Source of the DNA: a virus
Lineage: Duplodnaviria; Caudoviricetes
Length of the DNA: 52,666 nucleotides
Direction: 5' to 3' (one strand)
Virus record (IMG/VR): IMGVR_UViG_3300036781_000342
Location: 1 to 52,666 of that record
The notes beneath the pieces are model-generated. The model saw nothing but the letters and a program-made list of their open reading frames with translations. It made no database searches and was not told the DNA's origin. The position numbers and the translations under genes are program-made. Below are positions 1 to 52,666 of this stretch, piece after piece (within the stretch, counting starts at the first letter, position 1; every line of letters begins with the position of its first letter).

Positions 1-861
1 CGCTCGCGCGGCTTCATGAGCGGCATCCTGCAGGGCTCGTGGGGACTGGGCTATGCGCTGGCCGCCGTCGCCAACTGGGCGCTGTTCGCCGAGTTCGGCT
101 GGCGCGGCCTGTTGTGGATCGGCATCCTGCCGGCGCTCGCGGTGGTCTGGGTCCGCTTCTTCGTCAAGGAGCCGGCGGTGTGGGCCGAGAACAAGCGCCA
201 GCAGACCGAGCAGAAGAAGGAGGTGACGCTGCCGCTGTTCACCATCTTCAAGCGCAAGTACATCTTCAACACGCTGACCGGCGTGTTCTGGATGGCCTCG
301 GCCTTCTGCGTCTACTACTCGATCTGGGCGCTGTTCCCGACCTACCTGTCGCGCGAGCTGCACTGGACGCCGGCCCAGGTCTTCGTGCCGGTGTTCGCCG
401 CCAACCTGATCGTGTTCGGCGGCAGCGCTCTGTGGGGCTTCGTCGCCGACAAGTTCGGACGGCGGCCCGCCATCTACGTGCCGGCGATCATCGGTATCTT
501 CGTGACGCCGCTCTACCTCTACACCACCGATCCGATCTGGGTGGTCGGCGGCTTCGTGCTTCAGGGCCTGTTCCTGGGCTCGATCTACGGCCAGAACCCG
601 AGCTATCTCTGCGAGCGCTTCCCGACCGAGGTGCGGGCGACGGCCTCCGGCTTCGTCTATCACCAGGGCGCGATCTGGGGCGGCCTGATCGCCCCGATCC
701 TGAGCTACTTCGCCAACGAGATGCACATGGGCTACGCCCTGCCGATGATGGTCAGCACCATGGGCTTCTCGGTGCTGGTCGTGATCTTCGTCCTGCTGGG
801 ACCGGAGACCAGGGGCAAGGAGATGACCTCCGAGCTCGAGGTCTTCCAGCCGGCGGAGTGA
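1..861 (+). CDS. MFS transporter, C-terminal part (sialate/carboxylate:H+ symporter-like); 5' end lies before the window
   Basis: Many TM helices; motif GFVADKFGRR; ERFPTEVRATASG; frame open to base 1. Confidence 0.9.
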   Translation, partial: RSRGFMSGILQGSWGLGYALAAVANWALFAEFGWRGLLWIGILPALAVVWVRFFVKEPAVWAENKRQQTEQKKEVTLPLFTIFKRKYIFNTLTGVFWMASAFCVYYSIWALFPTYLSRELHWTPAQVFVPVFAANLIVFGGSALWGFVADKFGRRPAIYVPAIIGIFVTPLYLYTTDPIWVVGGFVLQGLFLGSIYGQNPSYLCERFPTEVRATASGFVYHQGAIWGGLIAPILSYFANEMHMGYALPMMVSTMGFSVLVVIFVLLGPETRGKEMTSELEVFQPAE

Positions 862-867
862 TCAAGC

Positions 868-999
868 GACACCTCCCATTCAAATGGGGAGGTGTCAGCG
901 TCCTACGCTGACGGAGGGGTCAGGGCCGCAATTGCGCTGCGGCTCATGACCCCTCCGTCGCGGATTACCGCGCCACCTCCCCATCTGAATGGGGAGGTG
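868..999. repeat. REP/RIME-like composite palindrome
   Basis: Two CACCTCCC(C)AT..ATGGGGAGGTG hairpins (868-896, 974-999) around an inner GACGGAGGGGTCA/TGACCCCTCCGTC pair; a second copy lies at 8500-8628. Confidence 0.8.
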
Positions 1000-1038
1000 T
1001 TGTAGACAACGCCGCTGCCTTGCCGCATCCAGACGGCC

Positions 1039-2382
1039 ATGCAGCCCCGACCTGGAACCACCGAAACCCTCGCCCGCTTCGTCGTCGACACGCAGTGGGA
1101 GGAGATCCCCGCCGAGACACGCCATGAGGCCAAGCGGGCGCTGCTGAACTTCTTCGCCGTGGCGCTCGCGGGCTGCCGCACCGAGCCGGTGGCGATGGCG
1201 CTGAAGGTGATGGCGCAGTTCTCCGGCGGCCGCGAAGCGACCGTGGTCGGCCGGCGCGAGCGGATCGATGCCCTCAGCGCCGCGTTCCTGAATGCCGCCG
1301 GCGCCAATGTCTTCGACTATTGCGACACCCATCTGCCGACGGTCGTGCACCCGACCTCGCCGCTCGCCCCGGCGGTGCTGGCGATGGCCGAGCTGCAGCG
1401 CGTCACCGGGCCGGAGTTCCTGACCGCCTTCGTGCTGGGCTTCGAGATGGAATGCCGGATCGGCGCCGCCATCTCGCCCGGCCACTACCCGAAGGGCTGG
1501 CACATCACCTCGACCTGCGGCGTGTTCGCCGCCGCCGCGGCGGCCGGCAAGCTGCTCGGGCTCGGCGTGCAGCCGATGGTGTGGGCGCTGGGCACTGCGG
1601 CGACGCAGTCGGCCGGCCTGTGTGAGTGCCTGGGCTGGCCGGCCAAGAGCGTCTCGGTCGGCAACGCCGCGCGCAACGGCCTGTGGTCGGCGCTGCTGGC
1701 GGCGCAGGGCTTCGCCGGCCCACCCGAGCCGCTCGCCGGCGCGCAGGGTTTCTTCGCGGTGATGGACGAGCCGGTCGACTGGTCCGGCCTGCTCGATGGA
1801 TTGGGCACGGACTGGCAGGTCGCCAACAACTCGATCAAGCCGTACCCGTCGGGCTTCGTCATCCATCCGCTGCTCGACCTCGCGCTCGACTGGCGGCGCG
1901 CCAACCCTGACGCCGTCGTCGAGAAGGTGGGGGCGCGCGGCAACCCGTTGCTGCTGCAACGCACCGACCGCCCGGACGTGAAGACCGGCCGCGAATCCCA
2001 GGTCAGCCTGCAGCACGCCGTCGCCGCGGCGCTGGTGCGCGGCCAGGCGGGGCTCGCCGAGTTCACAGACGCTTGCGTCGCCGATCCCGCCGTCGCCGCG
2101 ATGCGCCGCAAGGTCGAGGTCGCGGCCAAGGGCGGCCTCTCGACCATCGCCGCCGAGATGGACATCGTCACCGCCGACGGCCGCACGCACGCCGTCGCGA
2201 CTGACGCCGCGCGCGGCAGCGTGGCCAATCCGCTGAAGGACGCCGAGATCGAGGACAAGCTGCGCACCGAGGCCGACGGCTGGCAGAAGGGCCATGACAT
2301 CCAGCCGCTGATCGACGCGGTGTGGGCCGTCGACCGGAGCGAGGACGTGTCGGCGCTTGCGAGGTTGGCGGTGCCGGGGTGA
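1039..2382 (+). CDS. MmgE/PrpD family protein
   Basis: AAFLNAAGANVFDYCDTH, VHPTSP, GWHITSTCG, IKPYPSG motifs; 447 aa. Confidence 0.92.
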   Translation: MQPRPGTTETLARFVVDTQWEEIPAETRHEAKRALLNFFAVALAGCRTEPVAMALKVMAQFSGGREATVVGRRERIDALSAAFLNAAGANVFDYCDTHLPTVVHPTSPLAPAVLAMAELQRVTGPEFLTAFVLGFEMECRIGAAISPGHYPKGWHITSTCGVFAAAAAAGKLLGLGVQPMVWALGTAATQSAGLCECLGWPAKSVSVGNAARNGLWSALLAAQGFAGPPEPLAGAQGFFAVMDEPVDWSGLLDGLGTDWQVANNSIKPYPSGFVIHPLLDLALDWRRANPDAVVEKVGARGNPLLLQRTDRPDVKTGRESQVSLQHAVAAALVRGQAGLAEFTDACVADPAVAAMRRKVEVAAKGGLSTIAAEMDIVTADGRTHAVATDAARGSVANPLKDAEIEDKLRTEADGWQKGHDIQPLIDAVWAVDRSEDVSALARLAVPG

Positions 2383-2390
2383 GGGCCCGT

Positions 2391-2609
2391 CTACGCCTCG
2401 TCATAGAGATAGAGCGTGACGGCATACGGCAGGGCGTGTGCCCAAGCGACCGCCGCCTCTACCGAGCAGGCGTCGGGCGCGTCGAACGGCGCGTCCTGCT
2501 TGCCGGCGATGAAGCCGTTGACCAGGCCTTCGACGCGATGGTCGTCGACCGGAGGCGGCGGGGCGGATTGTTCGACCAGCCACTCGGGGATTTCGAAGGT
2601 TGTGCTCAT
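2391..2609 (-). pseudogene. Truncated duplicate of the N-terminus of the 5812-start gene
   Basis: FEIPEWL..PPVDDHRVEGLVNGFIAGKQDA.FDAPDA nearly identical to the start of the 623-aa ORF; DNA 2471-2555 matches 5661-5746. Confidence 0.75.
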
Positions 2610-2639
2610 GCGCGTCACGAGGCGCGATCATGGAAGCGT

Positions 2640-3611
2640 TTAGTGCTGTGCCAACAGCTCGTCTCGCAGTGGGCCCGGGTTCATCAGCGGCGTGAGTTTG
2701 TGCCAGGGGATGACGACGGGAAAGAACGGGCTATGAGCATCGGTGACGCACCCGCTCTCCCAGGCTCCCACAGCGAAGGCATTGTGCACCGCGAGGCCGG
2801 CCTCCGTTAGATAGAGCGAAAACAGGCTCGCATTGTCGATGTACGCCAGCACGATACTGCGGCAACTGTCGTTCATCGTCTTTTGCCAAGGTACGGTCGC
2901 CTGTACGATCCGGCCTTGCTCACGCCACAAGGCTCGAAAGGCCTCAAGCTTTTGGTCGTCGCAGATCGTCATCAGAGGTCCGAAGGTGAAGAATGGACGC
3001 CGGCGCTCCTCATGGCACGAATTTATGGTGAAGATCGTTCCGTGCGCGACATCGACCGTGGCGCCGCGCACGAGGACATACGCACCGTTGCCGTCGTGCG
3101 CTTCATCGCCGATCGCCACCAGACTCAACGTGCTTGACGACAGATAGGTCGCTTTCACGAGACTAAAGTGAACGACGAAGCTTAGACCGGTGTCGAGTTC
3201 ACCGAAGCGAGTATTCGTGACACGGCGGTTGGCCTGATAGGCCGTCTTGAGGATGCGACCATGCATCGCCTCCAGCGCAGCATTCGCTCGCGCGACGCTT
3301 GCGCCGTTGGTCAGAGCAACCAATCGAGGATAGGCGATATCTGTCTTGCGGTCGGTTTCCAGCATCCATTGGCCGGCTCCCAGATCTCGCGGCTTGTCTC
3401 GGACAGGCTGAGCCCAGGCACGATAGAAGGTGGCATCCTTCCCGTCAGGCAAGTGGTTGCCGAAGCTGACTCCAGGGTCGGACAACGGAGTGAAGATCGA
3501 CTGTGCTGGGCTCGACGCGCTCCACAATATGACAAGAAAACAGAAGACGAGGGCGCGGAGCGTGACGGCCAGTAGCATGGATAGCAGTTTGGAGAGCATT
3601 GATGGCGTCAA
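2640..3611 (-). CDS. Exported protein, candidate immunity/lysozyme-inhibitor protein
   Basis: Hydrophobic N-terminal signal; paired Cys; C-terminal FSLYLTEAGLAV...VVIPWHKLTPLMNP resembles RsiV/DUF3298-type ends; lower GC; directly downstream of the SLT domain. Confidence 0.6.
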   Translation of the reverse strand: MTPSMLSKLLSMLLAVTLRALVFCFLVILWSASSPAQSIFTPLSDPGVSFGNHLPDGKDATFYRAWAQPVRDKPRDLGAGQWMLETDRKTDIAYPRLVALTNGASVARANAALEAMHGRILKTAYQANRRVTNTRFGELDTGLSFVVHFSLVKATYLSSSTLSLVAIGDEAHDGNGAYVLVRGATVDVAHGTIFTINSCHEERRRPFFTFGPLMTICDDQKLEAFRALWREQGRIVQATVPWQKTMNDSCRSIVLAYIDNASLFSLYLTEAGLAVHNAFAVGAWESGCVTDAHSPFFPVVIPWHKLTPLMNPGPLRDELLAQH

Positions 3612-3648
3612 TATGTCCAGAGGAGCAACCTATACGTGTATTCGGCCA

Positions 3649-5812
3649 TTACCTGTAGGAATCGAACCGCGTGGCATCGCCATCGAATACCTTGCCCAGA
3701 TAGGCTTGTACCTCGCCCCATCTCGGAATGGACGCCGCAGTTCTTTCTCCTTTGACGAAGGAATTGATGATTGTCGGGCCATGTTTGTATGACGCGACCG
3801 CCACCGGCCAAGAATGCCCGGTCGTATCGTAAAGGTGCCGAAGGTACTCGGCTTCCATCCTGATTGCCGGCGCAGCTTCGAGGCGCATATTGCCCAAGCG
3901 CCTGCGTACGGCCATTTCCAATTCACCCCATTGGGGCCCGTTATCCGGATCGCGTTTGGCTGCCTCCAGTCGGTTCGGTAATACCGGCGATCCCCTGACC
4001 TGGGTATTTTTCCTTCACTCCCGCCTGCTCGTTGAAACCGCTTTCTTTCCACATGATGCGGGCGAGGAGTTCGGGCGGTACCTTGAATGCGCTCGCTTCG
4101 CGGTTGATTGCGTCGAGAGTTGCCTGAGGCAGCCGTGCCTGCCAATTCTCAGGAAAGGATTCCTCGGACGGATAGTCGCTGGCGGGTTTGCCGGCCAAGC
4201 GGCCGATCTCCTTCCTATTCGTGGCGGCTTGCTCCTGCCGAGACCGTGGGGTGGTTTGCGGAGCCACAGGCTTTGCCGGAACAGGGGCAGTAGGTTTGGA
4301 GCCCGGCTGCGAAGAGCCTGGCGGTCGCGTCGCGGGACGTGAGGACGGTTTCGGCGACGCCTGAGCGAGTTCCGCATCCCCGTGCAGCTCATCGTTGCTC
4401 GGCGAGGCCGCCGCTTCCGGTAGGTCGGCTGCGGGCACGAGATTCGGATTTGCGGCTTGAGAGGGTGATTCTCCATCTGTCCAAACGCGGTCGCTGTCCG
4501 GCGGATTCGTACTACTTGCGGGCGCCGCCCCTGACTGCACATTTGTAGTTTCGGCGTCAGACGATGCTGGCGTGCCTCGCATCGCCTCGATCATGCGCTC
4601 TTGCCTGAGCCGCCCCTCTGCGTCGTCCGCCGGCAGTGCCGGCCCGACGTTGGGATAGAGTGCCGTGCCGGCGGCATACGAGTCTTGGGCGAATGCCTCG
4701 GCCTGGTGGTTCACGATCGCCTCGGCCATCGTGCGCTCGGGCCCGCGCAAACCTCGCAGCACGCGCTGCTGCGCGCCGACACCGGCCTGGGCGAAGAGGC
4801 GCAGGACGGATTCCTGCGACGCCAGCCGGCGTGTGTCGTTGGCTTTGTCGGGCTCGCTGGCGGCGTCGTACGCCTGTGCCAAGGCATTGAAGGTGCCGAT
4901 CCGGTACTGCGCCGGCTGGGTGGCGATCACCTTCGTCGCCGCAGCGAGCTGGTCGTCGAGGCCTTTCACCGTGGCGACGCGGTGGCTCTCGGCGGCCGAC
5001 TCGCGGGCGCCGATCTTGGCCTGCAGGATTAGGCGCTGCAGGTCGGTCAGCCGGTCGTCGCCCGCGACACGGTCGCTAAGCGGCGGGCCGTCCTTGTCGG
5101 CTTCGCGGGCGAGCCAGGCGTCGGTCGCGGTGTTGTCTCGGGTGGCGCCGATCGGCACCTCGAGCGCGCAGCGGTCGGCCGGGGTCAGGGCGTCGCTCAC
5201 GCGGTCGTACAAGGTCAGCGCCTGAGGGCCCTTGGCGTTGGCGAGGCGCTGCTCGATCGCCGTGCGCAGGATCTGCGAGCGGGCGGCGTTCAGGACCTGG
5301 GCCTCGTCGTCGGAGCTGGGCGCCACGCCGTCGAGCCGCGCCCGCTCCTGGGCGGCGCTGGCATGGGCCTCGGCGAGGCCGGCGATCTTGTCGTCGTTGT
5401 CGTGCTCGAGCGCGGCCGCGCGCTGGATCAGGCCCTGGCGCTCGGCGATGATCTGGCGCTGCATCACCTGCTGCTGAGCGTCGAGATGGCGGCCGATGCC
5501 GTCCATCGCGTCGGAGAGGTGGGCGTCGAGGCGCGGGCCGAGCGCGGCGCGTTCGCCGTCATCGCGCACGCGATCGAGGGTGGCGCCGCGCAGGTCCTGC
5601 AGGCGCTGGGCGATCGCCGGCGCGCCGTTGACCGCGTCGCGGCCCTGCTGGCGATAGTAGGCATCGGGTGCGTCGAACAGCGCGTCCTGCTTGCCGGCGA
5701 TGAAGCCGTTGACCAGGCCTTCGACGCGATGGTCGTCGACCGGAGGAAGGGGCGGCGGGGCGGAGGAAGGCTCGGGAAGGAGCCAGTCGGGGATTTCGAA
5801 GGGGACAGCCAT
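3649..5812 (-). pseudogene. Large helical protein with C-terminal lytic transglycosylase (SLT) domain, frameshifted near 3970
   Basis: VPPELLARIMWKESGFN (catalytic Glu) in ORF 3941-5812; the rest of the SLT (AEYLRHLYDTTGHSWPVAVASYKHGP..EVQAYLGKVF) is in another frame, 3649-3970. Confidence 0.75.
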
Positions 5813-5820
5813 GCGCCTGT

Positions 5821-6071
5821 CTTACGCGCAGTCGCACCCCGACACCTATTACGGGCAATGGCTTTTGCTATTCCCGCGCAATGCGCACCGCAAAAGGGCG
5901 GTCCATTGCCCATCGGGCGTGTCGACAGCGCGCGTTATCCCCCGAGTGCTGTGGATAAGGCGCGCGGCGCGAGGGCAACTTGGGCAATGGACCGGGGGGC
6001 GGCCTCCGATTCTCCGAGGCGATACGCGCGGCCATTGCCCGTAATAGGTCTGTGTATGGCGCGCGCGTAAG
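5821..6071. repeat. Nested inverted repeats upstream of the SLT gene
   Basis: ACCTATTACGGGCAATGGC 5844-5862 / 6031-6049 perfect; GGTCCATTGCCCA 5900-5912 / 5981-5993 perfect. Confidence 0.8.
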
Positions 6072-6189
6072 GTGCCGCGGCCATGACCACAATCGCTCTC
6101 CCTCTCGATTTCCGGCGCACCGGTTTTCTCCGTTTGCGACCGTTTTTGCGCGACTTCGAATTAAACGGTGAAAACGGCCGCAAACCGCC

Positions 6190-6299
6190 CCTCCGTCGTC
6201 CCGAGCGAAGCCGAGGGACCTTTTTTCTGCGATCAGCCGGCTGGTCGTTGAAAAAAGGTCCCTCCACTCCGCTTCGCTCCGGTCGGGACGACGGAGGGG
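6190..6299. repeat. REP-like palindromic element downstream of the dipeptidase
   Basis: CCTCCGTCGTCCCGA...TCGGGACGACGGAGG outer stem with AGGGACCTTTTTT/AAAAAAGGTCCCT inner stem. Confidence 0.7.
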
Positions 6300-6343
6300 C
6301 CGCAGGTTCGCTTCGGTCGAGAAGGCGGAGCGGGGCCGGCGAC

Positions 6344-7609
6344 CTACGCCTTCGCGCTGTCGAGCACGCGGAACCAGTTCTCGCCACAGACCTTGGGCAG
6401 GTCGGCGGGCGGGACGACCTTCTTCAGCGCGGCCAGGATCTCGCCGTAGCCGCCGGCGTCGCGCGGCACGCCGCTGCGGCCGCCGGCCATGTCCAGGCCG
6501 ATGCCGACATGGTCGGCGCCGACCAGCTTGATCGCATGGTCGACGTGCGCCGCCCACTCGTCGGCGGTCGGGATCAGCGGCACCAGCTCGGGAATCTCCT
6601 TCCAGCCGCCGCGCGCACGCCAGGCGTTGCCGAACTCGCGGTCGAACATCTCGATGTACTCGCCGTGGTCGCCGGCCTGACGCGGCTGGCTCGGCTGGTA
6701 GCCCAGCATGTTGGGCAGCGCCTCGGCCGCCTTCTTCACCTCGGCCGGATGGTCGGCCATCCATTGCCGGAAGCGCTTGCTGACCACCGAGGCGCCGCCA
6801 TGGATGCCGACCACGCCGCCCTTGCTGGCGAGCAGCTTCAGCATCTCGTCCGACATGCCGACGCCGGAGATGGCCTTCATGGTGATGTGGCTGCACACGA
6901 CCGGCGCCTTGCTTGCCTCGATCATCTGCTTCTGCGCCCCCTCGGTGCCGTGGGTGATGTCGACCAGGATGCCGAGCCGGTTCATCTCGGCGACCAGGGC
7001 GTGGCCCTTGTCGTTGATGCCGTGATAGTGGTCGGGCTTCTGGCCGCCTTGTTGCATGGCGATCTCGCTATCGGCGAAGGCGTTGAAGCCGGTCTGGGTG
7101 GCGAACTGGATCGAGCGCAGGCCGAGCCGGTAGAAGGCGCCCAGCACGTCGAGGTCGCCCTCGTGGTCCCAGCCCGATTCGCTGCCGATGAACACCGCCA
7201 TGCGGCCCGAGCCGATCACCTGCCGCGCCTGCTGGGTGGTGGTGACGATCGCCATCTTGTCCTTGTGCTGCTCGGCAGTGCGCAGCGCCGTTTCGATCAG
7301 GCGCAGGAACATCTTGGGCGTGTAGTTGTAGTTCCACGCGCCGTAGGTGCCGAGATTGTCGACGATGCAGTTGACGCCGGCCGCGCGCGCCCGGCCGTAG
7401 TCCCAGTTGCCGGGCTGCGGCTGCCAGAAGTCGGCCTTCTCCCAGTAGACGCGGTTGGTGATGTGGACGTGCCCGTCCATGAACAGCGGCGGCGTGCCGG
7501 TCGGCGTCGGCGTCTGCGCCCAGGACGAGCGGCCGAGGCTTGCGGCGACGCCCGCTGCACCGAACAGACGAATCGCGTCGCGACGCGTGACGGAATTCGA
7601 TTTCATCAT
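6344..7609 (-). CDS. Tat-exported membrane dipeptidase (peptidase M19, amidohydrolase fold)
   Basis: TRRDAIRLF Tat motif; DGHVH, EMNRLGILVDITH, PVVCSH, DHVGIGLD, GENWFRV. Confidence 0.9.
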   Translation of the reverse strand: MMKSNSVTRRDAIRLFGAAGVAASLGRSSWAQTPTPTGTPPLFMDGHVHITNRVYWEKADFWQPQPGNWDYGRARAAGVNCIVDNLGTYGAWNYNYTPKMFLRLIETALRTAEQHKDKMAIVTTTQQARQVIGSGRMAVFIGSESGWDHEGDLDVLGAFYRLGLRSIQFATQTGFNAFADSEIAMQQGGQKPDHYHGINDKGHALVAEMNRLGILVDITHGTEGAQKQMIEASKAPVVCSHITMKAISGVGMSDEMLKLLASKGGVVGIHGGASVVSKRFRQWMADHPAEVKKAAEALPNMLGYQPSQPRQAGDHGEYIEMFDREFGNAWRARGGWKEIPELVPLIPTADEWAAHVDHAIKLVGADHVGIGLDMAGGRSGVPRDAGGYGEILAALKKVVPPADLPKVCGENWFRVLDSAKA

Positions 7610-7641
7610 GCTGTCCTCATGGGCTCGGAGTATCCTGCGCC

Positions 7642-8499
7642 ATGACCCGCTTCCTGCAAGCACTCGTGGCCTTGTTGTTCGCCACGCAACTCCTCGCCTC
7701 CCCGGCCAGCGCACAGAGCGAACGCTGGATGACGCTGCCGCCCACGCCGTCGCTGCCGACGCCTGCGTCGAGCGGCAAGGTCGACGTGAACGGCGCCTCG
7801 ATCTGGTACGCGGAGTTCGGCAAAGGGTCGCCGGTCGTGCTGCTGCATGGCGGATTGGCCAACTCCAACTACTGGGGCAACCAGGTGCCGGCGCTGGCCG
7901 CGACGCACCAGGTGATCGTGATCGACAGCCGCGGCCACGGCCGCAGCACGCGCAGCGCGGCGCCCTACGGCTACGAGCTGATGGCGTCCGACGTGCTGGG
8001 CGTGATGGACAAGCTCGGCGTCAAGCAGGCGGCGATCGTCGGCTGGAGCGACGGGGCGATCATCGGCCTGTCGCTCGCCATGCATCACCCCGACCGCGTG
8101 GCGCGGCTGTTCGCCTTCGCCGCCAACTCCGATCCGTCGGGCGTGAAGGACGTCGACAAGAGCCCGGTGTTCCAGCAGTTCATCGCCCGCGGCGAAAAGG
8201 AGTACGAGGGGCTGTCGCCGACGCCCAAGGAGTACAAGAAGTTCGTCGAGGAGATCAGCGCGATGTGGGCCGGCCAGCCTCACTGGACCAAAGCCGATCT
8301 CGCGAAGATCACGGTGCCGACCTGGATCGTCGACGGCGACCATGACGAGGCGATCGAGCGCAGCAACACCGAGCTGATGGCTGGGGCGATCCCCAAGGCG
8401 GGCCTGCTGCTGCAGCCCGAGGTCAGCCACTTCTCCATGCTCCAGGACCCGGCGCAGTTCACCGCAGACGTCCAGCGATTCCTGGCTCGGTCATGGTAA
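7642..8499 (+). CDS. Secreted alpha/beta hydrolase
   Basis: Signal peptide; LLHGG, DSRGHGRS, GWSDG nucleophile elbow, DHDE, SHF. Confidence 0.92.
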   Translation: MTRFLQALVALLFATQLLASPASAQSERWMTLPPTPSLPTPASSGKVDVNGASIWYAEFGKGSPVVLLHGGLANSNYWGNQVPALAATHQVIVIDSRGHGRSTRSAAPYGYELMASDVLGVMDKLGVKQAAIVGWSDGAIIGLSLAMHHPDRVARLFAFAANSDPSGVKDVDKSPVFQQFIARGEKEYEGLSPTPKEYKKFVEEISAMWAGQPHWTKADLAKITVPTWIVDGDHDEAIERSNTELMAGAIPKAGLLLQPEVSHFSMLQDPAQFTADVQRFLARSW

Positions 8500-8628
8500 C
8501 CCTCCCCATTCATATGGGGAGGTGGCCGCGTCTTACGCGGACGGAGGGGTCAAAAGCCCCACCGCGCCTGTTGCCCATGACCCCTCCGCCCGCGATTACG
8601 CGCGCACCTCCCCATTTGAATGGGGAGG
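8500..8628. repeat. Second copy of the REP/RIME-like composite palindrome
   Basis: CCTCCCCATTCATATGGGGAGG and CCTCCCCATTTGAATGGGGAGG hairpins with the same inner arms as 868-999. Confidence 0.8.
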
Positions 8629-8635
8629 AATCCTG

Positions 8636-9415
8636 ATGGTCGACTTCGACGCCGCCATCCTGCCCGCGGTCAAGCAACCCCTCGAGGTGCGTCGCACGCG
8701 CATCGCCAGGCTGGAGCGCGGCGACGTGCTGGTGCGCATCATGGCGTCGGGCCTGTGCCACACCGACCTCGAGGTGATCGAGGGATCGCTCGCCTATCCG
8801 ATGCCGATCATCCTCGGCCACGAGGGCGCGGGCGTGGTCGAGGCGGTGGGCGAGGGCGTGACCGCGGTGGCGGCCGGCGACCATGTCGTCTGCTCGTGGA
8901 ACCCGCATTGCGGCCATTGCTTCTATTGCGAGCGCGACCAGCCGATCCTGTGCGAGCCCTTCACCTTCAACCAGCCGCGCGGTTACCTGCTCGACGGAAC
9001 CTCGCGGCTGACCTGCGAGGCGGGGAAGGGGCACTTCTCGACGGTGTCCAAGGTGCATCACTTCTCGGTCGTGTCGTCGCACGCGCAGTACGCGGTCGTG
9101 CCCGAGTCGGGCGCGATCGCGGTGCCCAAGGAAATTCCGTTCGATAGAGCCTGCCTGATCGGCTGCGGCGTGATGACGGGCGTCGGCGCGGCGGTGCGGC
9201 TGGCGCGGGTCGAGGCGGGCGCGTCGGTCGCGGTGATCGGCTGCGGCGCGGTCGGCTTGAACGCGCTGCAGGGCGCGCGGCTCGCCAATGCGGGCACGGT
9301 CATCGCCATCGACCGCGCCAAGGGCCGGCAGAACCTGGCGCGCTCGTTCGGCGCCGATCTCACCACGGGTGAGGCGGGTGACGACGTCGTGGCCTTCGTG
9401 AGGCCAGCGACATAG
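8636..9415 (+). pseudogene. Zn-dependent alcohol dehydrogenase, C-terminally truncated by prophage insertion
   Basis: GLCHTD, ILGHEGAG, CGHCFYC..C, GCGAVG; stops after 259 aa inside the Rossmann domain where AT-richer phage DNA starts. Confidence 0.85.
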
Positions 9416-9538
9416 TTTTGTCTGACGTTGGTAAGACAGGGTTTTTCCGATTCTGCCTAGTTTTCAGATGCGTCTTTGTCGGATGTCTGTCTGTCTGAAG
9501 CGACAAAATACGGGGTTTTGCGCGAAACTTGCGCGCGA

Positions 9539-9793
9539 TCAGCCCCAGGTTTTCTTCGCCGCCTCGGCCGCTGCAGCGAACGTCTCGGGTGACGGCCGAG
9601 GGTCGGGTTCTTGCTGATAGGCCGGGTCCCAAACCCCACCACCCGGCGCGGTGTCGACAACCTGCGTCCAATCCTCTTTCTCCGCACGAGCGGCTGCCTC
9701 GGCCTCTTCGACGGTATCGTAGCAGCCTTTGAAATCCTCCCAGCCGCCGCACGGGTAGTAATGGCTGCCCGCGAACATCAGGTAGCGTTTCAT
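9539..9793 (-). CDS. Phage hypothetical protein (MKRYLMFAGSHYYPCGGWEDF)
   Basis: ATGA overlap with integrase stop; GGAG RBS. Confidence 0.75.
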   Translation of the reverse strand: MKRYLMFAGSHYYPCGGWEDFKGCYDTVEEAEAAARAEKEDWTQVVDTAPGGGVWDPAYQQEPDPRPSPETFAAAAEAAKKTWG

Positions 9794-10884
9794 TTGCCAG
9801 TCTCCATCGCCCTGCCGGTGATCGTGTCCACCGCTTCGCGCAGGTCGTCCGGGCAATGATGGGCATACACCCGCTCCACCATCGCGAGCGAGTTTCCGAG
9901 GATCTTGGCGACCTTCCACAGAGGTATGCCTCGACGCACCATGTGCGTAGCCGCCGTGTGCCGCAAGACATGCGGACTGACGTCCTCGAGGCCGGCCGTA
10001 TCGGCAGCCCGTTTGACGATGCCCAGCGGATCGCTCGCAGTGATCATGACCAAGTCGCCCGGCTTGGGCTTCTGCTCTTGAAACATCCGCTCCAGCACCG
10101 GCCGCAACGCGGTGGAGATGGGCACAGCGGCCCGTCGCTTCTTCGTTTTTCTACGGCCCGGCACGTCATAGCGGATAACGTTCGTTTCCATGTCGACGCG
10201 GTCCCAGGTCAGCTCGCAGATGGCCGTTTTGCGGGCCGCCGTCTCAATGGCCAGCCACAGGAACCGCTCGCACCGGGACAGCCGGTCGGGGCCGCCCCGG
10301 CGCCGCTCGGCCGCAGCCTCGAGCAATTCGCGGATCTCGCCGGACGTCAGCCAGCGGTCGCGCGGCTGGCCGCCTTCCGGCAGCACGATATGCGGCAACG
10401 CTGTCTCGGGTACCAGCTTGCGGGCCGGGTGGGCGCACCAGTTGAAGGCGGCGATCAGCGCGCCGAGCTCACGCCGCACCGTCTGCGGCAGCGACGGCTG
10501 ACCGATCTCGCCAACTTGTCGCTTCTTCAGGTACGTCTGGACGGCGGCGTGTGACACATCAGACAGCGCGAGCGAGCCAAAATGCTTTTCCAGGTTCTGC
10601 CACGACCGCTGGGCGCGATCGCTGGCAACCTTGTCGGCCAGGTGGCCGGCGGCGTAGGCGTCCCATAGCGTGGCCACCGCGAACGACTTCTCGGGCTCGA
10701 TCTTGGCGTTCTGCCGGGTCAGGAGCCACTGCGCGAAGTAGCGATGCGCCGCAGCGCTTTCCGCTGCACCCGTAGTCTCAGTTCGGCTTCGTCCGCGTTT
10801 TCCGAGGGGCGTCGGGTCGGTCCAGTGGATGTAGAGGTAGCCGTTGTTGTGGCGGACGAGATGGGGTTCGCTTTGGCGGGGCAT
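9790..10884 (-). CDS. int: Tyrosine integrase
   Basis: TAARK (R), TKK (K), HVLRHT, LGNS, VYAH (Y). Confidence 0.95.
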   Translation of the reverse strand: MPRQSEPHLVRHNNGYLYIHWTDPTPLGKRGRSRTETTGAAESAAAHRYFAQWLLTRQNAKIEPEKSFAVATLWDAYAAGHLADKVASDRAQRSWQNLEKHFGSLALSDVSHAAVQTYLKKRQVGEIGQPSLPQTVRRELGALIAAFNWCAHPARKLVPETALPHIVLPEGGQPRDRWLTSGEIRELLEAAAERRRGGPDRLSRCERFLWLAIETAARKTAICELTWDRVDMETNVIRYDVPGRRKTKKRRAAVPISTALRPVLERMFQEQKPKPGDLVMITASDPLGIVKRAADTAGLEDVSPHVLRHTAATHMVRRGIPLWKVAKILGNSLAMVERVYAHHCPDDLREAVDTITGRAMETGK

Positions 10885-11030
10885 TTCAACTTCTCCAGGT
10901 CCGCTTCGTCGATGAGCGGTGGCCTGCCGGGGTAGTAGGGGAGCTTGCCGGACAGCCGCAGGCGCTTGATGGTGCCGGCCGACCAGCCGGGGAACCTATC
11001 GGCGGCCTGTTGGTCCGTGAGCTTCGTCAT
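10719..11030 (-). CDS. Excisionase-like HTH protein
   Basis: LTDQQAA..WSAGTIKRLRLSGKLP..LIDEADLE winged-helix pattern; tail overlaps the integrase start. Confidence 0.75.
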   Translation of the reverse strand: MTKLTDQQAADRFPGWSAGTIKRLRLSGKLPYYPGRPPLIDEADLEKLKCPAKANPISSATTTATSTSTGPTRRPSENADEAELRLRVQRKALRRIATSRSGS

Positions 11031-11424
11031 CTTTCCTCAGCATCCCCAGGATGGCCAGGCCAGTCTCGAGCCGCACGGCCCGGTTGATGATCAGCCACGC
11101 CTCGCCGTTCTCTTCGGTCAGCGAAGTGCGCGGCAGGTCGGCGCTGGGCGTCGAGGCGATGAAGTTTGGCAACAGCTCTTCCGGCTCGATCCTCATAACC
11201 TTGGCGATCGCGCGCAGCTTGCCTTCGGTCGGAAGCGAGATGCCCTTGACGTAGCGATGGACGTCGTCGCGGCTGATGCCGGCGGCGCGGGCCATGTCCG
11301 AATTGTTCCACCCCCGATCGAGGATGTGTTCGTATATCTTGTTCTTGAAAATCTGCTTCGCAGCATTCTTGGGGATGGGGCCGGTGGGCTTCCCCGTATC
11401 ACTTGCTCGGGCTCTTGTAGCCAT
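10996..11424 (-). CDS. XRE-family HTH repressor (CI-like, no peptidase domain)
   Basis: RGWNNSDMARAAGISRDDVHRYVKGISLP..LRAIAKVMRIEPEELL. Confidence 0.85.
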   Translation of the reverse strand: MATRARASDTGKPTGPIPKNAAKQIFKNKIYEHILDRGWNNSDMARAAGISRDDVHRYVKGISLPTEGKLRAIAKVMRIEPEELLPNFIASTPSADLPRTSLTEENGEAWLIINRAVRLETGLAILGMLRKDDEAHGPTGRR

Positions 11425-11476
11425 GGGGTGTCTCCAAAGGGGCGGCGCACTCAATAGTCTCGCCGTATGCGTGTAA

Positions 11477-11558
11477 CTTGTATGTCCCTCTCACGATACT
11501 GTCAATACGCGTATTGGACAAAATGTCCTTGACGACTGACAGACATCAGACGCATATT
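11477..11558. promoter_or_regulatory. Divergent sigma70-like promoters of the lysis/lysogeny switch
   Basis: Minus strand TTGACA-17-TACAAG (11505-11477); plus strand TTGACG-18-CATATT (11529-11558); palindrome CAATACGCGTATTG 11503-11516 between them. Confidence 0.65.
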
Positions 11559-11578
11559 GTGCGCAATCAGCCCCAGAT

Positions 11579-11824
11579 ATGCGCGGAAGTAGATTGCAGA
11601 CCTTGTTCAATACGCGGAAATTCTTGCAGTCGCACTTTAGCAATATGACGGCTGTGTACAATTTTCTAGTTGCGTACCGCGTAAGCGTAAAGCTCGAAGC
11701 CATCCAAAAGTGGTGGCAGCGTGAAAAAATACCCAGCGAGTGGTTCGCCCTGATTCTGGCCCTCATCGAATTGGACCAGGGGGAGCCCGTCAGACTGGCT
11801 CAATATCTGACATCAGGGGATTGA
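11579..11824 (+). CDS. Cro-like small DNA-binding protein (start uncertain)
   Basis: Divergent from the repressor; EAIQKWWQREKIPSEW pattern. Confidence 0.65.
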   Translation: MRGSRLQTLFNTRKFLQSHFSNMTAVYNFLVAYRVSVKLEAIQKWWQREKIPSEWFALILALIELDQGEPVRLAQYLTSGD

Positions 11825-11827
11825 GCA

Positions 11828-12109
11828 GTGAAGGAATTACTCAGACGCGAGGCAGAGCTCGCATATTATTGGCGCGCGTGCATCAGCGCACGACTAGCCC
11901 TTCGGGCCAACCCATCGGCCGACACGAAGGAACAGCAGGACGATCTCGACGGGATCGCCTTCAGCACCCACTGGCCACGTTTGAAAGCCGCGACCGCGTT
12001 GGCAGTTTCAAGCCTTATTACGCCACTTCACCTCGACCTGTCCGTGTTCGATTTGTGGCCCCACGAGGCTGCGGACTTGGCGGCAGCCGGGAAGAAAGTA
12101 GCAGAATAA
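11828..12109 (+). CDS. Phage hypothetical protein
   Basis: Fills the gap in the operon; RBS present. Confidence 0.65.
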   Translation: MKELLRREAELAYYWRACISARLALRANPSADTKEQQDDLDGIAFSTHWPRLKAATALAVSSLITPLHLDLSVFDLWPHEAADLAAAGKKVAE

Positions 12110-12682
12110 ATGCGAATTATCGGTGTGGACCCCGGCTGCTACGGGGCGCTCGGATGCTTGGATGGCAGTCGATGGCACAGCGTCATCGACATGCCGATCA
12201 ACAAAATCCGACGCGGAAAATCAGACAAAGCCGAGGTGAACGGCTACGCCTTGGCCGAGATTCTGCGCCAGTTATCCCCAGACGTCGTGGTGCTCGAGCA
12301 GGTCGGCGGCATGACGGGGCAATCGGCCAGCGCGGCGTTCAACTTCGGTCGCGCCGCCGGCGCCCCCGAGTACGTGGCCAAGGCGCTCGGGATCCGCGTC
12401 GATATGGTGGCGCCGATCACCTGGAAGAAGGCGTTGCAAGTGAACCCCGGCAAGGATGGCAGCAGGGCGATGGCTCAGCGCCTGTGGCCGGCGATGGCTC
12501 GCCACTTCGAGCGCAAGAAGGACGACGGGCGGGCGGAAGCGGCGCTCATCGCACATTGGTTTTGGCTGAAGAACGGAGGCAGTGATGACGGCGTGCGCGA
12601 CCTGCGGAAAGACCGACCTGTCGAGAGGTTGCACGATTTGCGATCTGCAAGCGACTGCGACGACGGAATATTCGCTCGCTAA
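12110..12682 (+). CDS. RuvC-like Holliday junction resolvase
   Basis: IIGVDPG, VVLEQV, AFNFG, P.TWKK, DDGRAEAALIA. Confidence 0.88.
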   Translation: MRIIGVDPGCYGALGCLDGSRWHSVIDMPINKIRRGKSDKAEVNGYALAEILRQLSPDVVVLEQVGGMTGQSASAAFNFGRAAGAPEYVAKALGIRVDMVAPITWKKALQVNPGKDGSRAMAQRLWPAMARHFERKKDDGRAEAALIAHWFWLKNGGSDDGVRDLRKDRPVERLHDLRSASDCDDGIFAR

Positions 12683-13127
12683 CCCGCCGAAGTGCGTCGC
12701 CGTGTGCTACTGCACGGAGCGGTGCGTGGCGGCGGGCCGATGCGTTCGTGAAACCGAATGGGGAAAGCAGCGCGAAAGCTGGGGCCGGTCGTGCGTCGGG
12801 CAGCCCGGTGATCGGCAAACGCTCCCCGTCGACTCCCAGGCCCGCAAGGACACGCCCGTCTTCAGCGGCTTCCTGAAATACTTCCCGCTCGCGACGGCCG
12901 AGATCGCCCGCCTGTCGAAGGCCGGCAACGACAAGCACAACCCCGGCCAACCGCTCCACTGGAGCCGCGGCAAGAGCAACGACCATCTCGACTGCGTCGC
13001 GCGCCACCTGCTCGAGGCCGGCACGATCGACAGCGACGACGGCCACCGCCACAGCACCAAGCTCGCCTGGCGCGCGCTCGCCAACCTGCAGCTCGAACTG
13101 GAGGCTGCGGCGCGAAGCACGAATTGA
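12582..13127 (+). CDS. dATP/dGTP diphosphohydrolase-like (DUF5664) protein with a Cys-rich N-terminus; start uncertain
   Basis: FPLATAEIARLSKAGNDKH..W..DCVARHL..DSDDGHRH..LAWRALANL. Confidence 0.7.
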   Translation: MMTACATCGKTDLSRGCTICDLQATATTEYSLANPPKCVAVCYCTERCVAAGRCVRETEWGKQRESWGRSCVGQPGDRQTLPVDSQARKDTPVFSGFLKYFPLATAEIARLSKAGNDKHNPGQPLHWSRGKSNDHLDCVARHLLEAGTIDSDDGHRHSTKLAWRALANLQLELEAAARSTN

Positions 13128-13137
13128 TTTTTCACGC

Positions 13138-13166
13138 TTGCGTTGTCTGATCGTCTGACATACATT
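13138..13166 (+). promoter_or_regulatory. Promoter with GTCTGA boxes in the spacer
   Basis: TTGCGT-17-TACATT; two GTCTGA in the spacer and two TCAGAC downstream. Confidence 0.55.
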
Positions 13167-13221
13167 CAGACGGTCAGACGAACCTGAGTACCTGAAGAAC
13201 CTGAGAGACTGACGCCCCTCG

Positions 13222-14499
13222 ATGCCAACCCTCTTCCCACATCAGATCACCGGAGCTTCGTTCCTTGCCTCGCGCAAGCACGCTCTGCTGGCGGATGAAC
13301 AAAGAGTTGGAAAAACGGCCGCAGCCGTCACGGCCTGCGATTATGTCCTCGCGCGGAAAGTCCTCTGCATCACGAAGGCGTCAGCCCGTGCGCAGTGGGG
13401 CCGAGAGTTCCAGACCTGGGGCTTTCCGCGCGAGGTGCGCGTCATCTACAGCCGCAGCGACGAGCCAACCGGCGACGTGACCGTGCTCGGTTGGCCAACG
13501 ATCATCGACAAGACGATGCTCGCCAAGCTGCAGCAACCCTGGGACGTCATCATCCTCGACGAGTGCCACGAAGCCAAGGGCGTCGGCACGCAACGCACGG
13601 CGGCGGTCTTCGGCCCCGAAGGACTCTATAAACATGCCCGCTTTGTCTGGTGTCTGTCGGGAACTCCCATCCCCAACGCCCCCAACGACCTCTACCCTAT
13701 GTTGGCCGCACTTGAGCCCGAGCGGTTGGCCGGCATATCCGATCATGACGACTTCGTCCGCCGTTACTGCGTTGTCCGCCCCCGGCGCATCAACGGCGTT
13801 CTTCGCAACGTCATCAAGGGCGGAAAAAACCTCGAAGACCTGAACCCGCGCGTCGCCGGCTTCTGGTTGCGGCGCACGCAGCAGGACGTCGGCATCCGGC
13901 GCCCCATCTTCAGCACGCTCGCCATTCACGTCGATCGCCAGCCTGACGAACCCGAGGACATGGCAGCGGTCCTCGACGCCATTGAGACGGGCGAGACCCA
14001 GAGCGTCGAGATGCACATGGGGCCGCTGCGCCGGCTGACCGGCTTGGCCAAAGCCAAGGGCGTCTGCGAGGCGGTGCGCGAGAAATTCGACGAAGGGCTC
14101 GACAAGGTCGTGCTCATGGCCTGGCACACCGAAGTCATCGACGCGCTGTGGAAGGGCCTCAAGATGTACGGCTGCGTCGGCATCGACGGTCGCACGCCCG
14201 CGGCGCGCCGCGACGAGCAGGTGCGCCTGTTCCAGACGAGCGCGCTGCATCGCGTCTTCATCGGCAACATTCAGGCGGCAGGCGAGGCCATCGACCTCTC
14301 GGCCGCCGCAGAGCTTTGGTTCGTCGAGTGCTCGTTTACGCCCGCCCACATGGCGCAGGCGGCGATGCGCGTCACGAACCTCAACCAGAAACGGCAGGCG
14401 CTCGTCCGCGTCTGTGCGTTGGCCGGGTCTATCGACGAAGCAATCGCGTCGATCCTCACCCGGAAAGTCGAGACCATCAAAACCATCATGGAGCACTGA
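13222..14499 (+). CDS. SNF2-like SF2 helicase
   Basis: LADEQRVGKT, DECH, LSGTP, AGEAIDL, QAAMR. Confidence 0.92.
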   Translation: MPTLFPHQITGASFLASRKHALLADEQRVGKTAAAVTACDYVLARKVLCITKASARAQWGREFQTWGFPREVRVIYSRSDEPTGDVTVLGWPTIIDKTMLAKLQQPWDVIILDECHEAKGVGTQRTAAVFGPEGLYKHARFVWCLSGTPIPNAPNDLYPMLAALEPERLAGISDHDDFVRRYCVVRPRRINGVLRNVIKGGKNLEDLNPRVAGFWLRRTQQDVGIRRPIFSTLAIHVDRQPDEPEDMAAVLDAIETGETQSVEMHMGPLRRLTGLAKAKGVCEAVREKFDEGLDKVVLMAWHTEVIDALWKGLKMYGCVGIDGRTPAARRDEQVRLFQTSALHRVFIGNIQAAGEAIDLSAAAELWFVECSFTPAHMAQAAMRVTNLNQKRQALVRVCALAGSIDEAIASILTRKVETIKTIMEH

Positions 14500-14500
14500 T

Positions 14501-15034
14501 TTGATCACCGTCACCTTCAACAACGATGACCCCAACGTCGTCCGCAGCGACATGGCGGCGATGCTGGGCTTCACGTCCGTCGGCCCGGCGGCGCTCGCCG
14601 ATGCCGAGCCCGGCCCTGTTGGTTCGAAGTCCGCCGTCGAGGGCGACAAGGCCGACACTGCCGAGAAGCCGCCCCGCAAGCCGCGCGGTAGCAACAAGGC
14701 CACCGTCACCGACGTCGTCGCCCAGAACGCCGCGACCGAGCCGCAGCAGGCCATCCAGACCGGCGGCGAGCGCAACCCGCCCGAAGAGCCCGTCAAGCCC
14801 GAAGTGCCCGTGCTCACGCAAGACGACGTCCGCGCCGCCGCCGGCCGCTACGTCGAGAAGTTCGGCATGGCCGCAGCGCAGGCCGACGTTGGCAAGCTGC
14901 TGATGGACATCGCGGGCGTGTCGAAGATGAGCGACCTGGTCGACAAGCCTCAGGACCAGCTCGCCGCGATCATCGCCAAGGTCGGCCAGTGCGTCGACAG
15001 CGGCACGCAGTACGTCACGCCGGCGTTGGTCTAG
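14501..15034 (+). CDS. Phage hypothetical protein of the type found upstream of DUF2800 nucleases
   Basis: TTG start after GGAG; low-complexity linker and helical C-terminal TQDDVRAA..GVSKMSDL. Confidence 0.7.
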   Translation: MITVTFNNDDPNVVRSDMAAMLGFTSVGPAALADAEPGPVGSKSAVEGDKADTAEKPPRKPRGSNKATVTDVVAQNAATEPQQAIQTGGERNPPEEPVKPEVPVLTQDDVRAAAGRYVEKFGMAAAQADVGKLLMDIAGVSKMSDLVDKPQDQLAAIIAKVGQCVDSGTQYVTPALV

Positions 15035-15064
15035 CCCTCACCGTCACAACCCGAAAGGACTCAA

Positions 15065-15352
15065 ATGACCACAACCATCGTCATCACCACCGTCGACGGC
15101 GACAAGCGGTCGGCTTGGAGCCAGACCGTCGGCGACGAGGCGCAGAAGCACGTCCTGCGCACCTTCAATCCGAGCGGTGATGCCAAGGTCGACGCGACCA
15201 AGGTGCTCTGCGCGGCGCTCATCCAGCAGATGATCGACCTGCGCGACGCGCCCGAGGCCACCGGCGCACAGAAGCGAGCGGCGTCGATCGCCATCACGCA
15301 GTGCGAGGCGCTGCAGATGCAGGCCGTCAAAGCCAACTTCGTACAGGCGTAG
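15065..15352 (+). CDS. Acb2/Tad1-hairpin-like protein, candidate cyclic-nucleotide sponge
   Basis: FNPSGDAKVDATK..RAASIAITQCEALQMQAVKA resembles the Acb2/Vs.4 C-terminal helix pattern. Confidence 0.55.
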   Translation: MTTTIVITTVDGDKRSAWSQTVGDEAQKHVLRTFNPSGDAKVDATKVLCAALIQQMIDLRDAPEATGAQKRAASIAITQCEALQMQAVKANFVQA

Positions 15353-15356
15353 GCCC

Positions 15357-16652
15357 ATGACAAGCCCCAGCCTGCACGCGACTCGCGACCACGCCCTTTG
15401 GTCGGCATCGGCGACCGCAAGAAACTGGCAATGCCCTGGCGCATTGGCCCTCGGTCAAACCGTTCGACATCTGGACGTGGAGTCGGAAGCTGCAGGCTGG
15501 GGCACAGCGTGTCACGACCTTTCTGAGAAGTGCCTGCGCACCGGCCTCGACGCAGCCGATAGGATCGGGGAAACCATCAAGACGAAGAGCCACAGCTTCG
15601 ACGTCGACGAAGAGATGGCCGAGTGTGCGCAGGTCTACATCGACTATGTGCGCGATCAGTCTGGCAAGGCCGCGATCGCCTCCATGCTGGATCGCTACGG
15701 CGACCTCTTGTTCCTTGAGACTCGTTTCTCTCTCGAAAAGCTCAACCCGCCCTTCGACGCGGGCGGCACCTGCGACGCCATCGTTTACAGCCCGGCCGAG
15801 AAGCTGCTCGAGGTCATCGACCTAAAGGGCGGCCGCGGCGTTCGCGTGGAGGTCACAGAGAACAAGCAGCTCCGCACCTACGCCCTCGGCGCCATGCTCG
15901 CCCACCCCGAACTGAAGGTCGATCGCGTCAAGTCGACCATCGTCCAGCCGCGCATGGAGCACAAGGACGGCCGCATCCGCTCGGAGACACTGCACGTCAC
16001 AGAGTTGATGGAGTGGACGGCCGAACTGTGCGCCGCGATGGAGCGGTCGGCCGCCGCGATAGCGAAGCACACCGACATCAAGGGCGACTTGATGCGGGAC
16101 GCTTGGGCCGAACGCTGGCTGGAGCAGGGCGCCCACTGCACCTTCTGCCCCGCGGCCGGCATCTGCCCGGCGCTGCAAGCCAAGGCGATGGCCACCGCTA
16201 ACGCCTTCTTCAACGACAGCGGCGCAACCGTCATCCGAAACCAGCCCGAAGATCTCGACCCGGCCCGCATCGGGCAGGTGCTCGACGGCGCCGACGACCT
16301 GCAGAACTGGCTCAACGCCGTCCGCGCGCTCGGAACACGCCTGGCTCAGACAGGCACCGATATCCCCGGCCACTACCTCGCCGAGAAGCACGGCCACCGG
16401 AAATTCCGAGATCCCGACACAGCACCCGCCGCGCTCGAGCTGCTGGGCCTGTCGCACGCCGACATCTACGCCGCGCCGAAGCCCAAGACGCCCGCCCAGG
16501 TCGAGAAGGCGCTGGGTGCCAAGCGCCTGAAGAGCATCAAGGAGCATTTGGACGCCCTCGTCCACAAGCCCGTCACCGGAGTCACCCTCGTATCGTCAGC
16601 CAAGAGCAGCAAGCCGCCGGTGAAGGCTGCTGCCGAGAGGTTCTTCACATGA
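15357..16652 (+). CDS. DUF2800 Cas4-like PD-(D/E)XK exonuclease
   Basis: SASAT..CPG, GTACH, GGTCD, VIDLKGG, QLRTYALG, HCTFC..ICP. Confidence 0.9.
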   Translation: MTSPSLHATRDHALWSASATARNWQCPGALALGQTVRHLDVESEAAGWGTACHDLSEKCLRTGLDAADRIGETIKTKSHSFDVDEEMAECAQVYIDYVRDQSGKAAIASMLDRYGDLLFLETRFSLEKLNPPFDAGGTCDAIVYSPAEKLLEVIDLKGGRGVRVEVTENKQLRTYALGAMLAHPELKVDRVKSTIVQPRMEHKDGRIRSETLHVTELMEWTAELCAAMERSAAAIAKHTDIKGDLMRDAWAERWLEQGAHCTFCPAAGICPALQAKAMATANAFFNDSGATVIRNQPEDLDPARIGQVLDGADDLQNWLNAVRALGTRLAQTGTDIPGHYLAEKHGHRKFRDPDTAPAALELLGLSHADIYAAPKPKTPAQVEKALGAKRLKSIKEHLDALVHKPVTGVTLVSSAKSSKPPVKAAAERFFT

Positions 16653-16855
16653 AGCCAATTCTATTCGGTCGCCGCGATCGCCGACGCCCGGCGCTGTCGC
16701 GACATCGCCTTGCGCCCCGCGAAGCGATTCATTTCGACGCCGTCAGCGACGACGAGGGCGCCGTTCTCACCCGTCATTGGGACGACAAACCCGACCGCGT
16801 CGAGCTCCGCAGGTCGGTCGACATGGACGACCGCCGTCGCCCAGCCGCCGAGTAG
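16649..16855 (+). CDS. Small hypothetical protein
   Basis: ATGA overlap and GAGG RBS. Confidence 0.5.
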   Translation: MKPILFGRRDRRRPALSRHRLAPREAIHFDAVSDDEGAVLTRHWDDKPDRVELRRSVDMDDRRRPAAE

Positions 16856-16890
16856 AGCTTTTCCAGAACCTGCCGAACCTGAGAGGTTAA

Positions 16891-17568
16891 ATGTCAAACG
16901 CACGGTCACAGGACTTCCGCATCATGGGTATGCGGGCCGCCTTCCTCAACGTCTTCAAGCCACAGAAGATCGAGGACAACGGCGTCATCAAGCTGAAGTA
17001 CAACGCCACGCTGCTGTGGCCCAAGGGCAACGACCTGATCGGCTTCATGGTCGACGGCAAGCAGTTCAACGTCATGGAAGAGGCCGCCCGTGTCGCCACC
17101 GAGCAGTGGGGCGACAAGGCCGGCGAGCTGATCAAGAGCGGCGTCATCAAGAGCCCGTTCCTCGACGGCGACGGCCCGCAAGGCGTGTCGAAGAAGACCG
17201 GCGAGCGCCACAAGGGCTTCGCAGGCCACCGCTTCATCCGCGCGTCGGCCAACGAGGACCGCAAGCCCGACCTGACGCTCAACGTGCTCGGCGCCGACAA
17301 CAAGCTGGTGCGTGCGACGGATCCCAACAGCATCTACTCGGGCTGCCTGGTGAACGTCGTCGTCAACCTCTACGGCTGGGAGCACGCCAAGAACGGCAAG
17401 GGCCTGTCGTTCGGCCTGTCGGCTGTCCAGTTTGCCGGCGACGGTGAGCGTCTGGGCGGTAGTGGCGGCGCCAATGCCGACAGCTTCTTCGAGGGCGTGA
17501 AGGCCCCCGATGCGGCCGCGGCCAAGGCTGTCGCCGAGGGCGCCGGGGCGGGCGGTCTTTTCGCCTAG
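16891..17568 (+). CDS. DUF2815 / Enc34-like single-stranded DNA-binding protein
   Basis: PFLDGD, IYSGCLVN, NGKGLSFGLSAVQFAGDGERLGG. Confidence 0.9.
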   Translation: MSNARSQDFRIMGMRAAFLNVFKPQKIEDNGVIKLKYNATLLWPKGNDLIGFMVDGKQFNVMEEAARVATEQWGDKAGELIKSGVIKSPFLDGDGPQGVSKKTGERHKGFAGHRFIRASANEDRKPDLTLNVLGADNKLVRATDPNSIYSGCLVNVVVNLYGWEHAKNGKGLSFGLSAVQFAGDGERLGGSGGANADSFFEGVKAPDAAAAKAVAEGAGAGGLFA

Positions 17569-17647
17569 TCTGTCTGACGTCTGTCGTATCGAGTGGCGGC
17601 GGCCGACAGGTCGCCGTCGCTCCACCCTTCAATCACAGGAGAGACAA

Positions 17648-18007
17648 TTGCGCGAAATCAACGACCACAAGGTCAACCCGGCCAATGACCGGCTGACGAT
17701 CACCGTCACCGACGAGCCCGGCGCCGGCGGCGCCAATCACGTCTATCAGGTCGAAGGGCTCGACGACGGCTCGGTGCTCCTCTGTGAGTTCCAGAACGGT
17801 CCCATCAACGAAGCGGGCGTCAACGGAGTCACCCACGAGGTCATGCTGGCGATCGTCGCCGACCGGCTGCGTTCGTTTCAGTCCGGCCCGTTCTCCTGCA
17901 AGGCCAATGCCTGCGCCCTGACGCACATCGAAGAGGCGATGCACTGGCTGCAGCAGCGCACGCTGGAACGGATGCGCCGCGGCGTCGAGGGCACCAACCA
18001 GAAGTGA
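17648..18007 (+). CDS. tad1: Tad1-family anti-Thoeris sponge protein
   Basis: GAGGANHVY..FQNGP..NGV..DRLRSFQSGPFSCKANACALTHIEEAMHWL..R..RGVEGT closely follows the Tad1 consensus; AGGAG RBS before TTG. Confidence 0.88.
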   Translation: MREINDHKVNPANDRLTITVTDEPGAGGANHVYQVEGLDDGSVLLCEFQNGPINEAGVNGVTHEVMLAIVADRLRSFQSGPFSCKANACALTHIEEAMHWLQQRTLERMRRGVEGTNQK

Positions 18008-18014
18008 CCAACAC

Positions 18015-18038
18015 GGGGCGGCGCTTCGGCGTCGCCCC
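18015..18038 (+). terminator. GC-rich hairpin with TTCG loop after tad1
   Basis: GGGGCGGCGC-TTCG-GCGTCGCCCC; weak U tract. Confidence 0.5.
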
Positions 18039-18061
18039 ACCCTTCTCATCGGAGCTACCCC

Positions 18062-18658
18062 TTGCACGACTGTATGATCGACCTCGAAACATGGGGCACC
18101 CGGCCGGGCTCTGCCCTGCGCTCCATCGGCGCCGTTATGTTCGACCCCGCCGGCGGCGACATCGGCGCGGAGTTCTACGTCAACGTCGACCGCGAGTCCT
18201 GCCTCAAGGCAGGGCTGCACATCGACCCGTTGACGGTCGAGTGGTGGGCGAAGCAGTCCGCGGAGGCCCGCCAGGGCCTGCTCGTCGACCCCAAGCCCCT
18301 CAACGACGCCTTGCACGCCTTCAACGTCTGGTGGGAGGTAAACCGCGGCATCCGCATCTGGAGCCACGGCGCAAACTTCGACCAGCCCATCCTCGACGCG
18401 GCCTACCACGCCGGCGGCGCCGTGATCAGCCCGTGGAAGTTCTGGGACAGCCGCTGCACGCGGACGGTCTACGACATCGCGGGCATCGACGCTCGCAAGG
18501 CGCTCTTCCTCAAGGGCGGCGTGGCGCACAACGCGCTCGACGACGCTCGGGTGCAGGCCCGCGCGGTCCAGGCCGCTATGCGGCGCATCACCGTCGGCAG
18601 TTCCTGGGCGTCGCCGCCCGTCACCACCATCAGCAAGAACAGCGGAGTCTTCGAATGA
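18062..18658 (+). CDS. DEDDh 3'-5' exonuclease (Rv2179c/DUF5051-like)
   Basis: MIDLET, SIGAV, WSHGANFD, HNALDDA. Confidence 0.9.
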   Translation: MHDCMIDLETWGTRPGSALRSIGAVMFDPAGGDIGAEFYVNVDRESCLKAGLHIDPLTVEWWAKQSAEARQGLLVDPKPLNDALHAFNVWWEVNRGIRIWSHGANFDQPILDAAYHAGGAVISPWKFWDSRCTRTVYDIAGIDARKALFLKGGVAHNALDDARVQARAVQAAMRRITVGSSWASPPVTTISKNSGVFE

Positions 18659-18984
18659 CACAAGACAGCGTGGGCATCGGTCACAACAGCAACACCGTCG
18701 TAATTGACGGTGACAAACTGGCGAAGCTCGCCAAAAAAACTAGCGCGGGCGGCATCAGCGCCGATCGCCTGAAGAGCTTCGTCGAGCGCATCGAACGGCT
18801 CGAGGAAGAGCAGAAGAGTCTCGCCGAGGACAAGCGCGACATCTACAGCGAGGCGAAGGGCGTCGGCTACGACGTCAAGACGATCCGCAAGGTCGTCGCA
18901 CTGCGCAAGATGGATGCTGCCGATCGCGACGAGGCCAACGCGCTGCTCGACACGTACTGCCACGCGCTTGGAGTGTTCGGCTGA
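18655..18984 (+). CDS. GapR-like (DUF2312) DNA-binding protein
   Basis: LKSFVERIERLEEE..DIYSEAKGVGYDVKTIRKVVALRK. Confidence 0.92.
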   Translation: MTQDSVGIGHNSNTVVIDGDKLAKLAKKTSAGGISADRLKSFVERIERLEEEQKSLAEDKRDIYSEAKGVGYDVKTIRKVVALRKMDAADRDEANALLDTYCHALGVFG

Positions 18985-19358
18985 TGCGCTGTTACATCGC
19001 TGGTCCGATGTCTGGGGTGAAGAATTTCAACTACCCCGCCTTCCACGCGACCGCAGCCAAGCTGCGCTCGCAGGGCCACGAGGTCTTCAACCCGGCCGAA
19101 CGAGACATCGAACGTCACGGCGTCGACATCTCCAAGGGCAACGACACCGGCGACGTGGCCCAGGCCGCGCGTGACCACGGGTTCGATCGCCGCAAGGCGC
19201 TGGCCGAAGACCTGGCGTGGATCTGCGAGCACGCCGAGGCCATCGCCCTGTTGCCGGGCTGGGCCTACAGCAAGGGGGCGACCGCGGAATACGCAGTCGC
19301 CAAGGCGCTCGGCCTCGCCGTCATGCTGCTGCGGCCGTCGCTGGAGGACGTCACCTGA
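18984..19358 (+). CDS. DUF4406 (nucleoside deoxyribosyltransferase-like) protein
   Basis: YIAGPMSG..FNYPAF..NPAE..LLPGW..SKGATAE. Confidence 0.88.
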   Translation: MRCYIAGPMSGVKNFNYPAFHATAAKLRSQGHEVFNPAERDIERHGVDISKGNDTGDVAQAARDHGFDRRKALAEDLAWICEHAEAIALLPGWAYSKGATAEYAVAKALGLAVMLLRPSLEDVT

Positions 19359-19573
19359 TGTTCCTCCCCGACAACACCATCGGCTGGCTCAAGTACGCAA
19401 CCGCCGCGCCTGCGGCACGTCGGGGCCGTAAGGCAGCCAGAACCGACACCTGGCACCGCGTCGGCGTGGTCTACCGCATCGCCGGCTCGCACACCTACGT
19501 CGTCGAGAAGAACCGCACGCGGTTCCGCATCGACCGTGGCGACGTGTTGGTTGTGGTGCGGCCGAGCGAATGA
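19358..19573 (+). CDS. Small hypothetical protein
   Basis: TGATG coupling; GGAGG RBS. Confidence 0.6.
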   Translation: MFLPDNTIGWLKYATAAPAARRGRKAARTDTWHRVGVVYRIAGSHTYVVEKNRTRFRIDRGDVLVVVRPSE

Positions 19574-20223
19574 TCGCTGCGCTCTTCGTCGAGACTGGCG
19601 GTTGCTACTACGGCCTGCCCGGCGTGGACCCCTGGGACGAGGCGCGCGACGCGCGTCTCTACCCCGGATCCCGCCCCGTCGTGTGCCACTCGCCTTGCCC
19701 GCGCTGGGGCGAGATGTGGTTTGGCCAGCCGCTGACGGTGAAGCGCACCGGCGTCCGCAAGAAGAAGGGCGACGATGGCGGTTGTTTCAAGGCTGCGCTG
19801 GCCGCTGTTCGCAAGTGGGGTGGAGTGTTGGAGCATCCGAAGGGGTCGCACGCCTGGAAGCATTTCGGGCTGAAAGAACCGCCCGTCGACGGTGGTTGGG
19901 TACAGGCCGACGATCACGGCGGTTGGACCTGCTGCGTCGAGCAGCGACCCTATGGCCATTACGCGCGCAAGCCGACGTGGCTGTACGCTTGCTGGGCCGC
20001 GCTGCCCGAACTGGCGTGGGGGCGAAGCGAGCCGCAGTACGACCCCAAGGTGGTCGAACGTATGGGCCTGAAGCGCGCGAAGCGGCTCGGCGAAGTGGGC
20101 GCCCGCGGCGGCGGTACAGACAGCAGCCCGCGCATCGCCACACCGGAGCGCTTCCGCAACGTCCTGATCGCCATAGCTATGTCCGCGGCGTCTGACGTCT
20201 GTCGCATTGGGGTGTTCGCGTGA
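19570..20223 (+). CDS. Cytosine methyltransferase-like protein (short phage type)
   Basis: AALF, HSPC, VLEHP, ARKPTWL; motif I degenerate. Confidence 0.6.
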   Translation: MIAALFVETGGCYYGLPGVDPWDEARDARLYPGSRPVVCHSPCPRWGEMWFGQPLTVKRTGVRKKKGDDGGCFKAALAAVRKWGGVLEHPKGSHAWKHFGLKEPPVDGGWVQADDHGGWTCCVEQRPYGHYARKPTWLYACWAALPELAWGRSEPQYDPKVVERMGLKRAKRLGEVGARGGGTDSSPRIATPERFRNVLIAIAMSAASDVCRIGVFA

Positions 20224-20450
20224 CCGTCCTCCACAGCCAATCCGACACCCGCGACGACCGCACCAAGTGCGGCGTCGAAGGCATCCAGATCGCACTCGGC
20301 GGGCGGCTTGCGCTGCTGTCGCCAGGCCGATGCGCCTTCAAGCTGGCGTTCGAAGGCGAGCAGGTGACGTGCGCGACGTGCGTCGCAGGCGTCCGCACGC
20401 TGCGCGGGGTGCGGACGATGGGCTGGAAGCGGTTGTTGGGGGACGTATGA
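20220..20450 (+). CDS. Small Cys-containing hypothetical protein
   Basis: Coupled at both ends; TKCG..VTCATC. Confidence 0.55.
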   Translation: MTVLHSQSDTRDDRTKCGVEGIQIALGGRLALLSPGRCAFKLAFEGEQVTCATCVAGVRTLRGVRTMGWKRLLGDV

Positions 20451-22687
20451 GCGAGTCCGCTCGCGTGGATTTTGAGTCCAGATGTGATCTACGCCTCGGC
20501 CTGAAGCATCGCGACAACAAGGGCCTCGGCCGTTACTTCGAAAGCCCGCACTGGAAGGCACTCATCATGTGCCACCAGATGCCGGGCGCCGAGACCATCA
20601 GCGACTGGACCTACCGCGACGTCGATTGCCCGGCCGACCTCGCCCACCACATCCGCACCGGCGGGATGATACGTGCGCATAACGCGCAGTTCGAACGCAA
20701 CTGCTTCGACAACCAGCACTCCCGCTTCGGCTGGCCGCGGCCGCGCGTCGACCAATACGTCTGTACGGCGGTTGAGGCCGCTGCCATGTCGCTCCCGCGC
20801 TCGCTCGACGACGTCGGCACGGTGCTCAACCTGGCTGTCCAGAAGGACAAGCGCGGCAAGGAACTGATCGACTTCTTCAGCGTCCCCATCCGGCGTCTCA
20901 AGCGCCACGCGCACCTGCCGCCCGGCCCGATCTTCAACGAGCCCGAAGACCATCCAGAGCAGTTCGACGCTTTCCGCACGTACTGCCGGCGCGACGTAGA
21001 GACCGAGGCTGCCGTCGCCGCGCGCCTGTTTCCCCTCATGGCCGCCGATCAGGAGATGTACACCCTCGACCAGGTCATCAACTCGCGCGGCCTGCAGATC
21101 GACCTGGAGAGCGTTCACGCCGCGCTGCGCCTGGCCGCCAAGGCACGCGAACGGCTCGAGGCCGAATTGCTCGACCTAACCCTCGGTCAGGTCACAGGCA
21201 TCAACAAGTCGGCCGAGATTTGCGCGTACCTGAAGAAGCGCGGCGTCGAGACCGACTCTGTGGCCAAGGACGTCGTTGCCGACCTGTTGGAGCTCGAGGA
21301 CATCCCCGACGATGCGCGCCGCGTGTTGGAGATCCGGCAGCAGGGCGCGAAGTCCTCGACGGCCAAGCTCGAGGCCCTGGTCGAGAGAGCCTCTGCCGAT
21401 GGCAGAGTTCGCAACGCCTTCATGATGAACGCCGCCGGCCCTGGGCGCTGGACGTCGACCGGCGCCCAGCTTCACAACCTGCCGCGGCCGCGCAAGGTAT
21501 TCGCCGACGCGCATCTCGACCTCGACGTCCTGTTCGGCGCCATCCGCCACGGCGACCCGGCTTACGTCGAGTTCCTGTACGGCCCGCAGCTCGGCCAGCC
21601 CCTGCCGCTGCTCGCCGACAGTCTCAAGAGCTTCATCTGCGCCGCGCCTGGCCACGACCTGATGGAGGTCGATTACAGCGGCATCCAGAACGCCAACGGC
21701 GCCTGGCTGGCCGACGAGACGTGGAAGCTAGAGGCGATGAAGGAAATCATCGCCAACCCCAAGCTGCCCGATATGTACTGCCGCGTCGCCGAGGGCATCT
21801 ACGGCGAGCCGATCGCCAAGGGCGACGGCCGGCGCCAGGTCGGCAAGGTCTCGGATCTGTCGATGCAGTTCGAAGGCGGCGTGTCGGCGCTGTATATGAT
21901 GGCCCGCGTCTACGGCCTGAAGCTGCATCCCGTCTTCCCGCCAGTCTGGGCCGCCGCCAGTGAAGAACGCCGCGAGAAGGCGTGCAAACGCTACGAGCGG
22001 TGTCTGAAGCGGCGCGAGGCCAAGGCCGACGTGCTGACGCGCGAGGGCTGGATCGCCGGCGAGCTCATCAAGATCGGCTTTCGCGCCGGCCATCCCGCCA
22101 TCGCTGGCTCCTGGAAGCTGCTGGCCAACGCCATGCGCGAGGCGGTAGCGAACCCCGGCAAGCAGGTCAGCGTCCTCAAGGTGGCGTATCTCGTCGCCCA
22201 TGACTTCCTGTTCTGTCGGTTGCCATCCGGCCGCGCCATCGCCTACCCGGCGCCACGGCTGCGCCAGATGGTGTGGTTCAAGGATCACCTGACCGGCGAC
22301 AGCGACTGCATCCCGGCCGAGCAGGGCTACGCTCGCGAGAAGGCTGGCGAGGGGAAGGTGACGGATAACGCGCCGGCGTCGGTGACGGCGCTTGGCGTCG
22401 ACAACAACACGCGGGAGTTCCTGCGCTACGGCCTGTATGGCGGCCTTGCCTTCCAGAACGTCGTCATGGGCATCGAGGTCGACATCCTGCGCCACGGACT
22501 CAAGGCGGCCGAGCGCGAGGGCTATCCGGCCGTCGGGCACATTCACGACGCGGGGCTCTTTGAACCCCCAGAGGGGTTCGGAAGCGTCGACGAGCTGCGC
22601 GAGACCATGTGCCGGCTGCCTGGGTGGGCTGCGGGCCTGCCGCTGACTGGCGCGGGTTATCGCTCAAAACGTCTGAAAAAGGATTGA
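20447..22687 (+). CDS. Family A DNA polymerase with 3'-5' exonuclease domain
   Basis: DFES, AHNAQFE, YCRRDV; GRW..QLHNLPR; DYSGIQ; RQVGK; HIHD. Confidence 0.93.
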   Translation: MSESARVDFESRCDLRLGLKHRDNKGLGRYFESPHWKALIMCHQMPGAETISDWTYRDVDCPADLAHHIRTGGMIRAHNAQFERNCFDNQHSRFGWPRPRVDQYVCTAVEAAAMSLPRSLDDVGTVLNLAVQKDKRGKELIDFFSVPIRRLKRHAHLPPGPIFNEPEDHPEQFDAFRTYCRRDVETEAAVAARLFPLMAADQEMYTLDQVINSRGLQIDLESVHAALRLAAKARERLEAELLDLTLGQVTGINKSAEICAYLKKRGVETDSVAKDVVADLLELEDIPDDARRVLEIRQQGAKSSTAKLEALVERASADGRVRNAFMMNAAGPGRWTSTGAQLHNLPRPRKVFADAHLDLDVLFGAIRHGDPAYVEFLYGPQLGQPLPLLADSLKSFICAAPGHDLMEVDYSGIQNANGAWLADETWKLEAMKEIIANPKLPDMYCRVAEGIYGEPIAKGDGRRQVGKVSDLSMQFEGGVSALYMMARVYGLKLHPVFPPVWAAASEERREKACKRYERCLKRREAKADVLTREGWIAGELIKIGFRAGHPAIAGSWKLLANAMREAVANPGKQVSVLKVAYLVAHDFLFCRLPSGRAIAYPAPRLRQMVWFKDHLTGDSDCIPAEQGYAREKAGEGKVTDNAPASVTALGVDNNTREFLRYGLYGGLAFQNVVMGIEVDILRHGLKAAEREGYPAVGHIHDAGLFEPPEGFGSVDELRETMCRLPGWAAGLPLTGAGYRSKRLKKD

Positions 22688-22713
22688 CGACATACATACA
22701 TACGACATACAAT
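22684..22713 (+). promoter_or_regulatory. Sigma70-like promoter with (ACAT)n spacer
   Basis: TTGACG-18-TACAAT. Confidence 0.65.
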
Positions 22714-22737
22714 TCGACACCCTCAAGGAGAGCAGCC

Positions 22738-22959
22738 CTGCCTCGCAAAGTCATCCGTCAACACTCCAACCAACGTGGGTTGAGTTCGCCGCCTCCGACA
22801 ACGATGCGAATCGCGCTCCCGTTGCTTCGTCGTGTCGACGCCATGGCGGACAGAGCGAAATACCGCACGAGTCGTTCGTGGCTGATCGCCAAGTACATTG
22901 AGGATGGCCTGGCGCGCGACGGCGACAAGGTGGTTGAGCCGACGGGGGTGTTCGAATGA
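22738..22959 (+). CDS. Ribbon-helix-helix DNA-binding protein (probable CTG start)
   Basis: AAGGAG 7 nt before CTG; TTMRIALPLLRRVDAMA..SRSWLIAKYIEDGL. Confidence 0.7.
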   Translation: MPRKVIRQHSNQRGLSSPPPTTMRIALPLLRRVDAMADRAKYRTSRSWLIAKYIEDGLARDGDKVVEPTGVFE

Positions 22960-23195
22960 AGACCCGTGCGGATCGTCAGCTCGAGACACACCGAATGGCG
23001 AAGTGCGCTTGCGGCAATGTCGCTGGGTTGGGGGAGACGAAGTGCGGCCGCTGTCGCGTGGCCGACGATGTCGACGCCCAGCTCATAGAAGAGGCGCGCA
23101 ACCGGGCCTTGTACGCGGGTGCAGAGACGCCGTCCGATTTCGCGCTGGAGGAATTGTTGACGCGACTGGCCGACCGGCTGCAGGCGCTAACATGA
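22956..23195 (+). CDS. Small Zn-finger-like protein
   Basis: CACG..CGRC; ATGA coupling. Confidence 0.6.
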   Translation: MKTRADRQLETHRMAKCACGNVAGLGETKCGRCRVADDVDAQLIEEARNRALYAGAETPSDFALEELLTRLADRLQALT

Positions 23196-23302
23196 GACCC
23201 CGTCGCCACCCCTGCGACGAATCGACGGCCGAATGGCTCGTCATCGCCTTCGTCGTGCTCGTCGTCCTGCCCGTCATCTTCACCGGCCTGTCGTTCATCT
23301 AG
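23192..23302 (+). CDS. Small membrane protein
   Basis: 36 aa, one TM helix; ATGA coupling. Confidence 0.55.
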   Translation: MRPRRHPCDESTAEWLVIAFVVLVVLPVIFTGLSFI

Positions 23303-23311
23303 GAGCCCTCA

Positions 23312-23632
23312 ATGATCAACCGCGCTGAACTGGAAGAGGCGTGCGAGTTCTTTCGCAGGCGTCTCAATGAAAATAAGCCCCATCATCACCACGCCGCTGT
23401 TCTGGTGGACGCCGCGGAAGCCCACCTAGCCACGCTCCCGAAGACCAAGATGGTCGAGGTGTGGCACCTCGAATATGCGCGGCTTCAGAGCGAGGGCTAT
23501 TGGGCGGCGCTGGTGGAGGGCGGTTTCACCACCGCGCAAAGCGCAAAGCGCGAGGCCGAGCGGATGGGCCACGACAGCAAGAATGCTTGTCTCTGCGTCA
23601 CCGGCCCCCACCAGCAAGAGGTGCCCGCATGA
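23312..23632 (+). CDS. Hypothetical protein
   Basis: AGGAG RBS; coupled to the next gene. Confidence 0.65.
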   Translation: MINRAELEEACEFFRRRLNENKPHHHHAAVLVDAAEAHLATLPKTKMVEVWHLEYARLQSEGYWAALVEGGFTTAQSAKREAERMGHDSKNACLCVTGPHQQEVPA

Positions 23633-23847
23633 GCACGCCACACCTGCACGCCTTCACGGCCACCGTCACCTTCAATGACGGCGGCGAACCGCGCGAAATC
23701 CCGTACGACGCCCTGTGCGGGCTCAACGGCGGATTCTATTTCCAGGCTCTGGGCTCGCCATCGACGTGGCTGCCGGCCGACCGCATCGCCGAGATCGAGA
23801 TGACGGACAATCCGCACTATGTGGCGGGTGGTATGGTGGCGCAATGA
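23629..23847 (+). CDS. Hypothetical protein
   Basis: GAGGTG RBS; ATGA overlap. Confidence 0.6.
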   Translation: MSTPHLHAFTATVTFNDGGEPREIPYDALCGLNGGFYFQALGSPSTWLPADRIAEIEMTDNPHYVAGGMVAQ

Positions 23848-24050
23848 ATCCCTTCGCTTGGTTCGCCATAGCCCTCTTAGCTGGCGGTTTCACTTGGTTT
23901 TGCGCTTCAGAGGACACCCGCACCCGTCAGTACGTCGCCGACTGCGACCAGCAGGGTGGCCGCGTGGTCCGTATGTACCTGCAGCAACACATGCGCTGGA
24001 TGCAGTGCGTTCACGGCCTCGAAGTCGTGACACTGCCGCAAGACCGATGA
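23844..24050 (+). CDS. Small membrane-anchored protein
   Basis: N-terminal TM, C..GG..C; ATGA overlaps. Confidence 0.6.
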   Translation: MNPFAWFAIALLAGGFTWFCASEDTRTRQYVADCDQQGGRVVRMYLQQHMRWMQCVHGLEVVTLPQDR

Positions 24051-24337
24051 CCCTCGACGAACTCCGCGCCGACCGGCCCAACCTCGGCTTCGCCGTCTAC
24101 GCCTACGAGCCTGGCAAGCCCGTGACGCTGGAGATCCACGACGCCGACGGCCAGACCTACAGCGTCACGACACCGACGCTCGAGGCGGCGATCGGCGTTG
24201 CGTTTCCGTCTGTTGTTTCAAGGGTGCCGTCCGGCGACGAGTCGCACTCGTCGTCGCTGCGGCCGCGGCGCTACTCGCCTTCAGTGGCTGAGGAAGCGGA
24301 CGGCCCCGTTGAAACAACAGGCGATGTGTTTTCGTAG
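24047..24337 (+). CDS. Hypothetical protein ending GDVFS
   Basis: ATGA overlap; LGFAVYAYEPGKPVTLE. Confidence 0.65.
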   Translation: MTLDELRADRPNLGFAVYAYEPGKPVTLEIHDADGQTYSVTTPTLEAAIGVAFPSVVSRVPSGDESHSSSLRPRRYSPSVAEEADGPVETTGDVFS

Positions 24338-24346
24338 GAGACAACG

Positions 24347-24565
24347 ATGGCCGTTAATATTCCCCTGGGCGACACCCGCTTGTCTGTGCAGGTCGACGAC
24401 GACACCGTGTGGCTTATCTTCCACACCGACGCAGGCAAGTCCGTCATGCTCAACATGGCCAGCATCGCCGACAAGGCGGCGGCAGAGGGCTTCATTAAGG
24501 CTGCCCTTAACCAATGGTTCAACGAGCGCGTCGATCAAGCCAAGGCACTTCGCCAAGGTGCCTAA
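24347..24565 (+). CDS. Hypothetical protein
   Basis: AGGAG RBS. Confidence 0.7.
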   Translation: MAVNIPLGDTRLSVQVDDDTVWLIFHTDAGKSVMLNMASIADKAAAEGFIKAALNQWFNERVDQAKALRQGA

Positions 24566-24566
24566 C

Positions 24567-24743
24567 GTGCCTGACCAACAGCCGCCGCCCCACCAATGCC
24601 AATACTGCGGGCGGGACATGGCGCGCGAGAGCCACAAGCTCGACTGCCGGATCGTGCGCGACATCGACGGCATTGAAGGCTACCTAGACATCCCGGCGTT
24701 CCTGGATGTGCGGCGTGGTAAGCAGAGCGACGTGTTTGACTAG
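24567..24743 (+). CDS. Small Zn-binding protein with an FtsZ C-terminal-like YLDIPAFL motif (start 24558 or 24567)
   Basis: CQYC..H..C; YLDIPAFL; ends SDVFD. Confidence 0.6.
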   Translation: MPDQQPPPHQCQYCGRDMARESHKLDCRIVRDIDGIEGYLDIPAFLDVRRGKQSDVFD

Positions 24744-24753
24744 GGAGACGATG

Positions 24754-24873
24754 ATGCCGTTCACCAACGACGAGATCAGAAATATCGCTCGCGTAACGCT
24801 CGACCACTATGAGATGCGCCACTACCGCCGCCCGCCGCTGTGGCGGCGATTCTTGCGTTGGTTCGGTCTCTAG
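24754..24873 (+). CDS. 39-aa protein resembling the major capsid protein N-terminus
   Basis: GGGAG RBS; MPFTNDEIRNIARVTLDHYEMRHYRRPPLWRRFLRWFGL (below the ORF-track cutoff). Confidence 0.6.
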   Translation: MPFTNDEIRNIARVTLDHYEMRHYRRPPLWRRFLRWFGL

Positions 24874-24946
24874 TCACGCCAGCCCTGTCTGACGTCAGAC
24901 AAATCCGTTAAACTAGACGCTCCCGCGCACCCTCGAGGCGAGCCGT

Positions 24947-25660
24947 TTGACCCTTCTGTTAGGTGACTGTCGCGACGTCCTGCCGACGCTGGAACTCGCC
25001 GACGCCGCAATCACAGACCCGCCATACGGCGACACGAGCCTGGAGTGGGATCGCCGTGTAGATGGTTGGGTGGCGGTGTTGGCGCGGGCGCTCAAGCCGG
25101 CGGCCAGTGTGTGGGTGTTCGGCAGCTTGCGCTTCCTCGTGCCGGTCTTTGCCGAGTTGGAAGCGGCCGGCTTTCGCTACAGCCAGGACATCGTTTGGCA
25201 TAAGCAAAACGGCACTGGCTTCCACGCCGACCGCTTCCGGCGTGTCCACGAGCACGCGGCGATGTTCTACCGGGGTGCGTGGTCCGACGTCTACCACGAC
25301 ACGCAGTACACAGCCGACGCGACGGCGCGGACAGTGCGTCGGAAGAAGCGGCCAGCGCATACCGGCCACATCGAAGCGTCGCACTACGTCAGCCACGACG
25401 GCGGCCCGCGCATGATGCGGAGCGTGTTGGACGTCCGTAACGAACACGGCCGAGCGGTTCACCCGACCCAAAAGCCTGTCGAACTGATAGAGCCTCTGGT
25501 GCGCTACAGCGTGCCGCCCGGCGGCTTGGTCGTAGACCCGTTCGCCGGCAGTGCTTCGACCTGCCTCGCAGCGATAAGCGCCGGCCGACGCTACGTCGGC
25601 ATCGAGAAAAACGCCGACTATTTCGCAATGGCGCAACAGCGGATTGGAGTCTTCCTGTGA
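24947..25660 (+). CDS. N6-adenine/N4-cytosine DNA methyltransferase (beta class)
   Basis: GDC, TDPPY, HPTQKP, DPFAGSAST. Confidence 0.93.
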   Translation: MTLLLGDCRDVLPTLELADAAITDPPYGDTSLEWDRRVDGWVAVLARALKPAASVWVFGSLRFLVPVFAELEAAGFRYSQDIVWHKQNGTGFHADRFRRVHEHAAMFYRGAWSDVYHDTQYTADATARTVRRKKRPAHTGHIEASHYVSHDGGPRMMRSVLDVRNEHGRAVHPTQKPVELIEPLVRYSVPPGGLVVDPFAGSASTCLAAISAGRRYVGIEKNADYFAMAQQRIGVFL

Positions 25661-27849
25661 CCGGCAATCCGTTCCGTTCGTTCTTCGATGCGGGCTATCA
25701 GCGCTTGATACCCGTGGTGCCACCCGGTGCGCCGCTGTCGCCAAACTCGTCGCTCGCAAAGCGCATGGAGCGCGACGCCACCAAGGATGCGCGCGGCAAG
25801 GCGCCTGGCGTGCTGGGTGGCGATGGTCTCTGGCGTGGCGTCGACTGGCTAAAGATCGTCGTAAGTGAGCAGCTGCTCGACGAGTGGAACAGCTGGCAAG
25901 CCGGCGTAGGCATCCGCACCGGCGCGGGTTTGGTGGCTGTCGACATCGACACGTTGGACCCACAGCTCGCCAAGATCGCCGACGACGCTGCGAGCGAACT
26001 GCTGGGGCCATCGCCGGCGCGCATCGGCCGCGCCCCGAAGACCCTGCGCGTCTACCGCTGCACCGAAGACCGGCCCTACCAGCGCGCAACCTTCGCCGGC
26101 GGCATCGTCGAGTTGCTGACAGAGGGCAAGCAATTCGTCGCGTCCGGCATCCACCCCAAGACCGGCAAGCCCTACGAGTGGCAGCCTTACGCCATGCCGT
26201 TCACGGCCCTGGTCGAAGTCACTGGCGTCCAGCTCGACGCCTTCTTCGCCCGCCTGACCGAGATCCTGCCCGCAACCGAGATCAGCACCGAAGCCACAGC
26301 AGCGCGCGCCGACGTCGACCAGGCGCAGCTTGCAGGCAATCCAGACACGGTGGACGAAGCCGTGGCCGCGCTCCCAAACAACTTCGAGGACCGCGACAGC
26401 TACATCCGCGTCGGCGCTGCCATCAAGGCCGCCATCCCTGACGACCCGGAACACGGCCTCGAACTCTTCCAGGATTGGGCCAGCAAGTGGCACGACTACG
26501 ACGCCGACAACACAGCATCGGATTGGAAGCGGCTCAAGCCACCTTTCAGCGTCGGTGCGCAGTACCTCTACAGCCTCGCCAGCGAGCACGGCGACTTCAG
26601 CACCGCAGATGCATGGTTCACCGGCTCTAGCGCACCAGCGGGCTCCGCAGGTGTAGCAAAGACGATTTGGGATGAGGCACCGGCCGAGGCAGAGCCTGAG
26701 TTGCCGCCGCTCCAGTGGGCAAACACGCGCACCTGGCGCCAGACCGAAGCGCCCAAGCGGGAGTGGGAGGTAGACGGCTTCATCCCGCGCGGCGTCGTCA
26801 CGCTGGTCTATGGTGAGGGTGGCGTCGGCAAGACGCTCGTGATGCACCAGTACGCCGCGTGCGCCGCCGCAGGCGTCAAATGGCTGGGCCAACCGACCCG
26901 GCCGGCGCGCGTCATGTGCGTGTTCTGCGAGGACGACGAAGACGAGCTCCACCGGCGCCATCAGGCGATCATCAAGGCGTGCGGCATCGAGGGCGATTCC
27001 GTCGACGACAACCTGCGCATCATCTCACGCGCCGGCGAAGACAACCTGATCGTTGGCTTCAGCCGCTCGGGCGCTGCGATGCAGAAGACCGCTTTTTGGC
27101 ATCAGCTCAACCGCGAAGCCGATGCGTGGCAGCCCGACGTGCTGATCCTCGACACGATCGCCGACATCTATGGCGGGTCGGAGATAGACCGTATGCAGGT
27201 CAACCAGTTCGTGAAGGTCGGGCTTGGCGGCCTGGCGCCCAAGAACAGCAAGCGGTCGGTGATAGCCCTGGGCCATCCATCGGTGGCCGGTAGGTCTGAG
27301 GGGCGCAGCGGATCCACAGCCTGGTCCAACGCCTCGCGCCATAGAAACTACATGCGCCGGCCCAAGGGCAAGGAAAAGGGCAACGAGCGCGAGATAGAGG
27401 GGATGAAGACCAACCGCGGCGCGGTCGGCAACCTGTTGCAGGTCGAGTGGAAGGCCGGCGCGTTCTCGATCGTCGCCTCGTCTACCCAGATAGACCTAAA
27501 CGCTTTTAAAGAGGCTGCGGTGGCCAGTGTGGCGCGGGAGCAGACGACAGAGGGTCGCGAGGAAGCCGCTGTGCTGGCGGCTGTGGCGGCCGCGCGCACG
27601 GCGTGCCTGCCGCTGGGCATGTCGGCCCGGTCGTACAACACGTATGCCCCGCGCGCCCTGCGCGTCGCGTTCCCTGAGATCATGCGCCTAGTGCGCGGCG
27701 ATGACGCCATCGTTGAAGACGTGATGCGCCGACTACTGAGCAGCGGTCGTGTCAGGGCGGCAACCTGGCGGAACCCCGCGCGCAGGCACGACGTGTCGGG
27801 CTATGAGGTCGTTACGGCCGCATCGGCAGGGACCGACATATTCAATTGA
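25657..27849 (+). CDS. Primase-polymerase / PriCT-2 / AAA_25 (RepA-like) helicase fusion
   Basis: VAVDID, SGIHPKTGKPYEW; GEGGVGKT; CEDD; LILDT; GSTAW. Confidence 0.92.
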   Translation: MTGNPFRSFFDAGYQRLIPVVPPGAPLSPNSSLAKRMERDATKDARGKAPGVLGGDGLWRGVDWLKIVVSEQLLDEWNSWQAGVGIRTGAGLVAVDIDTLDPQLAKIADDAASELLGPSPARIGRAPKTLRVYRCTEDRPYQRATFAGGIVELLTEGKQFVASGIHPKTGKPYEWQPYAMPFTALVEVTGVQLDAFFARLTEILPATEISTEATAARADVDQAQLAGNPDTVDEAVAALPNNFEDRDSYIRVGAAIKAAIPDDPEHGLELFQDWASKWHDYDADNTASDWKRLKPPFSVGAQYLYSLASEHGDFSTADAWFTGSSAPAGSAGVAKTIWDEAPAEAEPELPPLQWANTRTWRQTEAPKREWEVDGFIPRGVVTLVYGEGGVGKTLVMHQYAACAAAGVKWLGQPTRPARVMCVFCEDDEDELHRRHQAIIKACGIEGDSVDDNLRIISRAGEDNLIVGFSRSGAAMQKTAFWHQLNREADAWQPDVLILDTIADIYGGSEIDRMQVNQFVKVGLGGLAPKNSKRSVIALGHPSVAGRSEGRSGSTAWSNASRHRNYMRRPKGKEKGNEREIEGMKTNRGAVGNLLQVEWKAGAFSIVASSTQIDLNAFKEAAVASVAREQTTEGREEAAVLAAVAAARTACLPLGMSARSYNTYAPRALRVAFPEIMRLVRGDDAIVEDVMRRLLSSGRVRAATWRNPARRHDVSGYEVVTAASAGTDIFN

Positions 27850-27872
27850 GCGACATACAAACGCCAAGAGAC

Positions 27873-27903
27873 GCCCCGCCACAGTGCGGGGCTTTTCATT
27901 TGT
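27873..27903 (+). terminator. Intrinsic terminator of the rightward replication operon
   Basis: GCCCCGC-cacagt-GCGGGGC-TTTTCATTT. Confidence 0.75.
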
Positions 27904-27909
27904 ATGCGG

Positions 27910-28174
27910 CGCGCGGCAGTCGTGCGCGGCACTGCGCGGCACTTCGGTTTTTGAGTGCGCGGCACTGCGCGGCAGTTGCTCTAGAATGCAAGCGGGCGTG
28001 CATTTCAGCCAAATGCGCGGCAGTCAAAGCAACTGACTTGACATACACGCTTGCGCGGCACTGCGCGGCAGTGCGCGGCAGTTGGTTTAAAATGCAAGCG
28101 GGCGTGCGTTATATGCTGTTTTGGCCATAGTGCGCGGCAGTGCGCGGCAGTGCGCAAGGCTAGTGCGCGGCAGT
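27910..28174. repeat. Array of about 12 (T)GCGCGGCA[C/G] 10-mers, candidate replication origin iterons
   Basis: Tandem pairs and triplets at 27923, 27956, 28052, 28131; AATGCAAGCGGGCGTGC present twice. Confidence 0.75.
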
Positions 28175-28231
28175 CACCCCTTATAGGGGGACGCCAAGCC
28201 AACTGTTGTTGGTCAAACGATAGGCCACCGC

Positions 28232-28262
28232 ACAAATGAAAAGCCCCGCACTGTGGCGGGGC
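28232..28262 (-). terminator. Intrinsic terminator of the leftward block, exact inverted copy of 27873-27903
   Basis: 31/31 reverse-complement identity. Confidence 0.75.
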
Positions 28263-28284
28263 CTAGGGTTTCATTTGTATGTCG

Positions 28285-28407
28285 TCATGGCGGCGGCCTG
28301 GCGCGGTTCGACCAATCGACCAATCGGCCAACGATGCGCTCGACAAGAGAGGGCAGGACGCTGAAGGCGACTATCAGCAGGGCGAGCAGGATTACGAGCT
28401 TGATCAT
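28285..28407 (-). CDS. Small membrane protein (40 aa)
   Basis: MIKLVILLALLIVAFSVLPSLV; ATGA overlap. Confidence 0.5.
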   Translation of the reverse strand: MIKLVILLALLIVAFSVLPSLVERIVGRLVDWSNRARPPP

Positions 28408-28652
28408 GTGGGCTGCTCTGCGATCGCCAAGATATGAACCCAGTTGCGTCTGTGAAACTCGGCCTCAACATGCCGCGTCATGTGCGTCCCGTACACGTTG
28501 GCGCGTTCCGCCATAGACCTCGCCACTTCCGCGGGGCTGCGTTTCGCCATCACAGCCCAGGGTGATGTCGGATAGGCGTAAGCCGTTGCGCCTGTCTCTG
28601 TGTCGCCCACCATGAAACCGCCGGAACGGTCGAACCTGCCAAGCAAAGCCAT
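28404..28652 (-). CDS. Hypothetical protein
   Basis: AGGAG RBS. Confidence 0.65.
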   Translation of the reverse strand: MALLGRFDRSGGFMVGDTETGATAYAYPTSPWAVMAKRSPAEVARSMAERANVYGTHMTRHVEAEFHRRNWVHILAIAEQPT

Positions 28653-28653
28653 G

Positions 28654-28965
28654 TCACACGCTCCTGATGATTTGATAGCCAGCGGACCTAAGTTGGTCCG
28701 TCCATGACTCGCCGCCATCGTCGCGGATCTTCACCGCGCCAATGGTCATGTTGTGGGCGGCCGCCGTCTCGTCGGGGCCGCTCCCGAGCTCCCAACGTTT
28801 CACCGTCGCCCACTCGCCTGCGGCGCTGCAGGTGCAGTGGCCGGGGCTAGGCTGGTGAAACTGTATGGTGGCGATGTGCTCGCCCCTGGCGTCCAGGACC
28901 GTATAGGCAGACGCGATCGTGTTGGTTGGCGGGGTGGCCGGTGTGAGGCGCTGTGCGGCGTTCAT
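28654..28965 (-). CDS. Hypothetical protein
   Basis: ATGA overlap with the upstream gene. Confidence 0.6.
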   Translation of the reverse strand: MNAAQRLTPATPPTNTIASAYTVLDARGEHIATIQFHQPSPGHCTCSAAGEWATVKRWELGSGPDETAAAHNMTIGAVKIRDDGGESWTDQLRSAGYQIIRSV

Positions 28966-29240
28966 TGGCCGTCTACCTTCGTCGGGTAGCGCTGGCTGCC
29001 GTGAGCGAACACGAACACGTAGGAGCCGTTAGGCAGGCCGCCGACGATCAGTTCGTCGCCGTAGGGCAAGCCACTCCAGCCCAGCTTGTTGCAGAGCGCC
29101 ACCGCGGCCCGCGCTGCGTTCTGCTCGAGGTGCAACGCGTGGTCAACGCCTAGCGTGATCGAACCCGACGCGCACGTCGCTTTGTAGCGGCTGCCGCGAA
29201 TGTTCGTCGGTCCCAGAAACTTCACTTGGATGGCTTGCAT
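28962..29240 (-). CDS. Phage hypothetical protein (MQAIQVKFLGPTNIRGSRYKA type)
   Basis: GGGAG RBS; familiar phage N-terminal pattern. Confidence 0.75.
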   Translation of the reverse strand: MQAIQVKFLGPTNIRGSRYKATCASGSITLGVDHALHLEQNAARAAVALCNKLGWSGLPYGDELIVGGLPNGSYVFVFAHGSQRYPTKVDGQ

Positions 29241-29438
29241 TGTCTGTCTCCCGTTGTCTGACGTGTGACACTCTAGGCGTGTGAAATCGCTCAATCCTTG
29301 GCCATGCGGCAGAGCCGCAGTGCTACGATCAAGGCGAGTGCAAAGGCGATTAGGTAGGCTGTCAGCATTGTCTGTCTCCTGTCGGTTGACGCTCAATGAG
29401 GCTGTGACGCGAACGCCACAGCCCTGGGAGCGCCAGCG

Positions 29439-29642
29439 CTACTTGCCAGCGCTGCCTGCGCCACCGTCGCCACCGACGCCGCTGGTTGCCTTGGACGGGT
29501 CGCCGCACGAATAGCCGCTGTTGACGTACAGCGTCTTGCCGTCGCGCGTGACGGTGCAGGTGCCCATGGACGGGTCCGGCAGGCTTTCGCCGCAAGCGGC
29601 AAGGGTGACGGCAGCGACGGCGATTGCGATGATCTTCGACAT
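29439..29642 (-). CDS. Small lipoprotein
   Basis: Lipobox LAAC; AAGGAG RBS; two further Cys. Confidence 0.75.
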   Translation of the reverse strand: MSKIIAIAVAAVTLAACGESLPDPSMGTCTVTRDGKTLYVNSGYSCGDPSKATSGVGGDGGAGSAGK

Positions 29643-29759
29643 GATGGTTCTCCTTTGCTGGCCGCGGGATTGCGGCTTTGAGCCGTTGGCGCTCAATGAA
29701 GCGTCACCTTGCGGGTGACGCTCTAGGAACGTCAGGGGTCTGTCGTGTGGTGTCTGGTG

Positions 29760-29975
29760 TCAGACGCTGGATGCGTGCGAAATCGGCTCAAGGTTGACGC
29801 CAAACAGGCGGGCCATGACGCCAGCGAGGAAGGCGCGGTAGCACTCGCGACCATCCTGCATCGCCAGGAACATTTCGCCTGCAGTGGCGGGCCGGTCTGC
29901 GCCAATGGCGTACCACTGGGTGAGTAGCGGCGTGATGTCGGTGTGGAAGCCGTTCGGCTCTTTGCGCAGGGTCAT
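29760..29975 (-). CDS. Hypothetical protein
   Basis: AGGA RBS. Confidence 0.55.
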   Translation of the reverse strand: MTLRKEPNGFHTDITPLLTQWYAIGADRPATAGEMFLAMQDGRECYRAFLAGVMARLFGVNLEPISHASSV

Positions 29976-30051
29976 TCGTCTTTCCTGTTGTTGCTGGCAC
30001 TCACTAGAGGGGCGGCGGTTTGGAGCCGCGCGCCACTCAGGCGATGGTCAG

Positions 30052-30315
30052 CTATTCGGCGTCGGGGTCGACCAAGGTGATTTGGTCTTCGGTCCATTCG
30101 TCGCCGTTCTCGTCGAGGAACACCGTCTTGCCGTCGCGTGTGACGGTTTCCATGGCGTCCCAGAACATCTCCGAGCCACCTTCGTGGTCATAGCCAATCG
30201 AACCGTCTTCGTTGCGATAGAAGCACGCGATCTCAGCGCGAGCCGGGCACATCTCGTACGTACCGAGGATGGCGGCGCCGGTTGGGCTGATAGCTGCGAA
30301 TGTCTTTGTGGTCAT
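30052..30315 (-). CDS. Small acidic hypothetical protein
   Basis: GGGAG RBS after the repeated promoter. Confidence 0.7.
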   Translation of the reverse strand: MTTKTFAAISPTGAAILGTYEMCPARAEIACFYRNEDGSIGYDHEGGSEMFWDAMETVTRDGKTVFLDENGDEWTEDQITLVDPDAE

Positions 30316-30398
30316 TGCGATGTCTCCCGTTGCGATGTCCACTTGTATGTCACTTGTATGTCTGATGTCAACACGAATCAGACGATTATTTTTGACAG

Positions 30399-30608
30399 TC
30401 AGCCGCGCTCGGCCACTCGTTTCGCGTCATCAAGGCGACGGATGTGTGCTGCGAGCGTGCGCCAGTCTCGCGCGCCTCCCGGCCACGTAACGGCGCGCTG
30501 AACGTTGTAAGAACCGGGCCGGTCACGGTAGACGATGGCTTGCGCCACACCGTCCTTGTCGTGCGCGACGGAGCGACCGTCTTTCGTTGTCCATGTCCAA
30601 GCTGGCAT
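30399..30608 (-). CDS. Hypothetical protein
   Basis: AGGGGG RBS after the repeated promoter. Confidence 0.65.
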   Translation of the reverse strand: MPAWTWTTKDGRSVAHDKDGVAQAIVYRDRPGSYNVQRAVTWPGGARDWRTLAAHIRRLDDAKRVAERG

Positions 30609-30690
30609 TGATGCCCCCTGTTTGCGATGTCCATTTGTATGTCACTTGTATGTCTGATGTCAACACGTATCAGACGATTATTTTTGACGG

Positions 30691-31014
30691 TCAGGCCGCC
30701 ATGATCGCGGCCTTGGCCGCTTCCTGATTGTCGAAATCGACGAAGTATGCGGCCTTGTCGAAAAGGCGCTGGGCGTGCGCTTGCGGCTCGCCGACGATCG
30801 TCATCACCTTCGTTGCGCCGTAGCGGTTGGAGTAGCTGTAGACAGGCGATGCAGGGTAGGCGCGGTATTTCTTGAGCAGGCCATCGCGCGTTGCACTCTC
30901 CGCTCGGACGATGCGGATGTTGTGCCGCTTCGTTGGCTCACGCCCAGAGCCGAAAGCGAAATGCGTCACATGCGTTTCGATGATGGCGCAGATATCGCCT
31001 TTCTTGATTGTCAT
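30691..31014 (-). CDS. Hypothetical protein
   Basis: GGGAG RBS after the repeated promoter. Confidence 0.7.
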   Translation of the reverse strand: MTIKKGDICAIIETHVTHFAFGSGREPTKRHNIRIVRAESATRDGLLKKYRAYPASPVYSYSNRYGATKVMTIVGEPQAHAQRLFDKAAYFVDFDNQEAAKAAIMAA

Positions 31015-31153
31015 CGTCGATACTCCCGTTGCGATGTCCATTTGTATGTCACTTGTCGTTACAAGCGTCAACAGACATCAGACAGACAAATTGACGGAAT
31101 AGCTGAACAACGTTAACTTATCGCTGTTCAGTTATGAATCGGAGTGACGGAAT

Positions 31154-31603
31154 TTGCCCGACAAGACAGGCCGACTAGGCGCACAAGAGCGAACGTTTGT
31201 GCAAGCCATGGCCGCTACAGGTGACAAGCGATACGCGGCCGAGAAGGCGGGTTATTCCCAACCGCTCACATCGGCCAGCAAGGCACTCGCGCGGCCGGCG
31301 GTGCACGATGCAATCGTCAAGCTGCAGCAACAGCGGATGACGAATGAGGCGCTACCGCTGGCCGTGCAGGCGTTCATTGACGTTCTGAGCGATCCCAAAA
31401 CAGGCGCAATGGCCAAGATTGCGGCCGCAAAGGTCGTGTATGAGAAAACAGCGACGCAGACAGACACGGCAGACAAGCCGATTCATGAGCTGACGTTGGC
31501 AGAGCTCAACGCGCGCATCGTGGCGCTGTCCGACCAGGCTCGAGCGGTCGACGTTGAGATCCTCGAGCAAGAGCCGGCCGCCTCGAGCGGCGTTTTCGAG
31601 TGA
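31154..31603 (+). CDS. Terminase small subunit-like HTH protein
   Basis: QERTFVQAM..AAEKAGYS..ASKALARPAV. Confidence 0.75.
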   Translation: MPDKTGRLGAQERTFVQAMAATGDKRYAAEKAGYSQPLTSASKALARPAVHDAIVKLQQQRMTNEALPLAVQAFIDVLSDPKTGAMAKIAAAKVVYEKTATQTDTADKPIHELTLAELNARIVALSDQARAVDVEILEQEPAASSGVFE

Positions 31604-31851
31604 CTTGCGCGCAACCTGCCTAGCTCGACACGTATATAATGCAGCAAACACAGGCAGTGTCGTGGCCTATCGTAGGCCACGATGCTGCCACCTGGCTGCC
31701 GTGCGTCGCCGTTTCATGCAGGTATGGTGCCCGGTACCGGCCCCCGGCCCACGGCTCGACGCGCCAGTTCAAGGCCGCGTATCAGGCCCGTACTAATTTG
31801 CCCCGACAGGATCGGTCTGGACACTTTGTCCTACGAAACGTCTGAGATGTC

Positions 31852-31881
31852 TTGACACAAGACAGACACCGGACGTACACT
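31852..31881 (+). promoter_or_regulatory. Sigma70-like promoter
   Basis: TTGACA-18-TACACT flanked by GTCTGA and CAGAC boxes. Confidence 0.65.
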
Positions 31882-32110
31882 CCGCATCGTTCTCCCAAAG
31901 CCGCCCAGCGTATCGGTCGGCCGCTTAGCCCCGACGGAAACAGGGTTCACACCCCGCCAATCCCGTCGGGGCGGTTTTTCCAAGTTTCGTCTGTAACTGC
32001 CGTAACACCGGCAGCCCGTAAGGGCCTCGGGACAGGTCGCAAGACTCCTCCCGAGGTTCGCCCCACCACCCGGAGCCCTCACCATGACCCAAGGCATCTA
32101 GGAGCCCTCC

Positions 32111-32419
32111 ATGGCCGACGCCAATCCGTTCCTCCAAGCCGGCGAGACCTACGCCGCCCAGCTCGACGCCGAGCTCGCATCAGCGCAGGCCGCCGCCAAG
32201 TCACTCGCCGAGCAGGCAGCCCAAGCCGTCAAGAACCTCGCCGAGACCAAGGCCAAGTCCGTCCTCGCGCATGGCGCGCTCGACGCCACGAAGCTGGCCA
32301 CCGGCGCCATCAAGCTTCCGAGCAAGACGGCCGAGTACGTCGCGATCGGCTCGGTCGTGCTGCTGACCGCCGTCGGGCTGTACGCCGCAGGCCACGCCTT
32401 CCTCGGGTGGCCGCTGTGA
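32111..32419 (+). CDS. Coiled-coil protein with C-terminal TM
   Basis: AGGAG RBS; Ala-rich helix and hydrophobic tail. Confidence 0.7.
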   Translation: MADANPFLQAGETYAAQLDAELASAQAAAKSLAEQAAQAVKNLAETKAKSVLAHGALDATKLATGAIKLPSKTAEYVAIGSVVLLTAVGLYAAGHAFLGWPL

Positions 32420-32664
32420 GCGGCGCCGAGATCGCGCTGCTCATACTCGCCGGCTGGTACCTGACGGCGTGGCTATTCCTCGCCATCACGGCCGACGTCG
32501 ATCTGCTCGACCGGGACGCCGGATTCCGGCTCACGGCGGTCTTCCTCGGCAGCCCGGTGCTGCTGGGACTGCTCGTGTGGTTCTGGGTCCAGGACTTCGC
32601 CGCACCGACGGCCTGGGCGTACCTCAAGCGCTGCTGGCGCACCCGCCGCGGCTACTGGAACTGA
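32416..32664 (+). CDS. Small membrane protein (2 TM)
   Basis: GTGA overlap; two hydrophobic stretches. Confidence 0.6.
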   Translation: MSGAEIALLILAGWYLTAWLFLAITADVDLLDRDAGFRLTAVFLGSPVLLGLLVWFWVQDFAAPTAWAYLKRCWRTRRGYWN

Positions 32665-32666
32665 TC

Positions 32667-32867
32667 ATGCCGCCGTTCACCAAGACCACCGCACCCAAGA
32701 AGTCCCCCGCGTTCGCGACGAAGCCGGCTCCGGTTCCGTCGGACATGGCGGACCAGTTCTACGCATCTGGAAAGGCGGCCGGGAAGGCCCCAGGCGCCAA
32801 GCTGCCGCAGCCCAAGGCCAGCGCGCCGAAGACCTCGAGCGTGCCGCTGTTCGGCGGCAAGAAGTAA
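32667..32867 (+). CDS. Small basic Pro/Ala/Lys-rich protein
   Basis: Strong codon bias; 66 aa. Confidence 0.6.
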   Translation: MPPFTKTTAPKKSPAFATKPAPVPSDMADQFYASGKAAGKAPGAKLPQPKASAPKTSSVPLFGGKK

Positions 32868-32999
32868 CCGAGACCCGCCAACGGCTGGCGTGCGGGGCAA
32901 GCGGGCGAAGCCGCCCTAAGCTGATCCAAGACTTCCTCGCGGTCTGGCCGGCAACTCAAGGCCACCGAAGGATCAGCAGCCGACCGTCTGACGTCCGTC

Positions 33000-33028
33000 T
33001 TGCTACGTCAGACAATTCGCCTTACAAT
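33000..33028 (+). promoter_or_regulatory. Sigma70-like promoter
   Basis: TTGCTA-17-TACAAT with TCAGAC in the spacer. Confidence 0.6.
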
Positions 33029-33179
33029 GCTCAAGAGCACAGCGATTGTCTTCCGCTAGCTCGAGATAGGGCGCGGTCTGGTGACGTTGAGGGGCGTTCG
33101 CCGGGCTGACGCCAAGCAGTGAGCTCTGCTCCCGCGCCCTGTCACTTCCTCCCTCGCGACGCAACGATGAGGTAGGACG

Positions 33180-33464
33180 ATGTCGCTTCCGGCAGCTTAT
33201 GCGATGGTGGGTTTCGAGCAGGTGTCGTTGTCAGACAGCAGCGCGCACGGCCCCGCCAGTGTCCCCGCCAACGCCGCCATGGCCATCATCATACCCGAGG
33301 GCGGCGACCTGCGATTGCGCGCCGACGGCACCGATCCGACCGCGAGCGTCGGCATTCCGGTATTACAGGGTGCGGAGTGGGATCACCCCTGCGACCCGTC
33401 GAAACTGCGCTTCATCCGACAGACTGCCGTCACCGTCACCGTCAACATAGCGTATTTCCAGTGA
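33180..33464 (+). CDS. Small beta-rich virion protein (spike base/adaptor-like)
   Basis: LRLRADGTDPTASVGIP pattern; upstream of the tailspike. Confidence 0.6.
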   Translation: MSLPAAYAMVGFEQVSLSDSSAHGPASVPANAAMAIIIPEGGDLRLRADGTDPTASVGIPVLQGAEWDHPCDPSKLRFIRQTAVTVTVNIAYFQ

Positions 33465-34936
33465 ATATCCCCGGCCTCGGCGGCCGGCGCGGGTTCGGTG
33501 GTCTTTCTGCCCGGCGTTTTCCTGATTTGGGGGCTTCCAGGTCGAAGGCGTATCTGTTCGTCGATCCGGTTGGTGGCAACGACAACAACTCAGGCGCAAG
33601 CTGGTCCAAGGCGATCGCCGGCGGCTCGGTGGCGCTCGCCGCCAAGATCAAGCCCGGCATGACTGTCACGGTGAAATCCGGCACGACGCTGCGCGCCGTG
33701 TTGCCGAGTGCATCCGGCGTATCCTATGTCTGCACGGGTGCAACCATCCTTGGCTCAGAAGCGCTGCCGGTCGGCAGTGCCACTCTGGTCAGCGGAACAA
33801 AGTACAAGATCGCCACTTCGCTGCATCGCCCCAATACCGGGGGCACCACCGCGACCAACAGCATCTACCTCTACACGAACGGGGTCGGATACAACGGCAC
33901 GGACGATCCGACTCCGGTTCCGAAGAACGCCACCAACTCCGCCTCGGTGGGCACGAACGAATGGTCGATGCCGGGCGACGGATTTCTCTATTTCGATCTT
34001 GGCCGCGCCGTCACGGCCGACGACGTATTCGAGATGCCGCAACGCAACGGCGCGTCTATCGAGCATTCGGGAATGCGCATCCTCGGCGGCACCTGGCGTC
34101 ATGCCGAGGGCAAGACAATCCTGATTGGCAGCGTCAACCAGATCAGCGGTGCGGAGGTGGGCCATATCGATGCGGCCTGGGCCAGCGACGACGGCGTGAA
34201 CGTCAAGGGCACCGCGGGCGGCTGCACCGGGATCTACATCCACGACAGCACGTTCCACGACCTGCAGTACGATGGCGGCGGCGGGGGCGACGGCATCAGC
34301 TTCGAGAACGCGACGCCCGGCAACAGCGGTCTGATCGAGCGTTGCAACTTCATTCGCTGCGGCAAGACGGCGCTCGGCATGTCGGACAGCAACGTCGTCC
34401 GCTATCACGACCTGTATTGCGATGCTTCGTCAATCGCGATCGCCGGCAGCGGGACGCAAGCCGGCTCGCACGTCTTCACCCGCATCCGCATGGTCAACGA
34501 GTGGCCGCAGGTTGCGACCAATGTTCACTACTTCTACGTCTTTCCCTTGTGTCACGCCGCTACCGTCGTCGACATCAACGGCCTATCGGTCTATCGCGGC
34601 ACCGGAACCACGGCCAGCCTGCGCGCGGTTCGCCTGCAGTCCGGCGACTGCCGCATCCACAACGTGGTGGTAGAGGGCGTGGGCGCCAGCACGACGATGG
34701 GCGCGGGCTTCATGCAGTCTGGCGATACGTTCACCGAAAGCAACTGCGCGGCGCACGGCTGCGACGCCAATTTCTTCGGCACCTGGCCGGGAACCAACGA
34801 CCTCACCTTGTCGGGCGCGCCGTTCACCAACGCCGCGGCGGGAGACCTCACGCCGACTTCGCAGATTGCAGGCAAGGGCGTCGGCGGCGTCGACATCGGC
34901 TACACGGCGGTTCCGGCGCTGCCCGCGCCCGGCTAG
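33461..34936 (+). CDS. Right-handed beta-helix tailspike / depolymerase-like protein
   Basis: FVDPVGGNDNNSG; DDGVNV, GDGISF beta-helix rungs. Confidence 0.75.
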   Translation: MNIPGLGGRRGFGGLSARRFPDLGASRSKAYLFVDPVGGNDNNSGASWSKAIAGGSVALAAKIKPGMTVTVKSGTTLRAVLPSASGVSYVCTGATILGSEALPVGSATLVSGTKYKIATSLHRPNTGGTTATNSIYLYTNGVGYNGTDDPTPVPKNATNSASVGTNEWSMPGDGFLYFDLGRAVTADDVFEMPQRNGASIEHSGMRILGGTWRHAEGKTILIGSVNQISGAEVGHIDAAWASDDGVNVKGTAGGCTGIYIHDSTFHDLQYDGGGGGDGISFENATPGNSGLIERCNFIRCGKTALGMSDSNVVRYHDLYCDASSIAIAGSGTQAGSHVFTRIRMVNEWPQVATNVHYFYVFPLCHAATVVDINGLSVYRGTGTTASLRAVRLQSGDCRIHNVVVEGVGASTTMGAGFMQSGDTFTESNCAAHGCDANFFGTWPGTNDLTLSGAPFTNAAAGDLTPTSQIAGKGVGGVDIGYTAVPALPAPG

Positions 34937-35009
34937 GTCAACTCTCCCTTTCGGCTGTCTGAATTGTCTGATATCATTCAACACCGTCAGACAACCAGGC
35001 CGCAGCATC

Positions 35010-36407
35010 GTGAGCTATCCATCCAAGTCCGACCCGGCCTACGACTACGAAGGCTTTCAGGAATCGCAGCCGGCAACCCCGCTGCCGGCCGACCACGTCG
35101 TCGTCGACTTCGCTAACCTGAAGACGGCGAGCGACGCGACAATCGACTTCCTCAAGCTGTTTGCAACCTCGGAAGGCCGCATCCTGGCCGCGGCAGCGCC
35201 CGGCGGCGAAGACCTGACAGCCTACGTCGCCACGGCGACCGCGGCAGCGACCGCAGCCTCTGCGTCGCAGACTGCGGCGGCATCGTCTGCCACAGCGGCG
35301 GCTGCCTCTGCCACCACTGCGGCCGCAACCGCCGGCTCCATCGTCGGCACCGCCACTGACTCTGTCGCTATAGCGACAGGATCTAAGTCGTTCACGACGC
35401 AGACCGCCAAAAATTTCGCCGTCGGCGCGTGGGCGACGATCGCCAGCGCCGCCGACGTGACCAATTTCATGTTCGGCCAGGTCACAGCCTACAACAGCGG
35501 GACCGGCGCGCTCACCGTCAACGTGACGTCGGTCGGCGGTAGCGGGACGCACTCCGACTGGACGATCAGCGTCTCGGGCGTGCAGGGCGTAAAGGGTGAC
35601 AAGGGCGATACCGGCCCGGCCGGCTCGGGCGGCACGGACGCTACGGGCGTCGTCAAATTCTTCACGGGCCGCATCGCCGAGATCCCCAGCGGCTGGCTGC
35701 CGCTGAACGGCGCGACAGGCAAGTCACGCGCCACCTACTCCGACCTCGTCGCGGTGTGGATCAAGAGCTCCACATTCACGGTGACAATCGCGTCGCCGGC
35801 TGTCGTGTCGAAAACGGCCCACGGTCTGGACGATGGCGACCCGTGGGTTGCTTCGACCACGGGCGCGCTGCCTACCGGCATCACGGCAGGCACGACCTAC
35901 TACGTCGTTGCCATCGGCGCCAACAGCTTCTCCCTCGCCGCCACGCCAGGCGGCGCGGCGATCAACACCACAGGCTCGCAATCCGGCACGCACACTTACG
36001 TCTCGGCGCTGTGCGGCGTCGGCGACGGCTCGACAACGTTCGACATGCCTGATTGGAGGGGAACCACTCCAATCGGCCACGACATGATGGGCTCGACGGC
36101 CGCCGACAACCTGACGAATGCGAACGAAGGCATCTACGGTCGCAGCAACGGCAAGATTGGCGGCGCCAACCACGACGCTGTCGTCAACACGTTGCACAAC
36201 CACAGCGGCACGTCGCCGGTCGTCACCGGAACGAGCGGCGCGCTGTACGCCTCCAACATCAATAACGCAGATCCGACGCTGATTCAGTTCAACGCCGTAA
36301 CCGGCATCGGCGCCGGCGGCGGAACGACAGGCAGTTCCGGCACCGCGAGCGCGCAATACAAGCGCGTTGGCCGTGTCGCCACGGGTATCTGGATGGTGAA
36401 GACGTGA
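35010..36407 (+). CDS. Tail fibre with collar domain
   Basis: Ala/Thr stalk, short collagen GVQGVKGDKGDTGPAG, PSGWLPLNG..SRATYSDL..GDGSTTFDMPDWRG. Confidence 0.85.
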   Translation: MSYPSKSDPAYDYEGFQESQPATPLPADHVVVDFANLKTASDATIDFLKLFATSEGRILAAAAPGGEDLTAYVATATAAATAASASQTAAASSATAAAASATTAAATAGSIVGTATDSVAIATGSKSFTTQTAKNFAVGAWATIASAADVTNFMFGQVTAYNSGTGALTVNVTSVGGSGTHSDWTISVSGVQGVKGDKGDTGPAGSGGTDATGVVKFFTGRIAEIPSGWLPLNGATGKSRATYSDLVAVWIKSSTFTVTIASPAVVSKTAHGLDDGDPWVASTTGALPTGITAGTTYYVVAIGANSFSLAATPGGAAINTTGSQSGTHTYVSALCGVGDGSTTFDMPDWRGTTPIGHDMMGSTAADNLTNANEGIYGRSNGKIGGANHDAVVNTLHNHSGTSPVVTGTSGALYASNINNADPTLIQFNAVTGIGAGGGTTGSSGTASAQYKRVGRVATGIWMVKT

Positions 36408-36619
36408 CGCCCGACGAACGCGATCGCCTGGCGCGGCTCGAGGCCGAGCATCGCACCCTCAAGGAATGGACGGAGTCGATCGACAAGAAGGTCGACCGTC
36501 TGCTCGAGGCCGCGAGCATGGGCAAGGGCGCGTGGTGGGCAATGTTGCGCGTCGGCGGCCTGATGGTGCTCGTGGCCACCGCTGGCGCTTGGATTTTCGA
36601 TCACTTCCCTCGCAAGTAA
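36404..36619 (+). CDS. XhlA-like small coiled-coil and TM protein
   Basis: RLARLE..IDKKVDRL, then TM. Confidence 0.65.
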   Translation: MTPDERDRLARLEAEHRTLKEWTESIDKKVDRLLEAASMGKGAWWAMLRVGGLMVLVATAGAWIFDHFPRK

Positions 36620-36633
36620 CACGAAGAGGCTTC

Positions 36634-38211
36634 GTGGCTGCTCCCCTCTGCCCAAAATGCGGTAAGCCGGTCGCGCGCAGCGGCGCATCGACGTCAGGTG
36701 TAATCCGCTACGAGCACCGCGGCGCCGCGAAGAAGGCGTGCGGTTGGCACGGCACGCGGCCGGTTGGCGTCGAGGAAGATCAGCAGGCCGGTATCAACCA
36801 GGCCGCCGCCAAGAAGCTCGCCCGTGTCGCGGGCAAAGCCGGCGCGCGGCGCCTCGTGATCACAGCGGCTCAGAACGCCACACCTGTAAATCGGGCGTTC
36901 CTGCAGTCCCTGTTGACCTACTGCGCCGCGCGCCAGGCCCAGCTGATCGTCATCCCGTACCGCTACAAGAACCCGACGTCGATGTGGTCGGCGTCGGCCG
37001 AAACCGACGACTGGTGGGCGGCCGAGATCGTGCCGTATCTGATGGACCGGCGTGTCGAGATAAACGCCAACCTCGTCCTACTCGGCGACATCAAGACCCA
37101 GCCAACGGCCAGCACGCCGCTTCAGGGTTTCGAGAACATCACAGGCGCGCGCAGCGCCATCATTGGTCATCCAAAACTGGCGCTGAAGGCTGTCCCAACG
37201 CCGCAGTCGCGCATGGCGAAGATTTTGACGACGACGGGCGCCGTCACTCAGAAGAACTACATCCCGTCGAAGGCCGGCAAGAAGGCCGAACACCATCACA
37301 CGTTCGGCGCGACGGTCGTCGAACTCGACGGCAAGCGTTTCCATCTGCGCCAGATCAACGCCACGGGCGACGGCTCATTCTGCGAGCTTGAGCACGAATA
37401 CGACGGCGCCAAGGTGCGCCGGCGCGATGCGGCCGCGCTCGTCATGGGCGACACGCACGCCGAGTTCGTCGACCCGGCCGTCATCGCCGCCACTTTTGAA
37501 GGGCCGGACAGCATTGTCGCGTCGTTGAAGCCCAGGACGCTTGTTTGGCACGATCTGCACGACTTCTACAGCCGCAACCACCACCACCGCGGCGAAGTGT
37601 TCGTCAACTACGCGAAGCATCACGCCGGCAAGGCCAACGTCCGGCGCGGGCTCGAGGACACGTTCGCGCTTGTCGATCGCGTGACGCCAAAGGGCGCGAC
37701 CAACATCTTCGTGCCGTCCAACCACCCTGACGCCCTCGCGCGCTGGGTCAAGGAGGCGGACCCCAAGACCGACCCCGAGAATTGTGTCTTTTGGGCCGAA
37801 ACGTTCGTCGCCATGTGCGCCGGCGCGCGCATGACGGAGACGGGCGCGCGCACCATCGACCCCTTCGCCTATTGGGGCCGGAAGATGCTCAAGACGGCGG
37901 CCTGTGCGCAGTTCCCGTCGCGCGACGAGGCCGTGATCATCAACGACATCGACGTCAACAACCACGGCGACGCCGGCGCCAACGGAGCGCGCGGCTCACT
38001 CAAGGGTTTCGCGCGCATCGGCGTAAAGACGATCGTTGGCCACAGCCACAGCCCTGGCATCGAAGAGGGTGCCTACCAGGTGGGCCACAACTCGCGCAGC
38101 GGCCTTGAGTACCAGCGCGGCGCTTCGTCATGGCTGCCGGCCGACTGTTTAATTTATGCAAACGGCAAACGCACTCTGCTGTTCATAATTGACGGGAAGT
38201 GGCGGGCATGA
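36634..38211 (+). CDS. Metallophosphoesterase-like protein with N-terminal Zn ribbon
   Basis: CPKC; GDTH, HD.HD, SNHPD, HGD, GHSHS. Confidence 0.75.
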   Translation: MAAPLCPKCGKPVARSGASTSGVIRYEHRGAAKKACGWHGTRPVGVEEDQQAGINQAAAKKLARVAGKAGARRLVITAAQNATPVNRAFLQSLLTYCAARQAQLIVIPYRYKNPTSMWSASAETDDWWAAEIVPYLMDRRVEINANLVLLGDIKTQPTASTPLQGFENITGARSAIIGHPKLALKAVPTPQSRMAKILTTTGAVTQKNYIPSKAGKKAEHHHTFGATVVELDGKRFHLRQINATGDGSFCELEHEYDGAKVRRRDAAALVMGDTHAEFVDPAVIAATFEGPDSIVASLKPRTLVWHDLHDFYSRNHHHRGEVFVNYAKHHAGKANVRRGLEDTFALVDRVTPKGATNIFVPSNHPDALARWVKEADPKTDPENCVFWAETFVAMCAGARMTETGARTIDPFAYWGRKMLKTAACAQFPSRDEAVIINDIDVNNHGDAGANGARGSLKGFARIGVKTIVGHSHSPGIEEGAYQVGHNSRSGLEYQRGASSWLPADCLIYANGKRTLLFIIDGKWRA

Positions 38212-38558
38212 ACCGCACCGGATGGGCGCGACGCTTCGAAAAAGCGTGTCGGGAGTGGCAGGCTCGAATGGGGCTGCTCGATTGGTCGATCCGCTACAAG
38301 GTTCGGGCCGGTGACGGCGATGCCGAGGCGCAAGTCGCCTATCGCGTCGATGCCCGCACCGCGACCATGACGGCCTACACGAACGTCGAGGACGGCGAGC
38401 CGGCAGTCCGCGTAGCGCTTCACGAAATGCTGCACCTGGTGCTGGCGGACGCGCTGAATGCGGCCGCACGCCGCGGCGACGACGCGCACCCGGACGTCGC
38501 CCGCGAAGAGCACCGGGCCATCGAACGGCTTATCAACGTGATCGCAGGGCCTCTCTGA
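38208..38558 (+). CDS. Small zincin-like metallopeptidase
   Basis: HEMLH motif with downstream EEH. Confidence 0.65.
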   Translation: MNRTGWARRFEKACREWQARMGLLDWSIRYKVRAGDGDAEAQVAYRVDARTATMTAYTNVEDGEPAVRVALHEMLHLVLADALNAAARRGDDAHPDVAREEHRAIERLINVIAGPL

Positions 38559-38812
38559 TGTGGCGCGCGCTGTCCGCCGCCGTCTTCATCGGCGACCCGA
38601 ATTGGGCGTGGCGCCGGCGCGTGACGTTCTCGGGCTGCGCCGTGTTCCTGGCTGGCGTCGCCAATGCCATTTGGTTCGACCACGACATCGCGCACGCCTC
38701 GATGGTGATGACGAATTGCGTCGCCGGCTTCGGCGCGACGTTGGCGATCTACGCCACGTTGGCCACCGGCGACGACCATCTCAAACGCAAAGCCGACGGA
38801 GGGCAGGCATGA
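38558..38812 (+). CDS. Holin (2 TM)
   Basis: WAWRRRVTF, two TMs, immediately upstream of the lysozyme. Confidence 0.7.
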   Translation: MWRALSAAVFIGDPNWAWRRRVTFSGCAVFLAGVANAIWFDHDIAHASMVMTNCVAGFGATLAIYATLATGDDHLKRKADGGQA

Positions 38813-39264
38813 AGACTAGCGCACAAGGCTTGTCGCTGCTGATGCAGCGCGAGGGCGTCCGCCTGACGCCGTATCAGGACACCGAAGGGAATTGGACCGA
38901 CGGCGTGGGGAACACCCACGGCGTCGTGCCCAACGGGCCGCCGATCACGCACGAGAAGGCGATGGAGGACCTCGAGCGCAACGTCGCCTGGGCGGAAGAC
39001 GCCGTCACGAAGTGCGTCACGGTCCCGCTCAATCAGGACCAGTTCGACGCGCTGGTGTCGTTCACCTTCAACGCAGGTCCCTACGCTTTGCCGAACGGCG
39101 ATCACGGCGGCCCATGCAGCATCCTGCGCGCGCTCAATGCTGGCAACTATATCGACGCCGCCCAGGCGTTCCGTAACTGGTGCAACCCGGCATCGATCAC
39201 GTCGCGCCGAATGGGCGAAATGTTCCAATTCGCGGGGACGCGCTTCGAGGCCCGCGTCGAGTGA
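38809..39264 (+). CDS. Endolysin, GH24 lysozyme
   Basis: E-x8-D-x5-T (REGVRLTPYQDTEGNWT); QDQFDALVSFTFNAG. Confidence 0.92.
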   Translation: MKTSAQGLSLLMQREGVRLTPYQDTEGNWTDGVGNTHGVVPNGPPITHEKAMEDLERNVAWAEDAVTKCVTVPLNQDQFDALVSFTFNAGPYALPNGDHGGPCSILRALNAGNYIDAAQAFRNWCNPASITSRRMGEMFQFAGTRFEARVE

Positions 39265-39665
39265 ACCCGCTCGACGCCCTCATCCCGTCGTGGGTGAAGC
39301 TCGCCGCGATCGGCGTGCTGCTGGTGGCGCTCGTCGGCGCCGTCTTCGCGATCAAGTCGTCGTGGGAGGCCGAGGGCGCCGCCAAGATCATCGCCGCCGA
39401 CCAGAAAGCCATCGCCGAGCAGCAGGCCAAGGACGCCAAGCTCTCGGCCGAGATCGTCGCCAAGCAAGCCGTCGAGCTCGCCGACCTGCAGAACCGGGCA
39501 CAAACCGTCATCACGAGGATCGACAATGCGCCATCTACTTCGGGCTGCGGCCCTGTCATGCGCGACGCTTCTCACGGCCTGCGCGAACTCTTCCAGCGTC
39601 CCGGTGGCGCGCAAACCGGACGCCAGCTTGCTCCTGCCTTGTCAGGACCCAACGTTGGTAGCTGA
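39261..39665 (+). CDS. i-spanin (Rz-like)
   Basis: N-terminal TM and coiled coil after the endolysin. Confidence 0.8.
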   Translation: MNPLDALIPSWVKLAAIGVLLVALVGAVFAIKSSWEAEGAAKIIAADQKAIAEQQAKDAKLSAEIVAKQAVELADLQNRAQTVITRIDNAPSTSGCGPVMRDASHGLRELFQRPGGAQTGRQLAPALSGPNVGS

Positions 39666-39789
39666 TCCCGACACCGCGACGGACAACGACGTAGCCGCCG
39701 AGCGCATTCGCGTCGGTCAGGCGTACCTGGCGTGCAAACAACGCCACGCCGACCTCGTCACCTTTGAGAAGGGAGGGACAACCCCGTGA
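39526..39789 (+). CDS. o-spanin lipoprotein (Rz1-like), overlapping
   Basis: Lipobox LTAC; PDASLLLPC; +1 frame overlap with the i-spanin. Confidence 0.8.
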   Translation: MRHLLRAAALSCATLLTACANSSSVPVARKPDASLLLPCQDPTLVADPDTATDNDVAAERIRVGQAYLACKQRHADLVTFEKGGTTP

Positions 39790-40175
39790 CCCGCAAAGAC
39801 CTGTTCGCCGTCACGCTCGCTATCGTCGGCTTTTTCAGCTTCGTCTGGGCCGACAAGGCTCTTGCACACGGCCCGTACTCGCATTGGCTCACCCCCGGCA
39901 CCGCGGCGAGCTGTTGCAACGAGAAAAAAACCATCAACGGCGAGATGACCGGCGACTGCTACCCCACCGTCGCCGAGTTGCGGCCGAGCGCCGACAAAGC
40001 GGTGACGGGTGTCGTCTGGTGGGCGAAGCGCGACACGGGGGAGTGGACTGAAATTCCCGGAACGAGCGTCCTTCACGAGCTTAATCCTGATGAGACGGGC
40101 CAGGCGGCGCATCTCTGCTACAGCGACATCACCAACCACGTCCTCTGTTTCGTCCCACCCTTCGGCGGGGGCTGA
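39786..40175 (+). CDS. Secreted Cys-containing hypothetical protein
   Basis: Signal peptide ALA-H; SCC..DC..HLC..LCFVPP. Confidence 0.7.
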   Translation: MTRKDLFAVTLAIVGFFSFVWADKALAHGPYSHWLTPGTAASCCNEKKTINGEMTGDCYPTVAELRPSADKAVTGVVWWAKRDTGEWTEIPGTSVLHELNPDETGQAAHLCYSDITNHVLCFVPPFGGG

Positions 40176-41827
40176 TGCCGCACCCGAACGCCATCAACCC
40201 GGCCACCGGCAAGCGCTACAGCTTCGTTCCGCCCGAAAAGCGTAGCGCAGCAGCCCAGCAGGCAGAGAAAACGAAGCAGAACGACCAGCAAATCCTGTTG
40301 CTCAAACGTCAGCTCGCGGCCGTGGAATCGCGCGAACGGCTGCTGACGTTCACGAAATTCATGATGCCGGACCCCGAGGCGATGGATGACGCCTCACGTA
40401 GCAAGTACGAAGCGGCACGGTTCCACGAGGAAATCGCCAAAGTCCTCGAGCAGGTTGAAGACGGCCGCATACCGTTGCTGATTTTCTGTATGCCGCCGCG
40501 GCACGGCAAGACGCAGCTCGCCACCAAGAGCTTCGCCGCCTGGTACAGCGGTCGACACCCCGATCACGACGTCATCGTGGCGGCCGCTGGCGACGATCTG
40601 GCCGCCGACATGGGAGCCGACACCCGCGCCATCATGACGTCGCCGCAGTACAAACTGGTCTTCCCTCGCCATAAACTACGACGCGGCGGTACGGCGAAAG
40701 ACAACATCCAAACCGACAAAGGCGGCCGGCTGATCTTCGCGGGGCGCGGCGGCCAGATTAACGGCCGCGGCGCTCATTTGCTGCTGATCGACGATCTCTA
40801 CAAGGACGACAAAGAGGCGCGCTCGCAAACCATCCGCGACGACGCCTGGAATTGGTTCACCCGCGTCGCCCTGAAGCGTCGCATGGGTAAGAAGCTCGTC
40901 GTGGTCACGATGACGCGCTGGCATAGTGACGACCTAATCGGCCGCCTAACGGACCCGGAAAACCCGCACTACAACGAGGACGAGGCCAAAACCTGGAAGA
41001 TTATCCGGCTTCCGGGCCTGGCTGAAGACGACGACCCCCTTGGCCGCAAGCCCGGCCAGGCGCTGTGGCCCGAGCGGTACGACGAAGAGTACCACGCCGC
41101 CGATCGCCGGCGCGATCCGCTCGGCTTCGAGGCGCTGGTGCAGCAACGGCCGACGGTGGCCGACGGTGTGCTCTTCCGGCGCGAGAACATTCGCTACTAC
41201 GACACGAAAGATTTGCCGGAAGAACTGCGGGTCTACTGCGCTTCCGACCACGCCGTTGGCACCAAACAGCGCAACGACCCGTCGTGCTTCGTCAAGATCG
41301 GTGTCGACCGGGAAGATAACATTTACATTCTCGATTGCTGGTGGAAGCGGGCGCGCACCGACGAAGCTGTCGAGGCAATGCTGACAATGGGTGCCACGGG
41401 CAACCGGCGACCGCTCATATGGTGGGCCGAGCGCGGTCAGATAACGGGGTCGATAGGGCCGTTCTTGCGCAAACGGATGCAGGAGACCGGACAGTACATC
41501 AACGTCATCGAAGTGACGCCAAAGGCCGACAAGGAGCAACGGGCGCAGTCAATCGCCGCTCGCGTCGCTATGGGCCGTGTTTTATGGCCGAATGGCCCTG
41601 ACTGGACCGAAAGGTCGATCAACGAGCTGATGGCCTTCCCGAACGGCACGCACGATGACTTTGTCGACGCGCTCGCGTATATTGGTCTCGGGCTCCCCCG
41701 CCAGGTGCGGGCCAGTGCGCCGCCCAGGAAGCAGGATGTGCCGAAGTTCGGCACCCTAGCCTGGGTGAAGTACACAGCCAAATGGCACGATGACGAGGCC
41801 AAGCGCAAAGCGATGGGCGGTTTTTGA
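40175..41827 (+). CDS. terL: Terminase large subunit
   Basis: MPPRHGKT, LLIDD, TRWH.DD, FPNGTHDDFVDA. Confidence 0.95.
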   Translation: MPHPNAINPATGKRYSFVPPEKRSAAAQQAEKTKQNDQQILLLKRQLAAVESRERLLTFTKFMMPDPEAMDDASRSKYEAARFHEEIAKVLEQVEDGRIPLLIFCMPPRHGKTQLATKSFAAWYSGRHPDHDVIVAAAGDDLAADMGADTRAIMTSPQYKLVFPRHKLRRGGTAKDNIQTDKGGRLIFAGRGGQINGRGAHLLLIDDLYKDDKEARSQTIRDDAWNWFTRVALKRRMGKKLVVVTMTRWHSDDLIGRLTDPENPHYNEDEAKTWKIIRLPGLAEDDDPLGRKPGQALWPERYDEEYHAADRRRDPLGFEALVQQRPTVADGVLFRRENIRYYDTKDLPEELRVYCASDHAVGTKQRNDPSCFVKIGVDREDNIYILDCWWKRARTDEAVEAMLTMGATGNRRPLIWWAERGQITGSIGPFLRKRMQETGQYINVIEVTPKADKEQRAQSIAARVAMGRVLWPNGPDWTERSINELMAFPNGTHDDFVDALAYIGLGLPRQVRASAPPRKQDVPKFGTLAWVKYTAKWHDDEAKRKAMGGF

Positions 41828-44211
41828 TGTCCGGCATGTCTGATCCGTCTGATTCCTACGACGACGTCCAGCCGATCAGCGACGGCGGGTCGGACGACGG
41901 CTCGCGGGACACCCAGACGGTCGACACGACTGCTGACGGAAGCAGCGGGAACACGCCCGAGCAGGACCGCAAGCTCGTCCAGAAGCGCCTCGAGATGATC
42001 CGGCGCGACAAGAAGCACTTCGAGAAGGTCTTCAAGCAGATGGACCGCGACATGTTTGTCGCGCTCCATGGTCGCGACCCCGACTGGAGCGACAAGAGCT
42101 ACGAGGCCAACATCACCGGCCAGCACATCAAGACGAAAACGGCCGCCCTCTACGCCAAGAACCCGAAGATCGTCTCGACCCGCAAGGAGAAGATGGACTT
42201 CCTGATCTGGGACGAGACGCAGGAGTCGCTGGCGGCGGCGATGCAGACTGTCCAGGTGGGCCAGCAGATCATCGCGACACAGATGGCGGCGCAAATGCTC
42301 GCTCAGAAGGGCGCCGGGCAGACGGTTGTGGACGGCCCCGCGGGACCGATGCCGGCAGCCTTCGGCCACAACGGCGGCCCGCCGATGGAGCAGCCGCAGA
42401 TTCCGCCCCAGATGCCCCCGGCATCGACGCCAAGCGCGCCGTCACCGGCCGTTGCCGCCATGATGCCGCCGCCCGAGCCGATTCCGGGCTTCAACGACGC
42501 CCAGGCACTGCTGCAGGACGTGCAGCAGGGCATCGCGCGGCGCCGGATGCTGAAAAAGTTCGGCAAAACCCTCGAAATTCTCTTCGCCGACGCGATGGCC
42601 GAGCAGACGCCGCTCGATTTCAAGGCGGCGATGAAGCGAGTGGTGCGGCGAAGCCTCACCACAGGCGTCGGCTACGTCGAAATGGGCTTTCAACGCGAGT
42701 ATGGCGTCCCGCCGGGCGTCACCGATCAGCTCGCCGACTACCGCCAGCGCATCAACCACCTGCAGCGCCTGATGGAAGAGGCCGCAGAGGGCGAAATCGA
42801 CGAATTGGACGCCGAAATGGCCGAGTTGCAGAAGATGCTGGCCGCGCTGAACGATCAGCCGCAGGCAATCCTGCGTTCCGGCCTCACTTTCGACTTCCTG
42901 CAGTCGACCAAGGTAATCCCCGACCGATTCTGCACGTCACTCGTCGGTTTCATCGGTTGCCGGCACGTCACCATCGAATATCTACGCACCAAGGCGTATG
43001 TCGAAGAGACTTTCGGCGTCGAACTGAAGGAGCGCTACACACCGTACACCGTCGACGGCCAGCGGACCTACGGCGACCGCGGCGTCGACTACGGCGAGGA
43101 CGCCACCGCGGGTATTTTCGGCGGATCCGGTCACGACGACGACCTCGTCATGCTGTTCAAGCAGTACGACAAGGTTTCCGGCCTCGTTTACTGGATGGTC
43201 GACGGCCACCCGAACTTCATCAAGGAGCCGGCAGCCCCGGACGTGGTCGTGCCACGATTCTGGCCGGTCTACGCCATCTGCTTCAACGAAACCGAGAACG
43301 AGAAGAGCCCGTTTCCGCGATCCGACGTCGAATTGCTCAAGCATGTGCAGCGGGAGATCAACCGCAGCCGCCAGGGCAAGCGCGAGCACCGCGAGGCGGC
43401 GCGGCCGCGCTTCATCTACGCCAATGGCGCGCTCGACGAGGAAGAGGACATTCCCGCGCTCGAGAACGCCAAGGCGTTCGACGCCATCGGCCTCAAGGGA
43501 CTCGGCACCGACCAGGACGTCAACAAGGCGCTCCAGGTTCTGAAGATGCCGGGCGTCGACCCGAACCTCTACGACACCAACGAAGTGCTCATGGACGCCT
43601 CGCTGACGGTCGGCGCGACGGCCGGACAGCTCGGCGGCACCGCGAAGAACACGGCCACCGGCGAGGCCATCGCCAGCGGCACCGTGTCGGCGACGGACAG
43701 TTCTTCGATCGACGAGCTCGACGGCTTCCTCACCATGATCGCCCGCGACGGCAGTCAGGTGCTGATGACGAACATGAGCAAGGACGAGGTCATCCCGATC
43801 GCCGGGCCGGGGGCCGTGTGGGTCGAGGACATCGGCGCCGACCCCGAGCAGATATACAACGAGGTCTTCCTGCGCGTCGAAGCGGGCTCGACGGGCAAGC
43901 CCAACCAGGCCGACGAGATTCGCAACTTCAAGGATCTTGCCCCGCTGCTATTGCAGACGGGCGCCATCCCGCCGCAGTTCCTCGCGCGCGAAGGCGTCCG
44001 TCGCCTCGACGACCGCATCGACCTGACGGAGGCCATCGTCGAAGGCGTCCCGGCGATCGTCGCCATGAATCGCAATTCGCAGATGGCGCAGGGCGACCCG
44101 CAGAAGGATCCGAACCAGCAGGGCGGCGAAGGCGGCGACAAGAACGCGACGCCGAGCGGCCCGGCCGGCAGCACCGCCCCGATGGGCAACAACCAGCATC
44201 CGCAGGTTTGA
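41827..44211 (+). CDS. Portal protein (podovirus type)
   Basis: Follows TerL; ~795 aa; TATGEAI; RVEAGSTGKPN. Confidence 0.85.
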   Translation: MSGMSDPSDSYDDVQPISDGGSDDGSRDTQTVDTTADGSSGNTPEQDRKLVQKRLEMIRRDKKHFEKVFKQMDRDMFVALHGRDPDWSDKSYEANITGQHIKTKTAALYAKNPKIVSTRKEKMDFLIWDETQESLAAAMQTVQVGQQIIATQMAAQMLAQKGAGQTVVDGPAGPMPAAFGHNGGPPMEQPQIPPQMPPASTPSAPSPAVAAMMPPPEPIPGFNDAQALLQDVQQGIARRRMLKKFGKTLEILFADAMAEQTPLDFKAAMKRVVRRSLTTGVGYVEMGFQREYGVPPGVTDQLADYRQRINHLQRLMEEAAEGEIDELDAEMAELQKMLAALNDQPQAILRSGLTFDFLQSTKVIPDRFCTSLVGFIGCRHVTIEYLRTKAYVEETFGVELKERYTPYTVDGQRTYGDRGVDYGEDATAGIFGGSGHDDDLVMLFKQYDKVSGLVYWMVDGHPNFIKEPAAPDVVVPRFWPVYAICFNETENEKSPFPRSDVELLKHVQREINRSRQGKREHREAARPRFIYANGALDEEEDIPALENAKAFDAIGLKGLGTDQDVNKALQVLKMPGVDPNLYDTNEVLMDASLTVGATAGQLGGTAKNTATGEAIASGTVSATDSSSIDELDGFLTMIARDGSQVLMTNMSKDEVIPIAGPGAVWVEDIGADPEQIYNEVFLRVEAGSTGKPNQADEIRNFKDLAPLLLQTGAIPPQFLAREGVRRLDDRIDLTEAIVEGVPAIVAMNRNSQMAQGDPQKDPNQQGGEGGDKNATPSGPAGSTAPMGNNQHPQV

Positions 44212-44282
44212 TTTGCCTTGTCTGTCTGATGTCTGGCGCAAACGTCAGACGTGCGCTACAATGACCCCAGCACGGAGATTCA

Positions 44283-45365
44283 ATGCCCTTGCCTCTGGAC
44301 GATAATTCGGTGTCGGACTCGTCCGACGACACCACCCTGGACGTAGCGACCAACGATCAGCAGCTCGGCAACGAGCAGCAGGTCGACACTGGCGCTGATG
44401 GCGCGGATTCGTCCGACGCGCACGGCGATAACGCCGCTCAAGACACTGCCGGCCTCGTTCGCGATGTCGTCAAGCAGGGTCGCGAGCAGGCGACGGCCTC
44501 GCCAGCCGAAGGTGTGGAACAGCAGACCCAGGAAGCTGCAGACCAGGAAGACAAGGGCGAAAGCGACGATTACGCCGACGCCCCCTTCAACAAGCACCCC
44601 CGCTTCCGTCATCTGATCAAGGTGCGCGACGGCCTGAAGGCCGAACGCGACTCCTTTAAGGAAGACGCGGGCCGCTATCACAATGTCCAGACGTTCATGG
44701 ACGACCACGGCATCTCTTCGCAGGAGACCGCGGACGCCTTCATGTTCATGGCCGATGTGAAAGCGGGCCGGTTCGCCGAAGCGTGGGACAAGATCAAGCC
44801 GACCGTCCAGGAACTTTTGGTGCGGGCTGGCGAAGTTCTCCCTGACGACCTCAAGCAGGACGTCGATGCAGGCGCAATCTCGCAGGAACGGGCAGTCGAA
44901 CTGTCCCGTCAGCGCGCGAAAGCGGCCTCGCTCGAACAGGGGCGCAGCTTCGACCAGCAGCGACAGCAGCGCAGCAGCCAGCAGGCGGCGGCGCAGCAGT
45001 TGCACAGTACGGCGATCGACTGGTCACGCGATCGCGGCCGCAAGGATCCGCAGTTCCAAGCCAAAATGCCGCTTCTGATGAAGGAAGTGAGCTGGTTGCA
45101 GTCGCAGCGTCGGGGCACTGAAGGCCACGACCACGACGGGCGGCCCCTGACGTCGGAAGGCGTCAAGGCGCAGCTCGAGGAAGCCTACAAGAACGTTGTT
45201 CCCCCGGCGGCGCGTGGCGCCAACGGGAAGTTCGTTCCCAAGGTTGGCGACGGTACGGCCAAGCCACGACCGACAGCAGCGGGCGGCGCGTCAGGAACCG
45301 CTCGGCCGCAGCCGAAGACGACGCTCGACATCATTCGGGCCGTCCGGGAGCAGCGCGCCGGCTAA
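44283..45365 (+). CDS. Scaffolding protein
   Basis: Acidic N-terminus, PFNKHPRF, coiled coil; between portal and capsid. Confidence 0.75.
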   Translation: MPLPLDDNSVSDSSDDTTLDVATNDQQLGNEQQVDTGADGADSSDAHGDNAAQDTAGLVRDVVKQGREQATASPAEGVEQQTQEAADQEDKGESDDYADAPFNKHPRFRHLIKVRDGLKAERDSFKEDAGRYHNVQTFMDDHGISSQETADAFMFMADVKAGRFAEAWDKIKPTVQELLVRAGEVLPDDLKQDVDAGAISQERAVELSRQRAKAASLEQGRSFDQQRQQRSSQQAAAQQLHSTAIDWSRDRGRKDPQFQAKMPLLMKEVSWLQSQRRGTEGHDHDGRPLTSEGVKAQLEEAYKNVVPPAARGANGKFVPKVGDGTAKPRPTAAGGASGTARPQPKTTLDIIRAVREQRAG

Positions 45366-45381
45366 CCACCAGGGTTAGTCA

Positions 45382-46452
45382 ATGCCTTTTACTGCAGAAG
45401 AGATTGCAAACATCAACGCCGCGTCGCTCGAGGCTTATATCGAGAAGGGCACGGTGTTCAAGCAGAACGTGAGCATGAAGCCCATGCTCAAGGAGTTCGA
45501 TGACGCCCGCGGCCAGTTCGCGGGTGGCAACACGTATGCCTCGGTCGGCGTCAAGTCCGGCCAGGGTGGCGGCTCGCTCGCCGGCTACACGCACGACGAC
45601 CAGGTGTCCTACTACAACTCGGCCACCAACAAGCGCGTGAAGTACGCCTGGAAGGAACACCACATCGGCCAGGTGATCACGCACACCGAGCTCAAGATCG
45701 ACGGCGTCGACGTGTCGGATGAGGGCTCCAAGCAGTCCACCTCCGATATGGACGGCCGCGAGGAGCATGTGCTGGCCAATCTGCTCGACGAGAAGAACGA
45801 CGACCTCGGCGAGGACTACGCCAAGTCACTCGACTCGCTGATCCACGGCGACGGCACCAGCGACACCAAGGCGCTGGCGGGCATCCGCTCGCTAATCGTC
45901 GACGACCCGACCGTCGGTGTCACCGGCGGCCTCGACAAGTCGGTCAACACCGGGTGGCGCAACCGCGCCTTCACCGGCGTCGGCGGCGCGGGCGCGAAGT
46001 TCACGTCCAGCACGTCTGGCGGCGGCGCCCTGCTGCAGGCGCTCCAGAAGGAGTTCCGCACGCTGGGCCGGTACGCGCAGGGCGGCACCCGCTGGCGCTA
46101 CTTCGCCGGCACCGACCTGATCGACGCGATCGAGAAGGAGCTGCGCGCCAACGGCAACTACACGCTCGATGGCTTCACCAACGAGAAGGTCGTCGACGGT
46201 TCGATGGCCGACGTCAAGTGGAAGGGCCAGAAGATCACCTGGGATCCGACCATGGACGACCTCGGCTACGGCAAGCGCCTGTACGTCATCGACATGCGCC
46301 GCATCCGCCTGCTGTACATGAACGGCCAGCGCATGAAGAAGCATCAGCCGGCGCGGCCGTATGACCGCTACGTCATGTACAACGGCCTCACCACGACCGC
46401 AGTCATGGTGGCGCAGCAGCTCAACACGTCCGCCGTTTACGACATCAACTAG
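45382..46452 (+). CDS. Major capsid protein
   Basis: 356 aa, strongest codon bias; LIHGDGT..LAGIRSL..GGLD..WRN. Confidence 0.88.
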   Translation: MPFTAEEIANINAASLEAYIEKGTVFKQNVSMKPMLKEFDDARGQFAGGNTYASVGVKSGQGGGSLAGYTHDDQVSYYNSATNKRVKYAWKEHHIGQVITHTELKIDGVDVSDEGSKQSTSDMDGREEHVLANLLDEKNDDLGEDYAKSLDSLIHGDGTSDTKALAGIRSLIVDDPTVGVTGGLDKSVNTGWRNRAFTGVGGAGAKFTSSTSGGGALLQALQKEFRTLGRYAQGGTRWRYFAGTDLIDAIEKELRANGNYTLDGFTNEKVVDGSMADVKWKGQKITWDPTMDDLGYGKRLYVIDMRRIRLLYMNGQRMKKHQPARPYDRYVMYNGLTTTAVMVAQQLNTSAVYDIN

Positions 46453-46465
46453 GGGCTGCAGCACC

Positions 46466-47143
46466 ATGGCATACATCCAGAACAAGGGCGTCATCGCACC
46501 TACGATCATCCTGTCGGCCGACTGGACCAACAGCGGGACCATCACAGTCTCGTACCCGTCGGGCTACTCGCAGAAGTCGTTCTACCGCGGCTCGGCCAAG
46601 GCGAACGGCTCCTACGTCATCAAGAACGGCAAGGACAAGGTTGCCGAGGATACGACCGCCGCGAGCGGCATCGCACTCTCGTTCGGCTCGTCCAACATCA
46701 CCGTGACCAACAACACCGGGGCGACGATCGCGGCCGGCACTTCGCTGGATTTCTGGCTCGACCAGAACGACGGCAACAAGGTGCTGACCCTGCAGTTCCC
46801 GGTCGACCTGGTGGACGTTTCGGCGGCCGACGTCGTGACCGACTTCTATCCGGGCGTCGACGGCACCATCGAAGACGTGCAGTGGGTGCAGCGCACTCCG
46901 GTCACGACGGCTGCCAAGGCGGCCACCGTCACGCCGAAAATCAACACCACGGCGCTCACGGGCGGCGTGCTGTCGTTGACGTCGGCGGCTTGCACGCCGC
47001 TGGGCGTCATCGTCGCCGGTACGCAGGTGACGGGTGCGAACCGCATCACGCGCAACGACACGATCCGGCTGACGGCCTCGTCCGTCACCACGTTCGCCGA
47101 GGGCAAGGGTTCGATCTTCGTCCGAATCCGGCTCGACGACTAA
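46466..47143 (+). CDS. Capsid decoration-like virion protein
   Basis: Thr/Val-rich beta protein right after the capsid gene. Confidence 0.65.
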   Translation: MAYIQNKGVIAPTIILSADWTNSGTITVSYPSGYSQKSFYRGSAKANGSYVIKNGKDKVAEDTTAASGIALSFGSSNITVTNNTGATIAAGTSLDFWLDQNDGNKVLTLQFPVDLVDVSAADVVTDFYPGVDGTIEDVQWVQRTPVTTAAKAATVTPKINTTALTGGVLSLTSAACTPLGVIVAGTQVTGANRITRNDTIRLTASSVTTFAEGKGSIFVRIRLDD

Positions 47144-47153
47144 CTGCCCACGA

Positions 47154-47178
47154 CCGACGGGGCTTCGGCCCCGTCGGC
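47154..47178 (+). terminator. Hairpin after the capsid genes
   Basis: CCGACGGGGC-TTCG-GCCCCGTCGG. Confidence 0.6.
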
Positions 47179-47201
47179 ACTCTTCCATTCAGGAGACGCC
47201 T

Positions 47202-47747
47202 TTGTCCGACACCTTCGAAATTTGCAACTGCATGGTCAAGCTGGGCGGCGACGCCCTCAACACTGTCGCTGTCTACAACGTGACGCCGGCCGAGATCGCC
47301 GTGCTGCAGATGATCCACACCCCCGAGGCCGTTCACGACATCCGGCCCCTCGGCACCACACAGCGCACGCATCGCATCGAGCGCGAGCGCCTGCTGGTCA
47401 AGTATCCGAGCGCCAAGGACAAGGACGGCGCTTCGCATGTCGAGCGACTGTTCCCCGGCGCCGCCGCGCGCGTCTTCTCCAATCTCGACGACCTGTCGCT
47501 GTCCGACACCCAATTCTGGCGCGAGCCGGTGCGGCGCGGCAACGACACCAGCCGCAAGAGCGCCCAGGCGCTGCAGGAAGACGCCGCCGCGCTCGCCGCG
47601 CCGGGCGCGCAGGTCGTGCTCGACGACGACGCGGGATCGTCCGAGGCGGTGCGCAACGGCCCCGAAGCGGAGATCGACGCCGAAGACGTGGCCGGCGGTC
47701 TCCGTGATCTACCGGCCGACCCGCCGGCGCCGAGCACCTTCGAATGA
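47202..47747 (+). CDS. Phage hypothetical protein
   Basis: AGGAG RBS, TTG start; VTPAEIAVLQMIH. Confidence 0.75.
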   Translation: MSDTFEICNCMVKLGGDALNTVAVYNVTPAEIAVLQMIHTPEAVHDIRPLGTTQRTHRIERERLLVKYPSAKDKDGASHVERLFPGAAARVFSNLDDLSLSDTQFWREPVRRGNDTSRKSAQALQEDAAALAAPGAQVVLDDDAGSSEAVRNGPEAEIDAEDVAGGLRDLPADPPAPSTFE

Positions 47748-47914
47748 CGCCGACCGAACGCCGGGAAGAGTTGGACAAGCCGGCCGTCCCGCGGCCCGCA
47801 TCCGAAATTGCGGCTCTCGAAGACCGAGTTGCCAGCTTGAACGTGGCTATCGCAACCGCAGCCAAGGAACTAGACGCGGTTGTGGCGGCGCTCGCCGCAG
47901 CTCTCAAGGAGTAA
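47744..47914 (+). CDS. Small coiled-coil protein (56 aa)
   Basis: ATGA overlap; fills the gap. Confidence 0.5.
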   Translation: MTPTERREELDKPAVPRPASEIAALEDRVASLNVAIATAAKELDAVVAALAAALKE

Positions 47915-47920
47915 GCCGAC

Positions 47921-48670
47921 ATGGCGCGCGGGGCCACCCTAGAGTCGCTGCTGACCAGCCTGCGCGTCGAGCTCGGCCTGTCGACCAACGTCGCCCACAA
48001 CATCCAAGCCCGCGACGCGCAGATCGCCTTGATCCAGCGCACGCAGGAGACGTTGTGGGACGACTTCACCTGGCCGCACCTGCGCGTGTACCGCTACATC
48101 GCGCTCGAGGCCGGGACGCGCTACTACGACCCCGCCGCGTGCTTGAAGTACGACAACACGGGCGCGCTGGCGGCCGCGGGCGACATGCAAATCGACCGCG
48201 TGTCGAGCATGTGGGTCCGTGACGGCTCCATCTGGCGGCCGATGTACGTCGGCGTCACCGAGGATGACTTCAACGCCTGGAACAGCGACACGGCCCAGCA
48301 GAGCTGGCCACCGCGACGCTGGCAGGTGGCGGAGGGCAACCAGATCGAGATTTGGCCCATCCCCGGCCTGTCGTCGGACACCGACATCGGCGAAAACCTC
48401 ATCCGCATTCACGGCGAGCGCAATCTTGCGCCGTTGGTCGAGGCGACCGACCGCGCCGACCTCGACGATCGCCTAATCACGCTCACGATCGCCGCCGAGA
48501 TGTTGGCCGGCGAGAAGGGCGAGAAGAAAGCCGTGCTCGCCAAGCGTCGGATGCTCCAGGTCCGCGGCAACAACGTCAAGAAACGCCGCTTCAAGATGTT
48601 TGGCCACGCCGGGCGCCATGAGCGCCTGCTGCGCGGGCCGCCGACCGTCTACTACCGGACGACTCCGTGA
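47921..48670 (+). CDS. Head-tail adaptor (tail tubular protein A-like)
   Basis: LWDDFTWPHL, QIEIWPIP; position. Confidence 0.75.
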   Translation: MARGATLESLLTSLRVELGLSTNVAHNIQARDAQIALIQRTQETLWDDFTWPHLRVYRYIALEAGTRYYDPAACLKYDNTGALAAAGDMQIDRVSSMWVRDGSIWRPMYVGVTEDDFNAWNSDTAQQSWPPRRWQVAEGNQIEIWPIPGLSSDTDIGENLIRIHGERNLAPLVEATDRADLDDRLITLTIAAEMLAGEKGEKKAVLAKRRMLQVRGNNVKKRRFKMFGHAGRHERLLRGPPTVYYRTTP

Positions 48671-50766
48671 GCACGATCTGGGCGAAGGAGTTCACGGGCG
48701 GCCTGGACTCGCGCCGCCTGCCCGAGACGGCCGCCGGCGGCACGCTCATCGTCGCACAGGACGGCCACATCAACCGCGGTGGCGAGGTCGAGAAGCGCGC
48801 CGCTTTCGTGCCGACCTACACCCTGCCCGCCGGTGAGACCAAGAACCTCGCGGCGGTGCCGGGCGGCCTCATCACGTTCGGTGACGGCACTCCGCCGACG
48901 ATGCCAACCGGGGTCGCCTATCAGCGCCTGCAGCACTCCGACGGCCTGACGGCGCTCGCCCGCGTCCTATCTTGGGACCGCTATGCCAGCAAGATTTACG
49001 CCGCGGCCGAGTTCGCTGACGGCGGTCGGTTCCACTTCTACGACGCTGTCCGCGTGCTCGCCTGGTACGACGGCCGCGCTCGCATTTCGTTCACCATTTC
49101 GAGCGGTTCGTCCGGCGCGTCTCTCGACACGCTCCTGGTGAACGGCGTAAGCATCATCTCCAGCGCTGTGGATTGGGCGGCCGACGACGTCTCTTTCGCA
49201 GCCGACATTGCCGCGGCTGTAAATTCCGACACCACGACGCCGGACTACACGGCAACATCCAGCGGAACGACCGTCAACATCGTCGCCGCCGATGCCGGCA
49301 CCGCCAGCAACGACCTCGGCGTCACCTACACGAAGACGGGCACTCTGACCATCAGCCCTGCGTCCGGCGCGTTCGCGCTCTCTGGGGGCGTCGACGTGAC
49401 AAACGCGGCAGCGGCCAGTGGGTCGGTCGAGGTCACGGGCGGCGTCGGCACCGACACGCTGACGATGCTCGAGCTGAACGGCGTCGACATACTCGGGGCC
49501 ACCGTCACCTGGACGAGCAGCAACGCCAACACGGCGACGCTCATCGCCGATCAGATCAACAACTGGACCTCGACGCCGGACTACAGCGCCTCGGTCAGCG
49601 GCACCGTCGTCACCATCACGGCCGTCGATAACGGGGCGTCTCTCAACGGGCAGACGTTCGTGCCGACCATGACGGGCACCTTCGGGCTCGGCAACATCCA
49701 GGCGCTGGCCGGGGGCGTCGACGCCAAGGCGGTCTACGTGCCGGGCACCTTCGTCAAGGTGAAGGGCTCGCGGATGCACAGCGTGAGCGGCCCCAATGCC
49801 CATTATTCCGGCATTCAGCAGCCGACGTTGTGGACGGGCGACGCCATCGGCGCCGGCCTGACCGATCTGTCCACCCAGGCCGAGAACTCCGAGAACCTGA
49901 AGGCGATCGGTGTGTACCAGGGCTACATGGTCTACTTCGCCGACCTGACCACGCAGATTTGGACGATCGACAGCGACCCGACGCTCAACAAGCAGCAACA
50001 GATCCTGTCGAACACCGGCACCACCTGCCCGCGCTCGGTGACCAAGTATGGCGACAACGATCTGATGTACCTCGACGAGTCCGGCGTGCGCAGCATCCGC
50101 GCCCGCGATGCCTCGAACGCCGCCATCACGACCGACATCGGGACGCCCATCGACACGCTGATCACGGCCAAGCTGCGCGCGCTGTCGTCCGACGACCGGC
50201 TCGTGAAGGTGATCGGCCTCATCAACCCCTTGGACGGCCGTTTCTGGCTGTGCTTCCCCGACGAAATATTCGTCTTCACGCGCTACGACGGCAGCCGGGT
50301 ATCGGCGTGGTCGACCTATCGGCCGACCTACTACGACGCGGACGGCGCACTGCAGACCTTCGCGATCGACGACGCCGTCGTCTTCCAGCGGCGCGTGTAC
50401 CTGCGCGGTGGCGACACGGTCTATTGCTACGGCAGCCTGAGCACTGGCCTGCAGACGGACGTGACGGCCTGCATCGCCCGCGTGCCCTACCTCGACCACG
50501 GCGACCCGGTGGCCGACAAGGAGTACGAAGGCGTCGACGTGGCTTGCCGCGGCACCTGGAAGGTCGAAGCCTTCATGGATCCGTCGGAGAACGGCTTCGC
50601 CACCAGCGACGTCATCGGAACTGTCGTCGATACGAGCTTCACCGGGCCGACCATTCCGCTCCGAGGCAAGTCGACCCACATCAGCCTGCAGTTCACGTCT
50701 CAGGGCGCCGGCGATGCGCGCCTCGCGGCCTTCGCCATCCGTCTCGTGACCGACAAGGATGATTGA
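48667..50766 (+). CDS. Tail nozzle (tail tubular protein B / P22 gp10-like)
   Basis: EFTGGLD..GEVEKR; beta-propeller pattern; DIGTPID; AWS. Confidence 0.8.
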   Translation: MSTIWAKEFTGGLDSRRLPETAAGGTLIVAQDGHINRGGEVEKRAAFVPTYTLPAGETKNLAAVPGGLITFGDGTPPTMPTGVAYQRLQHSDGLTALARVLSWDRYASKIYAAAEFADGGRFHFYDAVRVLAWYDGRARISFTISSGSSGASLDTLLVNGVSIISSAVDWAADDVSFAADIAAAVNSDTTTPDYTATSSGTTVNIVAADAGTASNDLGVTYTKTGTLTISPASGAFALSGGVDVTNAAAASGSVEVTGGVGTDTLTMLELNGVDILGATVTWTSSNANTATLIADQINNWTSTPDYSASVSGTVVTITAVDNGASLNGQTFVPTMTGTFGLGNIQALAGGVDAKAVYVPGTFVKVKGSRMHSVSGPNAHYSGIQQPTLWTGDAIGAGLTDLSTQAENSENLKAIGVYQGYMVYFADLTTQIWTIDSDPTLNKQQQILSNTGTTCPRSVTKYGDNDLMYLDESGVRSIRARDASNAAITTDIGTPIDTLITAKLRALSSDDRLVKVIGLINPLDGRFWLCFPDEIFVFTRYDGSRVSAWSTYRPTYYDADGALQTFAIDDAVVFQRRVYLRGGDTVYCYGSLSTGLQTDVTACIARVPYLDHGDPVADKEYEGVDVACRGTWKVEAFMDPSENGFATSDVIGTVVDTSFTGPTIPLRGKSTHISLQFTSQGAGDARLAAFAIRLVTDKDD

Positions 50767-51223
50767 CGTCCGGCTGGCGCGGGAGATCGACCGCGGCGCG
50801 CTGTGCGCCATGGGCGAGGCGATGCAGGCCGAGCTTCGGCCCGATCTGCCTTACTGCGACGAACGCTGGAACAGCGTCATCGACCGTTGCCTAACGAAGG
50901 AGTGGCCAACGCTCCTGATCGTCACGCACGACGGCGATCCTGCCGGCTTCCTGCTGGCTAACCGCGCCGAATGGGAAGGCACGACTGGATTTTTCATCTT
51001 CCAGCGGCTACTATATGTCCGTCCCGACAAGCGCGGAACTCGGGCGGCCGCCACGCTTCTGACCCGTTTCGTCAAGTGGGCAGAGAGTTTCAATCCCGTC
51101 GAGATTTGCTGCGGTATCGCTGAAGGGCAACGCTCTCGCGTCGCCGCGCGGTTCCTCAAATCTCTCGGCTTCATACCAGCAGGGCAGCAGATCATGCGCC
51201 GGCCGGTGGGCAGCAAGACATGA
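50759..51223 (+). CDS. GNAT-family acetyltransferase
   Basis: LYVRPDKRGTRAA..FLKSLGF; usual position after the nozzle. Confidence 0.8.
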   Translation: MIDVRLAREIDRGALCAMGEAMQAELRPDLPYCDERWNSVIDRCLTKEWPTLLIVTHDGDPAGFLLANRAEWEGTTGFFIFQRLLYVRPDKRGTRAAATLLTRFVKWAESFNPVEICCGIAEGQRSRVAARFLKSLGFIPAGQQIMRRPVGSKT

Positions 51224-51834
51224 ACTTTGGTGGTGGCGGCGGAGACGACGGCCAGGCGCGAGCTCAAGAAGCGCGGCGCGAAAACGCGATCGCCGACTCG
51301 CAAGGCAACATCCAGAACGTTTTCAACGCCAACTTCACGCCCGACTTCTACAACAATCGCCGGCAGGCGTATCTGGATTTCGCCAAGCCGCAGCTCAACG
51401 ACCAATACGCCGACGCCCGCAAGCAACTGATCTACTCGCTCGACCGCAGCGGCAACCTCGCCAGCACGGCGCGCACGACGCAGGAAGCCAACCTCGCCAA
51501 GCTGTACGGCACGAACAACCGGACGATCAGCGATCAGGCGCTGGGCTACGAGAACGACGCCCGCAACAACGTGGCCGCCGCCGAGTCGAACCTGTTCAAC
51601 GGCGTCGCGCAGTCGGGCAACATCGGCGCCTCGGTCAATGCCGCCAACAGTCAGGCCAACGCCCTGTCTCAACCGGATGCCTACAGTCCGATCGGCAACC
51701 TGTTCGGCGACTTCACGGGTGCGCTGCAGACGCAGGCTGGGCTCGAGCAGTTGGCTGCCGCGTCGGGCGGTGCCTTCAAGCCCGCATTCAACACGGGCCT
51801 CTTCGGCGGCTCCAACGCAGTGGTCAACAAGTAA
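51220..51834 (+). CDS. Internal virion (ejection) protein
   Basis: Gly-rich start, Asn/Gln/Ala-rich helices; position. Confidence 0.65.
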   Translation: MNFGGGGGDDGQARAQEARRENAIADSQGNIQNVFNANFTPDFYNNRRQAYLDFAKPQLNDQYADARKQLIYSLDRSGNLASTARTTQEANLAKLYGTNNRTISDQALGYENDARNNVAAAESNLFNGVAQSGNIGASVNAANSQANALSQPDAYSPIGNLFGDFTGALQTQAGLEQLAAASGGAFKPAFNTGLFGGSNAVVNK

Positions 51835-52517
51835 TGCTCCCGCTCATCCTTGCCGGTGCCGGCCTAGCCGGCGAACTTGGCGGCGCCGGTCTCGGTGCCC
51901 TCGCAAACGGCCAGGTCGCCGCGGCGCGCAAGGCCGCGCAGGACGCCGAGCTTCAGCGTCAACAGCGTTGGGACCAGCAAATCCAGACGCTGCAGAACCA
52001 GAACCTGCAGGGCTACAACAACATCCAGCCGCAGATGGACACACGGGCGGCGAACGTGGCCGACTTCTACAAGGCCACCGGCGGCGACTTGCCGTCGAGC
52101 GGCCCGACTGCCGGCACGATGCCGCCCATCACCAACGCGGCGGTAGCCAACGAAGGCAAGGTCGCGCAAGGCAAGGTGGCCGCCTACAACACGCAACAGG
52201 GGCAGGCGTTGGGCAATCTGCGCAGCTTCGGCGATATCATGGGCGGCAACGCCCGCACGACGGCCGTCAACAACAGTATCATCAATGGCATCAACTCCAT
52301 GAAGACGGGCTCGGCCAGCGTCCTCAAGCACGAACTGGAGGGCGCCAACAGTGCCGGTGGCGGCCTGCGGACTTTCGCCGATATCCTCGGCGGTCTAGGC
52401 AAAGTCGGGGTATCGGCTGGCCTCAGCGGCGGATTTGGCAATCTGTTCGGCGGCGCGACGGGCGGCGTGCAAAGCATGATTCCCGGCCTAGACGGCCCCG
52501 CCGGCGGTCTGACATAG
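51834..52517 (+). CDS. Internal virion (ejection) protein
   Basis: Gly/Ala hydrophobic N-terminus and Gln-rich helix. Confidence 0.65.
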   Translation: MLPLILAGAGLAGELGGAGLGALANGQVAAARKAAQDAELQRQQRWDQQIQTLQNQNLQGYNNIQPQMDTRAANVADFYKATGGDLPSSGPTAGTMPPITNAAVANEGKVAQGKVAAYNTQQGQALGNLRSFGDIMGGNARTTAVNNSIINGINSMKTGSASVLKHELEGANSAGGGLRTFADILGGLGKVGVSAGLSGGFGNLFGGATGGVQSMIPGLDGPAGGLT

Positions 52518-52524
52518 GTGATAA

Positions 52525-52666
52525 ATGCCCGATCCTAACGCTGGTATAGCCAAAGGCTTCGACGACCTCGCCAAGGCGTTCGTGCCTAACCCGCAGACGA
52601 TGCTGTACGGGGCCAAAGCCGGTGAAGCGCAGGCCAAGACGCGGGCGCTCACCAGCGCCATCACCG
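52525..52666 (+). CDS. Probable ejection protein, partial
   Basis: AGGTG RBS; ORF open to the window end. Confidence 0.55.
   Translation, partial: MPDPNAGIAKGFDDLAKAFVPNPQTMLYGAKAGEAQAKTRALTSAIT

What the first reader, a model, noticed from the sequence alone, without database searches (positions are those of the whole stretch)
12110..31603. About 11 unrelated prophage proteins end in the same [G/D]-[V/I/L]-F-x C-terminal tail
Seen: resolvase DGIFAR, SSB GGLFA, exonuclease SGVFE, GapR-like LGVFG, MTase-like IGVFA, RHH TGVFE, 24047 ORF GDVFS, 24567 ORF SDVFD, N6/N4 MTase IGVFL, primase-helicase TDIFN, TerS SGVFE; weaker cases are DUF2800 ERFFT and 47202 ORF PSTFE. Codons vary synonymously (GGA/GGG/GGC/GGT, GTC/GTG/GTT, TTC/TTT), which points to selection on the peptide. 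The tail often sits on a linker beyond the folded domain and is absent from capsid, portal, tail and lysis proteins. Known: C-terminal Phe tails act as docking motifs (SSB DDDIPF, clamp-binding motifs) or degrons. Inference: a phage-wide tag that sends DNA-metabolism proteins to one hub such as a clamp, protease or replication compartment. Caveat: where genes are coupled, the G-V part doubles as the next gene's GGAG/GGGG RBS; this does not explain the Phe, or the SSB, primase and TerS cases.
Basis: partly seen in the sequence, partly recalled or inferred. Interest (0 to 1): 0.88.

Follow-up and report, generated by a model that had tools for sequence, protein, structure and literature searches.

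The report
Shared C-terminal Phe tag on prophage proteins
About a third of this prophage's early DNA-handling proteins end in the same three-residue tail (small residue, Val/Ile/Leu, Phe, one more residue), a tag shared by a whole clade of related phages that probably docks these proteins onto the phage's own DNA polymerase.

Summary
Ten + strand proteins between 16891 and 31603 end in [GD]-[VIL]-F-x-stop: 10 of 725 + strand ORF ends against 0 of 952 on the - strand, and 10 of 29 early genes against 0 of 19 late genes.

The tail is a clade trait. In 20 loci whose polymerase is at least 43% identical to the window's, 88 of 591 called genes end in [VIL]F-x. In 64 more distant loci the figure is 16 of 1728. 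A second collection gave 48 of 333 against 17 of 662.

Primase-helicases, methylases, GapR-like proteins and resolvase-like proteins carry the tail only inside the clade. Phe sits strictly at -2. Codons vary, and 38 of 88 tails have no overlapping start codon. Selection therefore acts on the peptide, not on an RBS.

The T7 gp2.5-type SSB carries the same tail. A co-fold places that tail on the phage family A polymerase (ipSAE 0.64, best control 0.01).

Best reading: a T7-like replisome docking tail that has spread to many early proteins. The hub is modelled for one tail only. The clamp and protease hypotheses were not tested.

The parts
16891..17568 (+). T7 gp2.5/Enc34-type ssDNA-binding protein, tail ...GAGAGGLFA
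   Evidence: Pfam PF10991, E=1.3e-24, domain ends at residue 201 of 225. Tail listed. Ten of 11 clade homologues end [GSNE]LF-x. Residues 217-225 form the modelled interface with the polymerase.
18074..18658 (+). Rv2179c-like 3'-5' exonuclease, tail SGVFE
   Evidence: Pfam PF16473, E=5.8e-46, domain ends at 168 of 194. Six of 6 clade homologues carry the tail. The stop overlaps the next start (ATGA).
18655..18984 (+). GapR-like DNA-binding protein, tail LGVFG
   Evidence: Pfam PF10073, E=4.5e-32, domain to residue 106 of 109. Seven of 7 clade homologues carry the tail against 0 of 6 outgroup homologues.
19570..20223 (+). Protein of unknown function (phrog_12600), tail IGVFA
   Evidence: No Pfam family. 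phrog_12600, E=1.2e-68. Tail listed.
22804..22959 (+). Small protein with uncertain start (ORF opens at 22609), tail TGVFE
   Evidence: Tail. No family found.
24047..24337 (+). Small protein, tail GDVFS; the next gene starts 9 nt downstream with its own GGAG after the stop
   Evidence: No family found.
24567..24743 (+). Small protein, tail SDVFD; the next gene starts 10 nt downstream with its own GGAG after the stop
   Evidence: The homologue in L001 ends SGVFD.
24947..25660 (+). N6/N4 DNA methylase, tail IGVFL
   Evidence: Pfam PF01555, E=1.7e-36. Four of 4 clade homologues carry the tail against 0 of 14 outgroup homologues.
25657..27849 (+). Prim-Pol/PriCT_2/AAA_25 primase-helicase, tail TDIFN
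   Evidence: Pfam hits. Eight of 8 clade homologues carry the tail against 0 of 13 outgroup homologues. In my gene list the next + strand gene starts 3,358 nt downstream; a 94-aa TTG ORF (27846-28130) does overlap the stop but has no coding signature.
31208..31603 (+).
   Evidence: No family in Pfam or PHROGs. All 6 clade homologues have Phe at -2: four end [VI]F-x and two end SPFD.
12110..12682 (+). Resolvase-like protein, out-of-register tail DGIFAR (Phe at -3)
   Evidence: The other 3 clade homologues end SVFA, DVFA and NVFD; 0 of 7 outgroup homologues carry the tail.
20447..22687 (+). Divergent family A DNA polymerase with no tail; proposed receptor of the tails
   Evidence: A profile of 15 clade polymerases matches the Klenow motif A, B and C regions (E=9e-7). 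The AlphaFold model has pLDDT 88.3 and a family A fold; best Foldseek match 7r0k_A, E=8.6e-14, with T7 gp5 entries 5ikn_C and 6p7e_D also matched. None of 19 clade polymerases carries the tail. The co-fold interface uses residues 114, 195-199 and 573-599.
47202..47747 (+). Late-region protein with an acidic C-terminal linker and a weak tail PSTFE
   Evidence: Its only homologue found (RHph_N65 1914-2525) ends DNLFK. No Pfam family.
15357..16652 (+). DUF2800/PD-(D/E)XK nuclease ending ERFFT: not this tail, but a family-specific C-terminal pattern
   Evidence: Pfam PF10926, E=3e-68. Clade homologues end ...KFFA...HFSVLD...QFFTVLD and similar; 1 of 15 matches [VIL]F-x.

Best explanation
The tail is a short C-terminal docking motif: a small or acidic residue (G/D/S/N), then V/I/L, then Phe, then exactly one more residue and the free carboxylate. 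It derives from the C-terminal tip of the phage's T7 gp2.5-type ssDNA-binding protein.

In T7, the tails of gp2.5 and of the gp4 primase-helicase both end with an aromatic residue and dock on the family A polymerase gp5. Here too, the SSB and the primase-helicase share the tip.

In this clade, mostly prophages of Hyphomicrobiales, the tip has lost its acidity and shrunk to three hydrophobic or small residues. It has also been acquired independently by many other early proteins: exonuclease, GapR, methylases, RusA, resolvase-like proteins and small ORFs.

The most likely receptor is the phage's own family A DNA polymerase. The model lays the tail as an extra strand against a beta-sheet insertion (residues 573-599) next to the exonuclease domain. 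The polymerase, or the replisome, would then act as a tool-belt for phage DNA-processing enzymes.

Shown: the motif, its strict position, its restriction to the clade, its independent gains, and its peptide-level conservation.

Modelled only: docking of the SSB tail on the polymerase.

Inferred: that the other tails use the same site, and what recruitment achieves.
For: (1) Enrichment. In the clade, 88 of 591 called genes end [VIL]F-x against 16 of 1728 in 64 distant loci (odds ratio 18.7, p=1.5e-38). In genome contigs the figures are 48 of 333 against 17 of 662 (p=7.5e-12).

(2) Strict register. Among clade genes, the number of residues after a [VIL]F pair is 1 in 88 genes, 0 in 2 and 2 in 2.

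(3) Peptide-level selection. Phe codons are TTC 71 and TTT 17, which equals the background of 81/19%. Position -4 is G 32, D 28, S 12, N 9, with Ser coded by both AGY and TCN. Position -3 is V 40, I 32, L 16. Residues change between close relatives while the motif stays: the primase-helicase has TDIFN in the window and VGVFG in L001.

(4) Independent gains. Tails are present in the clade and absent in outgroup homologues for the primase-helicase (8 of 8 against 0 of 13), methylase (4 of 4 against 0 of 14), GapR (7 of 7 against 0 of 6) and resolvase-like protein (3 of 4 against 0 of 7). Polymerase (0 of 19), SNF2 helicase (0 of 14), integrase (0 of 9) and repressor (0 of 8) never carry it.

(5) Link to the SSB tip. 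The SSB is of the Enc34/T7 gp2.5 type (PMC5686142, passages read). Outgroup SSBs end in acidic-aromatic tips (DDFLD, DDWG, DPLFA). In two outgroup lineages the primase-helicase shares the lineage's own tip. The first is DDWG with DEWGG in L025 and L026. The second is DDFLD or EDFLN with SEFLE or FDFLD on a D5-type primase-helicase, in 17 of 18 chi-like loci that hold both genes.

(6) Co-fold. The polymerase (15-row alignment) was folded with SSB residues 176-225 (8-row alignment). ipSAE was 0.64 (runs 0.64, 0.66, 0.55) and the best of 3 controls was 0.01. That mark was reached by 58 of 80 solved complexes and 2 of 110 mismatched pairs; these counts hold only roughly because my own alignments were used. 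The runs agree in at least 27% of contacts, and the partner's pLDDT is at least 48. The interface is SSB 217-225 with polymerase 114, 195-199 and 573-599.

(7) T7 precedent. The gp2.5 tail anchors on the front basic patch of gp5 (K587-R591), and PDB 6P7E holds a DTDF peptide that mimics the gp4 tail (PMC12339929, passages read).
Against: The co-fold is a model's confidence, not a measurement. The partner's own fold is uncertain (pLDDT about 50), and only the SSB tail was tried, because the cap is one job. A solved T7 polymerase-tail complex exists (6P7E), so some of the score may come from likeness to it, although sequence identity to T7 gp5 is about 12%.

The docking hairpin (LPSGR region) is conserved in outgroup polymerases too. 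The site therefore does not explain why only this clade spread the tag.

The net charge of the polymerase segment does not track the charge of the SSB tip across 47 distinct pairs (Spearman rho -0.13, p=0.40).

In 12 of 31 outgroup loci that hold both genes, the SSB and primase-helicase tips do not match.

It is not obvious why methylases, GapR or a possible packaging protein should ride on a polymerase.

No clade-specific receptor gene without a tail was found within 10 kb either side of the polymerase, so a host receptor remains possible.

Codon choice is partly shaped by overlapping starts and RBSs: GGG and GGA are enriched at -4, GGA at -1, and T at the wobble position of -3.

The gene calls are crude (longest ORF plus a GC3 filter), and the 43% clade boundary was placed after the data had been seen.
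Confidence: 0.42

Rival explanations
1. The tail docks on a different common receptor encoded by the phage: the ssDNA-binding cleft of the gp2.5-type SSB, the SNF2 helicase or the DUF2800 nuclease. In T7 gp2.5 and in the Enc34 crystal, the SSB's own tail lies in the OB-fold groove.
For: The Enc34 ORF6 C-terminus lies in the groove of a neighbouring molecule in the crystal, and the T7 tail competes with ssDNA (PMC5686142, passages and reference list read). SNF2 (0 of 14) and DUF2800 (1 of 15) are conserved across clade and outgroup and lack the tail, as a receptor would.
Against: None of these was tested in a co-fold. The one pair that was tested, polymerase with SSB tip, passed with a wide margin over its controls.
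Confidence: 0.17
2. The tail is a reduced beta-clamp-binding motif that tethers phage DNA enzymes to the host DnaN.
For: The last three residues of the clamp consensus QL[SD]LF resemble [SD][VIL]F. Several clamp-binding motifs are C-terminal (PMC11139829, passages read). The carriers are DNA-acting enzymes, as clamp clients are. A few tails look fuller, for example KQSDVFD in the window, and QEDIFG and QTIDLFA in RHph_N65.
Against: Gln stands at -6 in only 6 of 88 tails. Position -3 is Leu in 16 of 88 and Val or Ile in 72 of 88, whereas the defined motif needs L or M there (definition from PMC11139829). Clamp motifs work at internal, N-terminal or C-terminal places, whereas here exactly one residue follows Phe. 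The polymerase, the obvious clamp client, has no tail (0 of 19). Outgroup phages of similar G+C content (0.58-0.70; their hosts are unknown) lack the tag.
Confidence: 0.12
3. The tail is a C-terminal degron that hands early proteins to a host or phage protease, so that they are cleared on a timetable.
For: It is restricted to early genes (10 of 29 against 0 of 19 late genes). Its position relative to the free carboxylate is strict, as for C-terminal degrons such as the ssrA tag (recalled, not looked up here).
Against: No known degron of this form was found in my searches. The SSB and the primase-helicase are needed throughout replication. The SSB tip has an established docking role in the T7-type family (PMC5686142, PMC12339929).
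Confidence: 0.1
4. The pattern is a by-product or signal at the nucleic-acid or ribosome level: an RBS or spacer of the next gene, a termination-reinitiation context, or a recombination junction.
For: Fifty of 88 tails have a start codon overlapping the stop, against 227 of 503 other genes (p=0.049). GGG and GGA are enriched at -4, GGA at -1, and T at the wobble of -3.
Against: Thirty-eight of 88 tails have no overlapping start, and 227 genes with an overlapping start have no tail. In the window the SSB tail stands alone (next gene 79 nt downstream) and the 24337 and 24743 tails are followed by a separate GGAG after the stop. The primase-helicase and 31603 tails do carry a TTGA or GTGA at the stop, but no supported gene starts there. 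The DIF-type tails of RHph_N65 (GAYATYTTC) are not Shine-Dalgarno-like. The motif keeps its register to the stop, not to the next start: GapR has a -1 overlap where other genes have -4. Ser is coded by both AGY and TCN, and Phe codon use equals background.
Confidence: 0.06
5. There is no common receptor. Each tail folds back on its own protein's DNA-binding site as a base-mimicking, auto-inhibitory plug, as proposed for T7 gp2.5.
For: Of the ten carriers, the six with a family assignment are DNA-binding or DNA-processing proteins; four have no assigned function. The gp2.5 tail competes with ssDNA (reference cited in PMC5686142).
Against: Unrelated folds would not be expected to converge on one motif in one register. 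Lineage-wide shifts of the motif (GVF, DIF, SVF) across all carriers of a phage fit one shared partner or shared mutational drift, not ten separate pockets.
Confidence: 0.05

Closest known systems
Phage T7 replisome: C-terminal tails of gp2.5 (SSB) and gp4 (primase-helicase) docking on gp5 polymerase
   Same: The set of parts matches: a family A polymerase, a gp2.5-type SSB (PMC5686142) and a primase-helicase. The SSB and primase-helicase share a C-terminal aromatic tip. A model places the SSB tip on the polymerase, as T7 does at the front basic patch of gp5 (PMC12339929; PDB 6P7E is among the fold matches).
   Different: Phe is penultimate here, not last. The tip is not acidic (net charge 0 or -1 over the last 10 residues). 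It is carried by about ten proteins per genome rather than two, including methylases, GapR, RusA, resolvase-like proteins and small ORFs. The modelled site is a beta-sheet insertion (573-599) beside the exonuclease domain. Whether this corresponds to T7's patch was not established.
Phage T4: similar hydrophobic-acidic C-termini of gp43, gp55 and gp33 binding the gp45 sliding clamp
   Same: Several functionally different phage proteins share an interchangeable C-terminal motif on a flexible linker, and the motif takes them to one hub on DNA (PMC2988020, passages read).
   Different: T4 has three carriers, and its hub is a phage-encoded clamp. No clamp family appeared among the 40 window proteins scanned with Pfam.
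Bacterial beta-clamp-binding motifs (Q-phi-x-[LM]-[FL])
   Same: It is a short hydrophobic motif ending in an aliphatic residue plus Phe, often C-terminal, found on DNA enzymes.
   Different: Gln and the second-position aliphatic residue are missing in most tails. Val or Ile stands where Leu or Met is required. The register to the C-terminus is fixed.
Bacterial SSB C-terminal tip (acidic, ending in Pro-Phe; recalled)
   Same: It is a tip on a disordered tail that mediates protein docking, and it includes a key Phe.
   Different: In bacteria one protein, SSB, carries the tip and many partners have the pocket. Here many proteins carry the tip. Phe is not the last residue: only 2 of 591 clade genes end [VIL]F.

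Membership tests
T7-type replisome docking tails (gp2.5 and gp4 onto gp5) | A gp2.5-type OB-fold SSB with an unstructured C-terminal segment | tested here: met
   Pfam PF10991 (Enc34_ssDNA-bd), E=1.3e-24, covering residues 14-201 of 225. A Gly/Ala-rich tail follows. The family is structurally like T7 gp2.5 (PMC5686142).
T7-type replisome docking tails (gp2.5 and gp4 onto gp5) | The SSB and the primase-helicase share an aromatic C-terminal tip | tested here: met
   In the window the SSB ends GGLFA and the primase-helicase ends TDIFN. Five of 5 clade loci that hold both genes carry the tip on both. Phe is penultimate here, whereas in T7 it is the last residue.
T7-type replisome docking tails (gp2.5 and gp4 onto gp5) | The tail is strongly acidic | tested here: not met
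   The net charge of the last 10 SSB residues is 0 or -1 in 10 of 10 clade SSBs. In outgroup SSBs it is mostly -2 to -8.
T7-type replisome docking tails (gp2.5 and gp4 onto gp5) | The tail binds the family A polymerase | tested here: inconclusive
   The co-fold gave ipSAE 0.64 against a best control of 0.01. The partner's pLDDT was about 50 and the runs agreed in at least 27% of contacts. This is a model only, for one tail only.
T7-type replisome docking tails (gp2.5 and gp4 onto gp5) | The aromatic residue is essential for function | not testable with these tools
   This needs Phe-to-Ala mutants.
Beta-clamp-binding motif (Q-phi-x-[LM]-[FL] or Q-phi-x-[LM]-x-[FL]; PMC11139829) | Gln at motif position 1 | tested here: not met
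   Gln stands at -6 in 6 of 88 clade tails and at -7 in 5 of 88.
Beta-clamp-binding motif (Q-phi-x-[LM]-[FL] or Q-phi-x-[LM]-x-[FL]; PMC11139829) | Leu or Met immediately before the terminal Phe or Leu | tested here: not met
   Position -3 is Leu in 16 of 88 tails, Val in 40 and Ile in 32.
Beta-clamp-binding motif (Q-phi-x-[LM]-[FL] or Q-phi-x-[LM]-x-[FL]; PMC11139829) | Binds the hydrophobic pocket of DnaN | not tested
The contig holds no host genome.
T4-type clamp-binding C-termini (gp43, gp55, gp33 onto gp45) | A phage-encoded sliding clamp serves as receptor | tested here: not met
   No clamp family appeared among the 40 window proteins scanned with Pfam. Several small ORFs remain unassigned.
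Bacterial SSB-Ct tip | Phe is the very last residue, preceded by Pro and acidic residues (recalled) | tested here: not met
   Exactly one residue follows Phe in 88 clade genes; [VIL]F ends the protein in only 2 of 591.

The most novel reading that the evidence does not exclude
In this clade of temperate phages, a family A DNA polymerase, or another single receptor, works as a clamp-less tool-belt. A portable three-residue C-terminal tag ([GDSN]-[VIL]-F-x-COOH) evolved from the SSB tip and has been captured independently by a dozen unrelated early proteins: replication, recombination, methylation, nucleoid-binding and small unknown proteins. Much of the phage's DNA-processing machinery would thereby be concentrated at the replisome. 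This would be a phage-encoded linear-motif network comparable in breadth to the PCNA or beta-clamp client networks.
Probability: 0.33. Interest if true: 0.85.

Novelty: new variant of a known kind. Interest (0 to 1): 0.72.

Why it matters
Linear docking motifs are well charted in eukaryotes and for the bacterial clamp and SSB. In phages they are known only for two or three proteins at a time (T7, T4). Here one tag marks about 15% of all called genes, and about a third of the early genes, in a whole clade. The tag is short enough to evolve by point mutation at a stop codon, and in several families it is present only inside the clade.

If the hub is confirmed, three things follow:
- The tag gives a simple sequence rule for assigning many function-unknown early ORFs to the replisome neighbourhood.
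- It offers a natural system for studying how a motif network expands.
- It provides a handle, as a peptide or by Phe-to-Ala mutation, for dissecting the replication of temperate phages of Rhizobium, Bradyrhizobium, Rhodopseudomonas and related bacteria. Cultured material exists: phage RHph_N65, and the strains named.

Tried and rejected
RBS or coupling artefact: rejected. Overlapping starts are only slightly commoner at tails (50 of 88 against 227 of 503, p=0.049), and many tails stand alone.

Chance or composition: rejected. The rate expected from residue frequencies is about 0.6% (frequencies), and the outgroup rate is 0.93%.

Clade-specific receptor gene: I looked for a family that is present in the clade, absent outside it and has no tail, within 10 kb either side of the polymerase. 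Only the integrase and the repressor stood out. The other clade-restricted families carry the tail themselves.

Charge co-variation between the polymerase hairpin and the SSB tip: none (rho -0.13, p=0.40, 47 distinct pairs).

Clade-specific docking site: rejected. The hairpin is conserved in outgroup polymerases.

Residue-level match of the modelled site to T7's front basic patch: not obtainable. The profile search of PDB sequences aligned only the motif A, B and C regions to Klenow, and Foldseek gives no residue map.

Tools that gave nothing:
- The first genome-contig scan found nothing.
- No tRNA gene was found in the window.

Literature searches found no description of a shared penultimate-Phe tail in phages. 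Only the listings were read. Subscription journals are not covered and supplements were closed.

Full report
**What the window is.** The 52,666-bp contig is all that is held of its 'genome', and the tools treat it as a virus record. A tyrosine integrase (9790-10884, -) and an HTH repressor (10996-11454, -) lie just left of the rightward early genes. Those early genes run on the + strand from about 11.8 kb. Pfam hits to window proteins are:
- a dATP/dGTP diphosphohydrolase-like domain, an SNF2 helicase, a DUF2800/PD-(D/E)XK nuclease and DUF4406;
- an Enc34/T7 gp2.5-type SSB, an Rv2179c-like exonuclease, GapR, an N6_N4 methylase and a Prim-Pol/PriCT_2/AAA_25 primase-helicase;
- later in the contig, a lysozyme and a large terminase at 40175-41827.

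The 746-aa protein at 20447-22687 has no Pfam hit. A profile of 15 clade homologues matches the motif A, B and C regions of Klenow (E=9e-7). Its AlphaFold model (pLDDT 88.3, pTM 0.85) has a family A polymerase fold. The best match is phage G20c Pol I (7r0k_A, E=8.6e-14), and T7 gp5 entries 5ikn_C and 6p7e_D are also matched.

**The observation.** A mechanical scan of every ORF end found [GD][VIL]F-x-stop at 10 of 725 + strand ends and 0 of 952 - strand ends. In a hand-made gene list, 10 of 29 early + strand genes carry the tail against 0 of 19 late genes (p=0.0035). ERFFT and PSTFE are not the motif proper.

**Not an RBS artefact.** In the window, six tails sit at -4 or -1 stop/start overlaps. 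The SSB tail stands alone, with the next gene 79 nt downstream. The 24337 and 24743 tails are followed by a separate GGAG after the stop. The primase-helicase tail has no supported downstream gene: a 94-aa TTG ORF at 27846 overlaps its stop but has no coding signature. The 31603 tail has a GTGA at its stop, but no called gene starts there. Seven other coupled early junctions have no tail. GapR keeps the motif in register with its own stop although its overlap is -1 rather than -4. Across the clade, 50 of 88 tails have a start codon overlapping the stop, against 227 of 503 other genes. This is a slight excess (p=0.049), and 38 tails stand alone.

Overlaps do colour codon choice: GGG and GGA are enriched at -4, and GGA at -1. 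The wobble base of -3 is unexpectedly T-rich. I could not explain this last point.

**A clade trait.** The closest relative found, an IMG/VR contig (L001, polymerase 80% identical), has 8 exact and 2 near tails on the + strand and none on the - strand. Their residues differ from the window's: exonuclease GDVFA, primase-helicase VGVFG, SSB GNLFA, and the homologue of the 31603 ORF GDVFA. Rhizobium phage RHph_N65 (polymerase 48% identical) has 12 annotated CDS ending mostly in DIF-x. EBPR siphovirus 2 (43%) has 9 annotated CDS ending [SNG]VF-x, and two further hits in that record are not annotated CDS ends.

A polymerase-profile scan of IMG/VR then gave 79 loci. I applied one crude gene caller to all of them (longest ORF, GC3 filter, greedy tiling). 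In the window it finds 8 of the 10 tails.
- The 20 loci with a polymerase at least 43% identical have [VIL]F-x on 88 of 591 genes (14.9%).
- The 64 loci at 36% or less have it on 16 of 1728 genes (0.93%), and five of those 16 are SSBs (odds ratio 18.7, p=1.5e-38).

The 43% boundary was placed in the gap after the table had been seen. I then tested it on a second collection, GTDB genome contigs, with the boundary in the same gap. Loci at 42% or more gave 48 of 333; loci at 36% or less gave 17 of 662 (p=7.5e-12). The low group here is higher (2.6%). One Thauera contig (L118), whose polymerase match is about 3 kb long, has three tails and may belong with EBPR siphovirus 2. Named hosts of clade prophages are mostly Hyphomicrobiales: Rhodopseudomonas, Bradyrhizobium, Hyphomicrobium, Nitratireductor, Bosea and Aminobacter.

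**Register and composition.** In clade genes, exactly one residue follows a [VIL]F pair in 88 cases. Zero residues follow in 2 cases and two residues in 2. Position -4 is G 32, D 28, S 12, N 9. Position -3 is V 40, I 32, L 16. Position -1 is G 23, D 22, A 20, S 8, E 8. Positions -8 to -5 are rich in A, G, P, T, E and S. Phe codons match the background (TTC 81%). Ser uses both AGY and TCN. The loci that prefer Ile tend to have lower G+C than those that prefer Val, which fits drift among equivalent residues.

**Independent gains.** I clustered all called proteins. Families shared by clade and outgroup divide cleanly:

| Family | Clade, with tail | Outgroup, with tail |
|---|---|---|
| Polymerase | 0 of 19 | 0 of 63 |
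| SNF2 helicase | 0 of 14 | 1 of 56 |
| DUF2800 nuclease | 1 of 15 | 0 of 59 |
| Primase-helicase | 8 of 8 | 0 of 13 |
| N6_N4 methylase | 4 of 4 | 0 of 14 |
| GapR-like | 7 of 7 | 0 of 6 |
| Resolvase-like | 3 of 4 | 0 of 7 |
| SSB | 10 of 11 | 5 of 57 |

The integrase (0 of 9) and the repressor (0 of 8) also lack the tail in the clade. Clade-restricted families mostly carry it: RusA 6 of 6 (Pfam), the exonuclease 6 of 6, a 75-aa family 5 of 5, and the family of the 31603 ORF 4 of 6, with two more ending SPFD. The methylase shows how little change is needed. An outgroup homologue ends ...EKRIAAG and the window protein ends ...QQRIGVFL.

**Link to the SSB tip.** Enc34 ORF6, the type member of the SSB family, is structurally like T7 gp2.5 and has a disordered C-terminal segment (PMC5686142, passages read). 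In T7, the tails of gp2.5 and of the gp4 primase-helicase interact with the polymerase. The gp2.5 tail anchors on the front basic patch (K587-R591), and PDB 6P7E holds a DTDF peptide that mimics the gp4 tail (PMC12339929, passages read).

In the outgroup loci the SSB tips are acidic-aromatic (DDFLD, DDWG, DPLFA, DSLFG). In two lineages the primase-helicase shares its own lineage's tip:
- SSB DDWG with Prim-Pol/AAA_25 primase-helicase DEWGG, in L025 and L026;
- SSB DDFLD or EDFLN with SEFLE or FDFLD on an unrelated D5-type primase-helicase, in 17 of 18 closely related low-G+C (about 0.45) loci. These resemble the chi-like Salmonella phages found.

In 12 of 31 outgroup loci that hold both genes I saw no such match. 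In the clade the SSB tip is non-acidic (...GAGAGGLF-x) and the primase-helicase carries the same kind of tip (5 of 5 loci with both genes).

**Test of the hub.** The result was ipSAE 0.64 (runs 0.64, 0.66, 0.55) against a best control of 0.01. That mark was reached by 58 of 80 solved complexes and 2 of 110 mismatched pairs; these counts hold only roughly because my own alignments were used. The runs agree in at least 27% of their contacts, and the partner's pLDDT is at least 48.

The confident interface is exactly the tip (SSB 217-225, closest at 219-224). It lies against polymerase residues 114, 195-199 and 573-599. In the polymerase model, 574-601 is a set of beta strands within an insertion between motif B (about 463-478) and motif C (about 698-706). 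T7's patch lies between the same motifs by my recollection of the T7 motif positions, but I could not establish residue-level equivalence.

The hairpin (GFLWCRLPSGRCLAY) is conserved in outgroup polymerases too. Its charge does not track the charge of the tip. The model supports binding and does not show it. A solved T7 polymerase-tail complex exists, so likeness may contribute to the score.

**Reading.** The best-supported account is a T7-type docking tip that, in one clade, became short and hydrophobic and then spread to about a dozen early proteins per genome. All of them would be aimed at one receptor, most likely the phage polymerase. That the other nine tails use the same site is inference.

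The rivals are another phage receptor (SSB cleft, SNF2, DUF2800), the host beta clamp, a degron, a nucleic-acid-level signal, and auto-inhibition. The clamp reading fails the motif definition in most tails: Gln is in place in 6 of 88 and Leu at -3 in 16 of 88 (definition in PMC11139829). DnaN binding itself was not tested.

T4 offers the nearest functional parallel. The similar hydrophobic-acidic C-termini of gp43, gp55 and gp33 are interchangeable and bind gp45 (PMC2988020, passages read). That case has three carriers and a phage-encoded clamp.

**Novelty.** My literature searches found the T7 and T4 precedents and nothing about a penultimate-Phe tag shared by many phage proteins. Only listings and the passages cited were read, subscription journals are not covered, and supplements were closed. 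I rate the finding a new variant of a known kind.

Noticed in passing
window 15357-16652 and clade homologues (e.g. L002 18275-19528): The DUF2800 nucleases of the clade have their own conserved C-terminal pattern, distinct from the tag. It is a basic or polar residue followed by [HF]F and often x[VI]LD, for example KHFSVLD, QFFTVLD, EKFFA and ERFFT.
   Followed up: partly
window 15065-15352 and 17648-18007: Two small early proteins give weak, below-cutoff Pfam hits to the Acb2/Tad1 hairpin domain (E=4e-4 and 1.6e-3; 21 and 19 bits against a cutoff of 27). They could be anti-defence nucleotide sponges.
   Followed up: no
window 27850-31150: This 3.3-kb stretch after the primase-helicase has lower G+C (0.58-0.62), no ORF with a clear coding signature on the + strand and no tRNA. 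Several - strand ORFs lie at 28404-29696. RHph_N65 has - strand genes at the same place.
   Followed up: partly
window 31600-33400: No single long ORF spans this stretch; it holds several overlapping medium ORFs with no family hits.
   Followed up: partly
window 12702-13127, 18984-19358, 19570-20223, 24947-25660: The early region combines a dATP/dGTP diphosphohydrolase-like N-terminal domain, a DUF4406 protein (nucleoside deoxyribosyltransferase-like) and at least one DNA methylase. The polymerase model also matches DpoZ of phage phiVC8 (rank 3). No PurZ-like gene was seen among the proteins scanned, so a modified-base pathway is only a lead.
   Followed up: no
clade tails, codon -3: The wobble base of the aliphatic codon before Phe is unusually often T. 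ATT is used 18 times against ATC 9, where background ATC is 77%. CTT accounts for 8 of 16 Leu codons, where background is 10%. Overlapping starts do not explain this.
   Followed up: no
L118 (Thauera sp. MAG contig) and L003 (EBPR siphovirus 2): In both, the polymerase match is about 3 kb long, roughly 900 nt longer than in the window, which suggests an insertion such as an intein. L118 has three DIF/GIF tails although its best-segment identity is only 33%.
   Followed up: no
polymerase C-termini, all loci: Nearly all polymerases of the wider family end in a conserved basic tip, [FY][RK]KD or RYRKD (window ...KRLKKD). This is a different conserved C-terminus whose role is unknown.
   Followed up: no

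Follow-up and report, generated by a model that had tools for sequence, protein, structure and literature searches.

The window analysed in this study, a stretch of 52,666 nucleotides of viral DNA, encodes a micro-protein of 58 amino acids that carries a recognisable copy of the C-terminal docking peptide of the bacterial division protein FtsZ. Sequence and evolution give good support to this mimicry: the ORF is present and conserved, the core of its motif is identical to the FtsZ tail of the likely host, the peptide is unique to FtsZ in two host-like genomes, and it recurs on proteins of other phages. The consequence for the host, i.e. titration of FtsZ partners and a block of division, is a plausible proposal, which is weighed below against a role of the same peptide in recruitment and against other receptors.

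The viral contig of the source record is estimated to be 90% complete, and its bases 1 to ~9410 are host DNA with genes for an alpha/beta hydrolase and an alcohol dehydrogenase. Within this flank, positions 1582-2384, 7625-8501 and 8634-9408 are 88-91% identical to the MAG of a Proteobacteria bacterium (L003, genome G002), and a Reyranella sp. MAG (L002, genome G001) matches positions 7630-8471 and 8635-9412 with 86-87% identity; overall, the identity of the flank to these two genomes is 85-91%. The host homology stops just ahead of a tyrosine integrase gene (9790-10884, minus strand). Because the host flank ends at this integrase and matches the two MAGs, the window can be regarded as a prophage, and we infer from the flanking DNA that its host is a Reyranella-related alphaproteobacterium. 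The phage setting assumed in the original prediction, which had been made from the DNA letters alone, was borne out, since the micro-protein gene lies in the replication module of this prophage. The module comprises genes for a SNF2 helicase and a DUF2800 nuclease, a gp2.5-like single-stranded DNA-binding protein (SSB) and a 3'-5' exonuclease, a family-A polymerase, small ORFs and the micro-protein, in this order, followed downstream by an N6/N4 methyltransferase and then a Prim-Pol/AAA_25 primase-helicase. A promoter-like site and a terminator-like hairpin bracket the array that holds the micro-protein gene (Table 1).

The frame at 24558-24743 on the plus strand is free of stops over 61 residues by translation and ends with the stop codon TAG at 24741-24743. 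Candidate start codons are the GTG codons at 24558 and 24567, of which the latter starts 1 nt past the stop of the upstream gene. It is preferred because the homologues begin 2-5 residues ahead of a conserved QPPP. The gene call of the source record itself (P0003) comprises 41 aa from an internal ATG; it loses the invariant CxxC and is therefore probably too short or wrong. The GC contents at codon positions 1, 2 and 3 of the ORF are 0.71, 0.37 and 0.81, the flanking genes are alike, and this coding-type pattern is absent from the other frames and from the antisense ORFs at the locus. Among the sequencing runs searched for the stretch, one DNA run contained it (a soil metagenome, possibly the source sample) and no RNA run did. 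By composition and homologues, the micro-protein ORF looks real. The segment EGYLDIPAFLDVRR occupies residues 40-53 of the 61-residue frame, i.e. positions 24675-24716, with YLDIPAFL at 24681-24704, and the C-terminal end of the protein is DVFD. Translation also gave C14, C17, H26 and C30, so that the original prediction of the motif in a CCHC protein of ~58 aa was exact in its coordinates.

Table 1. Positions of the micro-protein, its parts and the associated features in the window
Feature	Position	Strand	Remarks
Gp2.5-like single-stranded DNA-binding protein	16891..17568	+	ends GGLFA; phrog_112 E 7.2e-29, PF10991 E 1.3e-24
3'-5' exonuclease	18062-18658	+	tail GVFE
phrog_12600 protein	19570-20223	+	tail GVFA
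Family-A (T7-type) DNA polymerase	20207..22687	+	phrog_17 E 9.2e-64; candidate hub for the tail
Promoter-like site TTGACG-18-TACAAT	22684..22713	+	upstream of the micro-protein gene array; 10/12 consensus matches; consensus match only
Small protein	frame ending 22959	+	tail GVFE
Small protein	frame ending 24337	+	tail DVFS
Shine-Dalgarno-like AAGGTG	24555..24560	+	6 nt before GTG 24567; read from the sequence, putative role
Micro-protein ORF	24567..24743	+	58 aa from GTG 24567, or 61 aa from GTG 24558; coding composition and homologues; ends SDVFD
CCHC zinc knuckle	24597..24647	+	C14-x2-C17-x8-H26-x3-C30; four ligands in 11/11 family members
FtsZ C-terminal-peptide-like segment YLDIPAFLDVRR	24681..24716	+	residues 42-53; core L-x-IPAFL as at the end of host-like FtsZ
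C-terminal tail DVFD of the micro-protein	24729..24740	+	family ends [VA]F[DES] in 6/11
N6/N4 DNA methyltransferase	24947..25660	+	ends IGVFL; PF01555 E 1.7e-36
Primase-helicase (Prim-Pol, PriCT_2, AAA_25)	25657..27849	+	ends TDIFN; orthologue in L001 ends NVFN
Terminator-like hairpin and T run	27873..27892	+	after the primase-helicase gene; consensus match only
Small terminase	31154-31603	+	tail GVFE

The micro-protein contains a CCHC zinc knuckle, which was assigned by four conserved ligands with fixed spacing and for which metal binding is predicted. A PDB profile search gave weak matches to zinc-finger knuckles alone (best E 0.014), searches of Pfam and PHROGs returned 0 families, and the best score in the ESM Atlas, 0.76, was uninformative. 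Fused or longer forms of the micro-protein were not found at E ≤ 0.01, which is weak evidence. An exhaustive profile-free protein search yielded 13 proteins at E ≤ 0.001. P0008, P0012 and P0014 were left out of the family as repeat or C2H2 proteins, and P0002 was added by a word-indexed search; alignment A1 comprises 11 family sequences, with the homologues drawn from P0002-P0015. Invariant in all 11 sequences are C14, C17, H26, C30, V33, P46 and L49, whereby P46 and L49 belong to the FtsZ-like motif; near-invariance extends to Q8, P9, R31 and R52, and nine members have F48. In the six closest members, the motif has the form [YW]-[LI]-D-x-P-A-F-L; it is loosened to L-x-[IVF]-P-x-F-L-x-R-R in three further ones and decayed in the two most distant, P0013 and P0015. 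Conservation of the motif among homologues, which had been suggested as a check along with the original prediction, was thereby found in most of the family.

The ten homologue clusters are all singletons of metagenomic origin, lie on 1-10 contigs each and bear no informative name; the family is rare, and its occurrences so far are all metagenomic. The search for further family loci gave one locus in the viral contigs (L001) and no relatives in the genome contigs or the metagenome contigs, and tblastn of the micro-protein against 50,697 GenBank phage records gave no match at E up to 1. L001 is a 47.7-kb viral contig from a sister phage and the sole homologue with gene context. There, two unrelated small ORFs separate the micro-protein gene from the orthologous primase-helicase gene downstream; the micro-proteins of the two phages are 70-73% identical, the primase-helicases 64%. 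Among 57 aligned codons of the micro-protein genes, 24 are the same in both phages, 16 show synonymous differences only and 17 lead to another amino acid, while within YLDIPAFL five of the eight codons differ, all five synonymously. Unlike the micro-protein gene, the small ORFs beside it are not conserved in comparison with L001. Judged by these codon changes and by the residues kept across the family, the motif is under purifying selection, the synonymous bias being strongest within it.

In an AlphaFold model calculated from alignment A1, the mean pLDDT is 66. The block with the knuckle (pLDDT 82-83) is the best-predicted part, and a short helix is found at residues 31-37. The rest is a low-confidence tail containing both motifs, with a block pLDDT of 51-55 around the FtsZ-like motif and a 3-residue helical turn (residues 50-52) as the sole structure directly after it. 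As is expected of a linear motif, the FtsZ-like motif does not belong to the region that the model folds with confidence.

FtsZ was found in both host-like genomes, G001 and G002, and ends in both with LQIPAFLRRQAN (DDDDLQIPAFLRRQAN). Its core LQIPAFL and the YLDIPAFL of the micro-protein have an identical L-x-IPAFL. Searched on both strands of the two genomes (5.9 and 6.5 Mb), the pattern L-x-IPAFL gave one match per genome, at the C-terminus of FtsZ, and the reversed-pattern controls gave 0 and 0 matches; IPAFLRR also gave one match per genome, again at the FtsZ end, with 1 and 0 matches of the reversed patterns. Since each pattern matches once per genome and always at the end of FtsZ, the peptide is a private mark of FtsZ in the host lineage, and the motif of the micro-protein is no chance match. 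The similarity to the FtsZ tail stated in the original prediction is hence real, conserved and specific for FtsZ in the two host-like genomes. Common to the micro-protein and the FtsZ peptide are the core L-x-I-P-A-F-L, the basic residues after it and the placement in a flexible segment. Different are the carrier, here a 58-aa zinc-knuckle protein and not a tubulin-like GTPase, and the sequence after the core, where the micro-protein has an extra DV before RR and then a second tail motif. It reads FLDVRR where host FtsZ reads FLRRQAN; in several homologues the basic residues are not offset by two but follow directly as FLRR[KE]. Also, the motif ends 12 residues short of the C-terminus of the micro-protein and not at the end as in FtsZ.

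The E. coli FtsZ tail is DYLDIPAFLRKQAD, and I374 and L378 are critical in it (PMC4117426); the positions matching both residues are kept in the micro-protein. For the free tail peptide, the same source gives affinities of 20 μM for ZipA, 50 μM for FtsA and 81 μM for SlmA, and because of this weak binding a monomeric decoy would need abundance or multivalency. Of the partners named in the original prediction, FtsA is present, as ftsA adjoins ftsZ in G001 and G002, and it is the obvious candidate receptor for the FtsZ-like peptide in this host. ZipA and MinC fared less well: searches of the two host-like genomes, which as MAGs are possibly incomplete, gave neither ZipA_C nor MinC_C, and both proteins may be missing from this host. 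A complex prediction with A1 and an alignment of host-like FtsA (A3, 54 rows), run without controls, gave run scores of 0.44, 0.00 and 0.00 compared with a mark of 0.32 and speaks neither for nor against binding.

The peptide was also detected on other phage proteins. In IMG/VR viral contigs, L[DE]IPAFLRR occurs at 43 loci, compared with 3 and 1 loci for two scrambles composed of the same residues with equal codon degeneracy, which corresponds to a 14- to 43-fold enrichment. Ten of the 43 loci were dropped because the frame lacked an upstream start codon, and 33 ORFs were left, with near-identical copies counted in. The motif ends at most 21 residues from the C-terminus in 16 of these carriers, usually behind a Pro/Ala-rich stretch, lies within ~30 residues of the N-terminus in eight and is internal in nine; three carriers (L056, L082 and L085) end with RRQ and two residues, like FtsZ. 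Its place on the phage proteins is thus mostly a protein end, preceded by a disordered linker. According to Pfam, 17 of the 33 ORFs (near-identical copies again included) are DNA methyltransferases, 14 of them MT-A70 and three N6_N4_Mtase; one carrier also has ParB_N, and the remaining carriers are small proteins without family. The closest named relative of a motif-bearing methyltransferase comes from Bradyrhizobium phage ppBdUSDA122-1 and has a decayed LDVPAAPRA in place of the motif.

Scanning the viral contigs for LDIPAFLRKQ gave two loci, including a small protein in L152, a phage contig with 64% GC. This protein ends with PLDIPAFLRKQAD (LDIPAFLRKQAD; RKQAD), i.e. the last 12 residues of the E. 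coli-type FtsZ tail DYLDIPAFLRKQAD. The variant of the FtsZ tail appears to follow the host type. A scan for a Bacillus-type variant gave 0 loci, and neither a 22-aa FtsZ tail query nor the small protein of L085 matched anything in the named-phage collection. The scan for YLDIPAFL gave 50 loci, of which 44 are start-less frames of 14-70 codons. These were discarded, as they are mostly near-identical 27-codon frames that look like conserved DNA read in a non-coding frame. The other six have a start codon (L144, on the same contig as L001, as well as L082, L113, L119, L118 and L137); in L118 and L137, the motif looks like a chance match.

The reading that we tentatively favour, and hold to be a good possibility somewhat short of probable, is that the micro-protein acts as a decoy of the FtsZ tail, which occupies FtsA or another receptor and delays division. 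It would be a small phage early protein with three parts, namely a folded CCHC knuckle, a flexible FtsZ-like segment and a [D/G]-V-F-x tail, and the flexible segment would represent a copy of the FtsZ docking peptide, i.e. L-x-IPAFL and then RR. After prophage induction, this peptide would fill the pocket of a host partner that is normally taken by the FtsZ tail, with FtsA as the best candidate partner in this host. The filled pocket would lead to competition with FtsZ for membrane attachment, and by this competition division would be delayed or blocked during phage replication. That the micro-protein binds FtsA or another receptor of the FtsZ tail, competes with FtsZ and affects division is what we infer from the likeness of the peptides. 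In E. coli, fragments taken from the very end of FtsZ are reported to have an inhibitory effect in vivo, with FtsA subdomain 2B as their predicted binding site (PMC10769210).

The second motif of the micro-protein, its C-terminal DVFD, is shared with other proteins of the same phage, so that the suggestion in the original prediction that the protein could bridge two hubs has substance. Ends of the type [GDN][VIL]F-x are found in ten of the 497 window ORFs of at least 38 aa, where an internal frequency of 0.00103 per position would predict ~0.5, and all ten ORFs are located on the plus strand between 16.9 and 31.6 kb. The ORF 18004-18984 was rejected as a tail carrier because it shares its DNA, in a different frame, with the exonuclease gene and is unlikely to be a gene itself; nine carriers remain (Table 1), including the gp2.5-like SSB, the 3'-5' exonuclease, the methyltransferase, the primase-helicase and the small terminase. 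In the sister phage L001, the tail is retained in the orthologues of the micro-protein and the primase-helicase. The tail codons vary synonymously between the genes and nothing is conserved past the stops; the shared-tail signal therefore lies at the protein level, and an explanation at the DNA level is rejected. In T7, gp2.5 and gp4 use their C-terminal tails (peptide DTDF) for docking on the DNA polymerase (PMC12339929). The present phage agrees with this system in having an aromatic C-terminal tail on the SSB and the primase-helicase together with a family-A polymerase; Phe is penultimate and the tails are weakly acidic, and not Phe-terminal and strongly acidic as in the T7 type. By analogy, the shared tail probably serves to dock its carriers on the phage polymerase or on a clamp-like hub. 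As a separate observation, the RuvC-like resolvase of the window ends with DDGIFAR.

Given these tails, the FtsZ-like peptide could instead serve as one end of a tether, docking on FtsA or another receptor while the [D/G]VF-x tail docks on a replisome hub, either the sliding clamp of the host or the T7-type polymerase. The membrane or division site would thereby become the place of phage replication or DNA modification, and motif-bearing methyltransferases would do likewise in cis. We regard this as rather unlikely, albeit with several results on its side: the excess of tails over expectation, the kinds of proteins that carry them, their retention in L001 as a protein-level signal, the T7 precedent, and the 17 methyltransferases among the 33 motif carriers elsewhere, which belong to at least two Pfam families. 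Against it, we know of no reason for a methyltransferase or a replisome to be at FtsA, and five of the 11 family members are without the tail, so that bridging cannot be a universal function of the family. A tether would also compete with FtsZ, and since it shares the docking step with a decoy, the two are not exclusive. About half of the carriers (17/33) are methyltransferases and the tail is common to the SSB and the primase-helicase, so that titration may not be the sole role of the motif, which may also recruit or tether. Both features suggest that recruitment fits at least as well as titration, and that the story is broader than that of a simple inhibitor.

Recognition of the peptide by another hub is improbable in our view. 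This could be the beta sliding clamp, a phage protein, or ClpX, for which the peptide would be a tag for degradation or remodelling, and the FtsZ likeness would then reflect a so far undescribed shared receptor or convergence. The prevalence of DNA-transaction enzymes among the carriers is in line with it, and the end of the micro-protein, QSDVF, resembles what we take to be the beta-clamp-binding pentapeptide consensus, with Q first and a hydrophobic-Phe end; the Q of QSDVF, however, is conserved neither in the homologues nor in the other tails of the window. In one methyltransferase family, a separate Q-x-x-M-D-L element is located ~10 residues after the FtsZ-like motif, with QMSLF in the Bradyrhizobium phage relative. 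A clamp-type motif thus seems to be an additional element distinct from the FtsZ-like motif, which argues against the clamp as receptor of the latter. ClpX is among the binders of the E. coli FtsZ tail (PMC4117426), but the mimicry on phage proteins extends to the host-type-specific end, i.e. RRQ and two residues in high-GC phages and RKQAD in L152. A resemblance without function, either with an unexpressed ORF or with the motif as a structural helix in a small zinc-binding protein that binds DNA or other proteins and is unrelated to FtsZ, would agree with the modest model confidence (mean pLDDT 66) and the 0 families in Pfam or PHROGs but is very improbable in view of the coding-type codon composition, the synonymous-biased substitutions that are strongest in the motif, the invariance of CCHC, P and L across 11 sequences, the uniqueness of the motif to FtsZ in the host-like genomes and its 14- to 43-fold enrichment over scrambles.

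With the decoy of the FtsZ tail as the preferred reading, the interpretation given in the original prediction, a phage division inhibitor titrating FtsZ partners, stands in part: the resemblance, the phage context and the shared tail support it, and titration stays a proposal. A wider view, possible but doubtful, is that proteobacterial phages routinely graft the host-type FtsZ docking peptide onto early proteins such as methyltransferases, SSB-like proteins and small carriers, and that in the present phage one 58-residue protein links FtsA to the replisome, thereby blocking division as well as positioning phage DNA synthesis.

Among known systems, protein p1 of phi29 is said to associate with the FtsZ ring, promoting replication, and likened by this description it is a precedent for a small replication-module protein of a phage engaging the divisome; we know of no tail-mimicry mechanism for p1. 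T7 Gp0.4 and DicB are small division inhibitors of phages or prophages, as are lambda Kil and P1 Icd. Kil is reported to inhibit FtsZ assembly in a ZipA-dependent manner, and Icd to target FtsZ. The micro-protein would have in common with these four that it is a small early phage protein with an expected interference with the Z-ring, which in its case is proposed. Different are its sequence, for which no relation was found in Pfam, PHROGs or the tblastn search of 50,697 phage records, and its proposed mode of action: Kil and Icd are described as acting on FtsZ or via ZipA, whereas the micro-protein would imitate the FtsZ tail and act on the receptors of that tail. The decoy logic is the same as that of the inhibitory E. 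coli FtsZ C-terminal fragments (PMC10769210); these are laboratory pieces of the host gene, whereas the micro-protein is a natural phage protein with a knuckle and a replisome-type tail in addition. With the tails of T7 gp2.5 and gp4 (PMC12339929), the present phage shares a short Phe-bearing tail on the SSB and the primase-helicase as well as a T7-type polymerase; the difference is that here nine or ten proteins bear the tail, among them the micro-protein and the small terminase as well as a methyltransferase and an exonuclease.

In a search of the non-subscription literature, no description of FtsZ-tail mimicry by a phage was found; the string IPAFLRR was absent and IPAFL-type strings occurred in FtsZ papers only. 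If phages do employ a natural decoy of the FtsZ tail, they would inhibit division by a new principle, directed at the protein-protein hub that is most conserved in this process among bacteria. The micro-protein would also offer a peptide scaffold already tested by evolution, with which FtsA and related receptors of alphaproteobacteria could be probed. The presence of FtsZ-type tails on many phage proteins, especially methyltransferases, and of a shared replication tail in one phage also raises the question of how phages plug short linear motifs into host hubs, a use of such motifs that to our knowledge is little explored in bacteria. From eukaryotic viruses, linear-motif mimicry is known, and the grafting of an FtsZ peptide by phages, if true, would be its counterpart in bacterial viruses.

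Nine plausible early or replication genes on the plus strand of the window (16891-31603), among them those for a gp2.5-like single-stranded DNA-binding protein, an exonuclease, a methyltransferase, a primase-helicase and the small terminase, end with a C-terminal tail of the form [GDN][VIL]F-x. Such a tail was observed in 10 of 497 ORFs of at least 38 aa in the window, compared to about 0.5 expected. Since the codons of the tail show synonymous variation, the signal lies at the protein level, and the tail is likely a docking tag for a putative replisome hub. For one of the carriers, the zinc knuckle micro-protein, the public gene call (P0003; 24618-24743) uses an internal ATG as start and comprises 41 aa, thereby leaving out the invariant CxxC half of the knuckle.

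Two further products of the plus strand are possible anti-defence sponge-like proteins, as indicated by weak matches to the Acb2/Tad1 hairpin domain at 15065-15349 (E 4e-4, 21 bits) and 17510-18004 (E 2.4e-3, 18 bits), both below the curated cut-off of 27. The left boundary of the prophage can be placed within 1-10884: homology to the host-like sequences, a Reyranella sp. MAG (L002) and a Proteobacteria bacterium MAG (L003), amounts to 85-91% at the nucleotide level and stops at approximately 9408-9412, shortly before the integrase gene. Within the host flank, 2385-7624 is missing between matching segments of L003 and therefore represents an insertion or deletion.

Features of the window and of two other loci
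Feature	Position	Strand	Remark
ORF ends with [GDN][VIL]F-x tail	17568, 18658, 20223, 22959, 24337, 24743, 25660, 27849, 31603	+	
Integrase	9790-10884	-	a short way beyond end of host homology
Methyltransferase homologue	L157:1495-3474	+	Bradyrhizobium phage ppBdUSDA122-1; annotated hypothetical
Small phage protein	L152:7365-7565	-	~67 aa counted from MLILKGKPGE; C-terminal end PLDIPAFLRKQAD

Many phage proteins encoded by IMG/VR loci (L059-L097) carry the FtsZ-type peptide L[DE]IPAFLRR at their ends, behind disordered linkers. DNA methyltransferases account for 17 of the 33 carrier ORFs (14 MT-A70 and three N6_N4, near-identical copies counted). The ppBdUSDA122-1 homologue has a decayed LDVPAAPRA at the site of LDIPAFLRR in its relatives, and QMSLF, which resembles the clamp-binding consensus, in the same position as their Q-[ST]-E-M-D-L.

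Scanning with the YLDIPAFL pattern gave 50 loci, of which 44 were short frames of 14-70 codons without a start codon, most of them near-identical, 27 codons long and reading ...YFDIPAFLSKA. These were rejected as a protein motif, as they seem to stem from a single DNA segment that is conserved within a phage group and read here in a non-coding frame.

On the viral contig L152, a 648-aa ORF, by eye a candidate cytosine DNA methyltransferase, is located about 1.3 kb away from the gene of a small protein, whose C-terminal end matches the E. coli-type FtsZ tail exactly over its final 12 residues.

Follow-up and report, generated by a model that had tools for sequence, protein, structure and literature searches.

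The virus record IMGVR_UViG_3300036781_000342 of IMG/VR (52,666 bases, 65% G+C, CheckV completeness 90) was analysed over its whole length, which we refer to as the window; its genes lie on the + strand, with a replication module followed by a head module (Table 1). Publicly, the sequence is listed in a single soil-metagenome DNA run, probably its source, and in no RNA run. The major capsid protein matches phrog_9953 ("major head protein", 2.3e-32), and a structural model of it (pLDDT 61) resembles many solved HK97-fold capsids, with Foldseek E values of 1e-8 to 1e-6. Its cultured relatives are the capsid proteins of Rhizobium phage RHph_N65 (61% identity) and Microcystis phage Mae-Yong1326-1 (42%), and the closest relative of the genome, here called G001, has a capsid protein 85% identical to it. 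We focus on a 39-aa open reading frame (ORF) that is found exactly where a preliminary description of this DNA had placed it, inside the replication module and 20.5 kb from the capsid gene, in keeping with the gap of about 20 kb and the non-structural operon reported there.

Table 1. Coordinates of the genes and sequence features of the window discussed in the text.
Feature	Coordinates	Strand	Description
Exonuclease	15357-16649	+	Replication module
Gp2.5-like SSB	16891-17565	+	Replication module
DNA polymerase	20450-22684	+	Replication module
58-aa gene	24567-24743	+	FtsZ C-terminal-tail-like motif YLDIPAFL; 72%-identical homologue in G001
Left slot junction, GGGAGACGATGATG	24743-24756	+	RBS and two ATGs
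39-aa ORF	24754-24873	+	ATG 24754, TAG 24871-24873; alternative start 24751
Codons 1-19 of 39-aa ORF (head)	24754-24810	+	Probable diverged copy of the capsid-family N-arm helix
Variable slot	24757-24874	+	Filled entirely by the 39-aa ORF
Codons 20-39 of 39-aa ORF (tail)	24811-24870	+	Basic (net +6), PP break; predicted cationic amphipathic helix at residues 29-38
Right junction, conserved primase leader	24875-24946	+	Perfect palindrome TGTCTGACGTCAGACA at 24886-24901
N6/N4 DNA methyltransferase	24947-25660	+	Pfam PF01555, 1.7e-36
Primase/helicase	25657-27849	+	Replication module
Terminase		+	Head module, followed by portal
Portal	41824-44211	+	Head module, before scaffold and capsid genes
Putative scaffolding protein, 360 aa	44283-45365	+	Position between portal and capsid
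Major capsid protein, HK97 fold	45382-46452	+	Codons 1-19 (45382-45438) are the N-arm segment resembled by the 39-aa ORF

The gene upstream of the ORF had been described as an FtsZ mimic, and its motif does reproduce an uninterrupted run of eight residues from the FtsZ tail of E. coli (PMC4117426). The TAG stop codon of this gene (24741-24743) overlaps the ribosome-binding site (RBS) of the ORF, GGGAGA at 24743-24748, whose GGAG core stands 6 nt 5' of ATG 24754 and which had been noted as a good site. A second in-frame ATG at 24751, one codon upstream, yields a 40-aa form, and two gene callers predict the ORF, one from each ATG. A codon-usage log-odds score trained on 24 long genes comes to +21.9 bits for the ORF, which is the 15th percentile when 39-codon windows are read in their true frame. 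Few of the controls get as high: 0.1% of windows read off frame do so, as do 0.07% of random open windows and, of 106 spurious small ORFs lying inside long genes, three. The first half of the ORF, its head, accounts for +15.4 bits and the tail for +6.4 bits, a level that 0.7% of off-frame windows reach. The region is also spanned without differences by the contig of a second assembler, which is not independent support because it was drawn from the same sample. Given the inherited stop-RBS-ATG junction, the exact fit of the ORF to the slot that it occupies and its coding-like codon usage, the ORF is probably translated.

That slot is delimited by comparison with G001: homology between the two genomes ends at the second ATG (24756) and restarts at 24875, one nucleotide past the ORF stop. 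The 16-mer made up of the upstream stop codon and GGGAGACGATGATG occurs twice in G001, each time preceding a different gene. Across IMG/VR it is present in ten stretches, one of which is G001 itself; the other nine belong to unrelated genes, roughly the number expected by chance, and two, three and two of these nine are near-identical copies. The slot of G001 holds two unrelated ORFs (106 and 57 aa) that were not found in any other genome compared, followed by the block with the palindrome TGTCTGACGTCAGACA and then by the primase start. Another genome, G002, carries a positional equivalent of the FtsZ-tail gene and a similar junction, after which comes a different gene of about 80 aa, and the slot DNA of the window itself has no match in the other genomes. 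On the far side of the right junction, the methyltransferase gene is inserted behind the ancestral TTGACC start of the primase and is missing at that site in G001; the primases of the relatives were obtained by genome search, as a search with the primase as single query returned no loci. Comparison of these loci indicates that the slot is a hypervariable accessory site at which whole small cassettes are swapped at conserved junctions. We also considered the ORF as a leader peptide or uORF for the methyltransferase or the primase, and rejected this because relatives have unrelated ORFs at the same place and because the RNA fold of the primase leader is unremarkable (z = -1.0).

Searches for homologues recovered the ORF alone. 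A word-index search with the 40-aa form returned only the ORF itself, phmmer against 1.84 billion representatives gave no other match (its cluster, too, contains only itself), and no homologue emerged from a direct search of relatives (0/5), from six-frame BLAST of eight relatives or from tblastn against 50,697 phage records. Among metagenome contigs, the first 11 residues matched nothing, and a nonapeptide from the tail matched 24 times, with no relatives among the matches. The top ESM Atlas score was 0.77, under the level of a lead; Pfam gave sub-threshold noise only (Exc 0.051, U3_assoc_6 0.099), and PHROGs and PADLOC scans of the peptide gave nothing. The ORF is thus unique to this genome. 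The preliminary description had named a lack of homologues under purifying selection as evidence against its reading, and in the collections searched there are indeed no homologues.

The N-terminus of the ORF, by the earlier account, matches that of the major capsid protein at 10 of 19 residues without gaps. BLASTP returns this same alignment, running from residue 1 to residue 1 with 10/19 identical and 13/19 positive residues (25.4 bits, E=3e-5 as a single pair). The underlying codons have diverged, as was also claimed: 34 of 57 nucleotides are identical, five of the ten identical residues use different codons, and the differences from the capsid gene at codon positions 1, 2 and 3 number 6, 6 and 11. 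A 25-bit match is too weak for an all-against-all proteome comparison, so we put the anchored match to a test of its own. Its prefix score is 45, and scores of at least 45 have a probability of 2e-6 in 2,000,000 shuffled N-terminus pairs; the highest score among 5,460 real N-terminus pairs within this genome is 30. When the head was ranked against 811 crude ORF N-termini from nine genomes, the nine capsid genes came out on top (39-49) and the tenth N-terminus scored 17. Many unrelated N-termini matching equally well, which the preliminary description had named as a refuting observation, were thus not seen.

The resemblance extends to the residues that define the family. Six positions are invariant within the first 19 residues of 17 aligned capsid-family members (M1, T4, E7, N10, I11, L16), and the ORF has all six; given nine matches among the 18 positions after the initial Met, matching all five non-Met invariants has a hypergeometric p of 0.015. 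Six-frame BLAST across nine genomes matches the N-terminal half of the ORF to capsid genes only. In IMG/VR, a strict motif (MPFTxDEIxNI) has 12 matches, every one of them the start of a capsid gene, ten complete (354-361 aa) and two cut by contig ends. A looser motif (MPFTxxExxNI), for which about three chance matches are expected by our estimate, has 94 matches: 75 are complete ORFs with lengths of 344-368 aa, contig ends truncate a further 14, and five are short ORFs. These five (four distinct) lie in unrelated records of 30-49% G+C in which a capsid profile found nothing; we examined them as a possible second example of a detached N-terminus and rejected them on those grounds, although the records are only 8-65% complete.

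Because the anchored statistics, the invariants and the motif counts agree, we conclude that the resemblance of the ORF head is genuine and points specifically to this capsid family. That an unrelated small ORF, or non-coding spacer, looks like the capsid N-terminus by chance is accordingly close to refuted, and we consider it extremely improbable. In its favour are the mere 25 bits of the match, which in an unanchored all-against-all comparison of the 17,000-aa proteome would give a scaled E near 0.6, the very large scan from which the match was drawn, and the chance occurrence of the loose motif in the five short ORFs. However, the anchored-pair probability corresponds to about 0.01 expected matches over the 5,460 pairs, every invariant position is matched, none of the four distinct chance carriers of the motif has L16 or an aromatic residue at position 19, and the ORF happens to lie in one of the roughly 100 records with this capsid family out of 2.9 million in IMG/VR.

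The similarity stops at residues 19-22. The conserved block that opens the capsid body (invariant G23, V25, Q28) is missing from the ORF, which at 39 aa, in a family of about 350 aa, is without the E-loop, spine helix, P domain and A domain. A capsid frame resumed after a frameshift was rejected, since the other two frames hold no capsid-like sequence. The idea that the ORF and the capsid mRNA have an RNA-level element in common was likewise rejected, since nucleotide identity is just 60% and the differences are concentrated at third codon positions.

The match had been described as a copy of the phage's own capsid, and this part of the claim did not hold up. The head shares 10/19 residues with the phage's own capsid and up to 12/19 with capsids only 40-60% identical to it. 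Against 59 distinct capsid N-termini its identity ranges from 8 to 12 of 19, with 23 of the 59 exceeding the value for its own capsid; it is equally distant from every capsid subclade at this same range, and its identity to a capsid does not correlate with how closely that capsid is related to the phage's own (r = 0.03). The highest local alignment, 14/22 with one gap, is to a capsid 42% identical to the phage's own. As the head is not closest to its own capsid, it is not a recent self-copy.

Neither does it look like a typical member of the family. Four of its residues (N5, R9, R13, V14) are absent from 80 distinct capsid N-termini, whereas in a leave-one-out comparison each real member has only 0-2 residues unseen elsewhere, and its nearest capsid neighbour shares 12/19 residues compared with 13-18 for real members. 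The N-arm repertoire of the family consists of small residues at positions 5, 13 and 14 and no K or R; the head, with two arginines, falls outside it (78 of the 80 capsid N-termini lack K or R altogether). Judged against these sequences, the head lies outside the sampled capsid sequence space; it therefore did not arise recently by duplication of the phage's own capsid gene, and no sampled capsid can have supplied it by fresh capture.

The divergence also departs from what neutral drift would leave. In simulations of random substitution to the observed nucleotide distance, a mean of 5.5-7 residues remained identical, versus the 10-11 observed (P = 0.0001-0.007), and all six invariants were retained in at most 0.08% of neutral-substitution simulations. 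The atypical residues and the retained invariants fit either selection on the invariant face after capture or divergence within an unsampled donor capsid before capture.

Based on these comparisons, we infer that the ORF head originated by recombination. As to that origin, the evidence agrees best with the plain alternative offered in the preliminary description, a captured fragment of a related capsid gene, with the source being specific to the family and not to the phage's own capsid. Tentatively, and at a likelihood that we place just short of even, we favour the ORF being an orphan, probably translated, chimeric micro-ORF whose head comes from the 5' end of a capsid gene and for which there is no evidence of a selected function. 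On this account, the slot would be a recombination hot-spot within the early (replication) operon, and the orphan micro-ORF would have been put together there: a stretch of 19-22 codons at its start would descend from the 5' end of a gene in this capsid family, would have been placed exactly at the start codon behind the shared RBS junction of the slot, and would have been joined to an unrelated arginine/tryptophan-rich tail. By default, such an ORF may be a young, neutral or near-neutral by-product of mosaic recombination. It would then resemble the ORFans found at module boundaries of mosaic phages, which likewise have no homologues and sit at conserved junctions where relatives carry different genes; unlike ordinary ORFans, it has a head apparently derived from a structural gene 20 kb away and keeps the family invariants. 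So read, the locus would be a well-bounded case of micro-ORF birth from a piece of a structural gene via mosaic recombination, which is useful and unsurprising. Two features speak against plain capture. The head appears unlike a fresh capture and unlike the product of neutral decay, and its Met-to-Met register behind an RBS, together with the end of the ORF at the right edge of the slot, suggests a selected module.

The predicted product has two parts. Single-sequence AlphaFold2 of the 39-aa peptide (mean pLDDT 74) gives a helix at residues 5-22, a break at HYRRPP and a second helix at residues 29-38, so the peptide would consist of an N-terminal helix, an RRPP break and a cationic amphipathic helix; its net charge is +4, and that of the tail is given in Table 1. 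The tail had been described as amphipathic; its hydrophobic moment is 0.76-0.85 over the 11-residue windows that begin at residues 27-29, a value that 9.4% of tail shuffles equal. Cytoskeletal and division proteins carry C-terminal amphipathic membrane-targeting helices, and the tail of the ORF may resemble these in being C-terminal, in its predicted helix, in having a cationic face opposite Trp, Phe and Leu, and in its high moment. It might be that this Arg/Trp amphipathic helix is the functional part of the peptide, serving in membrane perturbation, superinfection exclusion or host takeover, with the head a vestige. We consider this quite improbable. The predicted helix and its moment, the coding-like codon usage of the tail, and the metagenome matches to the tail nonapeptide, 5 of 24 of which adjoin hydrophobic membrane-like stretches, are all consistent with it. 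However, most of the other matches are spurious frames, RRPPLWRR-like strings are abundant in the spurious frames of these GC-rich genomes, the tail shuffles include 9.4% that are as amphipathic, and a tail-driven function leaves the retained head invariants unexplained.

For the ORF, the preliminary description had proposed a membrane-associated decoy for capsid-sensing immunity, an assembly modulator or an interference factor, and the present results neither support nor exclude such roles. A function of the head can be considered through what capsid N-arms do in other phages. In the available text of PMC9965877, scaffold residues R293 and K296 of phage P22, in the C-terminal helix-turn-helix, hold D14, E15 and E18 of the coat N-arm helix. 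In 80alpha, according to the available text of PMC5644958, the scaffold C-terminal helix-and-hook binds the N-arm helix alpha1, and CpmB of SaPI1 competes there. The ORF head parallels P22 gp5/gp8 and 80alpha CP/SP in that it corresponds to the predicted N-terminal helix of an HK97-fold capsid and keeps the acidic positions 6, 7 and 17: the N-arm helix of the capsid is predicted, at low pLDDT, at residues 5-21, coinciding with helix 5-22 of the peptide. Unlike the P22 and 80alpha capsid proteins, the ORF has no capsid body and so cannot be a capsid subunit; and unlike the N-arms of its own family, whose contact with the scaffold is itself inferred, the head has arginines.

Where the head keeps and where it changes residues has a pattern. 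The peptide keeps an acidic stripe (D6, E7, N10, D17) and a hydrophobic stripe (T4, I8, I11, T15, Y19) and changes the small-residue N-arm positions 5, 9, 13 and 14 to N, R, R and V. Keeping the stripes while replacing the small residues would suit a free N-arm relieved of packing against a capsid body: arginines would take the place of body-packing small residues, and the invariant partner-facing residues would be kept. On the scaffold side, scaffold-like proteins end in a conserved basic C-terminal helix, TLDII...R, in nine of ten aligned (the exception being the most distant), and by analogy with P22 and 80alpha this helix would be the partner of the capsid N-arm. A complex prediction of the peptide with scaffold residues 296-360 scored 0.01 against a mark of 0.32, favouring neither side. 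We regard it as rather unlikely, on the whole, that the ORF encodes a free, membrane-tethered N-arm that titrates either the scaffold C-terminal helix or a host capsid sensor. What speaks for such a mimic is that the invariants are kept, that the copy runs exactly from start to start, that the ORF fits the slot to the base and that its head departs from the residues permitted in capsids.

For the first of these targets, the peptide might be a co-opted assembly competitor, a reading that we judge unlikely. The free N-arm would bind the scaffold C-terminal helix or the N-arm site of a neighbouring subunit, and the tail would hold the peptide at the membrane, interfering with or timing procapsid assembly, whether the phage's own or that of co-infecting relatives having the same invariant N-arm core. 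The coincidence of the copied segment with the predicted N-arm helix, the documented docking of scaffolds on such helices in P22 and 80alpha (in the available text of the sources cited above), the altered small positions between conserved stripes, the conserved scaffold C-terminus and the retention of invariants above neutral expectation all point this way, as does the location in an accessory slot adjoining a host-takeover-like gene. On the other side, the ORF is an orphan missing from the closest relative; it is encoded in the early operon and not among the late genes; and, unless dose or timing prevented this, assembly of the phage itself would be poisoned too. The closest known parallel for mimicry of an interface in capsid assembly is SaPI1 CpmB, a small protein that competes at the N-arm/scaffold interface. 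CpmB, however, copies the scaffold side and is satellite-encoded, whereas the 39-aa ORF copies the capsid side, is phage-encoded and has a function that is only hypothesised.

An affinity of the head for the scaffold could also serve as a packaging tag, with the N-arm-like head loading the peptide into the procapsid via the scaffold for delivery with the DNA, as in T4. In the available text of PMC3012670, the internal proteins of T4, which are diverse, small and basic, have in common only a capsid targeting sequence, conserved at their N-termini, by which they are loaded into the scaffolding core, and the peptide of the ORF is likewise small and basic. The T4 tag is, however, common to several packaged proteins, whereas among the proteins of nine genomes the capsid alone shares the present one; the ORF sits in the early replication operon, and no prohead protease was noticed in the gene order between portal and scaffold. 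We find a packaging role extremely doubtful.

For the second target, a host sensor, the peptide might act as an anti-defence decoy that occupies an N-arm-recognising immune sensor early, at the membrane, before the flood of capsid protein triggers it. According to the available text of a review (PMC13728456), capsid proteins trigger several defence systems, among them CapRel, CBASS and Thoeris in staphylococci, and the location of the ORF in an accessory hot-spot of the early operon would suit a decoy, as would its resemblance to the family-wide N-arm core and not to the details of its own capsid. Yet the ORF is an orphan of a metagenomic phage, and one would expect a sensor to be activated, not blinded, by a trigger peptide in free form. 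Moreover, neither a capsid-side mimic nor a capsid-mimicking decoy was found described in the available text of the literature searched, including that 2026 review. We consider it very improbable.

Were the head indeed co-opted in either of these ways, it would mean that a capsid N-arm, once detached, can be put to use by phages as a tool, which would bear on the hijacking of capsid-scaffold recognition and on the evasion of capsid-triggered immunity. If true, the capsid side of the capsid-scaffold interface would have its first mimic in the product of this ORF, and phage accessory peptides would gain a new class, one that serves immune evasion or competition between phages. Since the capsid family has a cultured member in Rhizobium phage RHph_N65, the idea of an N-arm mimic is testable.

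The position between the gene for a 58-aa early protein and the primase leader, occupied in the window by the 39-aa ORF headed by a capsid N-arm, is a hot-spot for accessory genes that have no assigned function. In the closest relative (G001) and in a second related phage (G002), it holds orphan ORFs that had no match in searches of Pfam and PADLOC and at most a marginal one in PHROG (phrog_18091, 7e-4).

Features of the slot and its flanks
Feature	Sequence	Position	Strand	Details
96-aa early gene	window	24047-24337		
58-aa early protein with FtsZ-tail-like motif	window	24567-24743	+	CxxC...C segment plus GYLDIPAFLDVRRGKQ
Its homologue	G001 (locus L015)	127-300		72% identity
Its positional equivalent	G002	about 24040-24216	-	contains ...DLTVPEFLRRQK...
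Slot	G001 (locus L015)	293-812		orphan ORFs, 106 aa and 57 aa
Slot	G002	about 23815-24030	-	orphan ORF, about 80 aa
Conserved primase leader	window	24875-24952		
Its equivalent	G001 (locus L015)	815-891		
Perfect 16-bp palindrome TGTCTGACGTCAGACA	window	24886-24901		inside primase leader
N6/N4 DNA methyltransferase	window	24947-25660		PF01555, 1.7e-36

Upstream of the slot, the 58-aa protein looks like a phage-encoded mimic of the FtsZ tail: its GYLDIPAFLDVRRGKQ has eight consecutive residues in common with the C-terminal tail of E. coli FtsZ (PMC4117426), and such a candidate mimic could compete for the partners of that tail.

Downstream, the primase leader is more conserved between the window and G001 than the genes that flank it, and it carries, besides the palindrome, an invariant CACCCTCGAGGCGAGCCGTTTGACC that extends into the primase start codon. 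The folding of its RNA does not stand out from that of shuffled sequences (z = -1.0); the leader is likely an operator or another control site acting at the DNA level. Immediately 3' of the ancestral TTGACC start of the primase, a methyltransferase gene absent at this site in G001 has been inserted. The leader and start codon now serve this newcomer, and the primase ORF has a new start at 25657 and an intact N-terminus.

The nonapeptide WRRFLRWFG from the basic tail of the 39-aa ORF also occurs, at a matching position, in a family of hydrophobic, membrane-like proteins of roughly 317-330 aa on three unrelated metagenome contigs (L170, L171, L173). Because it recurs at one position across these proteins, there is a hint that it is a favoured membrane-interface segment.

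The tripeptide pattern [VI]F[DSA] lies at the C-terminus of several small early proteins, namely the products of the window's 96-aa gene (matched in 7 of 8 relatives) and 58-aa gene and equivalents in five related genomes (G001, G002, G004, G007 and G008); the endings are …DVFS, …DVFD, …GVFD, …SVFD, …SIFD, …NIFD and …DVFA. Since the same pattern closes several such proteins, it suggests a putative common C-terminal docking motif.
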